Positions 1 through 58,277 of a stretch of DNA of 58,277 nucleotides are shown piece after piece. The notes below the pieces were generated by a model that was given only the letters and a program-made list of their open reading frames with translations, did not search any database and had not been told where the DNA came from. This stretch comes from a virus. The translations under genes were made by a program, and so were the position numbers. Position 1 is the stretch's first letter. The number at the start of each line of letters is the position of its first letter. The stretch is taken from the IMG/VR virus record IMGVR_UViG_3300045988_058281, positions 1 through 58,277 of that record, one strand, 5' to 3'.

Positions 1-396
1 ATGAGAGAAATCCTTTTCAAAGCCAAGCGGCTGGATAATGGAGAATGTGTAGATGGATTCTACTGCTGTATTGGGCCAGCCGGTCAAGAAAAGCACTACA
101 TTATTCCGGAATATGCCTCTGCGTTCTATGGAGTTGAGGTTGACCCCTCCACGGTCTGCCAGTACACCGGCCTGACCGACAAGAACAGGAAGAAGATTTT
201 TGAGGGAGACATCATCCGCTGGACGAACTGGAGGGGCGAACAAAAAGAAGCCCCTGTATGCTATGACCCAGAGTGGAATAGATTTTGCGTTTGGCTGAAT
301 GGCGCTGAAAGTATGGGCGTAAACAAGCATCTTTCAACTGGCGGAATTGAGATCATTGGTTCCATCCACGACGGGGAGGGCGACGACGATGATTAA
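1..396 (+). CDS. YopX-family phage protein
   Basis: 131-aa ORF. The REILFKAKR start and the QYTGLTDKNRKKIFEGDII motif are typical of YopX proteins. The first 119 nt recur at the window end. Confidence 0.8.
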   Translation: MREILFKAKRLDNGECVDGFYCCIGPAGQEKHYIIPEYASAFYGVEVDPSTVCQYTGLTDKNRKKIFEGDIIRWTNWRGEQKEAPVCYDPEWNRFCVWLNGAESMGVNKHLSTGGIEIIGSIHDGEGDDDD

Positions 397-598
397 ACTG
401 CTCCTTTTCCTGGGAATCATCCTGTCTATTGTCAAAGCAAATGGATGGTTTATAGTACCGATGCCTGTTTTGGTTTTCTGCTGGGTGATGAGTTTTGTTT
501 GTTGGCTCATTTATTCGTATGCTCTTGGTGTAGGCGAAGGAGCCGCAAAAGAGATGAAGAAGCAAATTCGAGACGGGGAGGGCGGACAGTGTGAGTGA
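389..598 (+). CDS. small membrane protein (2 predicted TM helices)
   Basis: ATG at 389 overlaps the upstream stop (ATGA). GGGGAGGG lies 8 nt upstream. Sequence is hydrophobic (MIKLLLFLGIILSIV...). Confidence 0.5.
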   Translation: MIKLLLFLGIILSIVKANGWFIVPMPVLVFCWVMSFVCWLIYSYALGVGEGAAKEMKKQIRDGEGGQCE

Positions 599-869
599 GT
601 GGATTAGCGTCAAGGAGAGACTGCCGCAAGCAACGGGGAAATATTTGTGCGCAGTAAAAGATAAAAGAGGGAATCTATGGACGATTGCCAGCGATTGGAG
701 CCTTGAAATGAAATCATGGTTTGGCGATTATGGGGAAATCAAAAATAAAGTCACCCACTGGATGCCACTCCCAGACCCGCCGAAGGAGGGATGCGATACG
801 AACGGAGAAGCAAAAAAATATACGGCGGAAGAAATTAAGGAATTAGCAAAGAAAGCATTTGAGGCTTGA
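591..869 (+). CDS. DUF551-like phage protein
   Basis: GTG start with a GGGGAGGG RBS. WISVKERLP and VTHWMPLPDPP motifs are typical of DUF551. Confidence 0.75.
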   Translation: MSEWISVKERLPQATGKYLCAVKDKRGNLWTIASDWSLEMKSWFGDYGEIKNKVTHWMPLPDPPKEGCDTNGEAKKYTAEEIKELAKKAFEA

Positions 870-894
870 CAAGCTGCTTGTTTTATATTATGAT
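866..894 (+). promoter_or_regulatory. sigma-A-type promoter upstream of the packaging module
   Basis: TTGACA (866..871), 17-nt spacer, TATGAT (889..894). Confidence 0.5.
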
Positions 895-936
895 ATAAAG
901 GGGATATATAGGTAAAATGAAATATAGTAATCCTAC

Positions 937-1371
937 ATGGGAGCCTTACTTCAAAGACATCGCTCCTATTCTATCAAAACTCTACTTTATGACCAACTCA
1001 GGAACTATCAAATACATTGTGGCGACTATGATTTTCAAGAAGATGTCCTTTCTCGAATGGAGGAACGAACATTGGACTTAACAAAATACGAAATGGAAAC
1101 TATCTATAACTACAATCAGGAAGAGCCTCTTGCCTCCTGCTACACGATGGACCGTGCCCTGATCCGCCGATTAGATGTACTTGCCGAAAAACACAAAGAA
1201 ATTACTTTACTTAGAAGTGGTGAAGGAATGAGGGAATATACTTTCCCAAAGAAGTGGATTAAAGTCCGCGTCCCAAAGAAACTATCGGACGAACAGCGTG
1301 AAAACATGGCAAAGAGAGCGAGAGAGAGGTTTGGGTTTGCGAAGGAAGGTGACAACTCTGAGCAAGAATGA
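937..1371 (+). CDS. hypothetical protein (start uncertain)
   Basis: 144-aa ORF with no clear RBS at 937. Alternative starts are at 1057, or an overlapping 55-aa ORF at 918..1085 in another frame. The C-terminal half looks protein-like. Confidence 0.45.
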   Translation: MGALLQRHRSYSIKTLLYDQLRNYQIHCGDYDFQEDVLSRMEERTLDLTKYEMETIYNYNQEEPLASCYTMDRALIRRLDVLAEKHKEITLLRSGEGMREYTFPKKWIKVRVPKKLSDEQRENMAKRARERFGFAKEGDNSEQE

Positions 1372-1378
1372 TACGACT

Positions 1379-1903
1379 ATGGAGCAAGGGAAAACTATCG
1401 TAAAGGCAAGGGGCCGTGGAGGCAAAGAGAACTTTCCAAGCGTCATATCTGGAGCAAAGGCAGAAGATATATCCCGCTGTATGGGTAACTGTATGATGTT
1501 CTATGATAGACCCATTGTTAAATCCGATGAAGAGTGCAGAGAGCGACTATATGAGTTCTTTGACACCTGCCAAAAAACAGGACAGTTGCCTACTGTTGAG
1601 AAGATGGTCATGGCATTAGGGACTATCAAGCAGACGGTTTGGAACTGGGAAAATGGGATTGGGTGCAGCTCTGTGCGCATGGACCTCATTAAAAAAGCCA
1701 AAGGATTTATTGCATCTTTTGAGTCTGAAATGGTCACAGAGGGCAAAATTAACCCCGTTGTTTACATTTTTAGGGCAAAGAACTATTTCGGCATGAAGGA
1801 TCAGCAAGAGGTCGTCCTGACACCAAATCAACCCCTCGGCGACTCTCCCGACCAAAAGCAGCTTGAAGAGCGGATCGCCGGGTCTGTGGTGGTGGAGGAA
1901 TAG
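1379..1903 (+). CDS. terS: terminase small subunit
   Basis: 174 aa from the internal ATG at 1379. PTVEKMVMALGTIKQTVWNW (HTH-like) and NPVVYIFRAKNYFGMKD motifs are typical of Firmicutes phage TerS. Confidence 0.75.
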   Translation: MEQGKTIVKARGRGGKENFPSVISGAKAEDISRCMGNCMMFYDRPIVKSDEECRERLYEFFDTCQKTGQLPTVEKMVMALGTIKQTVWNWENGIGCSSVRMDLIKKAKGFIASFESEMVTEGKINPVVYIFRAKNYFGMKDQQEVVLTPNQPLGDSPDQKQLEERIAGSVVVEE

Positions 1904-2005
1904 CGACTATGGCAACGACTATCGACTATGGTAGCGACTATGGCACAGATTCCATCGACTATCAAACGACTATGGCTGAAGATTCGCCAATGGCTATCGA
2001 CTATG
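1904..2005 (+). repeat. array of 7 CGACTAT(GG) repeats (candidate pac/TerS binding array)
   Basis: Copies start at 1904, 1916, 1923, 1935, 1956, 1967 and 1998. Isolated copies lie at 1023 and at 1374, the latter containing the terS ATG. Confidence 0.8.
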
Positions 2006-2217
2006 ACAGACTCTCGCGCGGGAAGCTGTGCCCGCTCAAAGCTACTGAGCCGCCCGATCTGGACGCAATACTGAGGGTTGGCGCGATAAAGTGCCGCACT
2101 GATGGCGAGCCGCCCCGCGTGGAGTATATCGGCGGGCAGTGTGACGGCCCCCGCTGCGCCTGGTGGGATGCGATGGCGGAGCGCTGCGCCGTCCTCTCCC
2201 TGGCCCGGAACAAATGA
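1909..2217 (+). CDS. hypothetical Cys-containing protein; N-terminus encoded by the repeat array
   Basis: 102-aa ORF. Repetitive IDY/DYG N-terminus and a CxxxxxC...C C-terminal half. Confidence 0.5.
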   Translation: MATTIDYGSDYGTDSIDYQTTMAEDSPMAIDYDRLSRGKLCPLKATEPPDLDAILRVGAIKCRTDGEPPRVEYIGGQCDGPRCAWWDAMAERCAVLSLARNK

Positions 2218-2221
2218 CAAC

Positions 2222-2261
2222 GCCCCGGCTTGCTCCTAGCGGAGTGGGCCGGGGTTGCTTT
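2222..2261 (+). terminator. stem-loop after the terS unit
   Basis: GCCCCGGC (2222..2229) pairs with GCCGGGGT (2248..2255), followed by TTGCTTT. The loop is large, so this is a weak call. Confidence 0.4.
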
Positions 2262-2489
2262 ATGACCTGCTGGCCGCTCTGTGGGACGCTGTAGGCCGTT
2301 TAGGGTCGCGGGAGTATAGGGATACTTCCAGACGCTAAAATCCGCTCTACGGGCCTGTAAATGGCCTTTACGGAGGTTTTACTTTTTTGCCTCTCCCCTG
2401 CCCCGCTGGACACGGGCACAAAAATGCCGCCTAGAGGCCATAGGATGCCACGCAAGCGGCGGGAAGCTATTGGAGGGTATAGGAAACAC

Positions 2490-2528
2490 GGGAAAAAGAA
2501 AACCCGCCCCAGGAAAGCCCAGGGCGGG
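2490..2528 (-). terminator. intrinsic terminator of the minus-strand cassette
   Basis: Minus strand reads CCCGCCCUGGGCUUUCCUGGGGCGGG followed by UUUUCUUUUU. Confidence 0.7.
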
Positions 2529-2601
2529 CGCTGTGGTACTCAAGATTTTTTCGCCGTCTCCCAGATCACCATAAATGGAAGAAGGACAATAAACAGGATA
2601 A

Positions 2602-2940
2602 TCAAGCGGGGGTCATCTCCTCCCACGTTTTGCCCATACGGCGCACAAAATAATAACTTGCGCCGTAGTCCTCTATGGTGTCTCCTGTCGGGGGCAAATC
2701 ATGCGCCAAAAATACCATGATAACCGCCTTGATCCATTCTCGGCGGGCCTCAAAATAATCTTCCCGTCTTACGTCAATATCATAGCCAACGACAAAACAG
2801 AGCGGGCAACGGTCATACAGGCCGGACAAATCAAAATCAATGTACGTTGTTCCGGGAATCGCTGTCAAATCGTTTTCCAACGCTTGCAGCCGGTCAAGCA
2901 GTCCAAAACGGGCCGCAGTGTCAATTTCTCTTTTCTTCAT
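2602..2940 (-). CDS. hypothetical protein
   Basis: Start MKKREI at 2940 is preceded by GGAGGAA with a 6-nt spacer. 112 aa. Confidence 0.6.
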   Translation of the reverse strand: MKKREIDTAARFGLLDRLQALENDLTAIPGTTYIDFDLSGLYDRCPLCFVVGYDIDVRREDYFEARREWIKAVIMVFLAHDLPPTGDTIEDYGASYYFVRRMGKTWEEMTPA

Positions 2941-2970
2941 GGTCATTTCCTCCATTCTCCGGCGGGCGGG

Positions 2971-3174
2971 TTAAGCCCGCGCCGCGTTGTCAATGTCGCT
3001 TTCCCTAACCGCCCACGTTTGGCGGCGGGGATCGTTTACAAGTTCGAAAGTATACCACCAGCCGCCCGCGTCGTAATGCTCAAACCGGACGTTGCGCACA
3101 AGGCCCGGGAATGTGCGGGATAACATTTTCCACAACTCAAGATCAGCCATTCGGCGGCGCTCCTCGAATGTCAT
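2971..3174 (-). CDS. hypothetical protein
   Basis: Start MTFEE at 3174 is preceded by GAGGAGGG with an 8-nt spacer. 67 aa. Confidence 0.55.
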   Translation of the reverse strand: MTFEERRRMADLELWKMLSRTFPGLVRNVRFEHYDAGGWWYTFELVNDPRRQTWAVRESDIDNAARA

Positions 3175-3188
3175 TTTTTCGGCCCTCC

Positions 3189-3623
3189 TCATGCGTACAT
3201 TTCTACGACGTAAACCGGGGCGGAATTGTCAATCAGCATTTCCCCGGCGGCCTGCACCGCGTCTTTCACACGCTCCCAGCCGCACCCGCCAACCTCTGAG
3301 TTGAACTTAATACCGGCGGCCCTAAACGCAGATTCTACAGCGGCGCTTCCCTTGTGATACCCATAGCCCCCAGCTGTTCCGCTCCCGCTGTTCCAGCACC
3401 CGCCCATGTCGTTTTTTGCAAATTCTCCGGGCTGATAGCACCAAACGCAAGCATAGGGCGTTCCGCTGCTGGTAAACGCAATTCTGAGATCTACCAGGTC
3501 AACGAGCTTCCCGGCGTCCATGTACACGGCCTTATATCCACGGGCAAGGCCGTTTTTCTCTTCCCGCTCACGGTGGGAAAGGCGGATTCCTTCGGCGTTT
3601 TGCTTAATCATGGTTGCATTCAT
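3189..3623 (-). CDS. hypothetical protein (GGYGYHKGSAA motif)
   Basis: Start MNATMIKQ at 3623 is preceded by AAGGGAG with an 8-nt spacer. 144 aa. Confidence 0.65.
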   Translation of the reverse strand: MNATMIKQNAEGIRLSHREREEKNGLARGYKAVYMDAGKLVDLVDLRIAFTSSGTPYACVWCYQPGEFAKNDMGGCWNSGSGTAGGYGYHKGSAAVESAFRAAGIKFNSEVGGCGWERVKDAVQAAGEMLIDNSAPVYVVEMYA

Positions 3624-3906
3624 TTTTATAACTCCCTTCTTGTATTCCGGGCCCGCCCGTGATACAATAGGGGCGCGCCCTGGTTCGTGGTTGTTCTGGG
3701 GTTTTCTTTGCCCTGGCCACTGTTGCAAGCGGTGGCCGGGGCTTTATTTTTTAGGACACGGGGGAAAATTTACGGCATTGCCCCCTCTGCGCTCCTGCTG
3801 CCCTGTCAGGTCGTTCTCTTAGACGATTTGTCCCAGTTTCAAATTTCATCGCGTACACTGGGAGTTCTACACGTCGCCGCTATTGCGCTACGTGTGGGTT
3901 TAGCTT

Positions 3907-3963
3907 CCCACGACGCCCTTTCGGGCGTTTCGGCCGGTTGCCGTCCGGCTCTCGTCAGGTGGG
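3907..3963 (-). ncRNA. hammerhead ribozyme, type I topology (stem I open)
   Basis: Minus strand reads CCCAC-CUGACGA-G(A)GCCGG-ACGGCAA-CCGGCC-GAAA-CGCCC-GAAA-GGGCG-UC/GUGGG. All conserved core nucleotides are present. Predicted cleavage is after C at 3912. Confidence 0.8.
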
Positions 3964-4104
3964 GATCGCAGCCTGCAGCGCGTTGTACAGCGCACAATAC
4001 GCGTCGTAACTGGCGGCGTGGATGTTGGCGGCGTCGTTGATCGCCTCGTCTCTGCGGATTCCGTGCTCCATTGCACACATAACCTCTCTAATGATGTTTT
4101 CCAT
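3955..4104 (-). CDS. small hypothetical protein (49 aa)
   Basis: Start MENIIREV at 4104 with a GGGAGGGAAAG RBS. Its UGA stop (3957..3955) is part of the hammerhead CUGA core. Confidence 0.5.
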   Translation of the reverse strand: MENIIREVMCAMEHGIRRDEAINDAANIHAASYDAYCALYNALQAAIPT

Positions 4105-4155
4105 TTTCTTTCCCTCCCGGCCTGTGGCCTGTCGTTGTTTGTTCCTTGTGAGTAT

Positions 4156-4184
4156 AATATAGCATATCATTTGGGTTGTGTCAA
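4156..4184 (-). promoter_or_regulatory. sigma-A-type promoter of the minus-strand cassette
   Basis: On the minus strand: TTGACA (4184..4179), 17-nt spacer, TATATT (4161..4156). Confidence 0.6.
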
Positions 4185-4476
4185 TATATTTTGAGATAAT
4201 TTAGTATCAGAATAACGCACAAATAACCCGTGTGCAATTTGTTTATATTGTATCATTAGATTATAACCTAAAGATACGGTTAAAGGAGAGGCCACGCTGG
4301 CCATAGCAGGCAACGGGCCGTGCAAGCCACACCGGCGGGGGATATTTGGCGGAATAATGTAGGTAGGTCAGTCCCATCAGCACCGAAAACAGAAAAAAGG
4401 CCTTGATGTATCAAAATTTATATTGACACAAAAGAAATGATATGATACCATTGATACAATGAAGGAGGCGAGACAA

Positions 4477-5067
4477 ATGAGAATTGGATATGTGCGGGTG
4501 TCCACAGAGGGGCAGAATACTGACCGGCAAGACGAGTTAATGCGAGAACTGAATGTTGAAAAGGTATATACTGATAAGCAGAGCGGGAAGAGCAAGGAGC
4601 GCCCCGGACTGAAAGACATGATGAATTTTGTCCGTGAGGGAGACACGGTTGTTGTTGAAAGCATTAGTAGGTTTGCGAGAAGTACGAAAGACCTTCTTAG
4701 TTTGTTGGATGATTTGAAGGTGAAGGGCGTAGAGTTTTACTCCAAGAAAGAGGCGTTTGACACCACTACTCCGCAGGGGAAATTTGTGTTGACGATGTTC
4801 GGCGCGCTGGCGGAGCTGGAGCGGGAACAGATTTTGCAGAGACAAGCCGAAGGGATTGCGGAGGCGAAAAAGAAAGGGAAGTACACTGGAAGAAAGCCTA
4901 TTGCCGTTGATGAAGATGCTTTCACGGAGCAGTATAGGGCGTGGAAGAATGGGGAGACTTCCCCGAAGTTTATTTGTAAGAAACTTGGGCTAAGCCACGC
5001 CACCTTCTATCGCAGGGTAAAGGCTTACGAGGAAAAGCACGGAATAGTTAAAACGGAGGATAACTGA
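4477..5067 (+). CDS. small serine recombinase (resolvase/invertase family)
   Basis: MRIGYVRVSTEGQNTDRQ catalytic N-terminus, a GKYTGRKP linker and a C-terminal HTH (LGLSHATFYRRV). GAAGGAGG RBS. Confidence 0.9.
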   Translation: MRIGYVRVSTEGQNTDRQDELMRELNVEKVYTDKQSGKSKERPGLKDMMNFVREGDTVVVESISRFARSTKDLLSLLDDLKVKGVEFYSKKEAFDTTTPQGKFVLTMFGALAELEREQILQRQAEGIAEAKKKGKYTGRKPIAVDEDAFTEQYRAWKNGETSPKFICKKLGLSHATFYRRVKAYEEKHGIVKTEDN

Positions 5068-5423
5068 TGGATGAAAAAGTGTTCAATCATGGCCTGTTAT
5101 CTTATCTTGAAGGAAAAGTTGTAGAGAATGGAACGATGCACATAGATTCTGTTTTTCGGTTTGAGAAAAATCCAGAAGATTTGCCTGCGTTCCTTTGGAT
5201 AGCAAAAGAGAAAAATTGCACTATTGTTTTTGAAAACGAGGGATACACATTCAAGCCGCAGTCAGAAAACGACATGGGCGATGCCACAGTTCTTTCTGGG
5301 CTGATGATTTACATGAATATGGGGAAAACATTGTTTGGAAAGCGGGTAAATTATCTGATGAACCTGCTGACAAATGAGAATTGGGTAAAGGGCGTACACG
5401 AGCCTATTTTGGGGGAGGGATAA
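5067..5423 (+). CDS. hypothetical protein
   Basis: 118-aa ORF. Its ATG overlaps the recombinase stop (TGATG). AT-rich like its neighbours. Confidence 0.6.
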   Translation: MDEKVFNHGLLSYLEGKVVENGTMHIDSVFRFEKNPEDLPAFLWIAKEKNCTIVFENEGYTFKPQSENDMGDATVLSGLMIYMNMGKTLFGKRVNYLMNLLTNENWVKGVHEPILGEG

Positions 5424-5425
5424 TC

Positions 5426-5953
5426 ATGCGGGGCAGGAAATCCACTACTGGTTTGATAATGCTGATTATCCTTATTGGGGTTCCGTTATATTTGTTGTCT
5501 GAATATCCGTGGGTCATACTGATACTTGTTGCAGTCGGTGCGGCTGTAATTGTAAGCGTTGTGTCGAGCGGGAAAAATGTCAGACAAGTAGATATGTCAG
5601 AAATTGATATAATGAGCGGAGAGGAATTTGAACGATATGTAGCGGCGCTTCTGAGGGCAAACGGTTTTTCCAATGTGCAGATGACAAAAGCAAGCGGGGA
5701 TTATGGCGTAGATGTTCTTGCAAGCAAAGATGGTGAGCGATATGCGATTCAATGCAAGAGATATGCAAAGAATGTGGGGGTAAAGTCGGTACAGGAAGTA
5801 TACGCCGGAGCACCCATGTATAAGGCGACACGGTGTGCTGTCATCACAAATATGTATTTTTCTGATAACGGAAGGACGCTTGCAAACAAACTTGGCGTTA
5901 AACTGTGGGATAGGACAGATTTAATGCGAATGATGGCAAATGTGCCAAACTAA
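5426..5953 (+). CDS. membrane-anchored restriction-endonuclease-like protein (Mrr_cat-type PD-(D/E)xK domain)
   Basis: Two N-terminal TM helices, then EEFERYVAALLRANGF...GDYGVDVLA...AIQCKRY, typical of the Mrr catalytic domain. Confidence 0.75.
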   Translation: MRGRKSTTGLIMLIILIGVPLYLLSEYPWVILILVAVGAAVIVSVVSSGKNVRQVDMSEIDIMSGEEFERYVAALLRANGFSNVQMTKASGDYGVDVLASKDGERYAIQCKRYAKNVGVKSVQEVYAGAPMYKATRCAVITNMYFSDNGRTLANKLGVKLWDRTDLMRMMANVPN

Positions 5954-5966
5954 AAAATTTTTCCAA

Positions 5967-6062
5967 ATGCAAAAAGACGGCTCCATCACAGTGGAGGCCG
6001 CCTGTAAGCAGATGGGTATTAGCAAAAGTCAGTGGTATGTGCTGGTAAGGAGAGGGGCCTAA
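5967..6062 (+). CDS. 31-aa HTH-like micro-ORF (possible gene fragment)
   Basis: MQKDGSITVEAACKQMGISKSQWYVLVRRGA resembles a recombinase/sigma-r4-type HTH. No good RBS. Confidence 0.25.
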   Translation: MQKDGSITVEAACKQMGISKSQWYVLVRRGA

Positions 6063-6093
6063 AAATCCGCCGCAGACAAAAAGGAGCGAAACA

Positions 6094-6414
6094 ATGAACA
6101 ACTTCAAGGTCATATATCGGATATTGAGGTACTTGGAAGCGGCACTTGACTGTGAGGAGTTTGATGTTGAGACGATCAGCCCGTTTCGACTGGGTGTGAC
6201 CCGTGAGCGTTGGGAACAGATTTTGATTATGATGCAGGACAGCGGGTACATTAAGGGAATTGTTGTGACGAAGAACCTGGGAGATATGAAGCGGCATATT
6301 ACGGAGCCGATTTGCCCAGAGATCACGATTATTGGATTGGAGTATCTGGAAGAAAACAGGTTTATGCGTAAGGCGGCCAATATGCTGAAGGGCGCAGTGG
6401 ATGTTGTAAAGTGA
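6094..6414 (+). CDS. YjcQ-like phage protein
   Basis: 106 aa. IYRILRYLE...QDSGYIKGI...ITIIGLEYLEEN pattern resembles the YjcQ family. Confidence 0.6.
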   Translation: MNNFKVIYRILRYLEAALDCEEFDVETISPFRLGVTRERWEQILIMMQDSGYIKGIVVTKNLGDMKRHITEPICPEITIIGLEYLEENRFMRKAANMLKGAVDVVK

Positions 6415-6429
6415 AAATTCCGCGAAAAA

Positions 6430-6455
6430 CAAAAAGACCTCCCCAGCAGGGAGAT
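6430..6455 (-). terminator. intrinsic terminator of toxin locus 1 mRNA
   Basis: Minus strand reads GAUCUCCCUGCUGGGGAGGUC followed by UUUUUGUUUUU. Confidence 0.6.
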
Positions 6456-6495
6456 CATCGTTGACAAAATCATATTGGGCGATTATACTGTAAAC

Positions 6496-6587
6496 AGAAA
6501 AGGGCGTTGCCGGTTCCGGTCAGCCCCTCAAATTACGTCGAAATGATCGCCGCTCTTGTCAGGACGCCGGCGGTCATTTCTTTTTGC
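6496..6587 (+). ncRNA. candidate antisense (antitoxin) RNA of locus 1
   Basis: Promoter is TTGACA (6461..6466), 17 nt, TATACT (6484..6489). A 10-bp terminator stem (6543..6552 / 6568..6577) is followed by TTCTTTTT. The RNA overlaps the toxin 3' end. Confidence 0.5.
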
Positions 6588-6660
6588 ATATCTGGTAGAC
6601 CAGACTGCAAATACCAACGATTAAAATGCCGATTTGAATCAGATCGGAATATGTAACCAT
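6574..6660 (-). CDS. 28-aa hydrophobic Lys-tailed peptide (Hol-Tox / type I toxin-like), locus 1
   Basis: MVTYSDLIQIGILIVGICSLVYQICKKK. The RBS GGAGGG has a 6-nt spacer and can be sequestered by the upstream CCCTCC. Below the ORF-track size cut-off. Confidence 0.6.
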   Translation of the reverse strand: MVTYSDLIQIGILIVGICSLVYQICKKK

Positions 6661-6787
6661 AGGCAGCCCTCCTCTCTGGAGGGCAAGGTCCCTCCGTCAT
6701 TCGTGAGAATGCTTTGGGCTGACCTTTGCCGACAACGCTTGAACTTAGGATACCATACCACTCGACAAGATGCAAGAATAATCGCCA

Positions 6788-6817
6788 TTGACAGGGAAGA
6801 TATAAATTATATATAAT
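6788..6817 (+). promoter_or_regulatory. sigma-A-type promoter upstream of DUF551/terL
   Basis: TTGACA (6788..6793), 18-nt spacer, TATAAT (6812..6817). Confidence 0.5.
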
Positions 6818-7031
6818 CAGACACGCGGGTATTTGAGGTTGGAAATGGCTCCCGACACTCCCTTGTATGAGGACGGAACGGGCAGCCGTCGCCCTAGTTG
6901 GAGATGCGTGAGTGCTGACACGCCGCAAGAGAACCTGAGATGCAGGATACGCCGCCCTGCCAAATATCCAGAGTAAGCCGGAGGTGTCTGAATGGATGCT
7001 TCCGGCTTGCTGCATGATTGGAGGGAACATA

Positions 7032-7253
7032 ATGGACTGGATCAAAGTAACGCCTGAGACTATGCCGCCGGATATGGAGCCGGTGATGGTGACGCTGATG
7101 TTTAGTGACGCTGATGGAAAGTTCGTGTGGGCGGATGCCCGATACAACGGCGTGAAATGGGAATATCTATCAAATAGCTGGGATAACGTGTGGAGCGACG
7201 TAGATGGGGAGGTAACTCACTGGATGCCGTACCCAGAACCGGCGGAAGATTGA
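7032..7253 (+). CDS. DUF551-like phage protein (second copy)
   Basis: Start MDWIKVTPE with a GGAGGGAA RBS. VTHWMPYPEP motif. Confidence 0.75.
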   Translation: MDWIKVTPETMPPDMEPVMVTLMFSDADGKFVWADARYNGVKWEYLSNSWDNVWSDVDGEVTHWMPYPEPAED

Positions 7254-7261
7254 ATAATTGT

Positions 7262-7305
7262 AGTGCCAAGTGCCTCTCCAGATGGAGCGAACAGTGCCAA
7301 GTGCC
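7262..7305 (+). promoter_or_regulatory. AGTGCCAAGTGCC motif pair A (terL leader)
   Basis: Exact 13-mers at 7262..7274 and 7293..7305. Confidence 0.75.
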
Positions 7306-7336
7306 TTTTATCTTACGGGATAGGAGGCACTTTTTT
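7299..7336 (+). terminator. terminator-like / RBS-sequestering hairpin
   Basis: AAGTGCCT (7299..7306) pairs with AGGCACTT (7325..7332). A T-run extends to 7336. The 3' arm overlaps the GGAGG RBS (7323..7327). Confidence 0.5.
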
Positions 7337-7337
7337 C

Positions 7338-8981
7338 GTGGAAATTCGAGAGTTAGTAGTGAGGGCATTTCAGAGAGATTTGTCCGACCCGTCTGCGCTA
7401 TCTGATGCGTTTGATTCAATTAGGCTGTTGGAGCCGGAAGATTTTTCGCTGGCACACGAGCGGAACAAGGAGGTGCGGCGGCTGTCTGCAAAATTCGCCG
7501 CAGAACAAAAAAGCCTCCGCATGTTCGAGCTAAACAAGCGGAGTCTGCTGTTTGATGCCCCGTATGATTTTGACTGTTTTCTTCGTTATATTGAGTGGAA
7601 TAGGCCAAATGACAAGCGGTTTTATTTGCCACGCAGAAAGGTTCTTCTCTCCATCGTAAATGCGTTTCAGCAAGTAGCGGATGGAGCGTTAGACTTGCTG
7701 ACAGTCAGCCAGCCTAAGAGAACTGGTAAGACCACGCTCGGATTGATGTTTGTTTTGTTCCGCGCAGGACAACATCCTGGAGGTTCTTCTATCTGTTCCG
7801 GTGCGGGCAATGATCTGGTAAAATCGTTTTACACTGGATGCCTGGATATTCTGCAAAAGCCGGAGGAGTATCTGTACTACGATGTGTTCCCGAAAGCGAG
7901 GCTTGCGGCTACCAACGCGGACGAAAAGACCATCCACCTCGAAAAGAAAAAGCGGTTTGCCACAATCACTTGCCGGAGTATCGACGGTGCTCTAACCGGT
8001 TCTACAGAGTCTACACCAGAAGGTGTAATGTACCTGGATGACCTTGTGTCTGACGAGCTGGAGGCGAACAACAGAAACCGCCTTGACACTTTGTGGGATA
8101 AAGTGCGCGGCGATTTGCTGGGCCGTCGTTTGGAAGGGTGCCCGATTGTAGCGCAGGGCACACGGTACAGTCTGTATGACCCCTTGGGCCGCTTACAGGA
8201 AATTGCACCTACAATGGGGTGGCGCACAAAGGTTGTTGAAATTCCGGCTCTTGACCCAGTTACCGATGAAAGCAATTTTGAGATTATCTTGAATGGGAAA
8301 CCAGCGTTTACGACGGAATATTACCGGCATGAGCGTGAACTGGTGACACCTGTTCAGTGGGCCAGTCAGTTTCAACAGGAGCCGTTTGAGGCAAAAGGCC
8401 TGCTATTCCCGGAAAATGAACTGAACAGATATTTTGAGTTGCCGGTAGATCAAGAGCCGGATGCCATTATCTCTGTATGCGATACGGCTGAAGGAGGCGG
8501 AGATAGCGTTATGATGCCGATTGCGTACATCTACGGTGAAGATGTATTTATTGAAGATTGTGTGTTTGACAACAGCACCCCGGAAGTCACAAAGCCACAG
8601 TGTGCTAAGAAGCTGGTAGAGCACAAGGTTTCGGTTGCCACCTTTGAGAGCAACAACGCAGGAACTTACTTTGCCCGTGACGTTGAAGAACTGGTCAAAA
8701 AAGTGGGCGGTCGAGTGAGCATAAGAACACGGCGTACTATCAGCAACAAACAGACACGCATTGAAATGGCCTCTGACGGAATTTTGAAGCACTTCTACTT
8801 CAAGGATAAGTCTCTATATAAACCGTCCGATCAATACGGACAGATGATGCGTGAGCTGGTGACATATACGAGAACAGGCAAGGTAAAACACGACGACAGC
8901 CCTGACGGATTAAGCCTTCTTGAAAATGAAATTCGCAACTTAACTTGGGGGAAAGCAGAAGTGTTTAAGCGTCCGTTTTAA
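7338..8981 (+). CDS. terL: terminase large subunit
   Basis: GTG at 7338 lies 10 nt after GGAGG. The track start at 7263 lies inside the motif and was rejected. Walker A is PKRTGKTT. The C-terminal nuclease region has KHDDSPD. Confidence 0.9.
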   Translation: MEIRELVVRAFQRDLSDPSALSDAFDSIRLLEPEDFSLAHERNKEVRRLSAKFAAEQKSLRMFELNKRSLLFDAPYDFDCFLRYIEWNRPNDKRFYLPRRKVLLSIVNAFQQVADGALDLLTVSQPKRTGKTTLGLMFVLFRAGQHPGGSSICSGAGNDLVKSFYTGCLDILQKPEEYLYYDVFPKARLAATNADEKTIHLEKKKRFATITCRSIDGALTGSTESTPEGVMYLDDLVSDELEANNRNRLDTLWDKVRGDLLGRRLEGCPIVAQGTRYSLYDPLGRLQEIAPTMGWRTKVVEIPALDPVTDESNFEIILNGKPAFTTEYYRHERELVTPVQWASQFQQEPFEAKGLLFPENELNRYFELPVDQEPDAIISVCDTAEGGGDSVMMPIAYIYGEDVFIEDCVFDNSTPEVTKPQCAKKLVEHKVSVATFESNNAGTYFARDVEELVKKVGGRVSIRTRRTISNKQTRIEMASDGILKHFYFKDKSLYKPSDQYGQMMRELVTYTRTGKVKHDDSPDGLSLLENEIRNLTWGKAEVFKRPF

Positions 8982-9061
8982 CATCACATACAATCCATAA
9001 TAAATATATAAATATTTGTAATACGAGAGGAATGTGGTACAATATATGTGAGGTGAGTGCA

Positions 9062-9865
9062 GTGGAAAAGAACAACGACAAAAAATGGATTGGTCAAAAA
9101 TTTGGGAGATTGACTGTCATCGGATTTGAGAAGAAAAAGGAGCCAAGTAGAGGATGGAATTGGGTGTGCAAGTGCGACTGTGGAAATAAAAAGGTAGTAT
9201 CGCCGCAAGATGTAAAATTAGGAAAAACAAAGTCGTGTGGGTGTTATCACGACGAGGTGTGTAAATCCCGTGCAACCAAATATAATCATTTAGTTAAAGA
9301 TTATCCAAGATTACATAGGATATATCACTGGATGAAACGAAGATGCTATGATCCTAAAACACCAAGATACGAAGATTATGGTGGGAGAGGGATTTCAGTT
9401 TCAAGAGAATGGATGGATAAAGCGCATGGATTTGATAATTTTGCGCAATGGTCAATAGATAATGGGTATTCAGATCAACTCACGCTTGATAGGATAGACG
9501 TAAACGGGGATTATTGCCCAGAAAATTGCAGGTGGATAACATATAAAGAACAGAACGGAAATAAGAGAGATACAAAATGGGTTGTTTATCAAGGAGAAAA
9601 AATTCAACTTAAAAAACTATGCGAGAAAATGGGCGTTTGCTATGACACTGTTCATAATCGCATATATTCTTTGGGGTGGGATGTCGAACGTGCTATTATG
9701 GAGCCATCACAACAAGAAAATTCTCTCAGGAAAAAATGCAAAGAAAAGGGTATGAATTATGGGACGGTAAGAAGCCGAATAAAGCAATTCGGATGGTCAG
9801 AAGAACGCGCACTAAACACACCATCTGTTGGACGTGGGGCAAGCAAAAAGACATATACGAAATGA
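9062..9865 (+). CDS. free-standing HNH-type homing endonuclease with tandem C-terminal HTH modules
   Basis: GRLTVIG...CKCDCGNKKVV...SCGC zinc module, YGGRGISV...LTLDRIDVNGDYCPENCRW HNH-like core, and two repeats of G..Y.TV..RI...GW..ERA. AT-rich. An alternative ATG lies at 9032. Confidence 0.75.
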   Translation: MEKNNDKKWIGQKFGRLTVIGFEKKKEPSRGWNWVCKCDCGNKKVVSPQDVKLGKTKSCGCYHDEVCKSRATKYNHLVKDYPRLHRIYHWMKRRCYDPKTPRYEDYGGRGISVSREWMDKAHGFDNFAQWSIDNGYSDQLTLDRIDVNGDYCPENCRWITYKEQNGNKRDTKWVVYQGEKIQLKKLCEKMGVCYDTVHNRIYSLGWDVERAIMEPSQQENSLRKKCKEKGMNYGTVRSRIKQFGWSEERALNTPSVGRGASKKTYTK

Positions 9866-9866
9866 C

Positions 9867-9950
9867 GCTTTTGATACTTGGGCAATGTTTGCTGAGTATG
9901 CCCAACAACTTGAAGGAAACAAGGTGGAGGTATTCCGGCGTCCGTTTTAA
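9867..9950 (+). pseudogene. orphan duplicate of the terL 3' end
   Basis: Encodes AFDTWAMFAEYAQQLEGNKVEVFRRPF*, compared with the terL end DGLSLLENEIRNLTWGKAEVFKRPF*. The last 13 nt, GCGTCCGTTTTAA, are identical. Confidence 0.6.
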
Positions 9951-9975
9951 AATACAAAATATTGCGCATAAACTA

Positions 9976-10004
9976 TTGATAAGCACTATATATTGTGATA
10001 TAAT
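9976..10004 (+). promoter_or_regulatory. near-consensus extended -10 sigma-A promoter of the large RNA
   Basis: TTGATA (9976..9981), 17-nt spacer, TGaTATAAT (9996..10004). Confidence 0.7.
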
Positions 10005-10010
10005 AAAACT

Positions 10011-10750
10011 GGTAGGTAGATTCCTACCACCTGTCCACCATCTTTTTTCTCACCTCCTTCACACGGATGGGGTGGCGGCGATAGTGTCGCTGCCCCTACT
10101 GTGTGAAATATATGCCGCACGAGTGAATCAGCCCAAGAATCCGGGCCGGAGGGTCGCCCCCTCCATGCGGCAAAGTAAGCTGTCTCAAAGTACACGAGGC
10201 TGACTGTGGAAAGACACTATACCGGAGGCTTACAGTGCCTAATTATGCACCGGAGAAGGGTAAAGGGCACCCGCCTGTCATGGAGGCGGAAGCGGTGGCA
10301 CTATGACGGCCACTGAGTGTGCCGACACTTGTAAAGCGGCTGCGCCCGGCGGAGCGTGTAGAGACGGAATCCGCCAACATGCAGGGGCCAGAAGCAGGGT
10401 AGCTCCCAGGCTGTGCAACTCAGTCCACCTGCTATATTGGGTCGCTCCCATCCGTGGAAGCCGGACGCTTGTGTAGGGCGATAGCTACCAGCGCTATCCT
10501 GCTGAAAACTGCCGTGTTTGCCTGTGCACGGGCCTCCCAATACGGTGTGACAATCTAAGCGGGAAGCGCATATATGCCTCTCCTCGCCGCATGAGGCGGG
10601 CGGTGGCACCATTGAGCGGTGGCGGAATAAGGTAGACGCTGACTGGTAGGGGGATACACTCGGTGGAAGTCCGGGGGGCCTGGTGGTTAGGTAAACACGC
10701 CCTATGGAACCACGCTGTGAGGTGCAAATCCTCACCCGCTCAAACAATAT
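10011..10750 (+). ncRNA. large structured noncoding RNA (class unassigned; ROOL/GOLLD-like context)
   Basis: No plus-strand ORF of 60 aa or more. Dense GC-rich helices, for example 10011..10028, 10074..10094, 10113..10119/10166..10172, 10148..10164, 10271..10289, 10717..10735. Directly followed by tRNAs. Confidence 0.6.
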
Positions 10751-10824
10751 ACGGGTGTAGCTCAATGGAGAGCGTCGGATTCCAAATCCGGAGGTTGGGG
10801 GAACAGAGCCTTCCACCCGTGCCA
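10751..10824 (+). tRNA. tRNA-like element, anticodon CCA (Trp), non-canonical T-loop
   Basis: Acceptor ACGGGTG/CACCCGT plus GCCA, D arm GCTC/GAGC, anticodon loop TTCCAAA. The T arm GGGGG-AACAGAG-CCTTC lacks TTC. Confidence 0.5.
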
Positions 10825-10910
10825 GGGCGCAAGTCCTGACAGAGTTTCTTGGCGAAAGGCAAGTGAGCAAAGCCGAAAAACTCACAACATACCCCGAAAG
10901 GGGTATATCT

Positions 10911-10984
10911 GGACCATTGGCCCGATGGTCGGGCGGGCCCCTCATAAGGGCTTGGTCTTGGTTCGATTCCAAGATGGTCCACCA
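10911..10984 (+). tRNA. tRNA-Met (anticodon CAT; could be Ile2 if lysidinylated), CCA encoded
   Basis: Full cloverleaf: GGACCAT/ATGGTCC acceptor, GCCC/GGGC D stem, CTCATAA loop, CTTGG-TTCGATT-CCAAG T arm. Confidence 0.85.
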
Positions 10985-11010
10985 GAATTAGAAAGGAGTC
11001 GCCCAACTGA

Positions 11011-11178
11011 ATGAAGATTGACATTTATTGTCCGGTCTGTGCCGCTGCTGGCATCAATCATGGAAAAGGGCGGCTTTTGATGCAGGTGGATAGCAAGGCA
11101 GTTGGTGTTGTTTACCCATACTGTAAGGCTTGCAAGAAGAACATCAAAATCGAATTGAAAGGCGAAAAGAGCGCCTGA
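11011..11178 (+). CDS. 55-aa zinc-ribbon protein (2x CxxC; Com-like topology)
   Basis: MKIDIYCPVCAAAG...YPYCKACKKNIKIEL. AAAGGAG RBS. Below the ORF-track size cut-off. Sits immediately upstream of motif pair B. Confidence 0.6.
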   Translation: MKIDIYCPVCAAAGINHGKGRLLMQVDSKAVGVVYPYCKACKKNIKIELKGEKSA

Positions 11179-11191
11179 AAATATATAGTTT

Positions 11192-11239
11192 AGTGCCAAG
11201 TGCCTCCGGGCAATGCCTGGACGAAGCGTGCCAAGTGCC
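11192..11239 (+). promoter_or_regulatory. AGTGCCAAGTGCC motif pair B (portal leader)
   Basis: AGTGCCAAGTGCC at 11192..11204 and CGTGCCAAGTGCC at 11227..11239. Confidence 0.75.
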
Positions 11240-11286
11240 GATCAGTTACCGAGAAATCCTCGGTAGTTGGTCGGCATTTTTGTTTG
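11236..11286 (+). terminator. strong intrinsic terminator immediately upstream of the portal RBS
   Basis: 18-bp stem (11236..11253 / 11259..11276, several G-U pairs), loop AAATC, then TTTTTGTTTG. The 5' arm starts inside the motif. Confidence 0.8.
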
Positions 11287-11301
11287 TCTGGAGGTGACAA
11301 G

Positions 11302-12792
11302 GTGACTGAAAACGATACTGTTCGAGCTATATCTGAGTGGCCGGTTGATGGGCTGACCGGTCGGCGTAAAATCTACACCACAAAAAAGCGAGTCACCCCG
11401 GAAAACGTGGTGGAGGTGCTGGGCAAGGCACTGGCCGTGCATCGCATCAACAGGGCGGAAATGTCCTATTTGTATGACTATTACAGAGGCAAACAGGACA
11501 TCCGGTTGAAAGATAAAATCGTCCGCCCGGAGATCAACAACAAGGTGATGATTAACCGGGCGAACGAAATCGTGGTCTTCAAGTCTGCTTACCTCCTGGA
11601 TGGCCCAATCCGCTATGTGTCCAACGGTGGAGAAGATGATATTTCCGCCAGTGTGAACACGCTCAACGAGTACATGCGATCTGAGAGTAAAGACACTCTC
11701 GACAAGGAGCTGGCCGACTGGATGCACATCTGCGGTGTAGCGGTTCGTATGGTACTTCCCGATGAGGCTGGGGAGGAAGATGGCTCTCCCGCCTCTATCT
11801 ACACCCTTGACCCGAGGGCGGCGTTTTGCATCTACCACAGTGGCGTAGGGCAGAAAAAGGTCGCTGGTGTTCTGGAACAGGTAGACGAGGAGGGCAAGCC
11901 CTACTTCTGCGTGTACACCCCCGAATGGTATTTTGAGGTGCAGAACGGCCAGATCACTAAGCAGGAAGCCCGTACCATCCCCTACATCCCCATTGTAGAG
12001 TATGTGAATAACGACGCCCGCATGGGTGCGTTTGAGCCAGTTATCCCCATTCTGAACGCGATCAATATGATTGAGTCCAATAGGTTGGACAGTATTCAGG
12101 ATTTTGTCAACGCATATGATGTGTTCCAAAACTGCGAACTAGAAGATGGCAAATACAAAGAACTGGCAAAGGGCGGCATGGCGATAAAAATAAGGAGTTT
12201 TGACCAGACCAAAGACGCCAAGGTCTACCGCATTGCTTCTGAACTGAACCAGACCAACACGCAGACCATTGTGGACGATCTGGAAGACGCATACCTGACG
12301 ATTTGTGGGATGCCGAACCGGAACGGCGGTTCCTCTACAAGCGACACCGGGCAGGCGGTCATTTACCGGGATGGTTGGTCTGCCGCAGAGAGCCGGGCAA
12401 AGGACACGGAAAAGACCTGGGAGCGGTCGGAGCGGGAGTTCCTGCGGCTGGTTCTGTATATCTGCCGTGAGACTGGCGTTTTGGGTTTGCAGTTGGCCGA
12501 CATCAAGCCGGAGTTTACCCGCAAGAACCTGTCCAACATCCAGTCCAAGGCCCAAGTGCTGGCGGAAATGCTGAACAACAGCAAGATTCATCCGAAGTTG
12601 GCGTTCCAGTACAGCGGGCTATTCAGCGACCCAGAGGACGCATACAGGATCAGCATGGAATATGCAGAAGAACAGCAACGCAAAATGGAGCGGAGTTTGA
12701 GGGATGAACTGAATGCCAACAGAAACGAATCCGTACAGACTGGCGGACAAAGCAATAGACCTCCTGAACAGCCGAGCAGTCAAGCGGTTTGA
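11302..12792 (+). CDS. portal protein (SPP1 gp6-like)
   Basis: GTG at 11302 follows GGAGGTG. YLYDYYRGKQDI...INNKVMINRANEIV motifs. Confidence 0.9.
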   Translation: MTENDTVRAISEWPVDGLTGRRKIYTTKKRVTPENVVEVLGKALAVHRINRAEMSYLYDYYRGKQDIRLKDKIVRPEINNKVMINRANEIVVFKSAYLLDGPIRYVSNGGEDDISASVNTLNEYMRSESKDTLDKELADWMHICGVAVRMVLPDEAGEEDGSPASIYTLDPRAAFCIYHSGVGQKKVAGVLEQVDEEGKPYFCVYTPEWYFEVQNGQITKQEARTIPYIPIVEYVNNDARMGAFEPVIPILNAINMIESNRLDSIQDFVNAYDVFQNCELEDGKYKELAKGGMAIKIRSFDQTKDAKVYRIASELNQTNTQTIVDDLEDAYLTICGMPNRNGGSSTSDTGQAVIYRDGWSAAESRAKDTEKTWERSEREFLRLVLYICRETGVLGLQLADIKPEFTRKNLSNIQSKAQVLAEMLNNSKIHPKLAFQYSGLFSDPEDAYRISMEYAEEQQRKMERSLRDELNANRNESVQTGGQSNRPPEQPSSQAV

Positions 12793-13333
12793 GGACGCAA
12801 AAGATGAAGCGGCGCAGAAGGGCTTTGACGAGCTCAATGTGCTGGAAGTCACCCGGACGCTATATGACCAGCTGCGCAAGGACAACCAAGATGTCTTTCT
12901 TGAACTGGCGCAAGAGCGGTATCAGGAAGCCGAACCGCACGGAGAGAAACCGCCTGATTTAGCCTGGCTGCTGGCTCTGCTGGCGGCGTACAACGCTGTG
13001 ACGAAATACCAGTATTCCCATGAATGGGAGCGAAAGCGTGACCGGACAGCGGAGGCTATTAACTCTACTACCGCAAAAGTTACAGAGTTCCGACGGGGCC
13101 TTTCATATTGGGCGCAGATGACGGAATGGTATGCGGTGGAAGTAACAGACCAGTCCACACTGAAAGCATTTCAAGACAGCGGTGTGCGCTATGTAAAATG
13201 GAACACTATGAATGATGGACGGGAGTGTTCCACTTGTAAGGAGCGAGACGGGAAGATTTATCCCATTCGCAGTATTCCACCCAAGCCCCATCCCGGTTGT
13301 CGGTGCTGGTATACACCGACGGAGAAAAAGTGA
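12713..13333 (+). CDS. head morphogenesis protein (SPP1 gp7 / Mu F-like)
   Basis: C-terminal VKWNTMNDGRECSTCKERDGKIY...HPGCRCW motif. Overlaps the portal 3' end by 80 nt. Confidence 0.8.
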   Translation: MPTETNPYRLADKAIDLLNSRAVKRFEDAKDEAAQKGFDELNVLEVTRTLYDQLRKDNQDVFLELAQERYQEAEPHGEKPPDLAWLLALLAAYNAVTKYQYSHEWERKRDRTAEAINSTTAKVTEFRRGLSYWAQMTEWYAVEVTDQSTLKAFQDSGVRYVKWNTMNDGRECSTCKERDGKIYPIRSIPPKPHPGCRCWYTPTEKK

Positions 13334-13426
13334 ATAAACGGGCGGCTATCCCGACGGGGAGAAAAGTGGAGTGCCTTGCCACCTGCCGCCTGTTCATTCA
13401 ACAAGGCTGACTATTGGAGGCGATAG

Positions 13427-14035
13427 TTGATGGAAGAAATTTGGAAAGATATTGACGGGTTTGAAGGGCTTTATCAGGTAAGTAATTTTGGAAATGTTAT
13501 GAGTCTTAATTATGGTAATAGAGGATATGCAAAAAAACTAACTCCGAAATGTAACAATAGCGGAAGGCTTTGGGTTGAATTACTGAAGGGCGGAAAAAGA
13601 AAGTGCATGTTAGTTCACCGGCTTGTTGCGCTTGCTTTTATACCGAATCCGAACAATTTCCCGCAAATAAACCACAAAGATGAAAATCCCAAAAATAATT
13701 TTGCTTTTAATTTGGAATGGTGTACTCAATCTTATAATAATCACTACTCTATTGAACGGCATCCGGAATATTCAATACATTTGAGGAGGAAAAAGAGGGC
13801 GCCAACAGGAGCGGAGTGGCACCGCATCCACGATGGAGAAAACCGAAACAATAGAAAGCCATCTAAATTGTCGTTCCCAGTATTGCAATATGATAAAGCA
13901 GGAAAGTTACTAAAAAAGTGGGAAACGCTATATTCCGCTTACAAGGAAAATAATTGGAATGCGTCTTCCATCAAAGAATGCTGTGAAATGAAGAGAAAAA
14001 CGGCATATGGTTTTATCTGGCGATACGTCAGTTAA
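13427..14035 (+). CDS. HNH homing endonuclease (NUMOD4 + HNH_3-like)
   Basis: WKDIDGFEGLYQVSNFGNV, then VHRLVALAFIPNPNNFPQINHKDENPKNN...LEW. AT-rich insert between head genes. Confidence 0.85.
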   Translation: MMEEIWKDIDGFEGLYQVSNFGNVMSLNYGNRGYAKKLTPKCNNSGRLWVELLKGGKRKCMLVHRLVALAFIPNPNNFPQINHKDENPKNNFAFNLEWCTQSYNNHYSIERHPEYSIHLRRKKRAPTGAEWHRIHDGENRNNRKPSKLSFPVLQYDKAGKLLKKWETLYSAYKENNWNASSIKECCEMKRKTAYGFIWRYVS

Positions 14036-14150
14036 ATATGAGGGGAAGAGAATCCGCTCATTAAAGAAATCTCGCAAGCTCACAGAGAAGTGAGAATAAT
14101 CAAACGCAAGAATAAGACGGAGATGTCTATAAGCGCAAAGGAGAGTTTAT

Positions 14151-14723
14151 ATGCCTACCATTGACACCAGTACGATTGAGGGTTTTGAGGGGATGAGCGC
14201 AGAGCAGAAGGTTGAGGCACTGCTGAAAGCGGAAATCCCTGAAAAGGTGGATTTGTCCCTGTATGTGTCCAAAGACACCGCAGACAAGTATGCGACAGAG
14301 GCGGCGGAACTGAAAAAGCAGCTCAAGTCCAGGATGACGGATGACGAGGCGGCCAAGGCCCAAGCCGATGCAGACCGCAAGGCGCTGGAGGACAAGTACA
14401 CCGAACTGCTGCGGAAGTCCACCATTGCCGAGCACACGGCCCGTTATATCGCCATGCCGGGCTATGACGAGAAGCTGGCCCGTGAGACAGCAGAGGCGTT
14501 GTTTGACGGAAAGATGGATGTGGTCTTTGCCAACCAGCAGAAAGCCAACGCTGCCTATGAGAAGAAGCTGCGGGCTGATCTGGTGAAACAGGACCCCAAG
14601 CCTGACGGTGCTGGTGGTGGAACCGAAGAGAAGGACGAGGCTGTTGAATTTGCCAAGAAGCTGGGAAAACAGCGGGCCGATGCCCTCAAAAACGCAAACG
14701 AAGGTTTGAAACACTATTTTTGA
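14151..14723 (+). CDS. scaffolding protein
   Basis: 190 aa, acidic, helical/coiled-coil. Lies directly upstream of the capsid genes. Confidence 0.65.
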   Translation: MPTIDTSTIEGFEGMSAEQKVEALLKAEIPEKVDLSLYVSKDTADKYATEAAELKKQLKSRMTDDEAAKAQADADRKALEDKYTELLRKSTIAEHTARYIAMPGYDEKLARETAEALFDGKMDVVFANQQKANAAYEKKLRADLVKQDPKPDGAGGGTEEKDEAVEFAKKLGKQRADALKNANEGLKHYF

Positions 14724-14742
14724 TTGAAAAGGAGAGAAACAG

Positions 14743-15075
14743 ATGAAGTTTACCAAGACTTCTGTTGGCGGCACCATTGAGATTCTGGCCGCTGACGATT
14801 TTGTGGCGATCCCCATTTGTGTCACGGAAGCCGCTGCTGTCCCTGCCGGTATGCCCATGACCGCTGCGGGAAAGAAAGTGGCAACCACCTCTTATGCTAC
14901 CGCTGTTGGTATGCTGCTGTATGATGTGGACCCGACCGAGAACCCCAATGGCGCTTTGCTGGTGCAGGGTGTGGTGGACAAGAAAAAGGTTGAATCTCAT
15001 GCGAGTATTACGCTGGACGCCACTTTCGACGTACCCGGCATTATCCTGCGGGACAACATTGGCGTGAACGAGTAA
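14743..15075 (+). CDS. putative head decoration/cement protein
   Basis: 110 aa between the scaffold and major capsid genes. Call is by position and size only. Confidence 0.4.
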   Translation: MKFTKTSVGGTIEILAADDFVAIPICVTEAAAVPAGMPMTAAGKKVATTSYATAVGMLLYDVDPTENPNGALLVQGVVDKKKVESHASITLDATFDVPGIILRDNIGVNE

Positions 15076-15088
15076 GGAGGGATACATA

Positions 15089-16159
15089 ATGGATTTGAGA
15101 GAAATTTTTACCCCTGCTGCGATTGCGGCAAACTGGACTGAGGTTGCCTCCAACCAGATTCCCTACTTGGGCGCTACGCTGTTCCCCGCCCGCAAGAAGG
15201 CTGGTCTTGACTTGTCCTGGCTGAAAGGCTCCCGTGGGCTGCCTGTCTCTCTGATGCCTTCTGCGTTTGACGCCAAGGCAACCTTCCGTGACCGTATCGG
15301 CTTTGAGAAATTGGAAACTGAAATGCCGTTCTTCCGTGAGGGATACAAGATCAAGGAGAAAGATCGCCAGGAGATGCTGCGGGTGCAGGAGTCTACCGAC
15401 CCCTATGCCGCTGAGGTGATTGCCCGTGTGTTTGACGATACCCGTGACCTGATTGACGGCGCGAACGTTGTTCCTGAGCGCATGATTATGCAGCTGCTGT
15501 TCCCGGAGGGCGGAGATGCGGGCATTGCAATCAAGGCAAACGGGGTGGACTACACCTGCAAGTATGATACGGACGGTTCCTGGAAGACCTCTAACTATAC
15601 CGCTCTGACCAGCACCGCCACCTGGGACAAGCCCTCTACGGCTGATCCATTTGCAGCGTTTAAGATGGTCAAGGATGCAATTCGCTCTAAAACTGGCACT
15701 GAGTTAACAGTTGCCATTATGAACTCCTATACCTTCAATCTTCTGGCAAAGACGGATGCGGTGAAGAACCGTTATCTGACCACCAATGCGATTTCCCTTG
15801 CTTATCTGACTGACACAGAGGTAAAGGCTGTTATCGAGTCTACAGCGGGGCTTCGTATTGCAATTTACGACAAGCAGTTCCGGGACGAGAGTAAAGTTGC
15901 ACATCCGTTTGTGCCCAATGGCTATGTTTGCCTGATTCCAGACGGTGCTCTTGGTAGTACTTGGTATGGCACCACTCCGGAAGAGGCAGATCTGCGCGGG
16001 GCGTCCAGCGCCGAGGTTTCCATCGTGAATACAGGTGTAGCAATTACCCGTATTCTTCAGGAGCATCCTGTAAACATCAACACCTTTGCGTCTGAAATCG
16101 TCCTGCCCTCCTTCGATCGTATGGACGAGGTGGCGGTGATCAACGTCCTGGGGGAATAA
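15089..16159 (+). CDS. major capsid protein (lambda gpE-like family)
   Basis: 356 aa with a TAAGGAGG RBS. The N-terminal FTPAAIAANWTEVASNQIPYLGATLFP pattern is typical of the capsid-E family. Confidence 0.8.
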   Translation: MDLREIFTPAAIAANWTEVASNQIPYLGATLFPARKKAGLDLSWLKGSRGLPVSLMPSAFDAKATFRDRIGFEKLETEMPFFREGYKIKEKDRQEMLRVQESTDPYAAEVIARVFDDTRDLIDGANVVPERMIMQLLFPEGGDAGIAIKANGVDYTCKYDTDGSWKTSNYTALTSTATWDKPSTADPFAAFKMVKDAIRSKTGTELTVAIMNSYTFNLLAKTDAVKNRYLTTNAISLAYLTDTEVKAVIESTAGLRIAIYDKQFRDESKVAHPFVPNGYVCLIPDGALGSTWYGTTPEEADLRGASSAEVSIVNTGVAITRILQEHPVNINTFASEIVLPSFDRMDEVAVINVLGE

Positions 16160-16161
16160 TT

Positions 16162-16201
16162 GGGTCTGACACTCTAACCCTTTTCCCCGGCAGTCAGACC
16201 C
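16162..16201 (+). terminator. stem-loop after the capsid gene (possible attenuator)
   Basis: GGGTCTGAC (16162..16170) pairs with GTCAGACCC (16193..16201). No clear U-tract. Confidence 0.35.
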
Positions 16202-16203
16202 TA

Positions 16204-16527
16204 TTGAGGAAGCAAGTGTCCGAGCTGGTAGGAGATGACCTGACGGTCAAGGCCGATGGCTCCGTGACCGGTACATTTCATCATGTGACAGGATATACCG
16301 AGTTCAGTTCCGAGCCGGACGAGCAGGAAGGTTATTACTTCCCATTCCACTTGACCAAGACCGGGACCAAGATGACATTTAAGAAAAACGGTTCTCCGAC
16401 CAAGCAGGGCATTACATTTGACCCGGACATTATTTTCCGGGTAACAAAGGATGACACCTTTGAAGTCCTTGTGGATGACAGCAGTGTTGTGAAGTTCAAT
16501 TTTGCTGGGGCCACATTTGAGAGCTAA
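16204..16527 (+). CDS. hypothetical head-associated protein
   Basis: 107-aa ORF. TTG start at 16204, or GTG at 16216. Confidence 0.5.
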   Translation: MRKQVSELVGDDLTVKADGSVTGTFHHVTGYTEFSSEPDEQEGYYFPFHLTKTGTKMTFKKNGSPTKQGITFDPDIIFRVTKDDTFEVLVDDSSVVKFNFAGATFES

Positions 16528-16543
16528 AAAAGCGGGAGGCAGC

Positions 16544-16759
16544 ATGAAGTTTATTCCAAATTACCGCGTGTGCTACGATGGCCGATTTTATGAGGCTGGT
16601 GTTCAGTTCCCTATCAAGGCCGACGACGCGGATATGATGAAGCGGCACGGGACGGTGTTGGATGAACCGACGCCGCCTCCCGCCGCACCTAAAAAGCCGG
16701 GCAGACCTAGGAGGGCGGACAATGGACAATCTGGCGAGGTTGAAACTCCGCACGAATGA
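16544..16759 (+). CDS. hypothetical protein
   Basis: ATG at 16544 follows GGGAGG. 71 aa with a Pro/Lys-rich tail. Confidence 0.5.
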   Translation: MKFIPNYRVCYDGRFYEAGVQFPIKADDADMMKRHGTVLDEPTPPPAAPKKPGRPRRADNGQSGEVETPHE

Positions 16760-17027
16760 GCCGGACGATGCTATCCTGGAGGACTGCCTAGAAAGCGCAA
16801 AAGCGGCGATCATGGCGAGGCGATATCCTTTCCAGGAGTGGCCGGACGAACTGGAAAGCCGGTATCTGGATTTGCAGTTCCGGGTGGCTCTTGCAATTTA
16901 CAACAAGCAGGGCGGTGAATTTGAAACTGCTCACACTGAAAACGGCGTGTCCAGGTCTTACGGTTCGGAGGGGATTCCACAGGAACTTCTTTTAGAAGTG
17001 ACACCGCTTGCAAAGACCATGCAGTAG
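16722..17027 (+). CDS. head-tail connector (gp6-like)
   Basis: ATG at 16722 follows TAGGAGGG. LKLRTNEPDDAILEDCLESAKAAI is typical of gp6-like connectors. Confidence 0.65.
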   Translation: MDNLARLKLRTNEPDDAILEDCLESAKAAIMARRYPFQEWPDELESRYLDLQFRVALAIYNKQGGEFETAHTENGVSRSYGSEGIPQELLLEVTPLAKTMQ

Positions 17028-17093
17028 GGGGCGATTATCTTCCGCAATTTTTTAGCAAATACACAGCCTATTTTTTTCAAAAACCTTGTTGGT

Positions 17094-17540
17094 ATGGAAG
17101 AGCTGGTTGATGAATTCGGGAACAGTCTCGGAAGTTACCTCCCCATTTACAGCGCATTGAAATCCGCTATGCTGTGTGTCTCCCCAAACAAGGGAAATTC
17201 CGAAGTGGAGCAGTTTGGCTCTTTGGAAGATTACGATCGGACGGCAACCACCGCAGACACGGCCTGCCAAATTGACGAGGATTCTGTTTTGTGGGTAGAT
17301 GGGGCCGATACTGACGGCCCGTATAACTACATTGTGAAGCGGAAAGCACCGTGGAAGAACAGTATTCAATACGCTATCAAAAAGGTTTCTGTATCCGAGT
17401 ACGAAGCGGAACAAAAACTGTTTGATAGAAAAGCAGAGATTGAGGCGGCGATGCTAAGTGCCAAAGATCAAACTGAAGCTGAGCACGGACTCGATCAACC
17501 AAGCGTTGAAGGAAGTCAAGGCGTATCAGAAGAAGGTTGA
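17094..17540 (+). CDS. putative head-closure protein (N-terminus uncertain)
   Basis: The frame is open from the upstream TAG (17025..17027). The first canonical start is ATG at 17094. Call is mainly by position. Confidence 0.45.
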   Translation: MEELVDEFGNSLGSYLPIYSALKSAMLCVSPNKGNSEVEQFGSLEDYDRTATTADTACQIDEDSVLWVDGADTDGPYNYIVKRKAPWKNSIQYAIKKVSVSEYEAEQKLFDRKAEIEAAMLSAKDQTEAEHGLDQPSVEGSQGVSEEG

Positions 17541-17940
17541 AAAAGCCGCTGATGATCTGGTGAGAAGGCTCACAGAGCAAGGCGTATCCCTGGCCCAATT
17601 GAATGCATCCTATATGGATATCTATGACACTGGAGAACTGATGCGTGGCATTGAAAGCCAGTACAAAGGAAAGATTGGATTTGTTGTGTCCACAGCTACA
17701 CACTCCATCTTCTGTGAGTTCGGAACGGGCATCGTTGGAGCACAGAACCCGCATCCAGAGGTTGCGATTGCTGGATGGAGATACGATGTGAACGAGCATG
17801 GGCAACTAGGCTGGTGGTACATTGGTCGAGACGGAAAATCCCACTGGACAAAGGGAATGCCAAGCCGACCGTACATGTACGAGACCGCTAAGATGTTACG
17901 TAGCATGGTTGTGCCACTGGCAAAGGAGGTAATGTGTTGA
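17458..17940 (+). CDS. HK97 gp10-family tail-completion protein
   Basis: GTG start. IFCEFGTG motif and size are typical of the family. Confidence 0.7.
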   Translation: MPKIKLKLSTDSINQALKEVKAYQKKVEKAADDLVRRLTEQGVSLAQLNASYMDIYDTGELMRGIESQYKGKIGFVVSTATHSIFCEFGTGIVGAQNPHPEVAIAGWRYDVNEHGQLGWWYIGRDGKSHWTKGMPSRPYMYETAKMLRSMVVPLAKEVMC

Positions 17941-18344
17941 TAGACATTGAATCGTTCCTTTTCAGTCAAATCGCAGGGGCGCTTCGTTCCACTTATGATG
18001 GAATTTTTGTGTCTGGCGAATATGTAGACAGCCCCGCAAAATTTCCGGCCGTCACCATCGTTGAAAGCGACAACAACGTGCTTCAAAAAATGAGAACGGC
18101 AGCGCCAAATCTGGAAAACGCCGTATCGCTGATGTACGAGGTAAACGTCTACACGAACAGTGTAGGGTACAAGAAGTCCGAGGCAAAGGATATCATGGAG
18201 ACCATCGACAATGAGTTTTCCAAGATTGGCTTCACAAGAACCATGTGCAATCCAGTGTCCAACTTGCAGGACGCCACTATTTACCGCATTGTCGCCCGGT
18301 ATGAGGGCGTAGCGGACAAGAATTTTAGAATCTACACAAAATAA
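17934..18344 (+). CDS. putative tail terminator protein
   Basis: GTG/TTG start after AGGAGG. 136 aa immediately upstream of the major tail gene. Confidence 0.5.
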   Translation: MLIDIESFLFSQIAGALRSTYDGIFVSGEYVDSPAKFPAVTIVESDNNVLQKMRTAAPNLENAVSLMYEVNVYTNSVGYKKSEAKDIMETIDNEFSKIGFTRTMCNPVSNLQDATIYRIVARYEGVADKNFRIYTK

Positions 18345-18355
18345 AAAGGGCTGAC

Positions 18356-18383
18356 AGTGCCGAGTGCCTTTGTGCCAAGTGCC
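18356..18383 (+). promoter_or_regulatory. AGTGCCAAGTGCC motif pair C (major tail leader)
   Basis: AGTGCCGAGTGCC at 18356..18368 and TGTGCCAAGTGCC at 18371..18383. Confidence 0.75.
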
Positions 18384-18412
18384 TCCCTAAAAAATTAGGA
18401 GGTACTATTTTT
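18378..18412 (+). terminator. terminator-like hairpin that sequesters the RBS
   Basis: 12-bp stem with one bulge (18378..18390 / 18395..18406), AAAA loop, then ATTTTT. The 3' arm contains AGGAGG (18397..18402). ATG is at 18413. Confidence 0.7.
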
Positions 18413-18931
18413 ATGGCTGGAATCCAACTTAGCACCGCGGGCGTGAAACTCCTTTATGCGGCTGAGGCCACGGCTGGCACCCGCCCTACTACGGGCTATA
18501 AAGAGATTAGCGAAATCAAGAGCATCCCGGAACTGAACCCAGAGCCTGATAACCTGGAGACAACCACGCTGGCGGAAACCGAATGGAAAACCTACATCCC
18601 GGGCCTGAAGGATATTGGAGGTGCGCTGTCCTTTACGGCAAACCTGACCGAAAAGTCTATGGAGGAATGGGAGGGAGTTGTTGATGCCTATGATACGGCG
18701 GCTGCTGATAATAAGGCAACCTGGTTCTGTATCTTGATTCCTGGTCTGACTAAGGTCCTGTATTTTACCGGGAAGCCCTCCCCGATGGGTATGCCCGGTA
18801 TGGAGGTTTCCGCTGTCCTGGAGACGACCCTTTACATCACCCCGACCGGTGCGCCTCAGTGGGAGGCTAAGCCTACTGATCTGGAGACAATGAGTCTCAA
18901 GTCCGCGAGAAGTAAGACTGTAGAAGTTTAA
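18413..18931 (+). CDS. major tail protein
   Basis: 172 aa. The MAGIQLSTAGVKLLYA...TTTL pattern is typical of siphovirus major tail proteins. Confidence 0.8.
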   Translation: MAGIQLSTAGVKLLYAAEATAGTRPTTGYKEISEIKSIPELNPEPDNLETTTLAETEWKTYIPGLKDIGGALSFTANLTEKSMEEWEGVVDAYDTAAADNKATWFCILIPGLTKVLYFTGKPSPMGMPGMEVSAVLETTLYITPTGAPQWEAKPTDLETMSLKSARSKTVEV

Positions 18932-18943
18932 GGAGGAAAAGAC

Positions 18944-19315
18944 ATGAGCGATAAGATCATTGATATGAAGGACCGAGTTAATCCTGCCCGTGTAACTGAC
19001 CATGATACTGGAACGGTTTATGAACTGGACTTCACTAGAGAGAGCGTAAAGTTTGCGGAGAACCGTGGATTCAAGGTTGACGAACTGACGGTTTTCCCCG
19101 TGACCAGAATCCCGGAGCTGTTCTACTATGCGTTCAGAAAGAACCATAAGAATGTGTCCCGGTCCCAGACCGATGATCTTCTGGAAGGTATGGGAGGTAT
19201 GACAACTGCCCTGCTGGAGAGGCTGATGCAGCTTTACAATCAGGCCGCTCTTACACATCTTATCGCCACTGACGAGGATGCCGTAAAAAACGCGAAGGTG
19301 ACTGTGGAGCTGTAA
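18944..19315 (+). CDS. tail assembly chaperone (gpG-like)
   Basis: 123 aa between the major tail and tape measure genes. GGAGGAAAAG RBS. Confidence 0.7.
   Translation: MSDKIIDMKDRVNPARVTDHDTGTVYELDFTRESVKFAENRGFKVDELTVFPVTRIPELFYYAFRKNHKNVSRSQTDDLLEGMGGMTTALLERLMQLYNQAALTHLIATDEDAVKNAKVTVEL
19285..19291 (+). promoter_or_regulatory. programmed -1 frameshift slippery heptamer A_AAA_AAC
   Basis: In-frame GTA AAA AAC in the chaperone ORF. The -1 frame is open from 19273 through 19701. Confidence 0.6.
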
Positions 19316-19701
19316 AAGGCCCACAGTCCTTCACGGATCTATTTGAAGCGGAGTGCCCCTACTATCTGTCCATCGGCATGACTTGGGAACAGTATTGGTA
19401 TGGCGATGTATGGATGGTAGAGGGATTCCGTGAGGCAGATAAGCTTAATCGGAGAAGGACAAATGCGGCGGCCCACATGATGGGAATGTACATTTATGAA
19501 GCCTTCTGTGATGTAGCTCCAGTTCTCCATGCTTTTGCAAAGAAGGGCACGAAGCCTATTCCCTATAGAACAGAGCCGTATCCAATGAGAGGAGAAGAAA
19601 AGACAAAGCTGGAATCAAGTCAAGAGATTGAAAACGAGCGTTTGAAAGCACAGCTTTTCTTCAGAAATTGGGCTAGATCTGCCCAAAAGAAATTCGGATA
19701 G
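19291..19701 (+). CDS. -1 frame extension of the tail chaperone (gpGT-like C-terminal part)
   Basis: The -1 frame relative to 18944..19315 encodes ...DLFEAECPYYLSIGMTWEQYWYGD... An internal ATG at 19378 has no RBS. Confidence 0.6.
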   Translation, partial: REGDCGAVKGPQSFTDLFEAECPYYLSIGMTWEQYWYGDVWMVEGFREADKLNRRRTNAAAHMMGMYIYEAFCDVAPVLHAFAKKGTKPIPYRTEPYPMRGEEKTKLESSQEIENERLKAQLFFRNWARSAQKKFG

Positions 19702-19724
19702 TTCTCCGGTTTGTACCTTGAAAA

Positions 19725-19752
19725 CTTTATATTGAGATAGCGGAGATTTTGA
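19725..19752 (+). repeat. repeat copy 1 (CTTTATATTGAGATAGCGGAGATTTTGA)
   Basis: 19725..19743 is the exact reverse complement of 20946..20964. 19731..19752 matches 20338..20359 at 20 of 22 positions. Confidence 0.85.
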
Positions 19753-19787
19753 AAAAAGAATTTCTGTAAAAATTATATCGACAGAAT

Positions 19788-19816
19788 TTGATAGCGGGAA
19801 AAATGGAGTATATAAT
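19788..19816 (+). promoter_or_regulatory. consensus sigma-A promoter of toxin locus 2
   Basis: TTGATA (19788..19793), 17 nt, TATAAT (19811..19816). 6 nt further downstream is the G of GTGGAAACCC. Confidence 0.7.
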
Positions 19817-19951
19817 GATAACGTGGAAACCCGCTGTCGCAATAGAGAGAGACAGCGACGGTTAAAAGGACGGTTGCCTGACATCCCGCGAGTGCGGAAT
19901 GGAGGCGTGTATAGAGCCCTCGCGGGAAATTTTCCTGGGGAGGTGATATAC

Positions 19952-20038
19952 ATAACTCTTCAAAATTTGTTTTGGATCGTTTCTATCATCTGGATCATTA
20001 TCCAGGTGTGGGATAAATTCCGAGACAAAAAGAAGTGA
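19952..20038 (+). CDS. 28-aa hydrophobic Lys-tailed peptide, locus 2 (no AUG; putative AUA start)
   Basis: ITLQNLFWIVSIIWIIIQVWDKFRDKKK. ATA lies 8 nt after GGAGG (19939..19943). The alternative GTG at 19943 overlaps the RBS. Confidence 0.5.
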   Translation: MTLQNLFWIVSIIWIIIQVWDKFRDKKK

Positions 20039-20141
20039 GCCGTCTGCCGCAAACAGAAGGCTCACTGCGTGGTTGGGGCTGACACCCCGGCTATGTATGG
20101 AGTAGCTTATGTACTGTGGCAACCGTCTTTAGGGTTTCCAC
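20025..20141 (-). ncRNA. candidate antisense (antitoxin) RNA of locus 2
   Basis: Minus-strand promoter is TTGATT (20175..20170), 16 nt, TATAAT (20153..20148). Terminator hairpin at 20065..20035, with a U-tract templated by the Lys codons. Confidence 0.55.
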
Positions 20142-20195
20142 ACTTTTATTATAGTATTTTAGGGAAAAAAATCAAGCGATTTTGAAAAAAATATC

Positions 20196-20224
20196 TTGCA
20201 ATCTTAGCGAGCGAATAGTATAAT
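20196..20224 (+). promoter_or_regulatory. sigma-A promoter of the moron ORF
   Basis: TTGCAA (20196..20201), 17 nt, TATAAT (20219..20224). Confidence 0.6.
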
Positions 20225-20337
20225 ATTTCCCTGCTTTCAAATGGTCTTAAAAATTATCTCTCAACTTTATCACAAGTAAATTCTTTTGTCAACTGAAAAT
20301 GGAGATTTGACGAAAATAAATTCGATGTCTTAAGTTA

Positions 20338-20359
20338 ATTGGGATAGCAGAGATTTTGA
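20338..20359 (+). repeat. repeat copy 2 (direct; ATTGGGATAGCAGAGATTTTGA)
   Basis: Matches 19731..19752 at 20 of 22 positions. Lies about 50 nt upstream of ORF 20410. Confidence 0.8.
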
Positions 20360-20409
20360 TTGCTTCCTCCCTCGAATTATGGTAAGATTTGGGGGGGAGG
20401 GGATATTTT

Positions 20410-20859
20410 ATGAGATGCCCTGTAATAGTACAAAGAGAAAGTAAAAGTGCTGGAGCATTGGGTGGAATAATAATTAAAATAGACTCTTCTGAGGTTGCAA
20501 AAATTCAAAACGGAAAAAGTGTAAAATTATTTGTAGAAGAGGGAAATCACACAATTTCGTTTTGCGTTGGTCGGAAAGCAATCAAAACGTTGAATTTTTC
20601 GGCCTTCCCCGATCAGGATGAAATATTTATCAAATGTTATATAAAATCGAATTGGGGAATTACGCCTGTTATAGAAGCTTATATATCGAATGTTGTTGTA
20701 GCAACAGACAGAACAAATGACAATGGTACACAAACAAACAATAAGTCCGCATGGAAGCAAATTCCTTTGTTAGTTCGTATTGTTATTTGGATTTTTGCTA
20801 TTGGATTTCTATGGCAATTCATTGTCGGATTTTTCTGGGGAATGTCCATTGGGCTTTAA
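20410..20859 (+). CDS. moron-encoded C-terminally membrane-anchored protein
   Basis: 149 aa with a GGGGGGAGGGG RBS. AT-rich, with its own promoter and terminator. The C-terminal TM region is IPLLVRIVIWIFAIGFLWQFIVGFFWG. Confidence 0.7.
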   Translation: MRCPVIVQRESKSAGALGGIIIKIDSSEVAKIQNGKSVKLFVEEGNHTISFCVGRKAIKTLNFSAFPDQDEIFIKCYIKSNWGITPVIEAYISNVVVATDRTNDNGTQTNNKSAWKQIPLLVRIVIWIFAIGFLWQFIVGFFWGMSIGL

Positions 20860-20868
20860 TAAATTTAT

Positions 20869-20908
20869 TTACCCTCCGCTTAGAAATAGGCGGAGGGTAA
20901 AATTTTTT
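20869..20908 (+). terminator. intrinsic terminator
   Basis: TTACCCTCCGC pairs with GCGGAGGGTAA (11 bp), followed by AATTTTTT. Confidence 0.85.
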
Positions 20909-20945
20909 GGAAATCTTGAAAAGATAACTAAATAACTCGAAGTCC

Positions 20946-20964
20946 CCGCTATCTCAATATAAAG
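20946..20964 (-). repeat. repeat copy 3 (inverted)
   Basis: CCGCTATCTCAATATAAAG is the reverse complement of 19725..19743. Confidence 0.85.
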
Positions 20965-20990
20965 GAGGCAGCGGGGATCTTTATATTTTC

Positions 20991-21018
20991 AGTGCCAAGT
21001 GCCACAGTGCCAAGTGCC
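20991..21018 (+). promoter_or_regulatory. AGTGCCAAGTGCC motif pair D (tape measure leader)
   Basis: Exact 13-mers at 20991..21003 and 21006..21018. Confidence 0.75.
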
Positions 21019-21040
21019 ATACTTAAAAAGGTGGTGGCAC
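21014..21040 (+). promoter_or_regulatory. hairpin enclosing the tape-measure RBS
   Basis: GTGCCA (21014..21019) pairs with TGGCAC (21035..21040). The loop contains AAGGTGG. ATG is at 21042. No U-tract. Confidence 0.45.
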
Positions 21041-21041
21041 C

Positions 21042-24000
21042 ATGGCCGTTGACATTGATAGTCTGCAAATTGAAATAGAGGCAACTTCGAGTGATGCGGC
21101 GGCAAAAATCGACGCATTGGCTACCGCTCTGACCAACTTGAAAGCAGCGGCTAAAGGCGGAGCAGGGCTGACTACGGTCTCTAAGCAAATGCAGGCACTT
21201 GCATCGGCCGCAGCCAGCTTAAATAACACGGGCATAGGCAAGCTAAGAAAAATTGCGCCAGCATTAAATGCCTTATCCAGTGTTCAGAAGTCAAGTGGAC
21301 TGTCTTCGACTGTAAATGCGTTATCAAAATTATCTTCTGTTAGCGAATCTTTGAAAGGAAATTCCATCAAAGAATTTGCATCACAAATGAACCAAGTCGC
21401 CTCTGCTATGCGTCCGCTAGCAACGGAGATGCAGAAGGTATCTAATGGATTCTCAGCTTTCCCAATAAGGATTCAGAAGATCATCCAGAGCAATACCGGA
21501 CTCTCCGCCTCGAACAATAAAGCAGCAAAGAGCTTCGGAGTTCTTGGAACGGGAATTAGTTCCACAACCGCAAAATTAGGGATATATTATTTAGCCTTTC
21601 AGCGTGTAGCAAATATGGCGTCAGATTGGATAAAGTCTGCAAATGACTACATAGAAAATGTAAACCTGTTTCAAGTTTCTATGGGGGAGTTTTATGATGA
21701 GGCATTTGCTTACGCAGAACTACTTAATGATAGGCTAGGTATAGACCCATCGGAGTGGATGCGGGCACAGGGCGTATTTATGTCCATGGCAAACGGTTTC
21801 GGACTTGCCCGCCAGCAGGCGTACGATCTGAGTGAGGGATTGACTGAACTGGCATATGACCTGAGTTCTCTCTACAACGAGGATGTAAGCGAATCTATTT
21901 TGCGGTTACAGTCCGCACTATCTGGTGAAATCGAACCAATTCGAAGGCTTGGTATCTCCATTAGTCAAGCGACGTTGCAGGAATATGCATTAGCACATGG
22001 TATTGATGAAAGTGTTATCTCCATGACAGAACAGGAGAAAGCACTTCTTCGGAGCCTTGTCCTGATGGAAGGTGCAGGTCGCATCGGGGCGATTGGTGAT
22101 TTTGCCAAAACTTTGGAGAGTCCAGCAAACGCCCTCCGTGTTTTGCGGCAGCAAATAACACAGTTGGGACGAGCTATCGGAACCGCCCTTCTCCCTATCA
22201 TTATTCAAATTATACCGTGGGTACAGGCTTTTGTAGAGGTCTTGACAGATGCCATTAGAGCTCTTGCTACCTTTCTTGGATTCACAATGCCAGAATGGGA
22301 GACGAGCGATTGGGCAACTGGAATTACTGATGGAGCATCAGATGCTGAGGACGCTATTGGAGGGGCGACCAGCGCCGCAAAGGAAATGAAAAAAGCCCTC
22401 CTCGGTATTGATGAACTGACTATTTTAGAGCCATCTAATGCTGGTGGATCTGGTGGCATGAGCGGCGGCTCTGGATGGGCAAGCAATTTGGAAATACCTA
22501 ATATTTGGGATAAAAATGCGATACTAGAAATTCAGACAAAAGCTGATGAGGTTAAAAAAGTTTTAGAGGAAGTTCTTTATGATTACGTACTGCCAATCGG
22601 AACGGCATTGGCCGCATGGAAAATAGCCAAAACACTGTCGCCAGAGCTGAAAGCATTAAACGCTTTACTTAGTGGCCTCATGATCTACACGGGAATCTCG
22701 TTGATAGTTGATGGAATTACAGAAGTTTTATTCGGTGATGGATTAACGTGGGAAAGTATTCTCAATGGTGGTGCTGGTGGTCTACTAACAGGGGCAGGTG
22801 TTGGTTCTCTTCTTGCAAAGAAGCTTGGGTTGACCTGGGCAGGTGGGATGCTGGTAGGTGGTCTAGTCGGGCTTGGATTGACCCTTACAGTCATGTCTAT
22901 TATTGCGCAAATCAAAGATGGGCTTAATTTGGGAAATACGATGCTCAATGCCATAGGTGGGGCCTTAGCCGGTGGTGCGCTTGGCGGGTATTTTGCATTT
23001 AGGAGAAACTTAAATCCTGCCCAAGGAGTCATCGGAGGACTGACTGCTGGAATCGGCATATCTCTCCTGATTTCTTCGATAATTTCTATCGCAAAAGACG
23101 GGTTGAACATTGTAAACGGAATTATGGGGGCAATCGGTGGGGCACTTGCCGGATTTGGTATCGGAATGATTTTTGGAGGTGGCGCTGGAGCAGCCATCGG
23201 ACTTGTTATAGGTGTTGGGGTGTCTCTCGTCATAGAGGGTATTACTGCACAAATCGGCGGTGGTGCTCCAAGCCTATCTGGAGGACTTATGACCATTCTC
23301 GGATCTGCATTAGCTGGGGCTGGGATTGGCTCTTTGGTCCCTGTTGTTGGAACCGCAGCTGGAGCAGTAATTGGATTTGGGGTCGGCGTTGTTCTGGAAA
23401 TCATAGGAATCAAAGAGGCCGCAAAAGTAGCTTATGAAGCATCTGAAGATTTCCAAATTATGCAAGACATTCTGGATAGATGTACAGATGCATCTAGCAG
23501 AACAAGCTCAGCTATGGACAGCCTAAAAAATGAAATTGCTGACCTGGATGCCACGGTGGCTAACTATGGAATTGCTAGACAACTTGCGGACGATATCTTT
23601 GATATCAACGAAAATGCAAATGCATCTGCATATGAACTCCAGCAAATGGCAGTAAAAGTTGATGTACTGAACGGCTTAAACATTAGTGGACTTAGGTTAT
23701 CCATTGATGAAACAAACGGACGTGTCATCGAAACAAGAGCCAGTGTTGAGCAACTAATTGAATCCTTAGAGCAAGAGGCCAGATATGAGGCTATGCGAGA
23801 CATTCTGGTGCAAACCTACAAAGATCAATACCAAGCCATGCTGGATGTAAAACAGGCAACGCAAGATTATAATGCCGCAAATGAGGCGCTTATGAACACC
23901 ACGCAAGAGTTAAATGATACACCTTGGTATAACTTATCAAGACGTGAAGAATTAAAACTTGCGCAAGAAAAAGAGACGGAGGCATTAGAGGCTGCCAATA

Positions 24001-24689
24001 GAGTACGTGAAGAGGCTAATGAACTAATTGATATCTCCTGGGGGAAATCTGAGAATTTGATTCAAATGATGCTTGAGCTAAAAGAAAGTGAGGCAGGAAT
24101 CGGAGACGGAACCGTTGAAGGTCTTGTTAATGCTAGAGCAGAAATGGATGACTTTCTCGATGAATATAAGCAGAGTAGTAAGTGGTCGAGCATTGGAGAG
24201 GGAATTGGAACCGGAGTTTCAAATGGGATTGCCAAAAAGAAATCTGCTATTCGAGGGGCGCTAGACAGTGCCCTTTCTGGGATGAAATCAATCTTTAGCT
24301 CCAGTTCGCCACAGAAAAAAAGTGGTCGAATTTTTTCTGAAATGCCAGAAGTAAAGACAATTAACCTAAATGCGTATGCAACTGGCGGCTTCCCTAATTA
24401 TGGCGAAATGTTTATTGCCAGAGAACAAGGCCCGGAGTTGGTCGGCCGCATCGGGAACCGGACAGCGGTAGCAAACAACGACCAGATTGTGGAGGGCGTT
24501 GCCGCTGGTGTGACATCCGCCAACAATGGAGTCATCAATGCTATCTATGCTATGGCTCAGCAAATCATAGCCGCAATCGAAGAGAATGGCGGAGATGTCT
24601 ATCTGGATGGTGATAAGGTAGGAAAACAGGTAACAGCATACCAGAACAGACAAAATCGGATGTACGGAAAGACCCTACAGCGTATATAA
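21042..24689 (+). CDS. tape measure protein
   Basis: 1215 aa, with a helical N-terminus, a Gly-rich multi-TM central region and coiled coils. Lies downstream of the chaperone genes. Confidence 0.9.
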   Translation: MAVDIDSLQIEIEATSSDAAAKIDALATALTNLKAAAKGGAGLTTVSKQMQALASAAASLNNTGIGKLRKIAPALNALSSVQKSSGLSSTVNALSKLSSVSESLKGNSIKEFASQMNQVASAMRPLATEMQKVSNGFSAFPIRIQKIIQSNTGLSASNNKAAKSFGVLGTGISSTTAKLGIYYLAFQRVANMASDWIKSANDYIENVNLFQVSMGEFYDEAFAYAELLNDRLGIDPSEWMRAQGVFMSMANGFGLARQQAYDLSEGLTELAYDLSSLYNEDVSESILRLQSALSGEIEPIRRLGISISQATLQEYALAHGIDESVISMTEQEKALLRSLVLMEGAGRIGAIGDFAKTLESPANALRVLRQQITQLGRAIGTALLPIIIQIIPWVQAFVEVLTDAIRALATFLGFTMPEWETSDWATGITDGASDAEDAIGGATSAAKEMKKALLGIDELTILEPSNAGGSGGMSGGSGWASNLEIPNIWDKNAILEIQTKADEVKKVLEEVLYDYVLPIGTALAAWKIAKTLSPELKALNALLSGLMIYTGISLIVDGITEVLFGDGLTWESILNGGAGGLLTGAGVGSLLAKKLGLTWAGGMLVGGLVGLGLTLTVMSIIAQIKDGLNLGNTMLNAIGGALAGGALGGYFAFRRNLNPAQGVIGGLTAGIGISLLISSIISIAKDGLNIVNGIMGAIGGALAGFGIGMIFGGGAGAAIGLVIGVGVSLVIEGITAQIGGGAPSLSGGLMTILGSALAGAGIGSLVPVVGTAAGAVIGFGVGVVLEIIGIKEAAKVAYEASEDFQIMQDILDRCTDASSRTSSAMDSLKNEIADLDATVANYGIARQLADDIFDINENANASAYELQQMAVKVDVLNGLNISGLRLSIDETNGRVIETRASVEQLIESLEQEARYEAMRDILVQTYKDQYQAMLDVKQATQDYNAANEALMNTTQELNDTPWYNLSRREELKLAQEKETEALEAANRVREEANELIDISWGKSENLIQMMLELKESEAGIGDGTVEGLVNARAEMDDFLDEYKQSSKWSSIGEGIGTGVSNGIAKKKSAIRGALDSALSGMKSIFSSSSPQKKSGRIFSEMPEVKTINLNAYATGGFPNYGEMFIAREQGPELVGRIGNRTAVANNDQIVEGVAAGVTSANNGVINAIYAMAQQIIAAIEENGGDVYLDGDKVGKQVTAYQNRQNRMYGKTLQRI

Positions 24690-24701
24690 GGAGGCGATCA
24701 G

Positions 24702-25067
24702 ATGGTACTAAAAATAGATGGGACCGACATCGTTCCTTATATCGCTTATGGGGGAGTAAAGTGGCAGAGATCAGACGTGGATGGAGAAGGGGCAGGGCGC
24801 ATGCTGGACGGTACGCTGGAGCGTAACCGCATGGCGACAAAAATCCGTTTGGATGTGACCTGCCGCCCCCTCAAATCAGCTGAGGCAAGCATTGTACTTT
24901 CGGCTATTATGCCAGAATGGGTCTCTGTTACATACTTCGACCCTCAAAAGGGGAGCACAGTTACAAAGACCATGTACGCCAATAACAACCCAGCATCCTA
25001 CCTTATCAAACACCCGGACGGAACGGAATGGTGGAGCGGGATAACATTTCCACTGATTGAGAAGTGA
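24702..25067 (+). CDS. tail component (distal-tail-like, small)
   Basis: 121 aa immediately after the tape measure gene. Call is by position. Confidence 0.5.
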   Translation: MVLKIDGTDIVPYIAYGGVKWQRSDVDGEGAGRMLDGTLERNRMATKIRLDVTCRPLKSAEASIVLSAIMPEWVSVTYFDPQKGSTVTKTMYANNNPASYLIKHPDGTEWWSGITFPLIEK

Positions 25068-25070
25068 GCC

Positions 25071-25685
25071 ATGAAATATAAAGTTTTAATTGACAATGAG
25101 GAATATATAGATGCGGATATCAGGTCTGCCAATATAGAGCGACCGCTGTTCGACCAGCTTAGTATTGGAAATGCATGTGAAGCTACATTAAAAATTGTGT
25201 TTCGGAAGAAAACGGTCATTCCAACAACGGCAAAAATGATTCCTTATGCGTTAGTTAATAATCAGTGGGAACAGCTCGGCGTGTTCTACCTGGATGAGCG
25301 GTCTATAAAGCCGACGGGGATCATGACGGTAGTAGCCTATGACTCCATGCTAAAGGCTGACAAGGTGTGGGTTCCGGATCAATCGTTGGAGTTCCCCATG
25401 CCAATGGATGATGCGGTGGACATCATTGCCGAACTGATGGGCATTACCGTTGACCCTCGGACGAATGTAAGCCACGCCTATACCATTGACTATCCAGCCA
25501 ATGACTACACCCTGCGGGATGTGTTGAAATTCATTGCTGTGGCGAACGGCGGGAACTGGACGATCACCAGAAACGACCAGCTTTTGTTGGTCCCTCTGGT
25601 TGGCAGTATGCCGCCTGAGACACATTACCTGATTGAAGAAAACGGATTCGCTATCACCTTTGGTGGAGACAGGATTTTGGTATGA
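25071..25685 (+). CDS. tail/baseplate component
   Basis: 204-aa ORF in the tail module. Call is by position. Confidence 0.5.
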   Translation: MKYKVLIDNEEYIDADIRSANIERPLFDQLSIGNACEATLKIVFRKKTVIPTTAKMIPYALVNNQWEQLGVFYLDERSIKPTGIMTVVAYDSMLKADKVWVPDQSLEFPMPMDDAVDIIAELMGITVDPRTNVSHAYTIDYPANDYTLRDVLKFIAVANGGNWTITRNDQLLLVPLVGSMPPETHYLIEENGFAITFGGDRILV

Positions 25686-26920
25686 ACGGAAAAGTTTTTG
25701 TAGGGCAGAAAGCTCTATCACTAACTGAATACGAAAAGAAGGCCCCCATCAGCGGCGTTATCCTTTGGGTGGATGATGAAAACTGCTATGAAGCTGGAGA
25801 CGAGACGGGGACTGTCATAGAGCAGGATTGCCCGTATGCCTCACAGCAGATGGCCGATAATCTTCTGGCTACCTTGCAGGGATATTCCTATCAGGGACTA
25901 GAAGCAAATGGGGCCAAAATGTCACCGATTGCAGAGCTCGGAGATGGAATGACGGTGGCCGGGTTGTACACCCAGCTTGCCTATCAGAATATCCGATTCT
26001 CTACTGGAGAAGTCATGGATATGGCGGCTCCTGGAAGCGATGAAACCCTTCATGAGTACAAAACTGAGGGAGAGACAACAAAGAATTTTAACCACCAGAT
26101 AGCCCAGACCCGATCTCTGATCTCAAAAACCTCAGAAGAGATATTGCTGAAGGTGGAGAATGAGCTGGAAGGGTTATCGGCATCCATCGACGTAAAGCTG
26201 GAAGGCATCACATCTCAGGTCTCCGGTTTGGATGGCCGAGTCACCACTGTTGAGCAGACAGCAAATGGGCTGACAACCACCATCACAGGGTTAGATGGAA
26301 AAGTAACTACGATTTCCCAGACGCTGGACGGATTGACGGTGACAGACTCTGGAGGGACAACAAAAATCAAGGGATCAGTAATCGAGACTGGTAGTCTGGT
26401 GCTCACAGGAATCATCTCGTGGGGAGACCTTGACAGCGGAGTTCAGGGAGACATCAATGAAGCGGTCAACACAGCAAACGATGCCTATGATTTGGCCTAT
26501 GACAATCAACTACCAAGTTACATCAAGAGTACATATATCAGTTCCACGGAGGTCAGAAGCCCGACCATTTCAGGCGGGACCATTATAGGGTCAGAGATCT
26601 ACGCCACCGAGGACGGAGACACTTACGCAATGATGGACGGAGACTCCTTTATGCTAATGCGGACAGGCAGTTCTCAGCCCAGAGCCGTCCTTGAGGCAAC
26701 AGACCGAAATGTAACGCTGGCACTCGGAACGGGCAGTGGCACCAGCCGTGAATCTGGACGCTTTTTTGTTGCGAAGAGTTATAGCGCTGGAACCGGAAAT
26801 ACAGGGGGCATATATCTTATAAATGACCGGGAAGAAGAAATCGGGATCGTCTTTTTTGAGGATGGAACTATTGGTTTCTCTGCGGACAATGTTACAGGTG
26901 TCCCGGTCAGATTCGGATAA
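25682..26920 (+). CDS. tail-associated structural protein with coiled-coil repeats
   Basis: 412 aa. Repeats GLDGRVTTVEQTANGLTTTITGLDGKVTTISQTLDGLTVT. Confidence 0.6.
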   Translation: MNGKVFVGQKALSLTEYEKKAPISGVILWVDDENCYEAGDETGTVIEQDCPYASQQMADNLLATLQGYSYQGLEANGAKMSPIAELGDGMTVAGLYTQLAYQNIRFSTGEVMDMAAPGSDETLHEYKTEGETTKNFNHQIAQTRSLISKTSEEILLKVENELEGLSASIDVKLEGITSQVSGLDGRVTTVEQTANGLTTTITGLDGKVTTISQTLDGLTVTDSGGTTKIKGSVIETGSLVLTGIISWGDLDSGVQGDINEAVNTANDAYDLAYDNQLPSYIKSTYISSTEVRSPTISGGTIIGSEIYATEDGDTYAMMDGDSFMLMRTGSSQPRAVLEATDRNVTLALGTGSGTSRESGRFFVAKSYSAGTGNTGGIYLINDREEEIGIVFFEDGTIGFSADNVTGVPVRFG

Positions 26921-26931
26921 GGAGAACAAGC

Positions 26932-27633
26932 ATGGCCTTTTCTGCATCCTTTAGCTCTATTACTGAGACCTCCGCCCGATTTAGAGCATCGTTTACAGGA
27001 GGAGATTCAGGTTTTTCTTATTACAGATATGTCAGGCTTGACATTGATAGAGATACCTATGAGATCCGGAGTGATTCAGTCGGAGGCGCTTCATCTTCCT
27101 TTTCTGAAACAATTAGGGGACTGGACCCTGGAACTACTTATGACTGGGAAGCACAGCTTGGATATGAGGATGCGTCAGGGTCCATTACATGGCTGAGCAT
27201 TTATGACAGCGGTTCTTTTACTACAGATTCAACGGCACCAGCTATTGATCTATGGTCCTGGAGTTCGTCTAATGGCGAGGCTAGTTCAAGCCAGACAAGA
27301 GCGGCCAGAAATGCCATGGATAATGAAGAGCCAGCAGAGAATTTTCCACATGAGGTCTGGAACGATATTGTAAATAAAGTGCAAGAGGCGCTTGATGCCT
27401 CTGGACTTAGCTGGGAGCGAAGCAGCTCTCAAGGCGCTACATTATCACGCTCCGGCTGCTTGATGTCTTCTGGGGACACATTGTTGACTGCTGCCATGTA
27501 CAACTCCGTCAAATATCAAATTGGTCAAGGGAACGGATCGGACGGTATCTATGTAGATTCGGAAGATGAATTTACATGGTCTCATATTGAAAGCCTGACG
27601 GATTATCTCAACCTTTGGATCGAAAGTATATAG
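26932..27633 (+). CDS. hypothetical tail-associated protein (FN3-like N-terminus)
   Basis: 233-aa ORF. IRGLDPGTTYDWEAQL motif. Confidence 0.5.
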   Translation: MAFSASFSSITETSARFRASFTGGDSGFSYYRYVRLDIDRDTYEIRSDSVGGASSSFSETIRGLDPGTTYDWEAQLGYEDASGSITWLSIYDSGSFTTDSTAPAIDLWSWSSSNGEASSSQTRAARNAMDNEEPAENFPHEVWNDIVNKVQEALDASGLSWERSSSQGATLSRSGCLMSSGDTLLTAAMYNSVKYQIGQGNGSDGIYVDSEDEFTWSHIESLTDYLNLWIESI

Positions 27634-27641
27634 GAGGACCT

Positions 27642-27800
27642 ATGAAGGAAGTTAGTGAAAAACTAAACAAAGTGTTTAAGTGGCTATCCGCCATTCCAGT
27701 CAGTGGAGAATCAGTGGACCTCATGTTTGCGGCCAAGCAAGAGCTGAGGGCAGCATATAAAATCCTGAACGAGATGTCCAAGGAGGATACCGATGGCTGA
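27642..27800 (+). CDS. small hypothetical protein
   Basis: ATG at 27642 follows TAGGAGGA. 52 aa. Confidence 0.4.
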   Translation: MKEVSEKLNKVFKWLSAIPVSGESVDLMFAAKQELRAAYKILNEMSKEDTDG

Positions 27801-29811
27801 TAAGAACATAGGGTCCCTCCCTGCGGCATCCACAGTAGACGATGATTCGCTGCTTGTTGCAGAACAGCAAGGGCAGGCGGTAAAGGTCACTGGGGCGCAG
27901 TTCAAAGGATTTGCCCAGCAGGCAGTCCGGCAGTATGTTGAGCAGGCCCAGGAAGCGGCAAGCGATGCGCTGGAAGCCTCTGAACAGGCACTTGAGGCCG
28001 TGGCTGGTATTGGTACTGCGGTGGAGGATACCAAGGCAAACAAGGAAGCCGCAGAGGCCGCTCAAGCAGCCGCAGAGCAGGCGAAGGCCGGGGCCGAAGC
28101 TGCCGCCCAGGGTGCAGCGGAAGAGGTCAAAGAAGAGCTCCAGGGGCTTGTAGATCAGGCGGAGACCGCAAAGACTGGAGCAGAGACTGCGAAGAGCGGA
28201 GCGGAAGCGGCAAGGACTGCAATCGAAAATATGCTGGTAGAGGCCATCACACTGGAGACTGGACAGCCGGCCACGGTCAGCAAGTCTCTGGTAGATGAGG
28301 TCGTAAAGCTGACATTTGGGCTCCCAGCCGGTCCTGTTGGCCCCAAAGGTGAGACCGGAGACCCTGGCTCCAGCATTGACCGTATCGAGCGAACGAGCGG
28401 TACTGGGGCGGCAGGGACTACAGACACTTACACCATCTATCTGACTGACGGGAAAAGCAGTACATTCCAGGTCTACAATGGCGCTGATGGTATTGGATCT
28501 GGCGACATGCTGAAAAGCATCTATGACCCGCAGGGAATGAACACAGATGTTTTTAAGTATGTAGACGATAAGATTGCGGATATTGACATCCCCACGCCTG
28601 AGAACATCGTCACTGTCCCCGGTGGTGGTCAGCTGGAAATGGCGGAAAGTCTGGGAAGCGGTCCGTACACCATCACTTTCTCGGAAGATGAGGGTGGAAT
28701 TGATGGCTTTTCCGCTTCTGATGTGGATTACAGCAACACCACCAGCGGTTTGGCGGCAACTGATGTTCAGGGGGCTATTGATGAGTTGGCGGGGCGTCCT
28801 TCAAGCGGTCTAACTCAGGAGCAGGCAGACCAGAGATATTTGAAGCTGTCTGGTGGGACAATGGAAGATAGCGCCGAAATCATAGGAAAGAATTTGGTTA
28901 TTAGCTCAAATACAATTGAAAATAACGATTTTGGCGCATTTTCCGTCAGCGGTACAAGCGCAATAATGCAAACCCAAAACCAAAATTCCGTTTCATATGT
29001 GGAAGCAATGAGAGCAAGGGCACAGATGCTTGCTCAAAATGACACAAATTCCAGTGCCTATTCTTCGGTCATGGCCGATGGAGGAAAAGTCACACTTGAA
29101 AGCGTCCAAGACGATTCCCACAAGGCGTATATGGAGTTAAAGCATGACGGTCAGATAGGTTTTGCATTTTCCAGCGGGGAGACAGTGCACATGCTCACGG
29201 TAGATGCAAGCGGAGTAAACGTGTTCGATCCTCCAACGGAAGGCACCAATGTGGTCAATAAGGATTATCTGGAACAAGCGATTTCAGATGCCGGGGGCAC
29301 AGAAGTTGAAACGACATTAACTGTACTCACGGCGTCTGGGTGGGATTCCAATTCCAAGACACAAAGAGCCGAAGTGACGGGAATATTGGCGGATGAAACT
29401 AAGCAGCTTATACAGCCAGTGCCAGCCATCTCATCTCAGCAGGAATACATGGCAGCAGGAATTATGGCAACAGAGCAAAGCGATGGGGCGTTGATTTTTA
29501 CTGCAAAGACTGTTCCGAATACAGACCTACGAGTATATATAAACATACAATCCGTAAAGTATTCCGTAAACCTGATTTCATTTTCCATCGATGATGCACC
29601 ATTTCAAGCGGAGAGTGGTATGACATGGTACCAATGGGTTGGAAGCCAGTACAATACTGCTGGATTTACATGCAGCAGTACCAGCAGCTTTGTTTATGAT
29701 TCTCAGGGAACAAAAACAGTTATGAAGGGAAGTAGCAAAGTAACTGGATCAGAGTTGATTGAATCTGAACAGGCATACACCACACAAAGAGACAGTGGTG
29801 GGATAGATTGA
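27793..29811 (+). CDS. tail fiber protein with Ala/Glu coiled coil and a short collagen-like segment
   Basis: 672 aa. AEAAQAAAEQAKAGAEAAAQ repeats and GPVGPKGETGDPG. Confidence 0.7.
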   Translation: MADKNIGSLPAASTVDDDSLLVAEQQGQAVKVTGAQFKGFAQQAVRQYVEQAQEAASDALEASEQALEAVAGIGTAVEDTKANKEAAEAAQAAAEQAKAGAEAAAQGAAEEVKEELQGLVDQAETAKTGAETAKSGAEAARTAIENMLVEAITLETGQPATVSKSLVDEVVKLTFGLPAGPVGPKGETGDPGSSIDRIERTSGTGAAGTTDTYTIYLTDGKSSTFQVYNGADGIGSGDMLKSIYDPQGMNTDVFKYVDDKIADIDIPTPENIVTVPGGGQLEMAESLGSGPYTITFSEDEGGIDGFSASDVDYSNTTSGLAATDVQGAIDELAGRPSSGLTQEQADQRYLKLSGGTMEDSAEIIGKNLVISSNTIENNDFGAFSVSGTSAIMQTQNQNSVSYVEAMRARAQMLAQNDTNSSAYSSVMADGGKVTLESVQDDSHKAYMELKHDGQIGFAFSSGETVHMLTVDASGVNVFDPPTEGTNVVNKDYLEQAISDAGGTEVETTLTVLTASGWDSNSKTQRAEVTGILADETKQLIQPVPAISSQQEYMAAGIMATEQSDGALIFTAKTVPNTDLRVYINIQSVKYSVNLISFSIDDAPFQAESGMTWYQWVGSQYNTAGFTCSSTSSFVYDSQGTKTVMKGSSKVTGSELIESEQAYTTQRDSGGID

Positions 29812-29829
29812 GTAATTAGGTGATGCAAT

Positions 29830-30687
29830 ATGATTTTCAATCAAAATGTGACAGGAGGCGGCACCGATACCAGCGATGCCACTGCGACGGCTGGGGACAT
29901 CCTCTCTGGCAAGACAGCTTATGTGGCCGCAGGAAAGGTGACGGGGACCATTGCCAGCAAGAGCTCCAGCAACCTGACCGCCAGCGGGGCCACTGTGACA
30001 GTCCCCGCCGGCTACTACCCCAGTCAAGCCAGTAAGTCGGTGGCAACTGCCACCCAGGCCACGCCCAGCATAACGGTGTCCAGCGCCGGACTCATTACTG
30101 CAAAATCGACTCAGAGCGCCGGGTATGTGAGTTCCGGGACTAAGTCTGCGACCAAACAGCTGACTACCCAGGGGGCGCAGACCATCACGCCGGGGACCTC
30201 TAATAAGACCATTGCCAGCGGGCGGTATCTGACCGGCACCCAGACCATCAAGGGAGACGCCAATCTCGTGGCCGCCAACATCAAGAAGGGCGTGAGCATC
30301 TTCGGTGTTGCGGGGAGCAACGAGGGAGAAGATATCGTTCAGAAGGTGATGAACGAGGGAACAAAAGCAAATGGGGCGGAAGATAGGATAACTATTTCAG
30401 TTTCTCCAGGAACAATAGTCCATTTTGTGATTGAAGACCACTCAACGTTTGCCTCCTATGATGAGACTGTATATTTCAAATTCAATGTAGAAGCAGACAC
30501 GAAAAAAAGTTATGCCTTCCTAAAATCACCGACTGGGTCCGGACGACCAGATAGAGATGACTGGAGTGCTGTTATATTTAACCAGCCGGAAGCGGCGGAA
30601 GAGATCAGAGTCTCTGTTCGGGATCAAGATGGAACACTTTGGAGTTTTGACGATGCAAACACCGAGCTCTGGTATCTCGTAGAGTAA
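29830..30687 (+). CDS. tail fiber-associated protein
   Basis: 285 aa. The N-terminal SDATATAGDILSGKTAYVAAGKVTGT motif is common in Clostridia phage fiber proteins. Confidence 0.55.
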   Translation: MIFNQNVTGGGTDTSDATATAGDILSGKTAYVAAGKVTGTIASKSSSNLTASGATVTVPAGYYPSQASKSVATATQATPSITVSSAGLITAKSTQSAGYVSSGTKSATKQLTTQGAQTITPGTSNKTIASGRYLTGTQTIKGDANLVAANIKKGVSIFGVAGSNEGEDIVQKVMNEGTKANGAEDRITISVSPGTIVHFVIEDHSTFASYDETVYFKFNVEADTKKSYAFLKSPTGSGRPDRDDWSAVIFNQPEAAEEIRVSVRDQDGTLWSFDDANTELWYLVE

Positions 30688-30701
30688 GGAGTGGTGACGC
30701 C

Positions 30702-31010
30702 ATGATATACGTCAACGGAAAACCAGTAGCCGGATTTGGCTCCGGGAAGTCCCGGCAGTTTTCGGTCTCACTCCCTGCCAGTGGGTGGATCGAGAATGAG
30801 CAGATTGTGAGCAACGACCTGTTCAAATCCAGTGGCTACGCATATCTGGCAAACCCTGATTCGGATTCCTATCTAGCGTGGGTCTCTTCGCAAGTTCGTC
30901 CGGAGGATGAGGTCACAGCGAATGGATATGCGGTGTTTATCTGTGCGGAGGCCCCTGCGTCAGATATCACAGTCAACATCATCCGCATGGAGGTAAAAAA
31001 TGGGCAGTAA
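30702..31010 (+). CDS. hypothetical protein
   Basis: 102-aa ORF in the fiber module. Confidence 0.45.
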   Translation: MIYVNGKPVAGFGSGKSRQFSVSLPASGWIENEQIVSNDLFKSSGYAYLANPDSDSYLAWVSSQVRPEDEVTANGYAVFICAEAPASDITVNIIRMEVKNGQ

Positions 31011-33426
31011 ATTTTTTACAATGGTTGGCGGCGGAGCAGGAGGCGAAGGCATCAAGCTGGAGAGCATTGCCATCACCACACCGCCTGATAATATCACATA
31101 TCTCCCCGGAGAGGTCTTTGACCCTGCGGGGATGGTGGTCACGGCGTCGTACTCCAACGGGGCCACCCTGACGGCCACCGGCTGGACCTACTCTCCCAGC
31201 GGAGCACTGCCGGAGGGGACGAGTGAGGTGGAGATCATCTACACCGAGGCTGGGGTAACAAAGACCGCCGTGCAGGCCATCACTGTGGAGCGTGGGACCA
31301 TCTCTGTGCCCACGGTATCTGGGAGCCTTACATACAATGGACAAGCCCAGAGCCCTACCCTGACGGGATACGATGCAGACAAGATGGTCCTATCCGGCGA
31401 CACGTCCGGCACGAATGCTGGGAGCTATACGGCGGTGGTCACCCCAACAGAGCAGTACAAGTGGGCGGACGGAAGCACGGAGGCGAAGGATATCCAGTGG
31501 TCTATTGCTAAGGCCACCCCCAGCATCACGTTTGACCCGGCATCTGTGAGCCTGGATACCTCCACCACATCTCAGGCGGTGTCTGTCACCTACACGGGGG
31601 ATGGAACGCTGTCCGCACAGTCTGATAACTCCGGCGTTGCTACGGCGTCCCTGGAGGGGACCACCCTGACAGTAACAGGTGTGGAGACCGGCAATACGGC
31701 CATCCAGGTATCAGCCAGCGAGGGGACAAACTACACAGCGGCCAGTGCCTCTCTGAGCGTGGCGGTGCAGTTTGCGATTATCATTCCGGTGGTTCCAAGC
31801 CAAAAGGGTACACTTACTTATAATGGCGAAGCACAAATGGCAGAGTGGAACGACCTTAACACAGAAGAACTTACTTTGGTTGGGGCATCATACCAAACAA
31901 ACGCCGGGACTTATACTATGGGATTTCAACCGAAGCCCGGATATCAGTGGTGGGACGGGACTACGGAGACGAAAAATGCGACGTGGACGATTAGGAAGGC
32001 AATGAACAACGTCTCGTTATTACCTAGTGGCAAAGTTACCCTTAACGCAAATAATAAATCCGTTACCTATACAGCGAGCACACGATTTGGTGGGGACATA
32101 AGCGTATCGTGGAGCAATCCAGATTACTCACAATATGCAAGCTTTTCGTTCAATAACGAAAATAAAACGGTGACCGTACTGGCAAAAAAAGAACTACCAA
32201 ATAATCTAAACTATATTTCTTTGATTTTTTTATCTGAAGAATCCGAAAATTGGGATTCTTCGACCAATTCACGAATGATAGATATCGAATCCCTCACCTC
32301 CGTCTTCGGCGTCTCCTGGGACAGCTCCAACCCATCCACCGCCCTGACCCGTCTGACCAAAGCCAACGATCCCAACAAGCTGGTCACTGTGGACATCACA
32401 ACCGAGCCAGTACCCGCAGTTGGGACAGGCTCAGGCTCCTCACCATTCGACAGCTATATGCCGTGGATGGGGATGGAGGAATATACCTTAAATAATGAAA
32501 CCGGACGAGTTTCAGCCAAGAAAGGTGACCCTGGATTTACAAGGACGAACATTAATTTGCCCGTAATGGTAAAAATCCCGGAGTTTTACTACAAAATCGA
32601 AAGGGTAGGAAGCATATTCCGATATTACGTTGCGGATGGGCCAGTAGACGAATTTCACCTTCATCCGGGCAGCGGGTGCTATGTAGCAAGGTATGAAGCT
32701 ATTGGTTCAAACAATAGCTCTCTTGGAAGTTTTTTGGGATCGTACTCATCTACGCTTGCTCCCAGCACAAGACAAACTAGGTACACCTACAGGACCCGTG
32801 CTCGAAACATGGCTTCCGGCTTCCAGCTCTACGACTTCGCAGCATGGTGCGCTGTTGGTCTGCTGTATTTGGTCGAATTTGCCGATTGGGATAGTCAAAA
32901 GAAGATGGGTCAGGGGATCGTCAACGACGCAGACTCCCACAAAACCGGCGAGACTGACTCTATGGTCTACCACACCGGCAGGGCAGCGGGTACTGATGGA
33001 AAGACTGCGGTTCAATACCGTGGAATTGAGAACCCGTGGGGGAATGTATTGGAGTTTGTTGATGGAATTAACTTCAAGAACTATGCCCCCTACATCTGTA
33101 CCGATCCTACCAAGTATGCCGATGACATCACCACCAACTATACCATTACTGGAGTCTCTTTGGGAGGCAACGGATGGACCAAAGGATTGGGCCTATCCAC
33201 AAATTTTCCGTGGGCTTATCTGCCGAATGAGGTGGGGGGAAGTGGATCTACCTTCATTCCAGATTACGTAACCCACTCTTCCCAGGGGTGGCAGGTTCTC
33301 GTTGTCGGGGGTTACTATAGTGACGGCTCCTATGCCGGACTCTTTCGCTTTGGTAGCAATTACACTTCATTGGAATCGAACTCAACTATTGGTGCCCGTC
33401 TCCAGTTCCGGGAGGTGAAAGCATGA
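31000..33426 (+). CDS. putative receptor-binding protein (Ig-like repeats + C-type-lectin/FGE-like C-terminal domain)
   Basis: 808 aa. Big-like LESIAITTPPDNITYLPGEVFDPAGMVVTASYSNG, repeated LTYNG.AQ modules, and the C-terminus GGYYSDGSYAGLFRF...IGARLQF. Confidence 0.65.
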   Translation: MGSKFFTMVGGGAGGEGIKLESIAITTPPDNITYLPGEVFDPAGMVVTASYSNGATLTATGWTYSPSGALPEGTSEVEIIYTEAGVTKTAVQAITVERGTISVPTVSGSLTYNGQAQSPTLTGYDADKMVLSGDTSGTNAGSYTAVVTPTEQYKWADGSTEAKDIQWSIAKATPSITFDPASVSLDTSTTSQAVSVTYTGDGTLSAQSDNSGVATASLEGTTLTVTGVETGNTAIQVSASEGTNYTAASASLSVAVQFAIIIPVVPSQKGTLTYNGEAQMAEWNDLNTEELTLVGASYQTNAGTYTMGFQPKPGYQWWDGTTETKNATWTIRKAMNNVSLLPSGKVTLNANNKSVTYTASTRFGGDISVSWSNPDYSQYASFSFNNENKTVTVLAKKELPNNLNYISLIFLSEESENWDSSTNSRMIDIESLTSVFGVSWDSSNPSTALTRLTKANDPNKLVTVDITTEPVPAVGTGSGSSPFDSYMPWMGMEEYTLNNETGRVSAKKGDPGFTRTNINLPVMVKIPEFYYKIERVGSIFRYYVADGPVDEFHLHPGSGCYVARYEAIGSNNSSLGSFLGSYSSTLAPSTRQTRYTYRTRARNMASGFQLYDFAAWCAVGLLYLVEFADWDSQKKMGQGIVNDADSHKTGETDSMVYHTGRAAGTDGKTAVQYRGIENPWGNVLEFVDGINFKNYAPYICTDPTKYADDITTNYTITGVSLGGNGWTKGLGLSTNFPWAYLPNEVGGSGSTFIPDYVTHSSQGWQVLVVGGYYSDGSYAGLFRFGSNYTSLESNSTIGARLQFREVKA

Positions 33427-33776
33427 GAGTGAGAGGCGATAACAACCCCGGCACGTTCTCCATCGAGGCAATGCCCAATAAACCCGGCTGGTGTCTGGTG
33501 CGGTTCTACGAAAACGCCCAGGAATATACCGAGGAGCTGGACGAGACCACCATCACGGGATGGGAATACGACGAGTATCACCTGGAACAGCCCACCATCT
33601 CCCAGGAGGATATCGAGGGCAACCTTGAGGTCTATCTGAGGGCGGCGAAGGAGGCCGAGGTCACCCCAGAGAGCCGTCTGGAGGATGTGGAGCAAAACAA
33701 GGCAGACAAGCAGGAGGTCGCCGCAGTATGGGACAGCATGGCGGTGGCGTACCAGGAAGGGGTGCAGGAGGCATGA
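33423..33776 (+). CDS. hypothetical protein
   Basis: 117-aa acidic ORF. Confidence 0.5.
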   Translation: MRVRGDNNPGTFSIEAMPNKPGWCLVRFYENAQEYTEELDETTITGWEYDEYHLEQPTISQEDIEGNLEVYLRAAKEAEVTPESRLEDVEQNKADKQEVAAVWDSMAVAYQEGVQEA

Positions 33777-34231
33777 TGACGAATCAGGAACTCATTCTGG
33801 GCGTAATGCGCGCCCAGGGCAAGGCCGACGCACTGGATCTCCGCGCCCGAGCGCCGGAGCTGGACGGAACGGCCATTATCGCAGAGGAGGCCAAGGTGCC
33901 GCAGTTCGACGGCACGAAGGATTACTCCGGCTGGGCCATCGGCTCCCCCGTGTGGGAGGAGGTCAACGGAGAGCGGCAGGTATTCACCCTGCTCCAGCCC
34001 CACAACGCCAGCCACTACCCCGGGAGCACCCCGTCCAATACGCCGGCGCTGTGGTCGATCCGACACACCAAAGACCCCTCTAAGGCAAAGGAGTGGCTGG
34101 CACCCAACGGCACCAGTGGCATGTACATGTCTGGGGAGTGCTGCGTGGACGGCGGCGTGGTATATCGATGCCTGACGGACAACACCGTACATAGTCCAAC
34201 AGATTACCCGCAGGCGTGGGAAAGGGTATAA
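33773..34231 (+). CDS. hypothetical protein with carbohydrate-binding-like C-terminus
   Basis: ATGATGA overlap with the upstream stop. The C-terminus CCVDGGVVYRCLTDNTVHSPTDYPQAW resembles CBM5/12-type motifs. Confidence 0.5.
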   Translation: MMTNQELILGVMRAQGKADALDLRARAPELDGTAIIAEEAKVPQFDGTKDYSGWAIGSPVWEEVNGERQVFTLLQPHNASHYPGSTPSNTPALWSIRHTKDPSKAKEWLAPNGTSGMYMSGECCVDGGVVYRCLTDNTVHSPTDYPQAWERV

Positions 34232-34376
34232 AAAATCCCCCTGTAGGAGCTTAACTACAGGGGGGCGCATCCGATTGTCGAAAAAAGGGGGTAACCTTTT
34301 CAGAGTTGGTCGGATGTGGCGTCATTATAGCACATCAAAAGAGGGCCCGCAAGAGGAGAGCAAAAATTTTGTCGAA

Positions 34377-34724
34377 ATGGAGGTCAATACTTACCTGATG
34401 GATGATAAATGCTTGATTGACCCACAGAGGGATTGCCTTGGACTCCAAAAGGCAAACATGCTGGAGCGGCAGATGGAGAAAATGCAGGAGCAGGCAAGAG
34501 ATACCCACAATAAGCTGTTTGACCGAATAAGAGACCTGGAAAAAGCGGAAGCAGCCAGGAACGAGCAGTACGAGAACATCATGGGGAAACTGGACAAGTT
34601 GATCGCTTGGCAGGAGGCAGAACAAGCGGCCCCAAAGAAGAGATGGGATTCCATCAAGGATAAGGCCATCTGGGCTGTATTGGCCGCAGTGATTGCTTTC
34701 CTGCTGGGAAGGATCGGCCTATGA
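34377..34724 (+). CDS. XhlA-like coiled-coil protein with C-terminal TM (lysis-associated)
   Basis: Coiled coil plus IWAVLAAVIAFLLGRIGL. Start is uncertain (34275, 34377 or 34398). Confidence 0.5.
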   Translation: MEVNTYLMDDKCLIDPQRDCLGLQKANMLERQMEKMQEQARDTHNKLFDRIRDLEKAEAARNEQYENIMGKLDKLIAWQEAEQAAPKKRWDSIKDKAIWAVLAAVIAFLLGRIGL

Positions 34725-35062
34725 GCACGCAGATGATCCTGGCCGTTGTAGCGGCGTTCTCGCTGGCCTGCGTGTTCTGTCTGGGGCTGTGGTGGCTGTC
34801 CACCCACCGGTCCAAAAGGGGGTGCATGGAGACCATGAAAGCCGCCGTCTGGCTGTGCCTGTTCAATGGCTGCGCCTGGGTGTGGTGCTCCTATCTGCTG
34901 GCCTATCTGGGCCGTGAGCAGATCGCAGAACAGCTATCCGGGAAAGCTGTCACAGAGATCATTGCCGTGATCCTGGCTTATGCCATCAAATCACTGGTGG
35001 AGAATCTGAGCAAGAATAATAATTGGCCCGATAAGGCCAGAAAGGATGAAAAAGATGCCTGA
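34721..35062 (+). CDS. holin-like membrane protein (3 TM)
   Basis: 113 aa, three hydrophobic segments and a charged C-terminal tail. Upstream of the endolysin. Confidence 0.6.
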   Translation: MSTQMILAVVAAFSLACVFCLGLWWLSTHRSKRGCMETMKAAVWLCLFNGCAWVWCSYLLAYLGREQIAEQLSGKAVTEIIAVILAYAIKSLVENLSKNNNWPDKARKDEKDA

Positions 35063-35330
35063 ATCTATTTTGAAGCGTTTAGCTGCCCTAATGTCCGTCA
35101 AGTCCGTGGTCACGCTGGTCTTGACCGGTGTGTTCGCCTATCTGGCCGTCACCGGACAGATCGCCCAGGACTTCATGACCGTCTATGCGGTGGTCATTGC
35201 CTTCTATTTCGGGACCCAGTCCCAGAAGGTGCAGGATGTGTTGACAGATAGAACGGACGATAGCCCTACGACCATCACAAACTACTACCAGCTTCCCACT
35301 GAGGAGGGAGAAAATGTCGACAGAAAATGA
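35046..35330 (+). CDS. holin (2 TM)
   Basis: 94 aa. VVTLVLTGVFAYLAV...VYAVVIAFYFG. Adjacent to the endolysin. Confidence 0.6.
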   Translation: MKKMPESILKRLAALMSVKSVVTLVLTGVFAYLAVTGQIAQDFMTVYAVVIAFYFGTQSQKVQDVLTDRTDDSPTTITNYYQLPTEEGENVDRK

Positions 35331-35976
35331 TATTCTGGAGATCGCCCGGTCGCAGATTGGGACCAAAGAATCCCCGGCCAAAAGTGATAATGTGAAATAC
35401 AACACTGCCTACTATGGCAGGGAGGTATCCGATGGCAAACACCCCTGGTGTGCCGTGTTCGTCTGGTGGGTGTTCCGGGAGGCCGGGGCTCCCGAGTTGT
35501 ACTACGGCGGCGGAGAGACCGCCTACTGTCCCACGCTGATGTCCTTCCACAAGAATCAGAAGGTGACTGACTACCGGCCAGGAGACATCGTGTTCTTCAA
35601 CTTCTCCGGCAGAAGCTCCGCCGGACATGTTGGCATCTGTGAGAGCTGGGACGGGACCTACATCACCACCATTGACGGCAACACCGGAAGTGCCAGTGAG
35701 GACAACGGCGGTGCAGTACTGCGCCGCCGGAGACACAAGAAATTCATTGTGGGCGCATATCGCCCCGAATATCAGGAGGATGATGATATGACTCAGGATC
35801 AGTTTGATGCAATGATGGAAAACTGGATGTCCAGGCAGGCCAAGAAGAAACCGACCCAGCAGTGGGAAATTGAAGGGCTGGAAAGAGTGGTTAAGGCTGG
35901 CGTTACAGATGGGTCCAGGCCCATGGGTTTGTGTACTCGACTGGAGGCTGCTATGATGGCGGCTGCAAATAAGTAA
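35314..35976 (+). CDS. endolysin, CHAP-domain peptidase
   Basis: PWCAVFVWWVF (catalytic Cys) and AGHVGICES (His) motifs. Confidence 0.85.
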   Translation: MSTENDILEIARSQIGTKESPAKSDNVKYNTAYYGREVSDGKHPWCAVFVWWVFREAGAPELYYGGGETAYCPTLMSFHKNQKVTDYRPGDIVFFNFSGRSSAGHVGICESWDGTYITTIDGNTGSASEDNGGAVLRRRRHKKFIVGAYRPEYQEDDDMTQDQFDAMMENWMSRQAKKKPTQQWEIEGLERVVKAGVTDGSRPMGLCTRLEAAMMAAANK

Positions 35977-35991
35977 TAAGGACGTGACCAA

Positions 35992-36252
35992 ATGAGTGCA
36001 AGAGTAAAACTTCCAGAACCGTTGGACAGGCTCTTGCGCTCAGAGCTTAAAATAGCAATCGAGGAAGCTGCGCTTCATCGTGACGATGACATCATCGCCA
36101 GAAGGTATATCATTGAGAAGATGCCACAGGCAGATATAGCGGCTGAGTTGGGCTGGGATAGGTCAACAGTGTCTCACCACCTTTCGTACATAATGGATGA
36201 AGTGAAGCGGTCCGCAAGTAGAATTGCACAAAAAGAAGGAGTCGGGAATTGA
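35992..36252 (+). CDS. sigma-70 region-4-like HTH protein
   Basis: 86 aa. IIARRYIIEKMPQADIAAELGWDRSTVSHHL. Confidence 0.6.
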   Translation: MSARVKLPEPLDRLLRSELKIAIEEAALHRDDDIIARRYIIEKMPQADIAAELGWDRSTVSHHLSYIMDEVKRSASRIAQKEGVGN

Positions 36253-36266
36253 CCCGGCTCCTTTTT
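36238..36266 (+). terminator. intrinsic terminator ending the late region
   Basis: GGAGTCGGG pairs with CCCGGCTCC, followed by TTTTT. Overlaps the locus 3 promoter. Confidence 0.7.
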
Positions 36267-36277
36267 ATTGGTATAAT
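36249..36277 (+). promoter_or_regulatory. sigma-A promoter of toxin locus 3
   Basis: TTGACC (36249..36254), 17 nt, TATAAT (36272..36277). 6 nt further downstream is GTGGAAACCC. Confidence 0.7.
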
Positions 36278-36432
36278 TCGGCTGTGGAAACCCACCGTCT
36301 ACTGTCGAGTTTTATCCGCCTTTGTAGATGGTGTGCGGTTAAAAAAGACGGTTGCCTGACCATCCCGCGAGAGCGGAAAGGAAGGCGAAATATGTAGCCT
36401 CGCGGGAAATAATTCCTCGGGAGGTGATACAT

Positions 36433-36531
36433 ATTACTTTGACTTTCACCTTTGCAGTTTTGGGTGCCATTGGCTCCATTGCAAGCATTGTGTCCCTCGT
36501 GCTCTATGTGCGCGATAGAAAGAAGAAGTGA
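36433..36531 (+). CDS. 32-aa hydrophobic Lys-tailed peptide, locus 3 (no AUG; putative AUU start)
   Basis: ITLTFTFAVLGAIGSIASIVSLVLYVRDRKKK. ATT lies 8 nt after GGAGG. The alternative GTG at 36424 overlaps the RBS. Confidence 0.5.
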   Translation: MTLTFTFAVLGAIGSIASIVSLVLYVRDRKKK

Positions 36532-36625
36532 GCCGTCTGCTGCAACAGAACGGCTCATGGATGTTTGAGGGCTAAGCCCTCGGCCCTGTAAGTCTTATGT
36601 ATGTGGCAACCGTCTGGGTTTCCAC
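36517..36625 (-). ncRNA. candidate antisense (antitoxin) RNA of locus 3
   Basis: Minus-strand promoter is TTGACA (36659..36654), 16 nt, TATAAT (36637..36632). Terminator hairpin at 36556..36530, with a U-tract templated by the Lys codons. Confidence 0.55.
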
Positions 36626-36860
36626 ACTTTTATTATACCCCAAAGAAAACGAATGTCAACTATGCAGAGTAACGAAGTTACGTCGTTACGTATTTCACAT
36701 AAATCCCACATAACTCCCACACAACTCCCGCATGGATGCCACCCATGCGGGCTTATTCTATGCGACAATATATCCATGGAGGACGTGGGGATCAAGGGTT
36801 GGTACACGTCGCCGCCCTCCTCACGGACTCCATTATTTTTATACAAAGGACGTGTGATAT

Positions 36861-37022
36861 ATGACCCCGGTAGAAAGGCTGGTGGCCGCCGGCATCCGAC
36901 CGGACTGTGCCGCCGAGAGTGTGATGTGGTATCAGGCCCAGGGGGATGACTATGGGCTCCAAAAATACTTGGATGAAGTAGAAGCGAGGAAGGAGGCGCT
37001 GGACAATGGCCGGATTTCCTAA
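36861..37022 (+). CDS. small hypothetical protein (53 aa)
   Basis: MTPVERLVAAGIRPDCAAESVMWYQAQGDDYGLQKYLDEVEARKEALDNGRIS. Below the track size cut-off. Weak AAGGA RBS. Confidence 0.35.
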   Translation: MTPVERLVAAGIRPDCAAESVMWYQAQGDDYGLQKYLDEVEARKEALDNGRIS

Positions 37023-37497
37023 TTATACATACCCCGCTTATGGCGGATACAACCCAGTAACTCCGTTTGCGCCCGCTCCACAGATCTACCAGCCTATGCA
37101 GCAGCCCTCTCCGCAACCCGTACAGGCCGCACAGACGGTTGGGAATACAAACACACAGCCTAACTTTTTCTGCCGTCCTGTGGCCTCCAGAGAGGAGGCG
37201 CTTGGGGTCCCGGTAGACTTTATGGGTGCTCCAATGTTCTTCCCGGACCTAGCCCATAATGTGGTCTACATGAAACGATTCAACACCAACACCGGCGCGG
37301 CGGATGTGTTTGAGTTCCACAGCCAGCAGCAGGCAAGGGAACAGCCGGCGGAGAATGTTGCCCCTGCTTTCGCGCCTCTGGATGAATTTATGGACATGAA
37401 AGATACCATCAACAATCTGAAAGACGAGATAGAGCGGCTGAAAAAGCCTGTTTCCAGCGGAAAGGCGGGGAAAAAGAATGATGCCTCCGATGAATAA
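37006..37497 (+). CDS. cargo protein A: Pro/Gln/Tyr-rich N-terminus, globular core, coiled C-terminus
   Basis: 163-aa ORF. FFCRPVASREEALGVPVDFMGAPMFFPD core. No family recognised. Confidence 0.6.
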   Translation: MAGFPNYTYPAYGGYNPVTPFAPAPQIYQPMQQPSPQPVQAAQTVGNTNTQPNFFCRPVASREEALGVPVDFMGAPMFFPDLAHNVVYMKRFNTNTGAADVFEFHSQQQAREQPAENVAPAFAPLDEFMDMKDTINNLKDEIERLKKPVSSGKAGKKNDASDE

Positions 37498-37714
37498 TCC
37501 CATGATGGCCATGCTCCAAATGGCGCGGAACGGCGGAAATCCTATGCAAATGCTCCAGCAAATGGCCGGGCAAAACCCACAGGCCGCCCAGGCTATGCGG
37601 CTCATCCAGGGAAAAAACCCGCAGCAGCTCCGCCAAACTGCGGAGAACATGGCAAAGCAGAGAGGGACCTCAGTTGAGGAGATTGCAAGACAACTTGGGC
37701 TTCCGATGAAATAA
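37478..37714 (+). CDS. cargo protein B: Met/Gln/Asn/Pro-rich small protein
   Basis: 78-aa ORF, MMPPMNNPMMAMLQMARNGGNPMQMLQQMAGQNPQ... Confidence 0.5.
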   Translation: MMPPMNNPMMAMLQMARNGGNPMQMLQQMAGQNPQAAQAMRLIQGKNPQQLRQTAENMAKQRGTSVEEIARQLGLPMK

Positions 37715-37820
37715 AATAGCGCACTCTTTATCAGTTTTCGGGTCTTGATAAAAACCGCTCTTTGGAAACATCCGGGGAGCGTACGGCCCCGATGTAATAA
37801 CTGATAAAGGAGTATATACA

Positions 37821-38582
37821 ATGGATAACGATTTTGCGACTGGCTATGCGCTGGGCAGCGATTCCAACGGCGGAAACTGTAACAACGGCGGCTTCTGGGG
37901 CGGTGACGGCTGGTGGGCTATCATCATCTTTGCCATGATCTTCGGCTGGGGCCGCGGTGGTTTCGGCGGCTTCGGTGGTGGCGGTGCCAGCACTGATCCC
38001 GGACTCCAGGGCCTCGCCACCCGCGCAGATGTAAACGAGGCCATTGCCTTCAACGGTGTGGAGCGCGGCATCTCTGCTATCCAGCAGGGCATTTGCGATA
38101 GTACCTATGCCCTGAACAACAGCATCACCAGCGGCTTCAACAACACCAATGTGGCTCTGCTTCAGGGCTTCAACGGTGTCCAGTCTCAGATGTGCAACAT
38201 GGCCGCTCAGGCTCAGGATTGCTGCTGCCAGACCCAGCGGGCCATCGATGGTGTGAATTACAACATGGCGACCAATACCTGCGCCATCCAGAACACCATC
38301 CAGGGCAGCACCCGCGATATCCTGGAGAATAACAACTCCAACACCCGCGCCATTCTGGACTTCCTGACTCAGAGCAAGATCGATTCCCTCCAGGCGGAGA
38401 ATCAGTCTCTGAAGCTGGCTGCCTCCCAGGCCAACCAGAACAGCTACCTGACCGCTACTCTGGATGCCCAGACCTCTGAGCTGATCCGCCGGATCAACCC
38501 CATGCCCGTGCCCGCCTATCAGGTGCCCGCCCCTTATCCCTACTGCGGGGCCTATAACAACGGCTGCGGCTGTGGCTGCTAA
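37821..38582 (+). CDS. cargo protein C: Gly-rich single-TM protein, Gln/Asn-rich domain, Cys-rich tail
   Basis: 253 aa. WWAIIIFAMIFGWGRGGFGGFGGGG, a CCC triplet, and the C-terminus CGAYNNGCGCGC. Confidence 0.65.
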   Translation: MDNDFATGYALGSDSNGGNCNNGGFWGGDGWWAIIIFAMIFGWGRGGFGGFGGGGASTDPGLQGLATRADVNEAIAFNGVERGISAIQQGICDSTYALNNSITSGFNNTNVALLQGFNGVQSQMCNMAAQAQDCCCQTQRAIDGVNYNMATNTCAIQNTIQGSTRDILENNNSNTRAILDFLTQSKIDSLQAENQSLKLAASQANQNSYLTATLDAQTSELIRRINPMPVPAYQVPAPYPYCGAYNNGCGCGC

Positions 38583-38685
38583 ATTGCATCAAAATCGAGG
38601 CAATTAAATTTCCGGCTCTGCCGTGACTACTTCGGGGCGGTGGGCTGAGTGTCTGCCGCCCCTGATTTTTTGGAGGTAAACCTAT

Positions 38686-38907
38686 ATGCACACTATTGAT
38701 GAAGTAAAACAAGAACTCATTGAGCACCTCTATAGCCTAGATAAAACGAAAATGAGTGTTTCAGAGCTGCGGACTTATGCTGATACCGTTCAGGTGGCCT
38801 GCAATATCGCTAAATCAGACAAAGACGATATGTTTTTGGAAATATTCAAGACAATCAATTCTGGTGCTGGATTCAACCGGGCTGCCGCAACAAAGGAGGA
38901 TGGCTGA
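38686..38907 (+). CDS. cargo protein D (hypothetical)
   Basis: 73-aa ORF. RBS GGAGGTAAACC. Confidence 0.5.
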   Translation: MHTIDEVKQELIEHLYSLDKTKMSVSELRTYADTVQVACNIAKSDKDDMFLEIFKTINSGAGFNRAAATKEDG

Positions 38908-38909
38908 CC

Positions 38910-39305
38910 ATGGCATGTAAACCTGTATGCAGACTTTGCGACCGGCTCGTGCTTTCTCAGGCGGTCGCCTTTACCGGCGGGAACCTGGAGATCAACCTGC
39001 CTGCTGGAGCCTACAAAAACGGAGAGAAGTATTGCGTGGTCGTGGCTCAGGCCATCCCCGACACCACCACCATCAATGCTCCGGTGTATTTTACCATCGG
39101 GACCGGAACCACTCTCTATCCCATGACGAAGCGGAATTGCGCTCAGGTCACCGCCTGCGGCATCCGTACCCGGACCAAATACTCTTTCTGTGTCGTGACC
39201 ACCCCCACCGGCGGCTCGTTCCGTATGCTGGGCACTCCCTGCTGCTCCCCCAGCAACAACCTCACCAGCATTGACGGGGGCGCTGCTCCCGCCCCTACGG
39301 CGTAA
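38910..39305 (+). CDS. cargo protein E: Cys-rich (10 Cys) small protein
   Basis: 131-aa ORF, MACKPVCRLCDR...CCSPSNN. Confidence 0.6.
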   Translation: MACKPVCRLCDRLVLSQAVAFTGGNLEINLPAGAYKNGEKYCVVVAQAIPDTTTINAPVYFTIGTGTTLYPMTKRNCAQVTACGIRTRTKYSFCVVTTPTGGSFRMLGTPCCSPSNNLTSIDGGAAPAPTA

Positions 39306-39317
39306 GGAGGGATCAAG

Positions 39318-40100
39318 ATGAAACGATCCACACGGATGATGCTCATGTCCAGTGGCAGCAATCGCCGCTACAACGACGGACGGAGCTATGATAATTATGA
39401 TGTCGATGATAAATTCCGTGACCGCCGTGGCCGGGAGCATTATGACAACGGTCGATATGCGCCCCGTTCTGAGATGATGGAACCGGAGGACCGGGGATAT
39501 CGTCGATACTCCGATGGCCGTTTTGCTCCCCGTAATGATGGCGGGATGTGGGTAGAGAGTAACTATTGGGATGACCGTATGACCGGCCCTCAGTCCCACT
39601 ACCCATACTATATGCCTCCGGCCTATACTGATAGACGGGAGATGACTAGGCCCATGAATAAGATCGGATTCGCCATTTCCGGTGAGGGTGAAATGAAGAC
39701 CCCCAGGGAGTTTGAGCACGACTACCGAATGAACGAAATGGAATACCGGAGAGGTGGAGAGCGAATGAGTGGCTATGGAGCCGCTTCCGGGCACATGCCC
39801 TTCGACCGCCGTATGGCGGAGGAATGGACTGCCAATATGGAAAATGAGGACGGCACAAAGGGGCCTCATTGGTCCTTTGAGCAGGCCAAGCAGGTTATGG
39901 CCCAGCGCGGGATCGAGTGCGACCCTGCGGAGTTCTGGGCGGCCCTCAACATGATCTACAGCGATTATGTCAAGGTCGCCAAAAAGTTCAACGTGGGGAG
40001 CAATATCGACTTCTACGTGGACATGGCGAAAGCGTTTCTGGACGACAAGGACGCCGGACCGGACAAGCTCGCCAAGTATTATCAATACGTCGTGAGATGA
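39318..40100 (+). CDS. cargo protein F: Arg/Tyr/Asp-rich low-complexity N-terminus plus globular C-terminal domain
   Basis: 260 aa. TAAGGAGGGA RBS. C-terminus HWSFEQAKQVMAQRGIECDPAEFWAALNMIYSDY. Confidence 0.65.
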   Translation: MKRSTRMMLMSSGSNRRYNDGRSYDNYDVDDKFRDRRGREHYDNGRYAPRSEMMEPEDRGYRRYSDGRFAPRNDGGMWVESNYWDDRMTGPQSHYPYYMPPAYTDRREMTRPMNKIGFAISGEGEMKTPREFEHDYRMNEMEYRRGGERMSGYGAASGHMPFDRRMAEEWTANMENEDGTKGPHWSFEQAKQVMAQRGIECDPAEFWAALNMIYSDYVKVAKKFNVGSNIDFYVDMAKAFLDDKDAGPDKLAKYYQYVVR

Positions 40101-40103
40101 CAG

Positions 40104-40129
40104 ATCCGCCCTCAGAAATGGGGGCGGAT
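40104..40129 (+). terminator. stem-loop after the cargo module
   Basis: ATCCGCCC pairs with GGGCGGAT. The U-tract is weak. Confidence 0.45.
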
Positions 40130-40144
40130 TCATTCTGCAATAGA
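40123..40144 (+). repeat. direct repeat 1 flanking the attP core
   Basis: TTCTGCAATAGATTAGCAATAG matches 40325..40346 at 21 of 22 positions. Confidence 0.85.
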
Positions 40145-40238
40145 TTAGCAATAGACAAAATTTTTGGGACACTTTCAAAAATTTATCAAACGAAAAAGTG
40201 ATGGAAACTAGCCAATCAAGCCAAAATCCATCACTTTT

Positions 40239-40288
40239 TGGTGGAGATAAGCGGGATCGAACCGCTGACCTCTTGAATGCCATTCAAA
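40239..40288 (-). other. 3' fragment of a tRNA gene (candidate attP core)
   Basis: Minus strand carries an anticodon arm (loop ATGGCAT, GGC = Ala if intact), the T arm AGCGG-TTCGATC-CCGCT, and acceptor 3' strand TATCTCC-A-CCA. The 5' acceptor strand and D arm are absent. Confidence 0.7.
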
Positions 40289-40324
40289 GAAAAATCCAGT
40301 AATATCAATACTTTCCGGGATTTT

Positions 40325-40346
40325 TTCTGCAATAGATTAGTAATAG
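40325..40346 (+). repeat. direct repeat 2 flanking the attP core
   Basis: TTCTGCAATAGATTAGTAATAG. Abuts the integrase 3' end. Confidence 0.85.
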
Positions 40347-40347
40347 G

Positions 40348-41481
40348 CTAAATTGCATCAGTCACCTTTCTGAGGTCTTCAAAGGAGACATCTTGATAAT
40401 GTCGGAGCATTTCGGGGGAGGTGTGGCCCATCAATTCCAGCTTGTCCTTATCGGAGCCAGCCACCCGCTTCATCATCGTTGCAAAGGTGTGGCGGCAGCT
40501 GTGTGGAGTGTATTTCCTCCTCTTGACACCATCGACCTCTAGTATTGGATTGTCGATCCCGCAATTATCCAGAACAGAATAAAAGAGAGACCGATATGAG
40601 GCTATACTCATTTGGCTACCATCGGAAGAGCAGAAGACCGGACCAGAGAGCTTGTCTTTTGTAAGTCGGTCCACAATAGGCTGGATCTTCGGAGATACTG
40701 TGACGATACGGTCCTTTCCGGCGTCTGTTTTTGCACCACCAATAAATGCACGTTCTTTTCGATTATAGTTGATGGCGTCCAATGCAAGAAACTCAGATGG
40801 ACGGAATCCTAAATAACACTGACATAGAACATAGTCCGCACCTACGACCGATGAGATATGAGCCTCTATGGACCTGACAGCAGCCTCAGGTAGTGCATCC
40901 TTTCCAGAACCAGCCTCTCCCCCAACGATCAGATACTGGCCCATATTGATTTTTGCCATATTGCGCGGGATCGCATACTTATAGATAAGCCCGGCCAGAG
41001 CTTTCATATTTTCCTGCGTTCGCTTTCCCTTCCCACAGGAGTCTAAACACTCCTGAAGATCATCCACTGTAATGTCTGCCAGCTTCTGATGCCAAATGGG
41101 CCTGAAATACTTTTTAGCAGCCCGGTAGCAGTCCATTGTTGACTTTCCGGCTCGGTGGGTCGGCTCCCACGAATCATAGAGTTCGATGAAAGTGGTGGGA
41201 CGTGTTTTGTCTTCTCGCCCAACCAATGGAAGATACTCCACAGCCTCTTTTTTCGTCCTGAATCCAGATTTTGAGCGGGTGATCCTCCGCATAGTTCCAT
41301 CTGCTGCGGGCTCATAGCCGATGGTCCTTACGGCGATCCACTTTTTGTTGGGAAGCTGATACACGGAGCCCTGACCATTTCCGCGGCCTTTTGGATTTTG
41401 CCTGATATTTTGTGCAACTCCGCAGAGCATACAGAACCGGCTTCCATCTGGTATTTCTCCCCTGCATTTTCTGCATTTCAT
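40348..41481 (-). CDS. int: tyrosine integrase with N-terminal zinc ribbon
   Basis: Start MKCRKCRGEIPDGSRFCMLCG with an AGGAGGGAAA RBS. C-terminal HSCRHTFAT...LMGHTS...RHY catalytic motifs. Confidence 0.9.
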   Translation of the reverse strand: MKCRKCRGEIPDGSRFCMLCGVAQNIRQNPKGRGNGQGSVYQLPNKKWIAVRTIGYEPAADGTMRRITRSKSGFRTKKEAVEYLPLVGREDKTRPTTFIELYDSWEPTHRAGKSTMDCYRAAKKYFRPIWHQKLADITVDDLQECLDSCGKGKRTQENMKALAGLIYKYAIPRNMAKINMGQYLIVGGEAGSGKDALPEAAVRSIEAHISSVVGADYVLCQCYLGFRPSEFLALDAINYNRKERAFIGGAKTDAGKDRIVTVSPKIQPIVDRLTKDKLSGPVFCSSDGSQMSIASYRSLFYSVLDNCGIDNPILEVDGVKRRKYTPHSCRHTFATMMKRVAGSDKDKLELMGHTSPEMLRHYQDVSFEDLRKVTDAI

Positions 41482-41582
41482 TGACAGTTTCCCTCCTATC
41501 ATGTAAAATAGAAGGGCAGATCGCCGACCATAGCTTCTGCCCCCCTTCCCTGCCCGGTGTTGGTAGCGCCGGGTGGGGATTT

Positions 41583-42407
41583 TTATTTATCAAGTTCCTT
41601 TATGTCTTTTGCTGTATGCTTGGAAATTGCAGATTTCCCTGTTTTCTCCTCTAGTTCTTGCCGGGCGTTTTTGGCGATGGCACCACCTTGTTGTGCAACC
41701 TTTTTGCTTGGCTCGAGTCCTTGTGGGTTGGTAGCTCTTGAAATTTCGGTTGTGGATACTTCCGCAAGCATATTAAGGACTAATTCAGTATTTGTCATAT
41801 TGTCTCGGAGGCTTTCCTTTTTCAGTCCCTTGTATGCTTTATATTCCCCTGTAGTCATTCCAGCCCATGCTTTTGTTAATTCGTTGGTGAGAATTGCATA
41901 CTCTAAGTCTTTAATCCCGGCCCGGTCCCACTCATCGGTAAGCTCCTTGCGAAATTCAATAGATTTAAGACGTTGTGTGATCCATTTGTCGGAATACCCT
42001 TTTTTCTTGTAATTATAAAGGGCCCTTTGAATTGCCAATTCAGGATCAGCGGTTTCATCCAACCGTTGGCTACCTACCATGGCAAGCCACTGCTTAAAGG
42101 GTTCAGCTTTCGGAGACGGAATGGATTGAATCAGGCGGAGTAGTTGAGTGGTATCCGCCACATCCGTCAACCGCATTTTCCCATCGGCACCTGGCATTTT
42201 CAACTGTCCGATTTTTTCGGACAGTTCACTACCTTCAACTTGAAGTTTCTTTTTCAAGTCATTCCAGTATTTTCTTGGCCTATCGGTTTCAGCCAAAACA
42301 GCACAAGTATCGACAATGGAAAAATACCATTCCTCTTTTTCAGAATCCCAAGCTGTTCTGATTTCCTTACTTTCAAACAACTTGATTGCTGTCTTTTTAT
42401 CTCCCAT
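41583..42407 (-). CDS. BRO-N/DinD-like DNA-binding protein
   Basis: 274 aa. EWYFSIVDTCAVL...IPSPKAEPFKQWLAMVG motif. Confidence 0.65.
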   Translation of the reverse strand: MGDKKTAIKLFESKEIRTAWDSEKEEWYFSIVDTCAVLAETDRPRKYWNDLKKKLQVEGSELSEKIGQLKMPGADGKMRLTDVADTTQLLRLIQSIPSPKAEPFKQWLAMVGSQRLDETADPELAIQRALYNYKKKGYSDKWITQRLKSIEFRKELTDEWDRAGIKDLEYAILTNELTKAWAGMTTGEYKAYKGLKKESLRDNMTNTELVLNMLAEVSTTEISRATNPQGLEPSKKVAQQGGAIAKNARQELEEKTGKSAISKHTAKDIKELDK

Positions 42408-42455
42408 ACAATTATCCTTTCTAGTTTCTCATCCTCGCCCACTCGGGCGGGGCTT

Positions 42456-42704
42456 TTATTTCCCCCAAAACCCAAACAGCCCCTTCCTCCTCTTCTCTCT
42501 CCTGTCCAGCTCTTCGTTGATCTGCTCAGTCTGCTGGATGATATGCCGCAGACCCTCCTCTGACATTCCCTTCCGGTGCGCCTGGGCGTACATCAGAAAC
42601 GCACGAGCTTCAGCGCAGAACGAGTCATCGTCAAGGGACTTGATGCGCTCTACCGTCCATGAGGTGATATTTTCGGGGTTGAGATGGTTCATAGACATCT
42701 TCAC
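42456..42704 (-). CDS. hypothetical protein
   Basis: 82-aa ORF in the lysogeny-strand operon. Confidence 0.5.
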   Translation of the reverse strand: MKMSMNHLNPENITSWTVERIKSLDDDSFCAEARAFLMYAQAHRKGMSEEGLRHIIQQTEQINEELDRREKRRKGLFGFWGK

Positions 42705-43420
42705 TCGAGCCCAAACTGCGCTTTAGCCGAAACCTTTCCGCCCTGGAAAGTAATATTGGCGTTAGCTCCCAAGCTACCCTCACCGTCCCAGTAGTAGACC
42801 GCAGTGTAGTATTCATCCCCCAAACCAACATCAACTTCAGATAGGACGGTCCCCCTGGAACCTACAATATCAAAAACTTCTTGATAGGACATTCCCGTCT
42901 GAATCGCCTCAAACTCCTCAAGGCTGATTGTGGGGGGATTGTCTGTAGCACTGGCATACTCGCCTCCAAAAGCGTCATATCCGATTTTCCCATTCATGAC
43001 AGTTAGGAGGTTGTTTTCCTCGGAATCAATGAAATATAGGATCGCCGTCTGGATGTCAAACTCTGCCATACTGGACTGAAGATCAGAGCAAGCCTGCTGC
43101 AAAGTTGATTGTATAGTAGCCCAATCCTCCGGCGCACTGTCAGACGCCGAATAGGGAGACATTATCTCAACCTCTATTTTCGTTCCGTTGATGGATGTAG
43201 AATAGATATCTTCCCCGGAGTAATAAGCAGAAAGGCAGTCAATGGCAGACTGTTCTGCCAAATCTTCTTCGGATGGAGCGCTTGTACTGCTAGAAGATGC
43301 TGATGCGGGAGTGGGCTCTTGAGAAACGTCAGGCGAAGAAACGGAGGATGTCCCGCCCCTTGGTGCGCAGGAAGTGAGAAGAGCAAGCACAGACACAATA
43401 CAAACTAGCTTGATTTTCAT
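42701..43420 (-). CDS. lipoprotein with DUF3862-like C-terminal domain
   Basis: Signal peptide plus lipobox MKIKLVCIVSVLALLTSC. C-terminus EEFEAIQTGMSYQEVFDIVG... Confidence 0.8.
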   Translation of the reverse strand: MKIKLVCIVSVLALLTSCAPRGGTSSVSSPDVSQEPTPASASSSSTSAPSEEDLAEQSAIDCLSAYYSGEDIYSTSINGTKIEVEIMSPYSASDSAPEDWATIQSTLQQACSDLQSSMAEFDIQTAILYFIDSEENNLLTVMNGKIGYDAFGGEYASATDNPPTISLEEFEAIQTGMSYQEVFDIVGSRGTVLSEVDVGLGDEYYTAVYYWDGEGSLGANANITFQGGKVSAKAQFGLE

Positions 43421-43516
43421 TTTTCTCTCTCCTAACATACAAAATGTCCAATTTTTTGGACTTTCTGGAAGGCACTAATGGAAAAAATCTGCACTAAAAT
43501 TTAGGTAAAATATGTA

Positions 43517-43545
43517 TTGCAAAACTAGAACACAAGTTCTATAAT
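43517..43545 (+). promoter_or_regulatory. consensus sigma-A promoter with an embedded LexA (Cheo) box
   Basis: TTGCAA (43517..43522), 17 nt, TATAAT (43540..43545). The spacer contains AGAACACAAGTTCT (43527..43540), which is GAAC-N4-GTTC. Confidence 0.7.
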
Positions 43546-43580
43546 TGAGCCATGCAAAAAAGATGACGGGAGGGCACTTC

Positions 43581-43715
43581 ATGGAACAAAAGAACGAGAA
43601 TGTAGATATACTCAAAAAAGAAATAGAACTTGTCCTAGATAGAAACAAAGATGAAAATTATTTAAAATCCCTGCTTACACGGGCCCTCATCCTTGAAAAG
43701 ATATATAAGAAGTGA
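43581..43715 (+). CDS. 44-aa SOS-controlled ORF (candidate antirepressor)
   Basis: MEQKNENVDILKKEIELVLDRNKDENYLKSLLTRALILEKIYKK. GGGAGGG RBS. Below the track size cut-off. Confidence 0.45.
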   Translation: MEQKNENVDILKKEIELVLDRNKDENYLKSLLTRALILEKIYKK

Positions 43716-43719
43716 TTAA

Positions 43720-43751
43720 AAGGCTCCGGGAAACCGGGGCCTTATTTTTTT
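43720..43751 (+). terminator. intrinsic terminator between convergent genes
   Basis: AAGGCTCCGG-GAAA-CCGGGGCCTT followed by ATTTTTTT. Overlaps the repressor stop codon. Confidence 0.75.
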
Positions 43752-44110
43752 GTAAAGCCGTCTATCAGTTTTCTGATGGCGGCTTTTTCTTCATCCTCCA
43801 TAAACCAATATGCCTTGATGATCCGCTTGATGAGCTCATCGTCTGACATATGAATCTGTTCCATAACCTCAAGGAACTCTTCATCCTCATCTCGCTGAAT
43901 ATGAGGTTCACCTTCTCCAGTTCGCAGCCATAGTTCGGAAATATTAAACTCACGGCAAATATCGGCAATAGTGCGGTCGCTGGGCATTTTTGCGCCAGAA
44001 CACAACTGAGAAATAAATGCTTGAGAAACATTTAGTTTTTCAGAAAATGCAGTTTTTGTGAGTTTGCTGTCCTTTACACACCACGCAATTCGATCATTGA
44101 TGGTCTCCAC
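43742..44110 (-). CDS. CI-like repressor (XRE-family HTH, no S24 peptidase domain)
   Basis: 122 aa. LTKTAFSEKLNVSQAFISQLCSGAKMPSDRTIADICREF. Divergent from the early operon. Confidence 0.85.
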   Translation of the reverse strand: METINDRIAWCVKDSKLTKTAFSEKLNVSQAFISQLCSGAKMPSDRTIADICREFNISELWLRTGEGEPHIQRDEDEEFLEVMEQIHMSDDELIKRIIKAYWFMEDEEKAAIRKLIDGFTKK

Positions 44111-44261
44111 TTTTTACACCTCCTGTCTGATACATATTAAATCACAAAGATAAAAAGAAGTCAAGAAAAAATTTAACTGAGTTATAAAAATGACTTGACA
44201 TTCTAGCTAAGTTATGTTATTTTATAACCGAGCTAGAAAACTAAGTGTAGGAGGTGAACCA

Positions 44262-44486
44262 ATGAGCATAAACCTTGATAGAGTGTCAGACGCCCAGACT
44301 GTGGCCGAGAAGTTGACCGGACTACCCAAAGAAGCCCTCCTTTATATCGCTGGATATGCGGAGGGGTGCCGGGACAAACCCACCCGGAAGCGAAGGAAAG
44401 CGGAGAAGACCAACGGAGAAAAAGAGGCCCACCTCCGACGGGGCGGGAATAAAGGAGGTGAAAAGGATGAACAATCAGCAGATTAA
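44262..44486 (+). CDS. first early-operon protein (hypothetical, basic C-terminus)
   Basis: ATG at 44262 follows TAGGAGGTGAA. 74 aa. Confidence 0.5.
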   Translation: MSINLDRVSDAQTVAEKLTGLPKEALLYIAGYAEGCRDKPTRKRRKAEKTNGEKEAHLRRGGNKGGEKDEQSAD

Positions 44487-44613
44487 AGAAACGCTCGAAA
44501 AGCAGTTGCAGCTACTTTCCGAGCGTTCAGAGAAATCAGCAGAGGATCGAGACCTCTATCAATTGACAAATGCGATGGTCAGTCTTTCAGCACTTCTTCT
44601 CTCTTTTGGCTAA
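44467..44613 (+). CDS. small hypothetical protein
   Basis: ATG at 44467 follows AAAGGAGGTGAAAAGG. 48 aa. Confidence 0.45.
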   Translation: MNNQQIKETLEKQLQLLSERSEKSAEDRDLYQLTNAMVSLSALLLSFG

Positions 44614-44782
44614 ACCAGTCTTCGTTCTTCTTTTGGTTCCGGTCTTTCAGTATCTGATAATAGGCATCAAGATACATTTCATAGATCTGAACGGGTGTTT
44701 TCCCAGTTAAATCTTGTGTTTGGACATAAAGATATGCGATTGCCTCAACAGGAGCACTGGGGAAAGTATTAAAGTCAGACAT
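44579..44782 (-). CDS. hypothetical protein (opposite strand within the early region)
   Basis: 67 aa. Strong AGGAGGGAGGTGAGAAA RBS and an extended -10 (TGaTAAAAT) upstream. Confidence 0.6.
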   Translation of the reverse strand: MSDFNTFPSAPVEAIAYLYVQTQDLTGKTPVQIYEMYLDAYYQILKDRNQKKNEDWFSQKREEVLKD

Positions 44783-44873
44783 TTTCTCACCTCCCTCCTA
44801 ACCACTTATATTTTATCACAGAAGGGGGAGGCGGACAACCAAAACGCCGCATCTGCGGCAGAAAGGAGACGTT

Positions 44874-45137
44874 ATGACGCTGGCAGAAATCAAAGCCATG
44901 AACAAAGATGTCCTTCTTCCATCAGAAGCCGCGGGCCCACTTGGTTGTGATCCACACTATATCCGAGTGGCGGCGAAGAAGAGGCCGGAGCTACTTGGGT
45001 TCCCTGTAACACTGATTGGGAACCGGGTAAAGATCCCTCGCCTTGCTTTCATCCAGTACATGGAGGGGACCTTGGAAAATGAGGATGCCCCCGCCCGTGG
45101 TGGCACACGGGAGAGGGCAAGAACCGATGACCAGTGA
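44874..45137 (+). CDS. excisionase-family (HTH_17-like) DNA-binding protein
   Basis: 87 aa. LLPSEAAGPLGCDPHYIRVAAKK...RVKIPRLAFIQYM. Confidence 0.55.
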   Translation: MTLAEIKAMNKDVLLPSEAAGPLGCDPHYIRVAAKKRPELLGFPVTLIGNRVKIPRLAFIQYMEGTLENEDAPARGGTRERARTDDQ

Positions 45138-45194
45138 AATCATCCTGTCCCTTGTATTGTAACACGAGGGCGGGAGGAATACAAGGAGGATCAC

Positions 45195-45542
45195 ATGACA
45201 ATAGATGAAAAGGTAGAGGCGTATAGAATGTATCTTGAAGGCGCTTCGTGCGATGAAATCGGGAAGCATTTCGGAGTTTCCAGACAATGTATTCGACAAC
45301 ATCTTCCGGAACCAAAAATAAGCCGTATAGAAATGAGCGCAAATTCTTGCGTTTATAAGGGCGTTTCAAAATGGATGTTAGAAAATAAAATTTCTTGTTC
45401 AAAATTGGCCCGTTATTCAGGCGTTTCTGTTGCCTGCCTTTACAGATTTTTAACTGGGAAAGGTACGGCTAATAAGACCACAATAGATAAACTTTTGAAT
45501 GTCACCAAAATGAGTTACGAAGAGGCATTTTCGGCCAAATAA
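45195..45542 (+). CDS. HTH DNA-binding protein (two HTH-like segments)
   Basis: 115 aa. ASCDEIGKHFGVSRQCIRQHL and CSKLARYSGVSVACLYRFL. Confidence 0.55.
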   Translation: MTIDEKVEAYRMYLEGASCDEIGKHFGVSRQCIRQHLPEPKISRIEMSANSCVYKGVSKWMLENKISCSKLARYSGVSVACLYRFLTGKGTANKTTIDKLLNVTKMSYEEAFSAK

Positions 45543-45666
45543 AAGCGCCCCGGCCAGCGAACCACCGCCGACCAGGGCTGGCAAACCTGATTGAAAGCGG
45601 CAGTCAGGCTTGATAGAACAAATGTACCATGTTCTTTCGAGCCTGTCAAGAGGAAGGAGAAAGAAT

Positions 45667-45813
45667 ATGGATGAGAAAAGTACAATAAAAGACCTTGAGC
45701 GTCAGGCCAGCAACACTAAGCTTCTGATGGACCGCTTGACCCGGGCGGCCTATGGCATGACGTTTGATGAGCTGATCCGGTATATGGGGAGGCGTGACGA
45801 TGACGCCGAATGA
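45667..45813 (+). CDS. small hypothetical protein
   Basis: ATG at 45667 follows GGAAGGAGAAAG. 48 aa. Confidence 0.45.
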   Translation: MDEKSTIKDLERQASNTKLLMDRLTRAAYGMTFDELIRYMGRRDDDAE

Positions 45814-45994
45814 GGCTATCCGCCGGATCACCCAGCGAGCTATGGAGCGGCACCGGCTCTCACAAATGGGCCTTGCCCATGAGATCGGATGCGGCGAAGG
45901 CTCTATTGCAAAGATCTTGGACGAGCAGGAGGTTCGTCTCACTCAGGAGCAGTGGTTTTATTTGATGACATTGGGAGGGAAACAGCTTGCGTGA
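45800..45994 (+). CDS. small HTH-like protein
   Basis: ATG at 45800 lies 7 nt after GGAGG. LSQMGLAHEIGCGEGSIAKIL. Confidence 0.5.
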   Translation: MTPNEAIRRITQRAMERHRLSQMGLAHEIGCGEGSIAKILDEQEVRLTQEQWFYLMTLGGKQLA

Positions 45995-46078
45995 TTGGAT
46001 GCTCGTGGGCGCATACGCCTGCATTATTGTAGCAATGGCGCTGATAATTTGGGACATATGGGACAGGAGAAAGAAGAA

Positions 46079-46678
46079 ATGAAGAAATATGAGCTTACCT
46101 CTGAGACGAAAAACGTTTTTGGACACATCTTATATCGCATCAAGGCGCTTTCCTCGTTTGGCTGTGTTTCCGCTGGAGATTTAGGAGGTTTTTTGGAAAG
46201 CGAGAAAAACCTAAGCCAAAATGGCGACGCCTGGGTGTACGGCAATGCCGAGGTGTACGGCGACGCCTGGGTGTACGGCAATGCCAGGGTGTACGGCAAT
46301 GCCGAGGTGTACGGCGACGCCTGGGTGTACGGCGACGCCAGGGTGTACGGCGACGCCTGGGTGTCCGGCAACGCCGAGGTGTACGGCGACGCCAGGGTGT
46401 ACGGCGACGCCAGGGTGTACGGCAATGCCGAGGTGTCAGAAATCGGCGCTATATTTTGGATCGGGGCTATTGGATCTCGAAACGATACGGCAACATTTTT
46501 TCGTTGCAGGGATGGATCTATTAAAGTCGTTTGCGGCTGCTTCTTTGGAAATCTTGATGAGTTTGCGAAGAAGGTCCGTAAGACTCATGGGGATAACGAC
46601 CATGCAAAGGTCTATATGCTGGCTATTGAGATGGCAAAGATCCGCATCGGCGATAAAAAGGAGAAAACAGAAGAATGA
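46079..46678 (+). CDS. hexapeptide-repeat (beta-helix-like) protein
   Basis: 199 aa with 12 consecutive G[DN]A[WER]VY units followed by a globular C-terminal domain. Confidence 0.7.
   Translation: MKKYELTSETKNVFGHILYRIKALSSFGCVSAGDLGGFLESEKNLSQNGDAWVYGNAEVYGDAWVYGNARVYGNAEVYGDAWVYGDARVYGDAWVSGNAEVYGDARVYGDARVYGNAEVSEIGAIFWIGAIGSRNDTATFFRCRDGSIKVVCGCFFGNLDEFAKKVRKTHGDNDHAKVYMLAIEMAKIRIGDKKEKTEE
46223..46438 (+). repeat. 12 x 18-bp in-frame tandem repeat
   Basis: GGCGACGCCTGGGTGTAC / GGCAATGCCGAGGTGTAC variants, head to tail. Confidence 0.9.
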
Positions 46679-46797
46679 GAACACGAGAAGAGCGCCGCCA
46701 GAGGGTCCGAGAGGTCCGGTGGATGATCGGAGTAGGAGCAATACTCTGCTTGACCTTCTGGGGCGGTATGGCATTTGCTTTTTGGGTCATGGGGTGA
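46675..46797 (+). CDS. 40-aa membrane peptide
   Basis: ATGA overlap with the upstream stop. MRTREERRQRVREVRWMIGVGAILCLTFWGGMAFAFWVMG. Confidence 0.4.
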   Translation: MRTREERRQRVREVRWMIGVGAILCLTFWGGMAFAFWVMG

Positions 46798-46801
46798 TGA
46801 A

Positions 46802-46957
46802 ATGGAGAACATCGAACATCCAGACATCACCGCTGCCATGCGGACGGGGTATCCATCGTGGGACAATCCCTATTTGATGGCGAAGTGTGATGAACTGTTA
46901 GATTACATTGAAGATGAGAAGTGGGGAGACAGAATCCCTGGAGGTTGGAATGGATAA
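46802..46957 (+). CDS. small hypothetical protein
   Basis: 51 aa starting at MENIEHPD. Confidence 0.4.
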   Translation: MENIEHPDITAAMRTGYPSWDNPYLMAKCDELLDYIEDEKWGDRIPGGWNG

Positions 46958-47141
46958 GAAAATTATTTTGACCGTCCACCGACCAGAGCCGTCTTTCTGT
47001 GGTGTGGTCAAGCTAGACAGACAGGCGGAAGCGCTGGTAAAACAGCTTCAACGTGAAACTGGAATGACAGCAAAATACATTGTTTCTCAGATTATAATCC
47101 AGGGGTTTGACTTGGTAGAAATCAAGGAGGATAAAGAGTAA
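46950..47141 (+). CDS. small hypothetical protein
   Basis: ATG at 46950 follows GGAGGTTGGA. 63 aa. Confidence 0.5.
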   Translation: MDKKIILTVHRPEPSFCGVVKLDRQAEALVKQLQRETGMTAKYIVSQIIIQGFDLVEIKEDKE

Positions 47142-48070
47142 TGATTGTAAAACCTGAAAACATGGATTTTTCCAACAAGAACATCATCATGATTATCAGC
47201 GGGTTGCCTGGAGTCGGCAAAACTACGCTGTCCCTATCCGCACCGGATGTGGTTCTGGTAGATGCTGATGAAGGTATGGCCCGTGTCAAGCCAGAGCATC
47301 GAAAGGACAGTTCTATGGTCAAGACCTACGAGGAGTTGCTGGATGACATCAGGAGTTTTGAAGGGCACTACAAGACGGTAGTCATCGATACCTGTGGGGC
47401 ACTCATCGACTTGATGAAAGACTGGGCCATGAGAAATGAACCCTCTGCCAGTAAGAAATCTGGAGGATTTTCCCAACAGGGTTATGGCTTTGTAAAGACT
47501 GAGTTCCTGCGTCTCTCCGCCGATCTTCGTAAAAAGTTCAATGTTATATTCCTCTTTCACGCCGCCAAGGATCGGCAAGGAGACGATATCTTCTATGACA
47601 TCGTATGCGAAGGCTCTGCCAAGACATTGGTCTGGCAGCCCGCCGACCTGGGTGCTTACCTCCATATCGTCAACGGGGAGAGATATCTGGGGTTCACCCC
47701 CACCATGAACTATAACGCCAAGGCAGCCTATGGTATCAAGGGGCTTATCAAGGTCCCAGAGTTGAAGGATGGAGAGCCCAATGACTTCTTGACTCGTTTG
47801 TTCTTCCAGGTCAAAGCGAATATTGCAGCTGAAAAGGCGGCTCTTCAGCCCCAGCAGGAACAGTATGAGGAGACGATGGCGGCCGGCCGGCTCGCCATAG
47901 AGGCGATTGAAAAGCCGGAAGATGTGAGCGAAGCCATGAGTGCTATCAAGGGCTTGACCCATGCATTGACCAGCGAACGGGAACTAAAAGCGGCCCTTTT
48001 TGAGCGGCTGAAAGCACTTGGGATCGTTTACAGCAAGGAGAGCAAAACCTATGAGTGGGCAAAGCAATAA
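47141..48070 (+). CDS. AAA_24/Sak4-like RecA-fold ATPase
   Basis: Walker A is ISGLPGVGKTT. VVIDT is Walker B-like. Genomic context includes an SSB-like protein and a nuclease. Confidence 0.8.
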   Translation: MIVKPENMDFSNKNIIMIISGLPGVGKTTLSLSAPDVVLVDADEGMARVKPEHRKDSSMVKTYEELLDDIRSFEGHYKTVVIDTCGALIDLMKDWAMRNEPSASKKSGGFSQQGYGFVKTEFLRLSADLRKKFNVIFLFHAAKDRQGDDIFYDIVCEGSAKTLVWQPADLGAYLHIVNGERYLGFTPTMNYNAKAAYGIKGLIKVPELKDGEPNDFLTRLFFQVKANIAAEKAALQPQQEQYEETMAAGRLAIEAIEKPEDVSEAMSAIKGLTHALTSERELKAALFERLKALGIVYSKESKTYEWAKQ

Positions 48071-48653
48071 GTTCCTGCTGACGCAGAGCTTGTTGTCCTC
48101 ATGGCAATATGCAATCAAGGGCGGGGGGATGGATGAATTTTTATCCACTCTCCGCCGGGAGAAAAAGCCCCAATCAAAGGCCATGCTGGACGGCATACGC
48201 TTTGAAAACATGGTCCACGCAGTTAGTGAAGGGGCTGAAATCGGACCGGAGCAGGAGTGGTACAAGCCGGTGCTGGAAATCTGCCAAATTATCGCCCAGG
48301 GTCAGTATCAAGTTAAGGCATCCCGCCCGCTGGTAGTGGACGGCGTAGAGTTTATCTGTTACGGAATCCTAGACTTTTTGAAGGCTGGGGTCATTTATGA
48401 TACCAAGTTTAGCCGGACATACCATGTGGGGAAATATCTTGACAGTCCACAGCACCCTATGTATTTCTACCTCTGCCCGGAGGTCCAGCGCTTTGAGTAC
48501 ATTATCAGCGATGGGAACTATATATACCGGGAGGCGTACAGCCCGGAAGATACGGTCCCTATTGAAAACACTGTCCGGCAGTTTATGCGTTGGATGGATA
48601 AGACAAGTCTGGTGGACCTGTACTGCCAGAACTGGAGGAGCAGATATGCCTAA
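48051..48653 (+). CDS. PD-(D/E)xK (Cas4/RecB-like) nuclease
   Basis: 200 aa. GILDFLK...IYDTKF motif. Confidence 0.6.
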   Translation: MSGQSNKFLLTQSLLSSWQYAIKGGGMDEFLSTLRREKKPQSKAMLDGIRFENMVHAVSEGAEIGPEQEWYKPVLEICQIIAQGQYQVKASRPLVVDGVEFICYGILDFLKAGVIYDTKFSRTYHVGKYLDSPQHPMYFYLCPEVQRFEYIISDGNYIYREAYSPEDTVPIENTVRQFMRWMDKTSLVDLYCQNWRSRYA

Positions 48654-48745
48654 ATTCATCATTCATTTCATCAAGAGCCGCAAAACATGTAAAGGGCTTT
48701 GTGTTATCTGTAAACATTATAAGAAGTGCAAGGAGGACTTGAGAT

Positions 48746-49183
48746 ATGAGTAACTGGGACAGCTATCAGCGTGAGGAGCGCACCCGTCTAACGCCCGGGG
48801 ATTACCGGGTTGAGATCGTCAGCGTAGATGAAAAAGAGAGCAAAGCCGGAAACCCCATGCTGGTGATTGGGATTCGGCCCAATGGAAGCAGCATTACGAT
48901 CAACCATTATATCGTGCAAGGGAATGAATGGACTAATAGGAATCTGACGGAGTTTTTTGACTCCTTTAATATCGATGATGGAGACTTCACCTTGCCTACC
49001 TGGATCGGGGCTGTTGGAGCTGCCCGGCTAAAAGAGGACGATAAGGGGTATCTGAAAGTTCAGTATTTCATCAGCAAAGACCGTGCAGAAAAGCTCCCTC
49101 CTTGGGACGGGAAACTGCCAGAGCGGCAAGAACTGACCAGACTGTCCGATCTTGAAGATGAATCCGAACTGCCGTGGAACTGA
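48746..49183 (+). CDS. DUF669-like single-strand DNA-binding protein
   Basis: LTPGDYRVEIVSVDEKESKAGNPML pattern and an acidic tail DLEDESELPWN. Confidence 0.65.
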   Translation: MSNWDSYQREERTRLTPGDYRVEIVSVDEKESKAGNPMLVIGIRPNGSSITINHYIVQGNEWTNRNLTEFFDSFNIDDGDFTLPTWIGAVGAARLKEDDKGYLKVQYFISKDRAEKLPPWDGKLPERQELTRLSDLEDESELPWN

Positions 49184-49192
49184 GGTGGTTCA

Positions 49193-49702
49193 ATGATGAC
49201 CCACTACACAGACGCGGAGATCAAGCAAAAGCTGAAAGAGCTGGTAGTTATTACTGACAGCCGGGAACAGGTTCACCAGCACATTATTTCTTGGCTAGAC
49301 AAGCACAACATCCAGCACAAGAGCCGGGCTTTGGAGACCGGAGACTACTCCGTTATGCTGGGTGACACTACTTTTGAGGACGAGGTTGTGGTGGAGCGCA
49401 AGGCTAACCTGGACGAGATTGCGGGGAACTTTACATCAGGCCGTGAGAGGTTCGAGCGGGAAATGATCCGGGCAAAGGCCGGAGGCATCAAGATCTTTCT
49501 GATCGTGGAGAACGCCTCCTGGACTGACATCTTCTTGCATAATTATCGGTCAGATCTAAAACCGCAGAGTTTCGCCGCTACGCTCCTGTCCTGGCAGGCC
49601 CGGTTCAACCTGACAATCACTTTCTGCAAGCCCTCTGAGACAGCTCAAATCCTTTACAGTACCCTCTATTACTGGGTCAGAGATCGTTTGAAGCGGGGGT
49701 GA
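49193..49702 (+). CDS. ERCC4/Mus81-type structure-specific nuclease
   Basis: ITDSREQ...LETGDY...VVERKANLDEI...RERFEREM motifs. Confidence 0.7.
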   Translation: MMTHYTDAEIKQKLKELVVITDSREQVHQHIISWLDKHNIQHKSRALETGDYSVMLGDTTFEDEVVVERKANLDEIAGNFTSGRERFEREMIRAKAGGIKIFLIVENASWTDIFLHNYRSDLKPQSFAATLLSWQARFNLTITFCKPSETAQILYSTLYYWVRDRLKRG

Positions 49703-49706
49703 GGGT

Positions 49707-50279
49707 ATGGACATGGCCTCTGATATCCGCAGCATGCTTACCGCCCAGCAGGTGGCGGAGCACTATGGGTTTGAGGTCAACCGCTCTGGCTTTATGAAGT
49801 GCCCCTTCCACACAGGGGACCGCACCGCCAGTCTGAAACTGTACGATGGAGAGAGCGGATTTCATTGCTTTGGCTGCGGAGCACACGGCTCCATCATTGA
49901 CTTCGTAATGCGCCTCTTTGACCTGAATTTCCGTCAGGCGGTGCTCCGGATCAACGCAGACTTTCACCTGGGCCTTACCTCCAGTAAGCCGGACCGTGCA
50001 GCCCGTTCAGCGGCCCTGGAGGCCCGGCGGGAGGAAAGGCGCAAAAAGGATCAGGCTGACGAGAACTTTCGCTACATGGCCTATGAACTGCACTACTGGA
50101 AGGATGTTCTGGAGATTTTCCCACCAGTCCGTCAAGGCGATGATGCTTACTATCATCCATTATATGTCGAGGCCGTCAAGCGCCTCCCGTATATCGAATA
50201 CTGGCTTGACGACTTTATTGAGAAGGGAGGCAAGGAGCATTGGATGAAGTGCCCGCTTATACCCGCGATGACTATTTGA
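49707..50279 (+). CDS. CHC2 zinc-finger (DnaG-type) protein
   Basis: MKCPFHTGDRTASLKLY...FHCFGCGAHGSIIDFV. Confidence 0.8.
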   Translation: MDMASDIRSMLTAQQVAEHYGFEVNRSGFMKCPFHTGDRTASLKLYDGESGFHCFGCGAHGSIIDFVMRLFDLNFRQAVLRINADFHLGLTSSKPDRAARSAALEARREERRKKDQADENFRYMAYELHYWKDVLEIFPPVRQGDDAYYHPLYVEAVKRLPYIEYWLDDFIEKGGKEHWMKCPLIPAMTI

Positions 50280-52081
50280 CGACCACCAAGCCGTTTGAAT
50301 ATTTATACGCACACAAAGAAAATAAATTTGAGATGAAACAGCTCTTGGGCCGCATGTCCGCTCAGGCACAGACTGTTGGCATTCGCAATCTGGCCGCGCT
50401 GTTCAAGGCATACATGGAAACCGTCAGCGGTACAGTCACCCCAGGATACAACAAAACGGACTTTTCCGGTCAGGAAATGGAACTGGACTGCGGCGGGTGG
50501 TCAGCCTCGGACACCGGCATTTACGGCACCGACAAAATGGGCTTCGAGGTGGTGGCCTGCTATCACCCCATCATGCCGGTTCAGCGTCTTGTGAACATTG
50601 ACACAGGTATCCACAAGGTTAAGCTAGCGTTCAGCCTGGGCCGCCGGTGGGGAAGTGTGATTGAAGATAGGAACGTGATTTCTGATAGCCGATCCATCAT
50701 CGGCCTTTCTAAGTACGGAATTATGGTCAACAGCGAGACGAGTAAGCCGTTGGTTCGATATCTGGCCGACGTGGAACAGCTTAATTACGAACAAATCCCA
50801 GAGGTTTCCAGTGTTGGCCGGCTGGGATGGATCGATGACTATGGTTTTTCCCCTTACGTTGAAGACTTAGTTTTTGATGGAGAGGAGGAGTACCGGACCC
50901 GGTTTGAGAGCATCCAGGAGCACGGGAGACGTGACGTGTGGCTGGATATTGTCAAGGCGGTGCGTTCCGGAAAGACGCCGGGAAACGTGATTGCTCGGAT
51001 CGTACTGGCTGCCTCTTTCGCCTCCGTTTTAGTAAAGCCTTGCAACTGCCTCCCATTTTTTGTCCACCTATGGGGCGGTACGGAAACGGGCAAGACCGTT
51101 GGTTTGTTATTGGCGGCCAGTGTATGGGCAGACCCGGAAGTCGGAAAGTACATCCAGACATTCAACGCAACAGAGGTTGGCAAAGAACTTGGGGCCGCTT
51201 TCTGCAACTCCATCCCGCTTATCATCGATGAACTGCAACTAATCAAGGACAACCGAAAAGACTTCGACCGGATGATTTACCAGTTGTCTGAAGGCGTGGG
51301 ACGTGCCAGGGGACGGAAACAGGGTGGACTTCAGAAAACCCCGACTTGGCGCAACTGCATCATCACAACAGGTGAGTTCCCTATCATATCTCCCAACAGT
51401 GGAGCAGGGGCGGTGAACCGGACCATTGAGATCGATTGCCATGCAGAGCACTTGTTTGATGATCCTAAGCTGGTTGCGACCACACTTTACAGCAACTATG
51501 GATTTGCTGGAAAAGAGTTTGTGTCGTGGCTTATGGAGGATGGAGCTTTTGAGCGTGTACAAGCCCTTCAAAACGATATGCAGGAGCATCTTAAAACTGG
51601 AGACACGATGGACAAGCAGACGGCCTCCGCAGCTCTCATTTTGGCGGCTGACAGACTTACCGAGGAATTGATTTTCCAGGATGGCATTCTGCTCCGTCCA
51701 GAGGATATACAACCATATCTCGTTTCCAAAGAGACAGTCAACCAGAATGGGAGAGCCCTTCAATACCTCTATGATTTTATCAATATCAATCAATCCCGGT
51801 TCAGCCAGGACGCAGACCGGCAGGGCGAGGTATGGGGCAGCATTGATGATGATTATGTCTATATTATTCGGTCTAAATTCGATCAGATTATGTCTGAAGA
51901 AGGATACAATGCCTCCGCATTTCTAGGATGGGCGAGAAACACGGGTAACATCAAAGTCGGGAAGGACGGAAAGCCAACCATCGTAAAAAAGATAAATGGA
52001 CACTCATGTCGCCTTGTTGCTATCAAATTGAATGAAAATGACAACATTTTTGAAGAATATAGCGATGAACTGCTTCCTTGA
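50240..52081 (+). CDS. replicative primase-associated/helicase protein (DUF927-like, P-loop)
   Basis: 613 aa. Walker A is WGGTETGKT. The IIDELQ segment is Walker B-like. Start is TTG at 50240, which is uncertain. Confidence 0.7.
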   Translation: MDEVPAYTRDDYLTTTKPFEYLYAHKENKFEMKQLLGRMSAQAQTVGIRNLAALFKAYMETVSGTVTPGYNKTDFSGQEMELDCGGWSASDTGIYGTDKMGFEVVACYHPIMPVQRLVNIDTGIHKVKLAFSLGRRWGSVIEDRNVISDSRSIIGLSKYGIMVNSETSKPLVRYLADVEQLNYEQIPEVSSVGRLGWIDDYGFSPYVEDLVFDGEEEYRTRFESIQEHGRRDVWLDIVKAVRSGKTPGNVIARIVLAASFASVLVKPCNCLPFFVHLWGGTETGKTVGLLLAASVWADPEVGKYIQTFNATEVGKELGAAFCNSIPLIIDELQLIKDNRKDFDRMIYQLSEGVGRARGRKQGGLQKTPTWRNCIITTGEFPIISPNSGAGAVNRTIEIDCHAEHLFDDPKLVATTLYSNYGFAGKEFVSWLMEDGAFERVQALQNDMQEHLKTGDTMDKQTASAALILAADRLTEELIFQDGILLRPEDIQPYLVSKETVNQNGRALQYLYDFININQSRFSQDADRQGEVWGSIDDDYVYIIRSKFDQIMSEEGYNASAFLGWARNTGNIKVGKDGKPTIVKKINGHSCRLVAIKLNENDNIFEEYSDELLP

Positions 52082-52083
52082 AA

Positions 52084-52270
52084 GGTTACCCGGTTACCCA
52101 AGTTACCCTATTTTTGATATGTTTTCTAAAAAAAATATTTTGCGAAAACAAAAAATATTTTTTCTAAGTGTAAATTTTTCGGGTAACCGGGTAACCGAAC
52201 CTTGAAACCGTTGGGAGAGTAAGCGTTGAGCGGTTACCCTATGTTGGTAACCTTCGGTAACATGGGTAAC
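52084..52270. promoter_or_regulatory. candidate replication origin: 9 GGTWACC(C) iterons flanking an AT-rich core
   Basis: GGTTACCC at 52084, 52092, (A)52101 and 52232. GGGTAACC at 52181 and 52189. GGTAAC(C) at 52246, 52256 and 52264. The segment 52109..52180 is a long A/T run. Confidence 0.6.
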
Positions 52271-52281
52271 GAGGAGGAGAA

Positions 52282-52617
52282 ATGATGGTTTTCCCATATG
52301 AGACAGAAGCGGCTAACGGAGAGCCGATGCCTGATGGATTATCATTGGTGGATCAATGCGCATTTTATTTTCTCCAGACAATGTATCGAGGATTACGTAC
52401 AGGATCAAAGGATAGAGATCAGGCTATCAAAGAGAAGGGACAAATGACTTATCAATATAACAAGGAAAAATGCATTATGGAAAGTTGGAGGAAGATGGGC
52501 GATTTCTGGGCAGAGACATACAGACAGGTTGAAGCCGCCCAAACTGCTTACCGAAAAAACCGTACATTAGCGAATGCTGACAGATTGATTGCAGCGCTGG
52601 ATGGAGTACGGGTATGA
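52282..52617 (+). CDS. hypothetical protein
   Basis: 111-aa ORF. GAGGAGGAGAA RBS. Confidence 0.55.
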   Translation: MMVFPYETEAANGEPMPDGLSLVDQCAFYFLQTMYRGLRTGSKDRDQAIKEKGQMTYQYNKEKCIMESWRKMGDFWAETYRQVEAAQTAYRKNRTLANADRLIAALDGVRV

Positions 52618-53132
52618 CCTGGAGGCAGATCAACGGCTATCAATACCCTTACCGCATTAACGAGGAGGCCCAGGTCCAGAAGTGGGACGGAAAACAGTGG
52701 ATCGATATCAGGGCAAGAATCAGCGGAAACCGGGCGGTGGTCTACCTGCGGACAGTGGAAGGGAAACAGTACAAGGCGGCTCTTGTGCGGCTAATGGATG
52801 ATGCCTTTTGGGAAGGCCGGGCAAAGCGGGATGGACTACATATCACACACCGAAACGGCGTCAAGCTGGATTGTGAGCTGAGAAATCTTGTTGCGGTCAA
52901 ACCAGGACAGGCTGGGCGAAAATATCATGGACGGCCCCATAAAAGGCCCGTTATTCGCCTGGACCTGCACGGGAATGAAGTGATATATCCAAGCGTCACC
53001 GATGCGGCCAGGAAGAACAGCTTGTCTATCTCTGCTATGGACAGGAGGCTATACCATGGTGTGCTAGACCCCAGAGGATATCGGTTCGAGCTTTTGAATC
53101 AGCGTAGAAAACGAAAGGAGAAAACAGCATGA
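52614..53132 (+). CDS. HNH-like homing endonuclease (divergent NUMOD4/HNH_3-like)
   Basis: WRQINGYQYPYRINEEAQV, LHITHRNGVKLDCELRNL and a C-terminal DNA-binding-like module. Confidence 0.55.
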   Translation: MTWRQINGYQYPYRINEEAQVQKWDGKQWIDIRARISGNRAVVYLRTVEGKQYKAALVRLMDDAFWEGRAKRDGLHITHRNGVKLDCELRNLVAVKPGQAGRKYHGRPHKRPVIRLDLHGNEVIYPSVTDAARKNSLSISAMDRRLYHGVLDPRGYRFELLNQRRKRKEKTA

Positions 53133-53443
53133 TCGAGGACGTTCGGGCTGCCCTCCTGGGCGACCACGAGGCGGCGAAGCGGCTGACGGAGGCGGGGGTG
53201 CTGGTGCCGTGTATGTGTGGCGGAAAAGCCGGAATTGTTTGTTTTGAAAAGCGCGGAGCCCTGTCTGGAGATATGGGATATTTGGCATCAATTAAATGCC
53301 GGGATTGCTGGATGGAACTGAGACGGTGGGCGTTGAAAAAGAAGTGGGCAAAGGATTCAGCCCTCCTCGCCTGGAACACCCGCGCGCCGATCCTGAGCGC
53401 GGAGGAGATGGAGATGCTGGAGGGAATGAAAAGTGGCGATTAA
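53129..53443 (+). CDS. Lar-family restriction-alleviation-like protein
   Basis: PCMCGGKAGIV...IKCRDC...ALLAWNTRAP matches the Lar zinc-ribbon pattern. Confidence 0.65.
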   Translation: MIEDVRAALLGDHEAAKRLTEAGVLVPCMCGGKAGIVCFEKRGALSGDMGYLASIKCRDCWMELRRWALKKKWAKDSALLAWNTRAPILSAEEMEMLEGMKSGD

Positions 53444-53864
53444 GAATTATACGACCACCATTGATGTCTATAAAAGCCTGGGGGAAATCCAAGGGGCACT
53501 TGCCAGCCATGGGGCACGGAAGATCATGGTAGACTATGACGCGGCGGGGCATCCCATTGGTGTTATGTTTGGCATTGAGACACAGGACGGGCCACGCGGG
53601 TTCGCACTCCCGGCCAATGTGGAGGGCGTTCGAGCGGTATTCGCCCGACAGAAAGTGAAAGCAACTCCGGGGCAGGCCGAGCGCACAGCCTGGCGCAACG
53701 TGCGGGACTGGATTATGGCACAGATGGCGATTATCGAGGCCGGACAAGTCCAGCTCGACGAGGTGTTTTTGCCTTATTTGACAGACGGGAAGGGCCGGAC
53801 GCTGTACCAGCTCTATCAAGGCGGATACTTGGCGCTTGGGGATGGAAAGGAGGCCCAGCCATGA
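53433..53864 (+). CDS. hypothetical protein
   Basis: 143-aa ORF with a GTG start. Confidence 0.55.
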   Translation: MAIKNYTTTIDVYKSLGEIQGALASHGARKIMVDYDAAGHPIGVMFGIETQDGPRGFALPANVEGVRAVFARQKVKATPGQAERTAWRNVRDWIMAQMAIIEAGQVQLDEVFLPYLTDGKGRTLYQLYQGGYLALGDGKEAQP

Positions 53865-54121
53865 CGCGGGAAGAAGCGGTTGAGATTCTGATGACAGCAA
53901 GGGAGATGTATCCTGGAAAATCGGTAATCAGGGACGCATTTACGCTGGCCCTCTCTGCCCTCCGCCCCGTCAGCCGGGAGCAGTTATCTGAGTTTAAGAC
54001 TTGCGATCTGGTAGACGAACTAAGAAAGCGTGAGGGCGTAGAAACACACATCGCAGAGCCGTACCAAGATGTGACAGTCTCAGTAAACGGCCCTGCGGTG
54101 GTGCTGGTAGTTATAGATTAG
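53861..54121 (+). CDS. hypothetical protein
   Basis: 86-aa ORF. ATGA overlap with the upstream gene. Confidence 0.55.
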   Translation: MTREEAVEILMTAREMYPGKSVIRDAFTLALSALRPVSREQLSEFKTCDLVDELRKREGVETHIAEPYQDVTVSVNGPAVVLVVID

Positions 54122-54321
54122 ACCCTGGAATATCCATACCTACCCTTGATAAATGAGTGGAAGTATTTTCCGTGGGACCCTGCGGACATGAGCCCAGCAT
54201 ATACAGACTGCGGGACACCGAAATAGGCGTAGGTGCCACCCTTATGAAATGAGATGTAGAGAGTCCCATTTTCATATCCGATACTGGCTATGTCCGTTGA
54301 GGAAACTGGATGCATGACCAT
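54118..54321 (-). CDS. KTSC-domain protein
   Basis: VSSTDIASIGYENGTLYISFHKGGTYAYFGVPQSVYAGLMSAGSHGKYF matches the KTSC pattern. Confidence 0.8.
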   Translation of the reverse strand: MVMHPVSSTDIASIGYENGTLYISFHKGGTYAYFGVPQSVYAGLMSAGSHGKYFHSFIKGRYGYSRV

Positions 54322-54383
54322 GAAATCACCTCACTTTCCGCGCAGTTAAATAATACTACACAGAATGGAGGATTTGTAGATAT

Positions 54384-54605
54384 ATGGGGAAAATCAGCCG
54401 GGAGCAGGTGGAGAAGATGTGGAGGGGAGAATGGAAACGGGATAAATGGCCCAGCGGAACACACCGAATTATTTGTAACAGATGTGGAGAATGAAACGGG
54501 AAAACTACAAACTTTTGCTCTCATTGCGGCGCTCCCATGACGGACGAGGCCGTGGAGATGGTGATGGAGAGATTGGAGGCGTTGAAAGATGGACCGGAAC
54601 AATAA
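54384..54605 (+). CDS. zinc-ribbon protein interrupted by an in-frame TGA (54492..54494)
   Basis: The reading ...IICNRCGE*NGKTTNFCSHCGAPMTDEAVEMVMERLEAL... forms a CxxCG-N11-FCxxCG zinc ribbon only if the TGA is read through. Confidence 0.4.
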
Positions 54606-54852
54606 AACTATTCAGTTAGCAAAGAAAGCTGCTGATGCATGGAGGAGCACTGACACATATCATCAAGCGGCTCAAATCATTGATATGCTGATCTCTGCAT
54701 TGGAGGGAGATCCCACCCTCACACCGCCGAACGAGCCGCTGACGTGCGTGGGGTGTATATATGAGCCTGATTGCCCATCTGAAATTCATTGTCATGGGTG
54801 TGCAAGGATATTTGTAGATCATTACCGCCGCCCGCCGGAGGGAGAGGCATGA
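54589..54852 (+). CDS. hypothetical Cys-containing protein
   Basis: 87-aa ORF. Confidence 0.5.
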   Translation: MDRNNKTIQLAKKAADAWRSTDTYHQAAQIIDMLISALEGDPTLTPPNEPLTCVGCIYEPDCPSEIHCHGCARIFVDHYRRPPEGEA

Positions 54853-55223
54853 ACGAAAATATTCGAGTTTTATTTGAGATGGGCAAAATTGAAGAGCCTA
54901 ACGAGGAGTTGGCAAGGAATTTTTGCAGAGCCAGTAAAATCGGGACATACAAGTGCGCTGTGACGACTCGTTTTGGTTTTTCCTGCGATCTATGCCTCGA
55001 AGAAGAGCTATTATATCTAAAATCCGTTGGAGTACATACAGTCGCGTCCTGTTGTGGGCATGGGAACTCAGAGCTTGCCTCAATTCTAAGCGCTGGGGAG
55101 ACCAGCAGGGAGGCCATGCAGAATATGGGCTATGAGTTGATAGGTAATCTCTATGGGCGTGATAACTGGAGACCGAAATCAATGCTATTATATGACCCGC
55201 CGGAGGGAGAGGAGGAACCCTGA
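54849..55223 (+). CDS. hypothetical protein
   Basis: ATGA overlap with the upstream gene. 124 aa starting at MNENIRVLF. Confidence 0.55.
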   Translation: MNENIRVLFEMGKIEEPNEELARNFCRASKIGTYKCAVTTRFGFSCDLCLEEELLYLKSVGVHTVASCCGHGNSELASILSAGETSREAMQNMGYELIGNLYGRDNWRPKSMLLYDPPEGEEEP

Positions 55224-55225
55224 TG

Positions 55226-55582
55226 TCAAAAGAAAGAACTGATCCAAGCGGTGATGCCAGAAATCCTCTCAATCAACAGGCCAATAATCGCACCAAGAAA
55301 AACCAGAAGCACTTGAAATATGCGCTCTCGCTTATTTTCGGAGTCGTTCTTGGACTCTTGCTTGGCGCGATACTCGAACTCCGCTAAAGCATCTTCGCCG
55401 CGTGGAGTGAGACGCCAGGATGTGGGATTGATGGATAAATCGTCTGGGGAACCTTCTGTACGATAACTGTTTGGCTCGATATATTTTTGTTCCCGAAAAT
55501 ATCTCATACGACTATCCATTTTCCCGCTGACTGGTCCGGAGCGAAATTTAAGAAGCGCATTGTAATTTTCGTCTGACAGCAT
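55226..55582 (-). CDS. C-terminally membrane-anchored protein (opposite strand)
   Basis: 118 aa starting at MLSDENY, with a GAGGTG RBS and 6-nt spacer. The rest of the 330-aa track ORF was rejected. Confidence 0.6.
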   Translation of the reverse strand: MLSDENYNALLKFRSGPVSGKMDSRMRYFREQKYIEPNSYRTEGSPDDLSINPTSWRLTPRGEDALAEFEYRAKQESKNDSENKRERIFQVLLVFLGAIIGLLIERISGITAWISSFF

Positions 55583-55622
55583 ATATATCACCTCGCGCCG
55601 ATTATACCACAAGGAGGAAGAG

Positions 55623-55910
55623 ATGGACATTGAGAAGCTGATTGAGCAGTTAAAGAGCGCCGCAGGAGGACCAGAAGGCATTAAGATGTGCCACGCCGCC
55701 GCCACCGCCCTCTCCACGCTCCAGGCCGAAAACGAGCGATTGAAAAACAAATTGTCCGAATTGGCACACTTTCCGTTTGACGAGCCTGGGATCGGAGAGC
55801 GAACAAGGCTGATGGCCGAAAATGCAGAACTGCGGGCCGAGCTGGAGCAGGTGAAGCGGGAGAATGAGACCCTAAAACATGCATTACAAAATTGGCACGA
55901 GGAGGTCTGA
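55623..55910 (+). CDS. coiled-coil protein
   Basis: 95-aa ORF. AGGAGGAAGAG RBS. Confidence 0.55.
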   Translation: MDIEKLIEQLKSAAGGPEGIKMCHAAATALSTLQAENERLKNKLSELAHFPFDEPGIGERTRLMAENAELRAELEQVKRENETLKHALQNWHEEV

Positions 55911-55911
55911 C

Positions 55912-56421
55912 ATGGAACGCGCAACACAGAAAGATGAACGCGGCTATTATCTTGTTGGGGATGGCATTTACAGTGATGAGGGAACTCCAGAGAAATTCCG
56001 GGGTGACGATGTTGACCGCCTCGCCGCCTACGAGGACACGGGCCTGGAGCCTTGCGACTATTCCGCCATGGCCCACGCTCTGGAGCAGGCGGAACGAGCC
56101 AGAGAAGATCTGACAGAAATGATCCGCCAGATTGGGGCAACGGGGCTTGACCGCCTCCGCGAACTGGCTCAGGCGGACCAGGAGGGGAAAATCCCGAAGT
56201 ACACCATAGACGATACAATTTATGACCGCTTTGGCGATGCCTGGGAGGTTAGAACGGCAGAACTCCATCTCCTTGGTGAAAAGCCTGACTGGATGTACAG
56301 GTGTGGTCACGCGGGAACAGATGATTACCGCGCTCTGTGGTCATTTGAGATTTTGACCAGCGAGGAGGCCCAGGCCGCACTACGGAGGGAGCAGGATGAA
56401 AAAGGAGGAAGCTCAGAATGA
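55912..56421 (+). CDS. hypothetical protein
   Basis: ATG at 55912 follows GGAGGT. 169 aa. Confidence 0.55.
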   Translation: MERATQKDERGYYLVGDGIYSDEGTPEKFRGDDVDRLAAYEDTGLEPCDYSAMAHALEQAERAREDLTEMIRQIGATGLDRLRELAQADQEGKIPKYTIDDTIYDRFGDAWEVRTAELHLLGEKPDWMYRCGHAGTDDYRALWSFEILTSEEAQAALRREQDEKGGSSE

Positions 56422-56582
56422 TATTTTTCGCTGGCCTGAATTTCTTTCTGGCGGCACTGAATGTTTACTATGGGATAAACGGAACTGGTAATACCGCGCT
56501 GAATTGGGCCGCAGCAGTTTTTATTTTTGGGTTTGGCCTTATTCAAATCGCATTTTACATTGTAAGGGAGAATAAGCGATGA
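56418..56582 (+). CDS. 54-aa membrane protein
   Basis: ATGA overlaps at both ends. MIFFAGLNFFLAALNVYYG... Confidence 0.45.
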   Translation: MIFFAGLNFFLAALNVYYGINGTGNTALNWAAAVFIFGFGLIQIAFYIVRENKR

Positions 56583-56836
56583 AAGAGTACATCGAGAGGG
56601 CGGTCGCGCTGGATGTGGTCAAGCGAACCAGCGGGGATTATGTTGCGGCGTGGTCAGAGATTGTACACCTCCCCGCCGCCGACGTTGCGGAGGTCAGGCA
56701 CGGGAGATGGATTTTTGAACCAGGGAAAATCCCGTATTGTTCGGAGTGCAAAGAGTACAGCGATGATGGAGACAAGGGTGCTGCTTTCTGCCCGTGGTGC
56801 GGCACTCGCATGAACAAGGAGGCCGCTCATGACTAA
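56579..56836 (+). CDS. hypothetical protein with C-terminal zinc ribbon
   Basis: 85 aa. CSECKEY...FCPWCG. Confidence 0.55.
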   Translation: MKEYIERAVALDVVKRTSGDYVAAWSEIVHLPAADVAEVRHGRWIFEPGKIPYCSECKEYSDDGDKGAAFCPWCGTRMNKEAAHD

Positions 56837-57083
56837 GTGCTGCGCCACCTGCCAATGGTGGGACGGAGATCGCTTTTGTGATTGCCCTGACAACGGGGTA
56901 TTTTTAACACATGGAAATGACACCTGTGCCAACTGGAAAGCTGAGGAATGCGCCACCTGCGCCTGGTACGAGGACTTCCAGGGCGTGTGCTGTAACGGAG
57001 ATTCCACACACCGCGCCGACTTCATAGAACCGGATCAGCGGTGCAGGGAATGGGAAAGGAAGGAGGACGGCCATGAGCAGTGA
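56829..57083 (+). CDS. Cys-rich hypothetical protein
   Basis: 84 aa with 13 Cys. Confidence 0.55.
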   Translation: MTKCCATCQWWDGDRFCDCPDNGVFLTHGNDTCANWKAEECATCAWYEDFQGVCCNGDSTHRADFIEPDQRCREWERKEDGHEQ

Positions 57084-57579
57084 ACTGTGGCTTGGCTATG
57101 TGGTGGAGGATGATATGCCGGAGACGGCAAAACATAAGGAGGAGGCCAACATGGACAAACCGAGAATTTGTGAGGTGCTGGGTGACGAATTTGAAAAAAT
57201 CTGTGAGGCAGTACATAACGAATGGTGGGAAGAGAAGAAACGCCAGGGAATTGATGACCATCCCGATATGCTCCCGTACCAAGAACTGCCGGAGAATGTC
57301 AAAGAGTATGACCGCGTGACTGTACGACGTGTTTTGGAGGCACTGGGCATCAAGTATCCACGCAAGCCCCACTTCACCCAGCAGGAGGTGGAATCAGCAA
57401 AGATAATTAGCGTGCTGTTCCCCGAAGCAACACACATTGAGCGGTTGCGAGGCAGTAAAGTTTTAGGCATAACTGGAGCCGAAGATGGGTGGATTGCAGA
57501 TATTGAAAGCTCGCTATTTCCAGAAATCAAGTCAGGTCAGTCCGTCACCCTTGACGAGATCATCGGAGGTGTGGAATGA
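57073..57579 (+). CDS. RyR-domain-like protein
   Basis: ICEAVHNEWWEEKKRQGI...HPDMLPYQELPENVKEYDR resembles the RyR domain. Confidence 0.55.
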   Translation: MSSELWLGYVVEDDMPETAKHKEEANMDKPRICEVLGDEFEKICEAVHNEWWEEKKRQGIDDHPDMLPYQELPENVKEYDRVTVRRVLEALGIKYPRKPHFTQQEVESAKIISVLFPEATHIERLRGSKVLGITGAEDGWIADIESSLFPEIKSGQSVTLDEIIGGVE

Positions 57580-57857
57580 GCGAAGAAAATTTTGCAGTGC
57601 CAGACGAATATTTGGTCAGCGTTTTTGGAGATCGGCCAGACATGGTCCAACACCCGCCCCACTACACCGCCGGGTCTGTCGAGTGCATAGACGCGCTAGA
57701 GAGCATGGTCATGGGATACCAGGACACAGTGCAGGCCGGTCTGGCATGGCAGGCGGTCAAGTATATCTGGAGGTCTCCGCTCAAAGGAAATCAAGCACAG
57801 GACCTGGACAAAGCACTGTTTTATCTGAATAGGCTGAGAGAGAAGGTGAAGGAATGA
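57576..57857 (+). CDS. DUF3310-like protein
   Basis: PPHYTAGSVECIDALE...AVKYIWRSPLKGN...DLDKALFYL pattern. Confidence 0.7.
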   Translation: MSEENFAVPDEYLVSVFGDRPDMVQHPPHYTAGSVECIDALESMVMGYQDTVQAGLAWQAVKYIWRSPLKGNQAQDLDKALFYLNRLREKVKE

Positions 57858-58162
57858 ACGTTATCGAAAACGACGTCCGAGCCCTGGTGGACAAGGAGCT
57901 TACCGCCGCCAACGAGCGGTTCCCGCAGTTCCGTAGCCAACACGAGGGCTATGCTGTGATCCTGGAAGAGTTCGACGAAGCAAAAGAACAGTTAGAAGCC
58001 GCAGAGCTTTTTTTGGACCATATGTGGGACAGCGTCAGGCACGACAGCCCAGCGAAACTGTCGGCAGAAAGTATGATGATGTTTTCCATCAACGCCGCTT
58101 GTGAGGCCATCCAGGTTGCGGCCATGTGCCGGAAGTTTATGGGGATGGAGGGAAAGAGATGA
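57854..58162 (+). CDS. hypothetical protein
   Basis: 102-aa ORF. ATGA overlap with YopX across the circular junction. Confidence 0.55.
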   Translation: MNVIENDVRALVDKELTAANERFPQFRSQHEGYAVILEEFDEAKEQLEAAELFLDHMWDSVRHDSPAKLSAESMMMFSINAACEAIQVAAMCRKFMGMEGKR

Positions 58163-58277
58163 GAGAAATCCTTTTCAAAGCCAAGCGGCTGGATAATGGA
58201 GAATGTGTAGATGGATTCTACTGCTGTATTGGGCCAGCCGGTCAAGAAAAGCACTACATTATTCCGGAATATGCCTC
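58159..58277 (+). repeat. terminal duplicate of bases 1..119 (circular assembly overlap)
   Basis: Checked base by base: identical to 1..119. Confidence 0.95.

Follow-up and report, generated by a model that had tools for sequence, protein, structure and literature searches.

We report that a viral genome fragment of 58,277 nt, the whole of which we refer to as the window, contains one type I hammerhead ribozyme on its minus strand, at 3963..3907, which by its sequence and structure is very probably a true hammerhead. The ribozyme lies between a small open reading frame (ORF) at 3955..4104 and a gene at 3189..3623, and it is on the sense (minus) strand for both. It is a member of the pseudoknot-bearing phage hammerheads, a kind known since 2011, and not a new type of element. 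Its most likely role, we propose, is to cut an operon transcript and leave ends that are protected by hairpins. We assign a probability of roughly 0.7 to the reading that the hammerhead is functional, that is, that it would cleave actively and play a part in processing and end protection, the functional part being the least certain. What is added here to the known phage hammerheads is a large subfamily invisible to Rfam, a conserved hairpin in the 3′ product, and a natural pair of alleles.

Read on the minus strand, the element is CCCAC CUGACGA G-A-GCCGG ACGGCAA CCGGC-C GAA A-CGCCC GAAA GGGCG-U C / GUGGG, where the slash marks the predicted cut. Its parts are as follows.

3907..3963, minus strand: type I hammerhead ribozyme, from the 5′ strand to the 3′ strand of stem I, with the predicted cut at C3912/G3911
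3963-3959 and 3911-3907, minus strand: the two strands of stem I, CCCAC and GUGGG, 5 bp, open and hence of type I topology
3952..3958, minus strand: core strand CUGACGA (C3 U4 G5 A6 C7 G8 A9)
3932..3951, minus strand: stem II, 6 bp, made of G10.1-C11.1 (G3951, C3932), a bulged A3950, and GCCGG 3949-3945 paired with CCGGC 3937-3933
3944-3938, minus strand: loop II, ACGGCAA, 7 nt
3913..3928, minus strand: stem III, 6 bp, made of A15.1-U16.1 and CGCCC/GGGCG, with a GAAA loop at 3922-3919
3940..3942, minus strand: 5′ half of the pseudoknot, GGC in loop II
3902..3904, minus strand: 3′ half of the pseudoknot, GCU in the 3′ tail, giving two G-C pairs and one G-U pair in this copy
3894..3911, minus strand: alternative or post-cleavage hairpin, GUGGG 3911-3907, loop AAGCUAAA, CCCAC 3898-3894

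The other core positions are GAA (G12 A13 A14) at 3931-3929, the pair A15.1-U16.1 formed by A3928 and U3913, and C17 (H17), which is C3912. All positions of the conserved hammerhead core are thereby present in the window copy. Three helices leave a single junction, stems II and III being closed by loops and stem I open, and the arrangement matches our descriptor with stems of 5, 6 and 6 bp. An initial annotation, made from the letters of the DNA, had already placed a complete type I core at this position, with a 6-bp stem II carrying a bulged A, a 6-bp stem III capped by a GAAA loop, and an open stem I of 5 bp; the sequence and the descriptor bear out each of these particulars. The same annotation put cleavage after C3912, where we too predict it from the sequence, and it rightly noticed that the stop codon of the ORF at 3955..4104 is the UGA of the core (3957-3955).

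An element of this size might be a chance match to the hammerhead consensus, within or beside coding sequence, and such a reading could appeal to Rfam. At gathering thresholds, Rfam reports no hammerhead family in the window. Hammerhead_1 (RF00163) gives 17.2 bits (E = 0.31) on a 500-nt slice, against a gathering score of 34, and no match at E ≤ 1 over the whole window. Yet the RF00163 alignment places every core position correctly, and the score is low because stems II and III show up as long insertions, of 18 and 10 nt respectively. Moreover, in 10 related loci that hold about 30 copies of the family, no copy attains any Rfam hammerhead threshold. Since all of the tested copies fail in the same way, the failure is a limit of the model and not of the RNA, and we therefore rejected the Rfam score as a test of membership. 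The initial annotation had named the Rfam hammerhead models as a check, and a failure to score against them as a refutation. That check was run, and the window copy does fall short of the cut-off; but because Rfam misses the entire subfamily, to read the result as a refutation would be to accept a false negative.

The remaining evidence makes a chance match vanishingly unlikely. Our own type I descriptor finds a single site in the window, both strands included. In 300 shuffles of the window that preserve dinucleotide counts, the same descriptor, set loosely to accept stems down to 4, 3 and 3 bp, yields 0.023 matches per window; with stems as long as those observed, it yields none. Under a covariance model from which the window sequence was left out, the window copy scores 83.9 bits (E = 2.6e-21), and there is extensive covariation among 67–121 homologues, as described below. 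Thus the shuffles, the covariation and the window-free family model together refute the chance reading. No further hammerhead copy was found in the window, either by the descriptor or by the family model with its filters off, and an arrangement of several copies flanking a gene or gene block is accordingly absent from the window, which has a single copy.

The relatives of the ribozyme were gathered by patterns derived from the window sequence. Two pattern scans of viral contigs gave 17 and 70 loci, and the first family model was built from 67 sequences, its seed being restricted to copies whose stem I has 5 bp or more, a filter that let through 68 of the 76 distinct copies listed. The family-model search finds at least 121 copies of the same architecture in 77 viral loci, which we denote by L and a number. 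In the 67-sequence alignment, 96.1% of cells form standard pairs under the proposed structure, and 15 of its 21 pairs change on both sides, in counts that ignore shared ancestry. As a control, sliding the partner by 1–3 columns in the same alignment leaves only 25–43% paired, and none of 500 alignment shuffles reached pairing and covariation values as high as those observed. For example, stem I occurs as CCCAC/GUGGG, CCCGC/GCGGG, CCCAA/UUGGG, UCCAA/UUGGA and CCUAC/GUAGG, among other variants. In stem II, the covarying columns include 20-41 (CG in 33 sequences, UA in 33) and 30-40 (GC in 61, AU in 5), and five of the six pairs of stem III show changes on both sides among the 67 sequences.

Many relatives occur in groups: 25 of 70 contig fragments have 2–6 hammerhead copies each, with a likeness of 0.64 between copies within a contig versus 0.55 between contigs. 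Family copies lie 0–27 nt past an upstream stop codon, the next start codon follows at a median of 53 nt, and the copies in relatives mostly come after amidoligase-like genes. The core UGA doubles as the stop of the upstream ORF in 19 of 100 family copies (about 19%). Matches to genomes fall in assemblies of Oscillospiraceae and other Clostridia, plus one Paenibacillus, and the window ribozyme belongs to a large family found in Clostridia phages and prophages.

Two observations on individual relatives may be recorded here. In locus L040, six hammerhead copies are arrayed at 1944-4992, about 330–970 nt apart, and upstream of them lies a pistol ribozyme at 1279-1355 (plus strand), which at 53.8 bits exceeds its gathering score. 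A core with U4 replaced by C (CCGA for CUGA) is found in L095 at about 12780-12842 (minus strand), in L014 at 9770-9850 (plus strand) and in L040 at 3387-3475 (plus strand); this natural variant is reported to lower activity in vitro (Perreault et al. 2011, PMC3088659).

Beyond the three helices, the family has a tertiary contact. The loop II consensus A-Y-G-G-Y pairs with a tail R-C-C-A, two A residues past stem I, to form 3–4 bp. The key pair, column 36-100 of the 67-sequence alignment, is CG in 38 sequences and UA in 25, and members with other loops keep the pairing, as UGAC/GUCA, UGAU/AUCA, GGUC/GACC, GAC/GUC or GCAAG/CUUGC. At least three contiguous Watson-Crick pairs are present in 103 of 107 distinct members, and the mean number of pairs is 3.54, versus 2.72 ± 0.07 when tails are swapped between members. 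By this covariation, the tertiary contact predicted to align stems I and II is a pseudoknot between loop II and the 3′ tail. In the window it is formed by GGC 3942-3940 and GCU 3904-3902, with two Watson-Crick pairs and one G-U pair, which puts it among the four weakest of the 107. Pseudoknots are described in all three hammerhead types, and disrupting one of them lowers the cleavage rate by 20- to >100-fold (Perreault et al. 2011, PMC3088659).

A second conserved pairing involves the 3′ strand of stem I. The initial annotation had suggested a folding switch, in which the released GUGGG would pair instead with a nearby CCCAC. The pairing holds and is conserved, although the CCCAC lies at 3898..3894 rather than at 3897..3893. 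Among distinct members, 76 of 106 have an exact complement to the first four nucleotides of the 3′ product no more than 20 nt away; in 2000 control trials with flanks swapped between members, the count is 20.6 ± 4.1 and never exceeds 33. The hairpin is found across different stem I sequences (9 of 9 members with GCGGG, 9 of 9 with UUGGG, 7 of 7 with UUGGA), and its closing pair, column 93-104, is GC in 31 cases and UA in 16. The local minimum free energy (MFE) fold favours the GUGGG/CCCAC hairpin over stem I of the hammerhead. The hammerhead fold has a computed energy of -26.8 kcal/mol, without tertiary terms, versus -27.9 kcal/mol for the alternative, so that the difference is within 1.2; the isolated hairpin has -6.5 to -8.2 kcal/mol. 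In its short form, GUGG-GAAR-CCAC, the hairpin overlaps the pseudoknot nucleotides, and since these nucleotides are shared, hairpin and pseudoknot are mutually exclusive in that form. Transcription reaches the hairpin just 8 nt past stem I, and the nearest-neighbour model gives it a slight edge in stability; an early and stabler competitor of this kind could reduce the fraction of RNA that is cleaved.

Among known systems, the window ribozyme most resembles the phage hammerheads of Perreault et al. 2011 (PMC3088659). It has the same core and three-way junction, it lies between genes of a phage operon, and, as in their set, the alignment of stems I and II relies on a pseudoknot and not on loop-loop contact. 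That work describes hammerheads flanking prophage genes, with tandem sets that cleaved in vitro; cleavage of one set was also seen in E. coli, and the study established no function for them (Perreault et al. 2011, PMC3088659). Like those, the relatives of the window copy occur several at a time around single genes or short blocks; unlike the multi-copy sets, the window itself has a single copy. The subfamily to which the window copy belongs is type I, with a stem II of the form GAGCYGG...CCRGCC and a loop II that pairs with a tail two nucleotides past stem I. Within the supplements of Perreault et al. 2011 (PMC3088659) that were at hand, this stem II was not found, and the available parts of the paper showed no conserved hairpin in which the 3′ strand of stem I is captured again.

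The Rfam families offer further points of comparison. RF00163 Hammerhead_1 (type I, clan CL00010) shares the open stem I topology and the core with the window copy, whose stems II and III are, however, much longer than those of the model. RF02276 Hammerhead_II likewise has a bacterial and phage setting and a pseudoknot as its tertiary contact. In type II, however, stem II is open and loop I pairs with the tail after stem II; in the window, stem I is open, stem II is closed by ACGGCAA, and loop II pairs with the tail after stem I. We therefore rejected a type II assignment, given the closed stem II and open stem I. Twister, pistol and hatchet ribozymes occupy the same kind of phage accessory-gene regions, with different folds and active sites, and according to Rfam none of the three is present at the hammerhead site of the window.

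The window is the genome of a temperate tailed phage, with genes for a large terminase, a portal, a major head protein, a tape measure, a tail protein, a tyrosine integrase and a primase-helicase, and the phage is a temperate phage of gut bacteria. Plus-strand genes, including a small-terminase-like gene, occupy 1-2217, and the minus-strand accessory cassette that holds the ribozyme sits between the genes for the small and the large terminase. When the region 3100-4400 was compared by BLASTN with 50,697 deposited phage genomes, no match was found. The features of the cassette and its surroundings are these.

4156..4184, minus strand: predicted sigma-70-type promoter, TTGACA, 17 nt, TATATT, with TG before the second hexamer; 11 of 12 consensus positions
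3955..4104, minus strand: small upstream ORF, 49 aa, with a GGGAGG ribosome-binding site; no known family
3189..3623, minus strand: first downstream gene, 144 aa, phrog_7028, starting 283 nt after stem I
2971..3192, minus strand: candidate ORF, 73 aa; no family match
2602..2955, minus strand: candidate ORF, 117 aa; no family match
3710..3742, plus strand: intrinsic-terminator-like hairpin, 15 pairs and then TTTATTTTTT, the T-run reaching to about 3752; kept in relatives
4459..5067, plus strand: serine recombinase gene, beside the cassette
5381..5953, plus strand: Mrr-like nuclease gene, beside the cassette

Apart from phrog_7028, of unknown function, the proteins of the cassette have no match in Pfam, PHROGs or NCBIfam, and neither do the overlapping ORFs at 3687-4040 (plus strand) and 3839-4078 (minus strand) match any family. 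The predicted promoter at 4184..4156 would drive the minus-strand cassette. The stretch 4130-4200 of the window thus carries its own promoter-like sequence upstream of the small ORF, next to the divergent serine recombinase gene; at the equivalent position, the close relatives L001-L004 have another minus-strand gene and a GC-rich hairpin. Because the upstream sequence differs, the cassette is wired differently in these close relatives.

The stretch 3624..3911 had been described in the initial annotation as a structured leader. This is right in so far as the 288 nt from 3911 to 3624 fold at z = -2.5; part of that structure, though, is the plus-strand terminator hairpin at 3710..3742 read backwards. 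Variants of the hairpin (in L001-L004, L074 and L094) produce G-U wobbles on the plus strand, where the minus strand would have C-A mismatches, and this pattern suggests that the hairpin works on the plus-strand, that is, the antisense, transcript.

Several other structured RNAs occur elsewhere in the window. A skipping-rope RNA (RF02924) at 6828-6968 (plus strand, 60.8 bits) has a 66-nt insertion in one stem and is followed closely by a phrog_924-like ORF at 6984-7253 and by the large terminase gene; another phrog_924-like ORF is found at 591-869. A RAGATH-31 RNA at 36778-36831 (plus strand, 83.2 bits) and an int-alpA RNA at 13339-13406 (plus strand, 57.5 bits) are two more structured RNAs whose function is unknown. 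Immediately next to the integrase gene at 40348-41502 (minus strand), the stretch 40239-40306 (minus strand) matches the ends of tmRNA below threshold (20 bits, E = 0.0004); it may be an attachment site that arose from the 3′ terminus of host ssrA. Finally, Rfam matches two tRNAs, at 10751-10821 and 10911-10984 (both plus strand); ARAGORN confirms only the latter, as tRNA-Met (CAT), and the former (52 bits) has an irregular T arm.

Comparison of close relatives indicates that the ribozyme is part of a discrete block of sequence, which ends in a spacer.

About 3779..3997, minus strand: 219-nt block that takes in the final 14 codons of the small ORF, then the hammerhead and a 127-nt spacer; absent from L002
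3780..3906, minus strand: the 127-nt spacer, which follows the ribozyme and contains several hairpins; found in near-identical phages only

Locus L002 shares 98.5% identity with the window across 3 kb and yet lacks the 219-nt block, which is present in the window, in L001/L010 and in L093. Without the block, the small ORF of L002 has 35 aa and stops on a TAA made at the junction. Since L002 does without the ribozyme, the ribozyme is dispensable and modular, and any benefit it brings is not essential. It also follows that the overlap of stop codon and core implies no special coupling here, because it arises from the position of the block, the ORF simply meeting its first in-frame stop. We found no terminal repeats and no target-site duplication at the block, the only repetition being imperfect microhomology of 1–4 nt. 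The spacer was not found outside near-identical contigs; a 19-mer match to it in L092 was dismissed as chance. In L003 and L004, a different small ORF occupies the position of the ribozyme, and there is no ribozyme. In L074 and L094, a hammerhead occupies the corresponding site, among other neighbouring ORFs, and the terminator-like hairpin (3710..3742 in the window) follows it within about 10 nt. The window ribozyme sequence recurs at 100% identity in L001/L010; in L093 it falls inside a match of 97.6% identity, and in L094 it is 98% identical. Hammerhead islands of 62 nt, 92–98% identical to the window copy, stand in otherwise unrelated flanks in L094-L096.

Under the functional reading, transcription from the promoter at 4184..4156 would give one RNA comprising the 49-aa ORF, the ribozyme, the 288-nt untranslated stretch and the downstream genes. 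In this RNA, following the structure that family covariation shows, stems II and III would fold locally, CCCAC 3963-3959 and GUGGG 3911-3907 would form stem I, and GGC of loop II would pair with GCU 3904-3902 of the tail, the pseudoknot keeping stems I and II side by side. By the established chemistry of hammerheads, the RNA would then cut itself between C3912 and G3911, producing a 2′,3′-cyclic phosphate and a 5′-OH, a step that we predict here from sequence. The 5-bp stem I would separate, and GUGGG would pair again with CCCAC 3898-3894; the pairing is conserved, and its timing is our supposition. If so, the structure implies that the downstream RNA would begin with a hairpin and the upstream RNA would end in stems II and III. 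As a plausible consequence of the modelled hairpin, the 5′-OH end would be protected from nucleases and religation would be blocked. The net effect would be an irreversible cleavage, after which the small ORF would be independent of the downstream genes in its stability and translation. We rejected circular or spliced RNA products, since there is one cleavage site only, and the single copy in the window likewise means that no gene is excised on both sides.

It is important to weigh this reading against others that accept the hammerhead as such. The ribozyme may be active but dispensable, a horizontally moving module that is compact and harmless, or that aids recombination of the cassette, and does not regulate the operon. 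The presence or absence of the 219-nt block between phages 98.5% identical, the 62-nt islands (92–98% identical) in unrelated flanks of L094-L096, and the greater likeness of copies within a contig (0.64, against 0.55 between contigs) would all be consistent with such mobility. However, the block lacks target-site duplications and terminal repeats, and placement is tightly constrained, right after stop codons and near the next ribosome-binding site; compensatory change, furthermore, maintains both the pseudoknot and the alternative hairpin, which points to selection on RNA function. We regard the purely mobile explanation as unlikely on balance. That the ribozyme has instead decayed, so that it is an inactive or weakened relic with a degraded tertiary contact and a stronger competing hairpin, seems very unlikely. 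The window tail does read GCU where the family has GCC or ACC, a 6-nt insertion extends the competing hairpin to 5 bp, and the MFE fold prefers that hairpin; but the core nucleotides and all three stems are intact, the G-U preserves the third pair of the pseudoknot, and the sequence is retained in relatives (100% in L001/L010, within the 97.6% match in L093, 98% in L094).

A further possibility is a regulated switch, in which ribosomes that terminate at the core or shortly before it hold stem I open, CCCAC competes for GUGGG, and the cleaved fraction reports translation of the ORF and tunes the downstream genes. The stop codon lies in the core here and in 19 of 100 relatives, and at most 27 nt upstream in most others; the hammerhead and its alternative differ little in energy, and the competitor strand is conserved. 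In the window, however, the overlap stems from the 219-nt block, with the ORF running to its first in-frame stop. Tight gene packing alone would explain the short distances, and the 49-aa ORF is itself putative and matches no family. Hence we judge a switch of this kind to be distinctly improbable. More tentatively still than the functional reading, and with considerable doubt on our part, the hammerhead and the recapturing hairpin, about 70 nt in all, may form a self-contained "cut-and-cap" insulator that is exchanged as a module among phages of Clostridia, with the upstream stop codon, placed in the core or beside it, letting translation gate the cut. The pseudoknot and stem I would form first, cleavage would follow, and the downstream strand would then lock a 5′-terminal hairpin, which would make the cut irreversible and protect the 5′-OH mRNA.

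The functional reading, in which cleavage processes the operon transcript and hairpins protect its ends, bears on a question of some standing, since phage and bacterial hammerheads have been catalogued since 2011 and their role is still unsettled. A subfamily that is abundant and yet falls below every Rfam hammerhead threshold is missed in routine annotation. The conserved competing hairpin points to a defined order of folding, cutting and refolding. The natural alleles, two phages 98.5% identical with and without the 219-nt block, allow a direct comparison of downstream expression. If the ribozyme and its hairpin do act together as an insulator, bacterial and phage hammerheads would gain a specific function open to testing, something they have lacked since 2011.

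Follow-up and report, generated by a model that had tools for sequence, protein, structure and literature searches.

The window (the whole 58,277-nt stretch of viral DNA analysed here) raises the question of what a 13-nt repeat does that stands in tandem pairs in front of four late genes of this gut-bacterial phage. In this study we propose, with a probability of about 0.6, that these pairs are bound by a Com-like activator, which would act on RNA at the gates of the late operons both by antitermination and by unmasking translation; the binding and the read-through alike are inferred. The initial annotation had read the pairs as a single cis element linking the late genes to a factor for antitermination or translational activation, and all the computational tests support this main reading.

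Repeat pairs and hairpins in four late-gene leaders

Eight matches to GTGCCRAGTGCC are found in the window (7263, 7294, 11193, 11228, 18357, 18372, 20992 and 21007), all on the plus strand, against an expectation of 0.02 from shuffling; none of 100 shuffles reached eight copies. They form four pairs, which precede the terL, portal, major tail and tape-measure genes (Table 1). Seven of the eight are exactly GTGCCAAGTGCC, while the copy at 18357 reads GTGCCGAGTGCC. The scan confirms the number, strand and late-leader placement that had been claimed for the 13-mer, as well as the 12-mer shared by all copies except one. A pattern search of both strands returned no extra copies at random positions and no extra leader-type sites. 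Allowing up to one mismatch, no 13-mer copy was found in the window beyond the eight, and with two mismatches the single match lies on the minus strand (42186). A relaxed scan of both strands of the window with GNGCC-N1-3-GNGCC gained no leader-type site either; therefore the count of exactly four is true for the window.

The element consists of two single-stranded repeat copies with the core CC-AA-GUG, written (A)GUGCCAAGUGCC, and a stable inhibitory hairpin has its 5' base in the second copy of each pair. Between the two copies stand either 2-3 nt or a small hairpin and an A-rich linker. This small conserved hairpin, present in the long-spaced pairs of sites 1 and 2, was absent from the earlier description.

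The inhibitory hairpins were all recovered where the initial annotation had placed them, at 7299-7332, 18378-18406 and 21014-21040 and, for the one that it gave as 11236-11276, at about 11234-11278. It had also held that every 3' arm overlaps the ribosome-binding site (RBS), which stands for sites 1, 3 and 4 and fails at site 2, where the portal RBS lies downstream. At site 1 the Shine-Dalgarno sequence AGGAGG (7322-7327) is within the 3' arm of the terminator, and terL starts with GTG at 7338; among terL-type instances, a U-run is present in 35/36 and an SD-like sequence in the 3' arm in 31/36. At site 2 the stem, at about 11234-11278, is followed by TTTTTGTTTG, and the portal RBS GGAGG (11290-11294) and GTG start (11302) come right after the terminator; portal-type instances have a U-run in 33 of 34 cases. 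The site 3 hairpin, upstream of the major tail ATG at 18413, is terminator-like and RBS-sequestering at once (n = 12 major-tail instances, with a U-run in 9 and the SD in the 3' arm in 10). Site 4, whose hairpin leaves 1 nt up to the ATG at 21042, is a purely translational gate, and none of 12 tape-measure-type instances has a U-run. From pair to ATG, sites 3 and 4 leave only 23-30 nt.

Between sites 3 and 4 stand two terminator-like hairpins without the motif. The second of them is kept before the tape-measure sites of relatives, with compensatory changes, and how RNA polymerase passes the two is unexplained by a purely local mechanism.

Table 1 Coordinates of the repeat pairs, hairpins, promoters and zinc-ribbon gene in the window
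Feature	Coordinates	Strand	Source
Consensus promoter, perfect, TTGACA-18-TATAAT, 450 nt upstream of gate 1	6788..6817	+	
Site 1 repeat copy R1 (AGTGCCAAGTGCC), upstream of terL	7262..7274	+	motif scan
Site 1 spacer hairpin P1 (CUCC-AGAU-GGAG), then A-rich linker CGAACA	7276..7287	+	
Site 1 repeat copy R2, last AAGUGCC being the 5' base of the terminator	7293..7305	+	motif scan
Site 1 intrinsic terminator, stem 7299-7332 and U-run	7299..7337	+	
Sigma-70-like promoter TTGATA-17-TG-TATAAT	9976..10004	+	
Zinc-ribbon gene, 55 aa, CPxC...CKxC, net charge about +6	11011..11178	+	
Site 2 repeat copy R1, upstream of portal gene	11192..11204	+	motif scan
Site 2 spacer hairpin P1 (UCCGGGC-AAU-GCCUGGA), then linker CGAAG	11205..11221	+	
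Site 2 repeat copy R2 (CGTGCCAAGTGCC), 5' base of the terminator	11227..11239	+	motif scan
Site 2 intrinsic terminator, 19-20 pairs including 3 G-U, then UUUUUGUUUG	11233..11288	+	
Site 3 repeat copy R1 (AGTGCCGAGTGCC), upstream of major tail gene	18356..18368	+	motif scan
Site 3 repeat copy R2	18371..18383	+	motif scan
Site 3 hairpin (18378-18406), GGAGG in 3' arm, then AUUUUU	18378..18412	+	
Motif-free terminator-like hairpins between sites 3 and 4	20868-20901, 20944-20990	+	
Site 4 repeat copy R1, upstream of tape-measure gene	20991..21003	+	motif scan
Site 4 repeat copy R2	21006..21018	+	motif scan
Site 4 hairpin, sequesters GGUGGUG and start region, no U-run	21014..21040	+	

Spread and covariation of the element in related phages

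The exact pair was found in at least 115 IMG/VR stretches, and also in prophages of Flavonifractor sp. An92 and of Ruminococcaceae/Clostridiales MAGs. The element is common to a clade of Oscillospirales phages, and the earlier idea that it is specific to one phage has to be abandoned. The distinct downstream ORFs encode the portal (64), terL (54), the tape measure (28), the major tail protein (17) or other products (15), among which are a DNA methyltransferase and a terS-like gene. What is conserved across relatives is not the entire 13-mer; it is the core CC-AA-GUG, one per copy.

The linkage of motif and hairpin is kept in more than 110 distinct instances despite unrelated stem sequences. 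Indeed, the last GUGCC is paired within the minimum free energy hairpin in 112 of 120 distinct instances, which comprise at least 20 unrelated stems. Paired cells make up 87.6% of the total, compared with 42-52% when the partner is slid; double-sided changes number 205 versus 78 in shuffles, and the covariation score of 0.54 (versus 0.20) was matched by none of 500 shuffles. At the position of the spacer hairpin, relatives carry at least 10 unrelated stems, all still pairing. The spacing between copies ranges from 15 to 77 nt, the added length being taken up by a hairpin that shows compensatory changes.

Each of the 146 pairs located near a zinc-ribbon gene is on the gene strand. The sequence immediately upstream of the pairs is AT-rich in relatives and sometimes holds a terminator; 62 non-redundant upstream regions showed neither a -35 nor a -10 signal at constant distance. 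The hairpin leaves only 6-16 nt to the start codon. Because the element is always on the gene strand, its unrelated stems still pair and no fixed promoter lies upstream, we conclude from these sequence comparisons that it works at the RNA level and not as a promoter. It is undescribed: no family of Rfam release 15 matched the four sites, and no paper describes it.

The zinc-ribbon gene and its likeness to Mu Com

The initial annotation had named two candidate trans factors. Nothing connects the region-4 HTH ORF (35992-36252) to the motif. The zinc-ribbon ORF is retained on account of its linkage to the motif, the change of motif with lineage and its profile similarity to Com. Its stop codon falls 14 nt before the first copy of site 2, and the AF2 model of the protein is a confident zinc ribbon (pLDDT 91.3). 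Homologues with 40-100% identity occur in 64 of the 115 motif loci, their stop codons overlapping the motif or standing at a distance of 0-15 nt, in a family that is small (67 clusters among 1.84e9 representatives). The C-terminal codons could encode the motif in 19 of 83 members, in several reading frames, compared with 6 members having an internal window able to do so. The DNA of L199, L200 and L206 confirms the overlap, the motif being inside the coding sequence in L199 and L206. Moreover, GAGCC-N2-3-GAGCC replaces GUGCC at both sites of L200 and of L206, whose zinc ribbons are diverged (YLWCKEDKK and FVWCRECKAE), these two being the only GAGCC-class phages seen at the DNA level.

A profile of the family (A10) compared by hhalign with the Com family gave 92.6% probability (E 4.6e-7), all four cysteines and a KLL motif being aligned; controls gave 0.2-2.3% with columns permuted and Cys fixed, and 7-40% with reversed sequences. 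No member of the family passed the Pfam Com model PF10122 (Zn_ribbon_Com), and the homology is based on a single profile-profile comparison, in which the zinc-ribbon profiles are very short. The family is predicted, at profile level, to be a distant relative of the Mu translational activator Com.

The RNA core recognised by Com is CC(N)2-3GAG, in a bipartite direct repeat that adjoins and partly overlaps a translation-inhibition hairpin (PMC6483171), and Mu-like prophages carry Com-like genes before mom or methyltransferase genes (PMC3299994). The likeness extends to the format of the target (CC-AA-GUG in our element, CC-N2-3-GAG in L200 and L206), to a very small Cys4 zinc-finger regulator encoded immediately upstream of a controlled gene, and to a motif before a DNA methyltransferase gene in some relatives. 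With the profile match, its clean controls and the same core format, Com holds up as the paradigm first suggested. There are differences: the loop between the Cys pairs is 23-27 residues long instead of 16, the phages are Gram-positive siphophages of Oscillospirales and not Mu-like phages of Proteobacteria, and 4-5 targets per genome precede essential structural blocks (terL, portal, tail tube, tape measure), compared with one accessory gene. Furthermore, Com finds its site in the loop of a small hairpin, while the repeats described here appear single-stranded, and the inhibitory hairpins are mostly intrinsic terminators, so that transcription would be controlled in addition to translation.

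In this last respect the element resembles the leaders read by local RNA-binding antiterminators of Firmicutes, namely HutP, LicT/SacY-type proteins (CAT-RAT) and the ANTAR protein EutV. There the bound RNA site shares sequence with the 5' arm of an intrinsic terminator, which cannot form while the protein is bound, and HutP likewise recognises short single-stranded repeats in two sets. None of these proteins is related in sequence or fold to the 55-aa zinc ribbon; they respond to metabolites or phosphorylation and act on single catabolic operons, while the candidate would govern a phage late regulon that includes purely translational gates.

Alternative readings and the proposed gate

It is possible, though unlikely, that the gate is real and its binder is another phage protein, encoded elsewhere, or an Oscillospirales host protein; the zinc-ribbon ORF would then be merely a small conserved gene in the packaging module. 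That the canonical 12-mer stays the same in phages with zinc ribbons up to about 50% different could be explained by a conserved host factor. In L201-L205 the zinc-ribbon gene is present without a motif before the portal gene, and adjacency of gene and motif could merely mirror the synteny terL - small ORF - portal in one clade; the loci were chosen by motif or protein, and co-occurrence counts are not independent. Yet the motif adjoins or overlaps the 3' end of the zinc-ribbon gene family-wide in differing reading frames, the switch to GAGCC affects both sites and coincides precisely with the most diverged zinc ribbons, the family resembles a protein whose RNA code shares the format, and the gene often has its own promoter inside the structural module.

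Lambda N/nut, HK022 put and lambda Q also place late or delayed-early genes behind terminators overcome by a phage-specified factor or RNA element. A nut-like loading site, from which a factor with or without host Nus proteins rides RNA polymerase while the fused terminators stop only unmodified polymerase, would account for the strong motif-free terminators that must be passed for 17 kb of tail and lysis genes, and for the terminator-like hairpins directly upstream of the motif in several relatives; the long spacer with its hairpin and A-rich linker loosely recalls boxB/boxA. The nut and put RNAs are structured and act through a processive modification of RNA polymerase, with no need for overlap with a terminator or for 4-5 sites per genome, yet the repeat overlaps its hairpin in nearly all instances, at every gate, including hairpins without a U-tract. 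The short-spacer form lacks hairpin and linker, and the tape-measure sites lack a terminator, so the effect there at least must be translational. Q, for its part, binds DNA at one promoter. We regard the nut-like reading as quite improbable, and put and Q, proposed earlier as paradigms, as a poorer fit than Com or the local RNA-binding antiterminators. DNA sites for a late transcription activator, the sites then being late promoters, are less probable by far: P2 Ogr and P4 Delta are indeed small Cys4 phage proteins that switch on several late operons, an AT-rich stretch or terminator lies just upstream of the pairs, and 2/21 family members match Pfam Ogr_Delta, if only marginally (E 0.007). 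Ogr, however, binds an inverted DNA repeat upstream of promoters, while the present repeat behaves as RNA, belonging to a hairpin with G-U pairs, at variable copy spacing, close to the ATG at sites 3 and 4, without -10/-35 signals at fixed distance and, in two relatives, within coding sequence. That the repeats are chance or selfish DNA (REP- or MITE-like) without a regulatory role has only the general capacity of short repeats to spread in its favour, and is refuted by the copy counts, the strict strand and position rules over more than 100 contigs, and the fusion to terminators and RBS hairpins with covariation.

Returning to the Com-like activator, RNA binding by the zinc-ribbon protein, the activating direction, the stoichiometry and the timing are all inferred. 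Transcripts that end at gate 1 may originate from the perfect consensus promoter, a role that is likewise inferred. If the zinc-ribbon gene needed read-through at gate 1, the circuit would require leakiness or a promoter of its own, which is only predicted; the sigma-70-like promoter could drive a tRNA and zinc-ribbon unit independently of gate 1, and in at least 8 diverged lineages a promoter of this kind lies 30-100 nt upstream of the gene.

By default, the terL and portal hairpins would terminate transcription, that of the major tail gene would terminate and hide the Shine-Dalgarno sequence, and that of the tape-measure gene would hide the start region only. The basic zinc-ribbon protein would bind the repeats in nascent RNA, and with the second copy occupied, the lowest 5-7 base pairs of the hairpin would be unable to close. 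Termination would be abolished because the stem no longer reaches the U-tract, and the open base would free the RBS; loss of 5-7 basal pairs leaves a 19-pair stem strong, so RBS effects at such sites are uncertain. With hairpins that form when left alone, each late block would be OFF by default. The zinc-ribbon gene, probably expressed from its own promoter, ends at gate 2, which would feed forward into portal expression, and the protein, once accumulated, would open all gates.

Repeat pairs and hairpins at four late-gene leaders

The 58,277-nt window contains eight copies of the repeat GTGCCRAGTGCC, always on the plus strand, against a shuffle expectation of 0.02 copies, and none of 100 shuffles reached eight. 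The copies form four pairs (sites 1 to 4, R1 and R2 denoting the first and second copy), each preceding a gene of the structural region, as listed in the table below. A mismatch-tolerant scan of the window added only one copy, with two mismatches and on the opposite strand (42186), while a relaxed scan of the window for GNGCC-N1-3-GNGCC found no additional leader-type site. The initial annotation had proposed motif pairs at exactly these four late-gene leaders, and this is borne out: the repeat pairs are real and far above chance.

Positions of the repeat pairs, of the genes that follow them and of the promoter ahead of the zinc-ribbon unit (window coordinates; for repeats, R1/R2)
Feature	Position	Strand	Description	Basis
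Site 1 repeat pair	7263/7294	+	before large terminase	
Gene after site 1	7338-8981		large terminase (terL)	Pfam
Sigma-70-like promoter	9976-10004		ahead of tRNA and zinc-ribbon unit	
Site 2 repeat pair	11193/11228	+	before portal	
Gene after site 2	11302-12792		SPP1-type portal	Pfam
Site 3 repeat pair	18357/18372	+	before tail tube	
Gene after site 3	18413-18931		lambda-like tail tube protein (major tail)	Pfam
Site 4 repeat pair	20992/21007	+	before tape measure	
Gene after site 4	21042-24689		1215 aa, assumed tape measure	size and position; no Pfam match

The window has the look of a complete temperate siphovirus. Early genes wrap its ends, the late genes form a long plus-strand region between about 7 and 38 kb, and minus-strand ORFs occupy 38.8-44.1 kb, a block taken to be the lysogeny module from layout alone and with no protein evidence. 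The end of the early region encodes a serine resolvase/invertase (4459-5067) and a protein with an Mrr-type restriction endonuclease domain (5381-5953). In the head module, a Mu F-like head-morphogenesis ORF (12713-13333) is followed by an int-alpA RNA (RF02996, 13339-13406) and then by a NUMOD4/HNH homing-endonuclease ORF (13427-14035), and 12713-14035 appears to hold a mobile insertion.

The minimum-free-energy structures of the leaders are the hairpins described in the initial annotation, and the 5' base of every leader hairpin in the window is supplied by R2. That description also had the 3' arm overlapping the ribosome-binding site (RBS) in every case, which fails at site 2, where the portal RBS follows the terminator; it further needs the correction that a small hairpin sits between the copies of the two long-spaced pairs (sites 1 and 2). 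At these two sites a G+C-rich stem is followed by a U-tract, ahead of the regulated gene and with no intervening promoter, site 3 being weaker. The 5' arm of the terminator coincides in part with the conserved repeat. In both respects the leaders resemble local protein-mediated antitermination leaders, factor-dependent read-through being inferred.

Two local features were seen beside sites 1 and 2. Upstream of site 1, a perfect consensus promoter (TTGACA-18-TATAAT, 6788-6817) directly precedes a skipping-rope RNA (RF02924, 60.8 bits, 6828-6968), followed by a DUF551 ORF (6984-7253) and then the leader; the layout of 6788-6968 recalls a constitutive short transcript ending at a regulated terminator. 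At site 2, CCUCCGGGCAA directly follows R1 and supplies the 5' arm of the spacer hairpin, yet in the minimum-free-energy structure of 11200-11300 it is paired with UUGUCUGGAGG in the portal RBS region. This predicted pairing is an alternative to the spacer hairpin and would also mask the portal RBS.

Leaders of the related phages fall into distinct kinds according to the gene they precede, as counted below.

Hairpin features of leaders by downstream gene
Leader	n	U-run after hairpin	SD-like sequence in 3' arm
terL	36	35	31
Portal	34	33	3
Major tail	12	9	10
Tape measure	12	0	6

The terL leaders are terminators in which the SD mostly also lies within the 3' arm, those of the portal gene are terminators that leave the SD outside the hairpin, and the major-tail leaders are of mixed type. 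Tape-measure leaders are purely translational gates, with never a U-run and with a hairpin that ends at the start codon, the same kind of gate as the translation-inhibition structure of Mu mom. Since the repeat serves terminators as well as purely translational gates, its recogniser must hold the hairpin base open and cannot depend on a terminator-specific trick.

Two motif-less terminator-like hairpins lie between sites 3 and 4, a strong one at 20868-20901 and another at 20944-20990, the latter kept with compensatory changes before the tape-measure sites of relatives. Late transcription must pass both, which fits the scheme only if there is leakiness, a promoter so far unseen or some processive component. 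These hairpins end a moron-like insert (19788-20990) that separates the tail-chaperone region from the tape-measure gene and has its own promoter (19788-19816) and two ORFs without Pfam match (19823-20038 and 20389-20859).

Conservation of the element and its place in the transcript

An exact-pair scan of IMG/VR returned at least 115 stretches. When all loci were pooled, the last GUGCC was paired in the minimum-free-energy hairpin in 112 of 120 distinct instances, and at least 20 stem sequences among these share nothing except the GUGCC...GGCAC base. Covariation was counted on a register-normalised alignment of 70 distinct hairpins, with the caveat that each sequence's own fold set its register. 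In this alignment 87.6% of cells pair, compared with 42-52% when the partner is slid, double-sided changes number 205 versus 78 in shuffles, and the covariation score of 0.54 (shuffles 0.20) was reached by none of 500 shuffles. The initial annotation had suggested looking for the motif-hairpin architecture in related phages; it is conserved there, in unrelated stems that still pair.

The copies are spaced 2-3 nt or 17-23 nt apart, except in a single lineage with 65 nt between the 12-mers (77 nt start to start). Long gaps always contain a hairpin, of which at least ten unrelated stems were seen, followed by a 5-6-nt A-rich linker. All 146 pairs in the 20-kb loci surrounding zinc-ribbon genes are carried by the gene strand. 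Of the distinct ORFs downstream of the motif, 64 are portal, 54 terL, 28 tape measure and 17 major tail; the remaining 15 include a DNA methyltransferase as well as terS-like and scaffold-like proteins. In seven loci (L011, L047, L067, L096, L100, L102 and L110) a DNA methyltransferase gene (MNLKVRL...DLPYGTT...) follows a leader of the motif-terminator type, for example on the minus strand of L011 at about 1603. Two other loci match the pattern without being leaders: L033 (5555-5590) has at least four tandem CCAAGTG heptads, and L097 (1199-1400) many degenerate copies in an apparently repetitive coding region.

The motif changes with lineage. Variant sites keep only CCAAGUG twice, as in GUGCCAAGUGUUUAAUUACCAAGUGCC of L187 and alike in L184 and L118. 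Three more distant phages carry a single unit at two leaders each, every copy fused to a terminator: GUGCC-UG/CUG-AGUGCC in L199, GAGCC-CU/UU-GAGCC in L200 and GAGCC-GUU-GAGCC in L206. Judged from the sequences, the common denominator of all variants is CC-N2-3-G(U/A)G.

Repeats ahead of late genes might be activator sites of a sigma-70 late promoter, in the manner of Ogr-like activation. In a position-frequency analysis of 62 non-redundant upstream regions, no -35/-10 signal kept a fixed distance; apart from A/T richness, the only preference was for A as the first base of the motif. This explanation was rejected for want of a promoter signal at constant distance. At sites 3 and 4 the pair lies 23-30 nt from the ATG, and the zinc-ribbon stop codon precedes the motif by 0-15 nt. 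Such short distances, the absence of a fixed promoter signal, the covariation of the spacer hairpin, the G-U pairs and the fusion to hairpins together place the element in the transcript. An antisense RNA or a tRNA as partner of the repeat was also considered and rejected, as the window contains no complementary copy.

The element fits no Rfam family: a gathering scan of the entire window with Rfam release 15 returned only RAGATH-31, skipping-rope, int-alpA and tRNAs, and E-value scans across all four sites gave chance matches only. A literature search for the 12-mer retrieved only unrelated human primer sequences, and neither by keyword nor by sequence did PubMed Central and bioRxiv yield a description of the element. 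Keyword searches on phage late-gene RNA-binding antiterminators or Com-like late regulators likewise gave no equivalent. Neither the leader nor the zinc-ribbon protein described below is present in INPHARED (cultured phages), and thus no annotated relative exists.

A zinc-ribbon protein linked to the motif and its likeness to Mu Com

The ORF at 11011-11178 encodes a basic 55-aa protein with an invariant CPxC...CKxC, confidently predicted to be a zinc ribbon (AF2 pLDDT 91.3). Among the matches listed, homologues with 40-100% identity occur in 64 of the 115 motif loci, and the motif directly follows the zinc-ribbon stop codon (0-15 nt after it) or overlaps the gene, an overlap verified in the DNA of L199, L200 and L206. 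The motif could be encoded by the last 14 residues in 19 of the 83 family proteins, in differing reading frames (EPxSR, RAxEP, VPxC, SAKC, SLRAD); an internal motif-compatible window is found in only 6 of the 83. Furthermore, a sigma-70-like promoter lies 30-100 nt upstream of the gene in at least eight diverged lineages. A promoter of its own inside the structural module is unusual, and fits a regulatory role for the gene. In L199 (4712-4790) the ORF extends across the motif and on through the terminator's 5' arm to a stop codon in the terminator loop, and its translation could itself block termination as a layer of ribosome-mediated attenuation.

The unit is preceded in the window by a 550-nt G+C-rich, ORF-less stretch and two tRNA-like genes (10205-10984 in all), at 10751-10821 (Rfam only) and 10911-10984 (tRNA-Met). 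Parts of this stretch are 87-95% identical to the Flavonifractor phages Castelnaud and Chenonceau, where they are annotated as hypothetical proteins, and its non-coding portion (10205-10745) gave no folding signal (z = -0.04) and no Rfam match.

An exhaustive HMM search of 1.84 billion representatives yielded just 67 clusters of the family. Pfam and PHROGs gave nothing significant, only a sub-threshold Cys_rich_KTR, and a PDB sequence search and Foldseek on the AF2 model gave nothing below E = 0.6, which is uninformative for so small a fold. More distant loci were sought, and the alignments were too divergent or no match was confirmed. A portal-based 2x2 co-occurrence table was uninformative, because its loci had been chosen by motif or by protein rather than sampled independently. 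Zinc-ribbon relatives are found in Flavonifractor sp. An92 and in Ruminococcaceae, Ruminococcus and Clostridiales MAGs, one protein being named from Anaeromassilibacillus, so that the host belongs to the Oscillospirales. The prophage of An92, a cultured isolate (NZ_NFGZ01000002.1), has five of the sites. Nucleotide matches to cultured phages are only short patches, to two Flavonifractor phages.

The other candidate of the initial annotation, the region-4 HTH ORF (35992-36252), is a sigma70_r4-like DNA-binding protein with nothing that ties it to an RNA element; it has no match in the motif loci, yet these end short of its genomic position. A RAGATH-31 RNA (RF03101, 83.2 bits) lies just downstream of it, at 36778-36831.

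Com, the phage Mu translational activator of mom, is a 62-aa CCCC zinc finger whose SELEX motif is bipartite, with two GAG(N)2CC 2-3 nt apart; its core CC(N)2-3GAG was confirmed by EMSA, and its sites adjoin and partly overlap a translation-inhibition hairpin (PMC6483171). Here too a small Cys4 protein accompanies a bipartite core, CC-AA-GUG twice in the window with variants in L184 and L187, that adjoins or overlaps a hairpin, the binding itself being inferred. The cores of L200 and L206 (CC-CU/UU/GUU-GAG) match the Com format literally. These GAGCC-class phages carry the most diverged zinc ribbons, and P36 and N44, invariant in the alignment of GUGCC-class proteins (A1), are replaced in both and are candidates for the residues that recognise position 2 of GNG.

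At the protein level, Mu Com matches Pfam PF10122 with E 2.7e-9, and none of 41 scanned zinc-ribbon family members reached the threshold of that model (best P0083, E 0.008, over 11 residues). With hhalign, a broadened family alignment of 28 sequences (A10), short forms such as IYCPECGKKLLKAD...YPWCKACKKEVEI included, matched an alignment of 14 Com-family proteins (A9) with 92.6% probability (E 4.6e-7), placing C7/C10/C38/C41 on C6/C9/C26/C29 and aligning KLL too. Reversed sequences gave 7-40%, and twenty column permutations with fixed Cys columns 0.2-2.3%. The narrow alignment A1 reached 42% against the single Mu Com sequence and was misaligned, the clean match being limited to the broadened family and the Com alignment. 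Since the profiles are short, remote homology of the zinc-ribbon family to Mu Com, with the Cys4 ligands aligned, is probable rather than proven.

The regulated gene differs: it is not mom or another DNA-modification gene, the targets in the window being terL, portal, tail tube and tape measure. In Mu-like prophages Com-like genes precede DNA methyltransferases (PMC3299994), and the motif before a methyltransferase gene, in some relatives only, echoes Com/mom control.

A putative late-gene switch

The pairing of the zinc-ribbon ORF with the Com paradigm, already raised in the initial annotation, remains the best-supported reading. By default every leader would fold into its hairpin and the late block would be silent. 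The Com-like protein, made from its own unit, would bind the single-stranded repeats as they emerge, the spacer hairpin probably drawing both copies together. With the second copy occupied, the bottom 5-7 pairs could not close; at terminators the open stem would fall short of the U-tract and RNA polymerase would read through, and at sequestrators the open base would expose the SD and the start codon. The anatomy of the element, its conservation and covariation, the linkage of gene and motif, the lineage-dependent motif and the likeness to Com are observed; that the protein binds RNA, and with what effect (activation of translation and factor-dependent read-through), stoichiometry and timing, is inferred.

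We put at roughly one in two the probability that a 50-60-aa Com-like zinc ribbon reads CC-N2-3-GNG RNA (GUG or GAG by lineage), opens hairpin bases, and antiterminates and activates translation at every late-operon gate, as a late-gene master switch of gut Oscillospirales phages that has so far gone unrecognised. The element is best interpreted as activation of the Com type, by RNA binding, that has been extended to antitermination at several gates of a phage structural regulon. The motif marks late-operon boundaries in genomes of uncultured phages and flags a hitherto unannotated small protein family, and the short code with its natural GUG/GAG variants could serve synthetic biology in Gram-positive anaerobes as a compact, orthogonal RNA switch.

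If this reading is true, the Com paradigm would go from a single accessory gene in Mu-like phages to a whole structural regulon, its specificity apparently open to re-programming, and Com-like proteins would form a broader class of tiny RNA-binding regulators of terminators and ribosome sites. To our knowledge, late-gene timing in temperate phages of the dominant gut Firmicutes is essentially unknown, and the element would offer a concrete mechanism for a whole clade, comprising at least 115 viral contigs as well as Flavonifractor and Ruminococcaceae prophages.

What the first reader, a model, noticed from the sequence alone, without database searches (positions are those of the whole stretch)
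9976..10984. A 0.75-kb ORF-free structured RNA with its own consensus promoter, fused to a tRNA-like element and a tRNA-Met: candidate giant ornate phage RNA (ROOL/GOLLD-like context)
Between the homing endonuclease and the portal gene there is about 1 kb with no plus-strand ORF of 60 aa or more. The only long ORF (10301..10972, minus strand) runs through two tRNA cloverleaves and is an artefact.

A near-perfect promoter, TTGATA-17-TGaTATAAT (9976..10004), starts a GC-rich segment packed with helices:
- 10011..10028
- 10074..10094
- 10113..10119 pairing with 10166..10172, enclosing 10148..10164
- 10271..10289
- 10316..10329
- 10511..10533
- 10717..10735
- the GAAA-tetraloop hairpin 10889..10906

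This segment runs straight into a tRNA-like Trp element and a bona fide tRNA-Met. It then continues into a zinc-ribbon ORF and a strong terminator.

GOLLD and ROOL RNAs are large ornate RNAs known to sit in phages and prophages next to, or enclosing, tRNAs. I cannot assign the class from memory. This could be a member of either class or a new one.
Basis: partly seen in the sequence, partly recalled or inferred. Interest (0 to 1): 0.85.

Follow-up and report, generated by a model that had tools for sequence, protein, structure and literature searches.

The report
Modular phage tRNA-island RNA cassette
The region is a real, promoter-driven, non-coding RNA locus of a gut phage: not a known giant RNA, but a shuffled string of new structured RNA modules, tRNA look-alikes and a true tRNA, one module having two hairpin loops that co-evolve to pair with each other.

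Summary
A consensus promoter (9976-10004) is followed by about 1 kb of structured non-coding sequence, a tRNA-Trp-like element, tRNA-Met, a 55-aa zinc-ribbon ORF and a strong terminator.

The ROOL/GOLLD reading does not hold as membership: no Rfam 15 family except tRNA matches. It also does not hold as anatomy, because this is not one conserved 0.75-kb RNA.

Pieces occur in more than 250 gut phage contigs and in Oscillospiraceae genomes as independently folding modules. They are reshuffled and interleaved with real tRNAs. Among phages whose portal protein is at least 88% identical, the promoter-to-ORF cargo varies from 0.2 to 1.85 kb.

Compensatory changes support:
- module A2: an invariant 22-mer, an H-type pseudoknot and two hairpins
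- module B
- a tRNA-Leu-derived chimera with a hypervariable core

The two A2 hairpin loops stay complementary (5-7 nt) through nine independent sequence changes. Module C is a 13-bp minihelix ending in ACCA.

Best reading: an accessory ("moron"-type) tRNA-island cassette whose transcript is cut at tRNA-like ends into tRNAs, tRNA mimics and new stable RNAs. A2 may self-associate. Function is inferred only; the most likely role is counter-defence or translation takeover.

The parts
9976..10004 (+). Consensus sigma-70 promoter with extended -10 (TTGATA-N14-TGATATAAT)
   Evidence: Scores 11 of 12 plus TG. Promoters of the same type lie 201-1845 nt upstream of the zinc-ribbon ORF in 34 related loci.
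10010..10029 (+). Leader hairpin 1, at the predicted transcript start
   Evidence: Predicted by folding. A different hairpin occupies the same position in other loci.
10030..10057 (+). C/U-rich, G-poor leader tract (contains CACCUCCUU)
   Evidence: Read from the sequence. A similar CU tract is present in the leaders of other loci. Its UCUUUCC is complementary to GGAAAGA of the 22-mer in 39 of 168 contexts, which is weak evidence.
10058..10107 (+). Leader hairpin 2 (about 20 bp)
   Evidence: Leader fold z = -5.2. Homologous block 10053-10118 is present in many loci.
10114..10171 (+). Module A1: stem P1 (10114-10119 with 10166-10171) enclosing two hairpins. It is preceded by AUAUAU.
   Evidence: Alignment of 35 sequences: 15 predicted pairs, 4 with compensatory changes. 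Fold z = -2.4.
10182..10200 (+). Optional hairpin GUCUC-9 nt-GAGGC upstream of A2
   Evidence: Present or absent among homologs. GCUCC/GGAGC in other loci gives compensatory changes.
10201..10222 (+). Invariant 22-mer UGACUGUGGAAAGACACUAUAC (start of module A2)
   Evidence: 17 invariant columns in 75 distinct sequences. The 22-mer is also shared by variant A2', which has a different downstream domain.
10222..10270 (+). A2 H-type pseudoknot. S1 pairs 10222-10225 with 10250-10253, plus an inner GC stem. S2 pairs loop 10235-10239 with 10266-10270.
   Evidence: S2 is 95.9% paired, and 4 of its 5 pairs show compensatory changes. In S1, CCGG/CCGG alternates with CCAG/CUGG in 15 sequences.
10271..10289 (+). 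A2 hairpin 1 (CCGCCU-GUCAUGG-AGGCGG). Its loop is kissing partner 1.
   Evidence: 94% paired; 5 of 6 pairs show compensatory changes. Loop complementarity to hairpin 2.
10293..10315 (+). A2 hairpin 2 (CGGUGGC-ACUAUGACG-GCCACUG), after the conserved AAG linker. Its loop is kissing partner 2: AUGAC 10303-10307 pairs with GUCAU 10277-10281.
   Evidence: Stem covaries. The loop-loop complementarity of 5-7 nt is kept in nine independent sequence classes, against a mean of 2.7 nt for mismatched classes.
10316..10487 (+). Module X (X1 10316-10437, X2 10438-10487): an optional insert between A2 and B
   Evidence: Absent in many loci, where B directly follows A2. Fold z is about 0. Weakest evidence for function.
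10491..10569 (+). Module B: P1 (10491-10503 with 10558-10569), a conserved internal loop (GAAA 10504-10507 opposite GACAAUCUA 10549-10557), P2, and a variable distal part
   Evidence: 44 distinct sequences among 117 copies. P2 pairs show 7, 18 and 12 double changes. Fold z = -3.2.
10576..10611 (+). Module C: a 13-bp hairpin with loop GCAUGA, then A + CCA (10608-10611). It is preceded by AUAUAU.
   Evidence: All 126 copies continue GGCACC-A and are preceded by AUA(U/C). 95-100% identical across loci. Fold.
10613..10743 (+). tRNA-Leu-derived chimera (LeuL): acceptor 10613-10619 with 10736-10742, D arm GGCGGAAUAAGGUAGACGC, a 6-bp T stem with loop UGCAAAU (10717-10735), and a 78-nt non-tRNA core
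   Evidence: The frame is 98.8% paired, and 9 of 16 pairs show compensatory changes. 26 distinct members have cores of 40-110 nt. Neither the Rfam tRNA model nor ARAGORN matches it.
10751..10824 (+). tRNA-Trp(CCA)-like element with G73 and encoded CCA, but T loop AACAGAG
   Evidence: Rfam tRNA 52 bits; not called by ARAGORN. The anticodon stem covaries and the odd T loop is kept in 11 variants.
10825..10906 (+). Module D: GCAA-tetraloop hairpin, a composite stem-loop, and a GAAA-tetraloop hairpin abutting the tRNA-Met leader
   Evidence: Fold z = -5.9. 92-95% identical in L002, L055 and L060. The terminal hairpin covaries in L199.
10911..10984 (+). tRNA-Met (CAU) with encoded CCA
   Evidence: Called by ARAGORN and by Rfam at 57.8 bits.
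11011..11178 (+). 55-aa CxxC...CxxC zinc-ribbon ORF, the constant protein gene of the cassette
   Evidence: Present in 59 of 61 TerL-portal gaps of related phages. No significant Pfam, PHROG or NCBIfam match.
11234..11288 (+). Intrinsic terminator (20-bp stem plus T run) closing the cassette, just before the portal gene
   Evidence: Conserved in relatives.

Best explanation
Window 9976-11288 is an autonomous accessory transcription unit (a 'moron'-type cassette). It sits between the large terminase and portal genes of an uncultured gut siphophage, and the same RNA modules occur in Oscillospiraceae genomes and Flavonifractor phages. Its layout is: consensus promoter, about 1.0 kb of non-coding RNA, a 55-aa zinc-ribbon ORF, and an intrinsic terminator.

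Shown:
- The non-coding part is a string of independently folding modules joined by AU-rich linkers: leader hairpins; A1; A2; X; B; C; a tRNA-Leu-derived chimera with a foreign 78-nt core; a tRNA-Trp with a non-canonical T loop; D; and a canonical tRNA-Met.
- A2 consists of an invariant 22-mer, an H-type pseudoknot and two hairpins whose loops co-evolve to stay complementary. C is a 13-bp minihelix ending in ACCA.
- The same modules are recombined in many combinations in related phages.

Inferred:
- The primary transcript is cut at the tRNA-like ends. The AUAU|G leader found before the real tRNAs of these islands also precedes A1, X2 and C. Encoded CCA ends follow C, the Trp-like element and tRNA-Met. 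Cutting would release tRNAs, tRNA mimics, stable structured RNAs and a short-leader mRNA for the zinc-ribbon protein.
- The products act in trans on host tRNA or translation machinery. The most likely roles are replacement tRNAs and decoys against tRNA-targeting defences.
For: Organisation:
- Promoter and terminator.
- A constant promoter-cargo-zinc-ORF-terminator frame, with cargo of 0.2-1.85 kb, in phages with 88-99% identical portal. The frame is absent in phages with 52% identical portal.

Modularity:
- Patchy 95-100% identical blocks.
- About 85 different module/tRNA arrangements.
- Of 121 distinct A2 contexts, B follows in 75 and C in 58, both in 39 and neither in 27.
- B precedes A2 in L178, and A2 stands alone between tRNAs in L184.

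Selection on RNA structure:
- A2: 19 of 26 pairs have double changes, against 10.5 +/- 1.7 in shuffles (0 of 500 shuffles reach it). Covariation score is 0.183, against at most 0.069 when partners are slid.
- B: P2 covaries.
- LeuL frame: 9 of 16 pairs covary.
- A1: 4 pairs covary.
- Kissing loops: 5-7 nt in nine independent classes, against 2.7 nt across classes.
- G-U pairs fit the plus strand only.

tRNA-like processing signals:
- Real tRNAs of these islands have the leader A-4 U-3 A-2 U-1 (73/64/68/65%), and 61 of 85 encode CCA.
- C is always ...GGC-A-CCA and is preceded by AUA(U/C).
- The Trp-like element ends in G73-CCA.

Context from the literature:
- tRNA arrays are regarded as putative anti-defence units (abstract of PMC12803027, listed).
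- ROOL and GOLLD lie in tRNA arrays and oligomerise through kissing loops.
Against: - No expression, end-mapping or processing data exist for this locus. RNase P, RNase Z or other cleavage is inferred from sequence context only.
- Several blocks are 95-100% identical between loci, so part of the apparent conservation may reflect recent exchange rather than selection. Modules X and A1 have little covariation.
- Some pieces could be tRNA debris. L002 carries a tRNA-Thr with its anticodon arm deleted.
- The decoy/counter-defence role has no direct support. No defence gene or target was identified.
- The co-evolving loops cannot tell pairing within one molecule from pairing between molecules.
- The most conserved element, the 22-mer, has no assigned partner or role.
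Confidence: 0.55

Rival explanations
1. One large multi-domain RNA, a functional analogue of GOLLD or ROOL. The leader-to-C stretch (or leader-to-tRNA-Met stretch) would act as a single ornate RNA with tRNAs tolerated in linker regions. It would assemble into a homo-oligomer through the A2 kissing loops and GNRA contacts.
For: - The commonest arrangement keeps the order leader, A1 (or a tRNA), A2, (X), B, C.
- B starts 119-317 nt after A2 in 62% of contexts.
- There are three GNRA hairpins in D, conserved internal loops in B, and co-evolving complementary loops in A2.
- No internal terminator or strong promoter is predicted.
- GOLLD likewise has a variable half and embedded tRNAs, and ROOL and GOLLD oligomerise by kissing loops.
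Against: - No long-range helix linking the modules was found. Every module closes on itself.
- Modules occur alone and in altered order.
- Phages with near-identical portals carry B only, A2+B, or the full set.
- AU-rich linkers carry the same leader as real tRNAs.
- No match to the ROOL or GOLLD models.
Confidence: 0.25
2. A cis-acting leader. The structured RNA would be a long 5' UTR that controls or stabilises the downstream zinc-ribbon mRNA. Alternatively it would make RNA polymerase resistant to the cassette terminator so that portal and head genes are expressed (put-like processive antitermination).
For: - In the TerL-portal lineage the cargo always lies between the promoter and the zinc-ribbon ORF.
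- A strong terminator sits just before the portal gene.
- In other phages the island lies between a regulator gene and the packaging genes.
- The leader hairpins and CU tract come first in most loci.
Against: - Cargo content varies from about 0.2 to 1.85 kb with no constant element except the promoter-proximal region.
- The same modules occur inside large tRNA arrays and in contexts without the zinc-ribbon ORF.
- A tRNA or minihelix 26 nt upstream of the ORF suggests the leader is removed rather than used.
Confidence: 0.1
3. Mostly non-functional debris. The region would be a decaying phage tRNA array whose remnants (deleted or expanded tRNAs, recombination scars) are carried along by recent horizontal exchange.
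For: - L002 carries a tRNA-Thr lacking its anticodon arm.
- C and the 3' part of A2 share sequence with tRNA 3' halves, and recombinants exist in L121, L132 and L137.
- Many blocks are 95-100% identical.
- X shows no fold signal.
Against: - Compensatory changes in A2, B, LeuL and the A2 loops show selection for RNA structure.
- The odd T loops of the Trp-like and Leu-like elements are invariant while their stems covary.
- The 22-mer is invariant across diverged hosts.
Confidence: 0.07

Closest known systems
GOLLD and ROOL RNAs (large ornate RNAs of phages and prophages)
   Same: Both are non-coding, highly structured and encoded in phage or prophage tRNA arrays. tRNAs can be embedded between conserved parts. 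They contain pseudoknots. Kissing loops drive homo-oligomers in ROOL and GOLLD (PMC12286853, PMC12990946), and here two loops co-evolve to stay complementary. Function is unknown in all cases.
   Different: There is no sequence or structure match to either covariance model. The conserved units here are small (A2 about 120 nt, B about 80 nt). They recombine freely, occur alone and can change order. Several units are plainly tRNA-derived.
Phage T4 RNAC and RNAD (species 1 and 2 stable RNAs in the T4 tRNA cluster)
   Same: Small stable RNAs of unknown function encoded next to phage tRNA genes (PMC9697503). Co-processing with the tRNAs is my own recollection of the older literature and was not checked here.
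   Different: No sequence relation was tested or is expected. The T4 RNAs are two fixed genes, not a combinatorial set. No pseudoknot or kissing-loop signature is known to me for them.
phi29-family packaging RNA (pRNA)
   Same: Both are phage RNAs of about 120 nt in which two loops of the same molecule are mutually complementary and co-vary between relatives. Both are encoded near packaging genes.
   Different: No Rfam pRNA match. The phages here have a classical terminase and an SPP1-type portal. A2 is absent from many phages with a near-identical portal, so it cannot be an essential part of the packaging motor.
tRNA-like non-coding RNAs (tmRNA tRNA-like domain, bacterial Y RNA YrlA, acceptor/T minihelices)
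   Same: Module C is an acceptor/T-type minihelix with discriminator A and CCA. LeuL keeps acceptor, D and T arms around a foreign core, much as tmRNA and YrlA keep a tRNA-like frame (own knowledge).
   Different: ARAGORN finds no tmRNA and there is no conserved tag reading frame. There is no Rfam match to tmRNA or YrlA. The acceptor-plus-T stack is 13 bp rather than 12, and the T loops are non-canonical (UGCAAAU, GCAUGA).
Phage tRNA arrays as counter-defence, and phage 'morons'
   Same: A variable set of tRNAs (Met, Trp, Ile, Thr, Gln, Arg, and a UCA suppressor type) sits in an accessory unit with its own promoter and terminator between essential genes. tRNA arrays are discussed as anti-defence units (abstract of PMC12803027).
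   Different: Most of the cargo here is not canonical tRNA. It consists of new structured RNAs and tRNA mimics. No defence target is known.

Membership tests
ROOL RNA (Rfam) | Match to the ROOL covariance model at or above the gathering score | tested here: not met
   No hit at gathering in the window or in 15 homologous loci. No hit at E <= 10 on 9900-11300 or at E <= 5 on L009 5350-6700.
ROOL RNA (Rfam) | Encoded in phages or prophages, often near tRNA islands | tested here: met
   The locus is flanked by terminase and portal genes, and tRNAs lie within and beside it. This is context only and is not sufficient for membership.
GOLLD RNA (Rfam) | Match to the GOLLD covariance model (conserved 3' domain) | tested here: not met
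   No hit.
GOLLD RNA (Rfam) | A variable region that can hold tRNAs, next to a universally conserved domain | tested here: inconclusive
   tRNAs are interleaved. No single domain is universal in these cassettes: A2, B and C each occur without the others, and some cassettes carry none of them.
tRNA (RF00005), for 10911-10984 | Cloverleaf scoring above the gathering score, with a canonical T loop and an anticodon loop | tested here: met
   57.8 bits. ARAGORN calls tRNA-Met(CAU). CCA is encoded.
tRNA (RF00005), for 10751-10824 | Cloverleaf scoring above the gathering score | tested here: met
   52 bits against a gathering score of 29. Anticodon CCA, G73 and CCA are present, and the anticodon stem covaries.
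tRNA (RF00005), for 10751-10824 | Canonical T loop (U54 U55 C56 R57 A58) | tested here: not met
   The T loop is AACAGAG in all 11 variants. ARAGORN does not call the element, even at a lowered threshold.
tRNA (RF00005), for 10613-10743 (LeuL) | Cloverleaf with a 5-bp anticodon stem and a 7-nt loop carrying U33 | tested here: not met
   No Rfam tRNA hit at E <= 10 and no ARAGORN call. The core is 78 nt. Some relatives keep a G(A/C)UAAAG loop without U33.
tRNA (RF00005), for 10613-10743 (LeuL) | Acceptor, D and T stems maintained by compensatory change | tested here: met
   98.8% paired, and 9 of 16 pairs have double changes. The D arm is GGCGGAAUAAGGUAGACGC, which is tRNA-Leu-like from my own knowledge.
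tmRNA | tRNA-like ends plus a conserved tag reading frame; detection by ARAGORN or Rfam | tested here: not met
   ARAGORN in tmRNA mode finds none, and there is no Rfam hit. The candidate frame through the 22-mer has no conserved stop or peptide, and variation is at the nucleotide and pairing level.
phi29-type pRNA | Match to the Rfam pRNA model, and a phi29-like phage lacking a classical terminase | tested here: not met
   No Rfam hit. Terminase large subunit and SPP1-type portal are present.
phi29-type pRNA | Two loops of one RNA that are mutually complementary and co-vary among relatives | tested here: met
   Nine independent loop-pair classes with 5-7 nt Watson-Crick runs. This is a resemblance in mechanism only.
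Phage moron (accessory transcription unit) | Own promoter and terminator, inserted between conserved genes, and absent from related phages | tested here: met
   Promoter and terminator. The unit is absent from the 288-nt TerL-portal gap of phages with 52% identical portal, and its content varies in closer relatives.

The most novel reading that the evidence does not exclude
A2, alone or together with B and neighbouring modules, is a third, independent lineage of self-assembling phage tRNA-array RNAs. The surrounding cassette would be a natural combinatorial library of tRNA-framed RNAs: a tRNA-Leu chassis with swapped cores, a minihelix ending in CCA, and a tRNA-Trp with a rebuilt T loop. Phages would reshuffle this library to counter tRNA-directed host defences.
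Probability: 0.3. Interest if true: 0.85.

Novelty: new variant of a known kind. Interest (0 to 1): 0.7.

Why it matters
ROOL and GOLLD showed that phage tRNA islands hide large self-assembling RNAs of unknown function. This locus adds a set of RNA families not in Rfam (A2, B, minihelix C, and the tRNA-Leu-framed chimeras) from abundant human-gut phages of Oscillospiraceae.

It also has two features that make the open question more tractable:

1. The units are small and modular. Near-identical phages naturally carry different subsets, which is a ready-made deletion series.
2. A2 has a clear, mutable loop-loop pairing code that can be tested by compensatory mutagenesis.

Two cultured Flavonifractor plautii prophages, Castelnaud and Chenonceau, carry A1-A2-B and C-D respectively, so experiments are feasible.

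If the tRNA-framed chimeras prove to be decoys or scaffolds, they would be a new class of phage counter-defence RNA. They would also be a natural precedent for engineered tRNA scaffolds.

Tried and rejected
- **Known RNA families.** Rfam gathering and permissive E-value scans of the window and of homologous loci returned only tRNA in the region.
- **tmRNA.** The 5' GCC... and 3' ...GGUGGCACCA ends and an AAND-like frame looked suggestive. I rejected it because ARAGORN finds no tmRNA, there is no conserved stop or tag, and A1's 5' strand pairs locally with covariation rather than with the distal 3' end.
- **Intron-containing tRNAs.** ARAGORN with introns allowed and lowered thresholds gave only implausible calls.
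- **Protein coding.** The minus-strand ORF has no family and is not conserved. The zinc-ribbon ORF has no significant family.
- **A cis partner for the invariant 22-mer.** Only a 7-8-nt match to the leader CU tract turned up, in about a quarter of contexts. That is too weak and low in complexity to count.
- **Automatic hairpin parsing for the kissing loops.** MFE-based parsing was too noisy. A stem-anchored parser and a curated table with shuffling controls replaced it.
- **Internal loop of B.** K-turn and sarcin-ricin readings do not fit the sequence. A UAA/GAN-type motif is possible but rests on memory only.
- **Literature and supplement searches for the motif.** Nothing was found. One preprint, found, could not be opened.
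- **First promoter regular expression.** It used the wrong spacing and undercounted. It was corrected.
Full report
**1. The observation.**
The stretch is as described.
- A TTGATA-17-TATAAT promoter with an upstream TG (9976-10004) is the best sigma-70-type match in 8900-11500.
- From 10204 to 11010 there is no plus-strand ORF of 60 aa or more. A 175-aa GTG ORF (9676-10203) does overlap the start, but it is out of frame with the HNH gene and runs across the promoter.
- The minus-strand ORF 10301-10972 has no Pfam or PHROG match. It is intact only in seven near-identical copies and is broken in the next relatives.
- G+C rises to 0.54-0.61 inside the region, against 0.36-0.47 in the flanks.
- The plus strand folds with z = -4.45, against -2.7 for the minus strand.
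- ARAGORN and Rfam call tRNA-Met at 10911-10984. The Rfam tRNA model also scores 10751-10821 at 52 bits, although ARAGORN does not call it.
- A 55-aa CxxC...CxxC ORF (11011-11178) and a terminator with a 20-bp stem (11234-11278) follow.

**2. It is not a known RNA family.**
Rfam 15 gives no ROOL, GOLLD, tmRNA, pRNA, RNase P or other hit in the region. This holds at gathering thresholds for the window and for 15 homologous loci, and at permissive E-values. Literature and supplement searches found no description of the motifs.

**3. Relatives are abundant, and they are mosaics.**
- Among deposited phages, only Flavonifractor phages Castelnaud and Chenonceau share pieces, in patches.
- Exact-word scans of IMG/VR found the A2 24-mer in 89 contigs.
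- Species-representative genomes with true matches are all Clostridia of the Oscillospiraceae kind: Vescimonas, Dysosmobacter, Muriventricola, and unnamed Oscillospiraceae. A Colidextribacter contig also holds the word but was not examined.
- BLAST of the window against these loci gives sharply bounded blocks of 70-100% identity.
- A module map shows about 85 different arrangements, with genuine tRNAs (Ile, Thr, Gln, Arg, Met and others) placed between the blocks.
- In L118 and L184, A2 sits inside arrays of 7 or more tRNA genes.
- Of 121 distinct A2 contexts, B follows in 75 and C in 58, both in 39 and neither in 27.
- In L178, B precedes A2.

So the 0.75-kb 'giant RNA' is a particular concatenation of separable units.

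**4. Anatomy of the window array.**
All parts are on the plus strand.
- **Leader.** Hairpin 10010-10029, a C/U-rich tract, and a hairpin of about 20 bp at 10058-10107 (z = -5.2).
- **A1 (10114-10171).** A 6-bp stem encloses two hairpins. Four pairs show compensatory changes in 35 sequences.
- **A2 (10201-10315).** Described in section 5.
- **X (10316-10487).** An optional insert with no fold signal.
- **B (10491-10569).** A 12-13-bp closing stem, a conserved internal loop (GAAA opposite GACAAUCUA), then a stem P2 whose pairs change on both sides in 7, 18 and 12 of 42 sequences. The distal insert is hypervariable, 20-75 nt.
- **C (10576-10611).** A 13-bp hairpin with loop GCAUGA, followed by A and CCA. 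All 126 copies read ...GGCACC-A and are preceded by AUA(U/C).
- **LeuL (10613-10743).** A 7-bp acceptor stem, a D arm GGCGGAAUAAGGUAGACGC (tRNA-Leu-like, from my own knowledge), and a 6-bp T stem with loop UGCAAAU. This frame is 98.8% paired, with 9 of 16 pairs showing double changes. The 40-110-nt core differs completely between members, and some members also carry an insertion in the D loop. The Rfam tRNA model does not recognise it.
- **Trp-like element (10751-10824).** Anticodon CCA, discriminator G and encoded CCA. The anticodon stem covaries. The T loop is an invariant AACAGAG.
- **D (10825-10906).** GCAA- and GAAA-capped hairpins (z = -5.9).
- **tRNA-Met (10911-10984).**

**5. Module A2 is the clearest new RNA.**
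In 75 distinct sequences, 17 columns of a 22-nt strand (UGACUGUGGAAAGACACUAUAC, 10201-10222) are invariant. The rest of the module is as follows.
- An H-type pseudoknot. Stem S1 pairs 10222-10225 with 10250-10253. The loop 10235-10239 pairs with 10266-10270.
- A hairpin at 10271-10289.
- A conserved AAG linker.
- A second hairpin at 10293-10315.

On the MAFFT alignment:
- 86% of cells pair.
- 19 of 26 pairs carry double changes, against 10.5 +/- 1.7 in shuffles (0 of 500 shuffles reach this).
- The covariation score is 0.183, against at most 0.069 when partners are slid.
- The pseudoknot helix is 95.9% paired.
- G-U pairs fit only the plus strand.

A covariance model (R1) finds one copy in the window (111.7 bits). 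It also finds a variant, A2', that keeps the 22-mer and the pseudoknot topology but has a different downstream domain.

**6. The two A2 hairpin loops co-evolve.**
In the window, GUCAU (10277-10281) is complementary to AUGAC (10303-10307). Counting a G-U pair, the two loops can pair over 7 positions.

Relatives with different loops keep the complementarity:
- GCCUC/GAGGC
- GUCUC/GAGAC
- UGCUGG/CCAGCA
- UGCUAG/CUAGCA
- UGAUGG/CCAUCA
- AUCGUGG/CCACGAU
- UUGCAG/CUGCAA
- AUCGCAC/GUGCGAU

Within the majority class, the G-U position is seen as A-U and as G-C.

Own-partner Watson-Crick runs are 5-7 nt (mean 5.9) in nine independent classes. Loops taken from different classes give a mean of 2.7 nt. Shuffling one loop reaches the observed run in 0.07-5% of trials per class.

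The linker between the hairpins is only 2-5 nt when the second stem is read at full length. In the majority class that reading includes a U-C mismatch; the shorter 5-bp reading gives a 7-nt linker. A fully stacked 5-7-bp loop-loop helix inside one molecule therefore looks strained. That is inference from geometry. Covariation cannot separate the two cases.

**7. Evidence for tRNA-style punctuation.**
- The 85 distinct ARAGORN tRNAs of these islands have the leader A-4 U-3 A-2 U-1 (73/64/68/65%).
- 61 of them encode CCA.
- In the window, AUAU immediately precedes A1, X2 and C. The leaders of the Trp-like element (AAUAUAC) and of tRNA-Met (UAUAUCU) contain UAUA, but it is not placed directly before the 5' end.
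- Encoded CCA ends follow C, the Trp-like element and tRNA-Met.
- A tRNA or a minihelix often lies about 26-30 nt upstream of the zinc-ribbon start codon.

I infer that the transcript is cut at these sites by RNase P-, RNase Z- or exonuclease-type processing. No data show this.

**8. What the locus is in the genome.**
I anchored on the portal protein and compared 72 phages.
- Where the portal is 88-99% identical, the TerL-portal gap is 568-2774 nt.
- The gap consists of a consensus extended -10 promoter, cargo, the constant zinc-ribbon ORF (59 of 61 loci) and the terminator.
- The promoter-to-ORF distance ranges from 201 to 1845 nt.
- Cargo can be almost nothing; B only; A2+B; A2+B+C+LeuL+tRNA-Met; or a tRNA with anticodon UCA.
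- Phages with 52% portal identity have a 288-nt gap and none of this.

In other phages the same modules lie between an XRE-like regulator gene and the antirepressor, HNH and terminase genes.

The cassette is therefore an accessory, moron-type unit whose RNA cargo turns over quickly among near-identical phages. This argues against an essential structural role, for example in packaging. It fits host-interaction or counter-defence functions, which is the role currently discussed for tRNA arrays (PMC12803027 abstract).

**9. Explanation and rivals.**
- **Best supported (0.55).** A polycistronic tRNA-island cassette that is processed into tRNAs, tRNA mimics and new stable RNAs acting in trans, with A2 possibly self-associating. 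The organisation and the RNA structures are shown. Processing and function are inferred.
- **Single large RNA (0.25).** The transcript would work as one GOLLD-like ornate RNA. It is favoured by the common module order, the GNRA hairpins and the kissing loops. It is disfavoured by module independence, order changes and the absence of inter-module helices.
- **Cis-acting leader or antitermination role (0.10).** This does not fit the variable cargo.
- **tRNA debris (0.07).** This does not fit the compensatory changes.

**10. Novelty.**
The context is that of ROOL and GOLLD: a phage tRNA array, embedded tRNAs, pseudoknots and kissing loops. The families are new to Rfam 15, much smaller, modular and partly tRNA-framed. 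I rate this a new variant of a known kind.

Castelnaud and Chenonceau are cultured F. plautii prophages (PMC10197239, listed), so the predictions can be tested directly.

Noticed in passing
window 7263-9950: The HNH endonuclease gene (9032-9865; PHROG 374, E = 2e-65) lies between TerL (ending ...KAEVFKRPF*) and a 123-nt remnant (9828-9950, ...WAMFAEYAQQLEGNKVEVFRRPF*). In relatives without the HNH (L021, L304) that remnant sequence is the real TerL C-terminus. This looks like a homing-endonuclease insertion that brought its own copy of the TerL 3' end.
   Followed up: partly
window 6828-6968, 13339-13406, 36778-36831: Three other Rfam families score above gathering in the window. Skipping-rope RNA lies upstream of TerL. 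An int-alpA RNA lies immediately upstream of a second HNH-like ORF (13427-14035). RAGATH-31 scores 83 bits. Skipping-rope and int-alpA recur in the related loci.
   Followed up: no
L304 4116-4189 (also L307-L310, L318, L325): Phages with an 88-91% identical portal carry, in the same cassette, a 74-nt tRNA with anticodon UCA. It would read UGA; ARAGORN labels it SeC. These cassettes also contain diverged 22-mer-like and UGCAAAU-loop elements.
   Followed up: no
L005, L006, L007, L020, L055, L153, L277 and others: Several cassettes contain 79-81-nt 'tRNA-???' genes with oversized anticodon loops (ARAGORN anticodons 'aa', 'gcaa', 'aata'). They start with GCCGCUG or GCCCUUG acceptor strands.
   Followed up: no
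L002 (Flavonifractor phage Chenonceau) 3058-3110: This is a tRNA-Thr(UGU) with the whole anticodon arm deleted. The acceptor, D arm, T arm and U-CCA end are kept. The intact gene is seen in L231 and L244.
   Followed up: partly
L009-type loci, about 90 nt upstream of the leader (e.g. L009 5430-5450): A perfect 20-bp palindrome, GATTCCCTCATGAGGGAATC, lies between the XRE-like regulator gene and the RNA island. It may be an operator for regulated expression of the island in that genomic context.
   Followed up: no
window 10613-10743 and 10576-10611: Both LeuL (7-bp acceptor plus 6-bp T stem) and minihelix C have a 13-bp acceptor/T stack instead of the canonical 12 bp. Among tRNAs, that geometry is otherwise typical of tRNA-Sec (own knowledge).
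   Followed up: partly
window 10277-10283, 10300-10308, 10589-10594; B inserts in L093-type loci: CAUG-containing loops recur in several modules: GUCAUGG and CUAUGAC in A2, GCAUGA in C, and AAUCAUGAUG in the commonest B insert. This could allow cross-module or self-pairing. In L156, where the A2 loops differ, the C loop is unchanged.
   Followed up: partly
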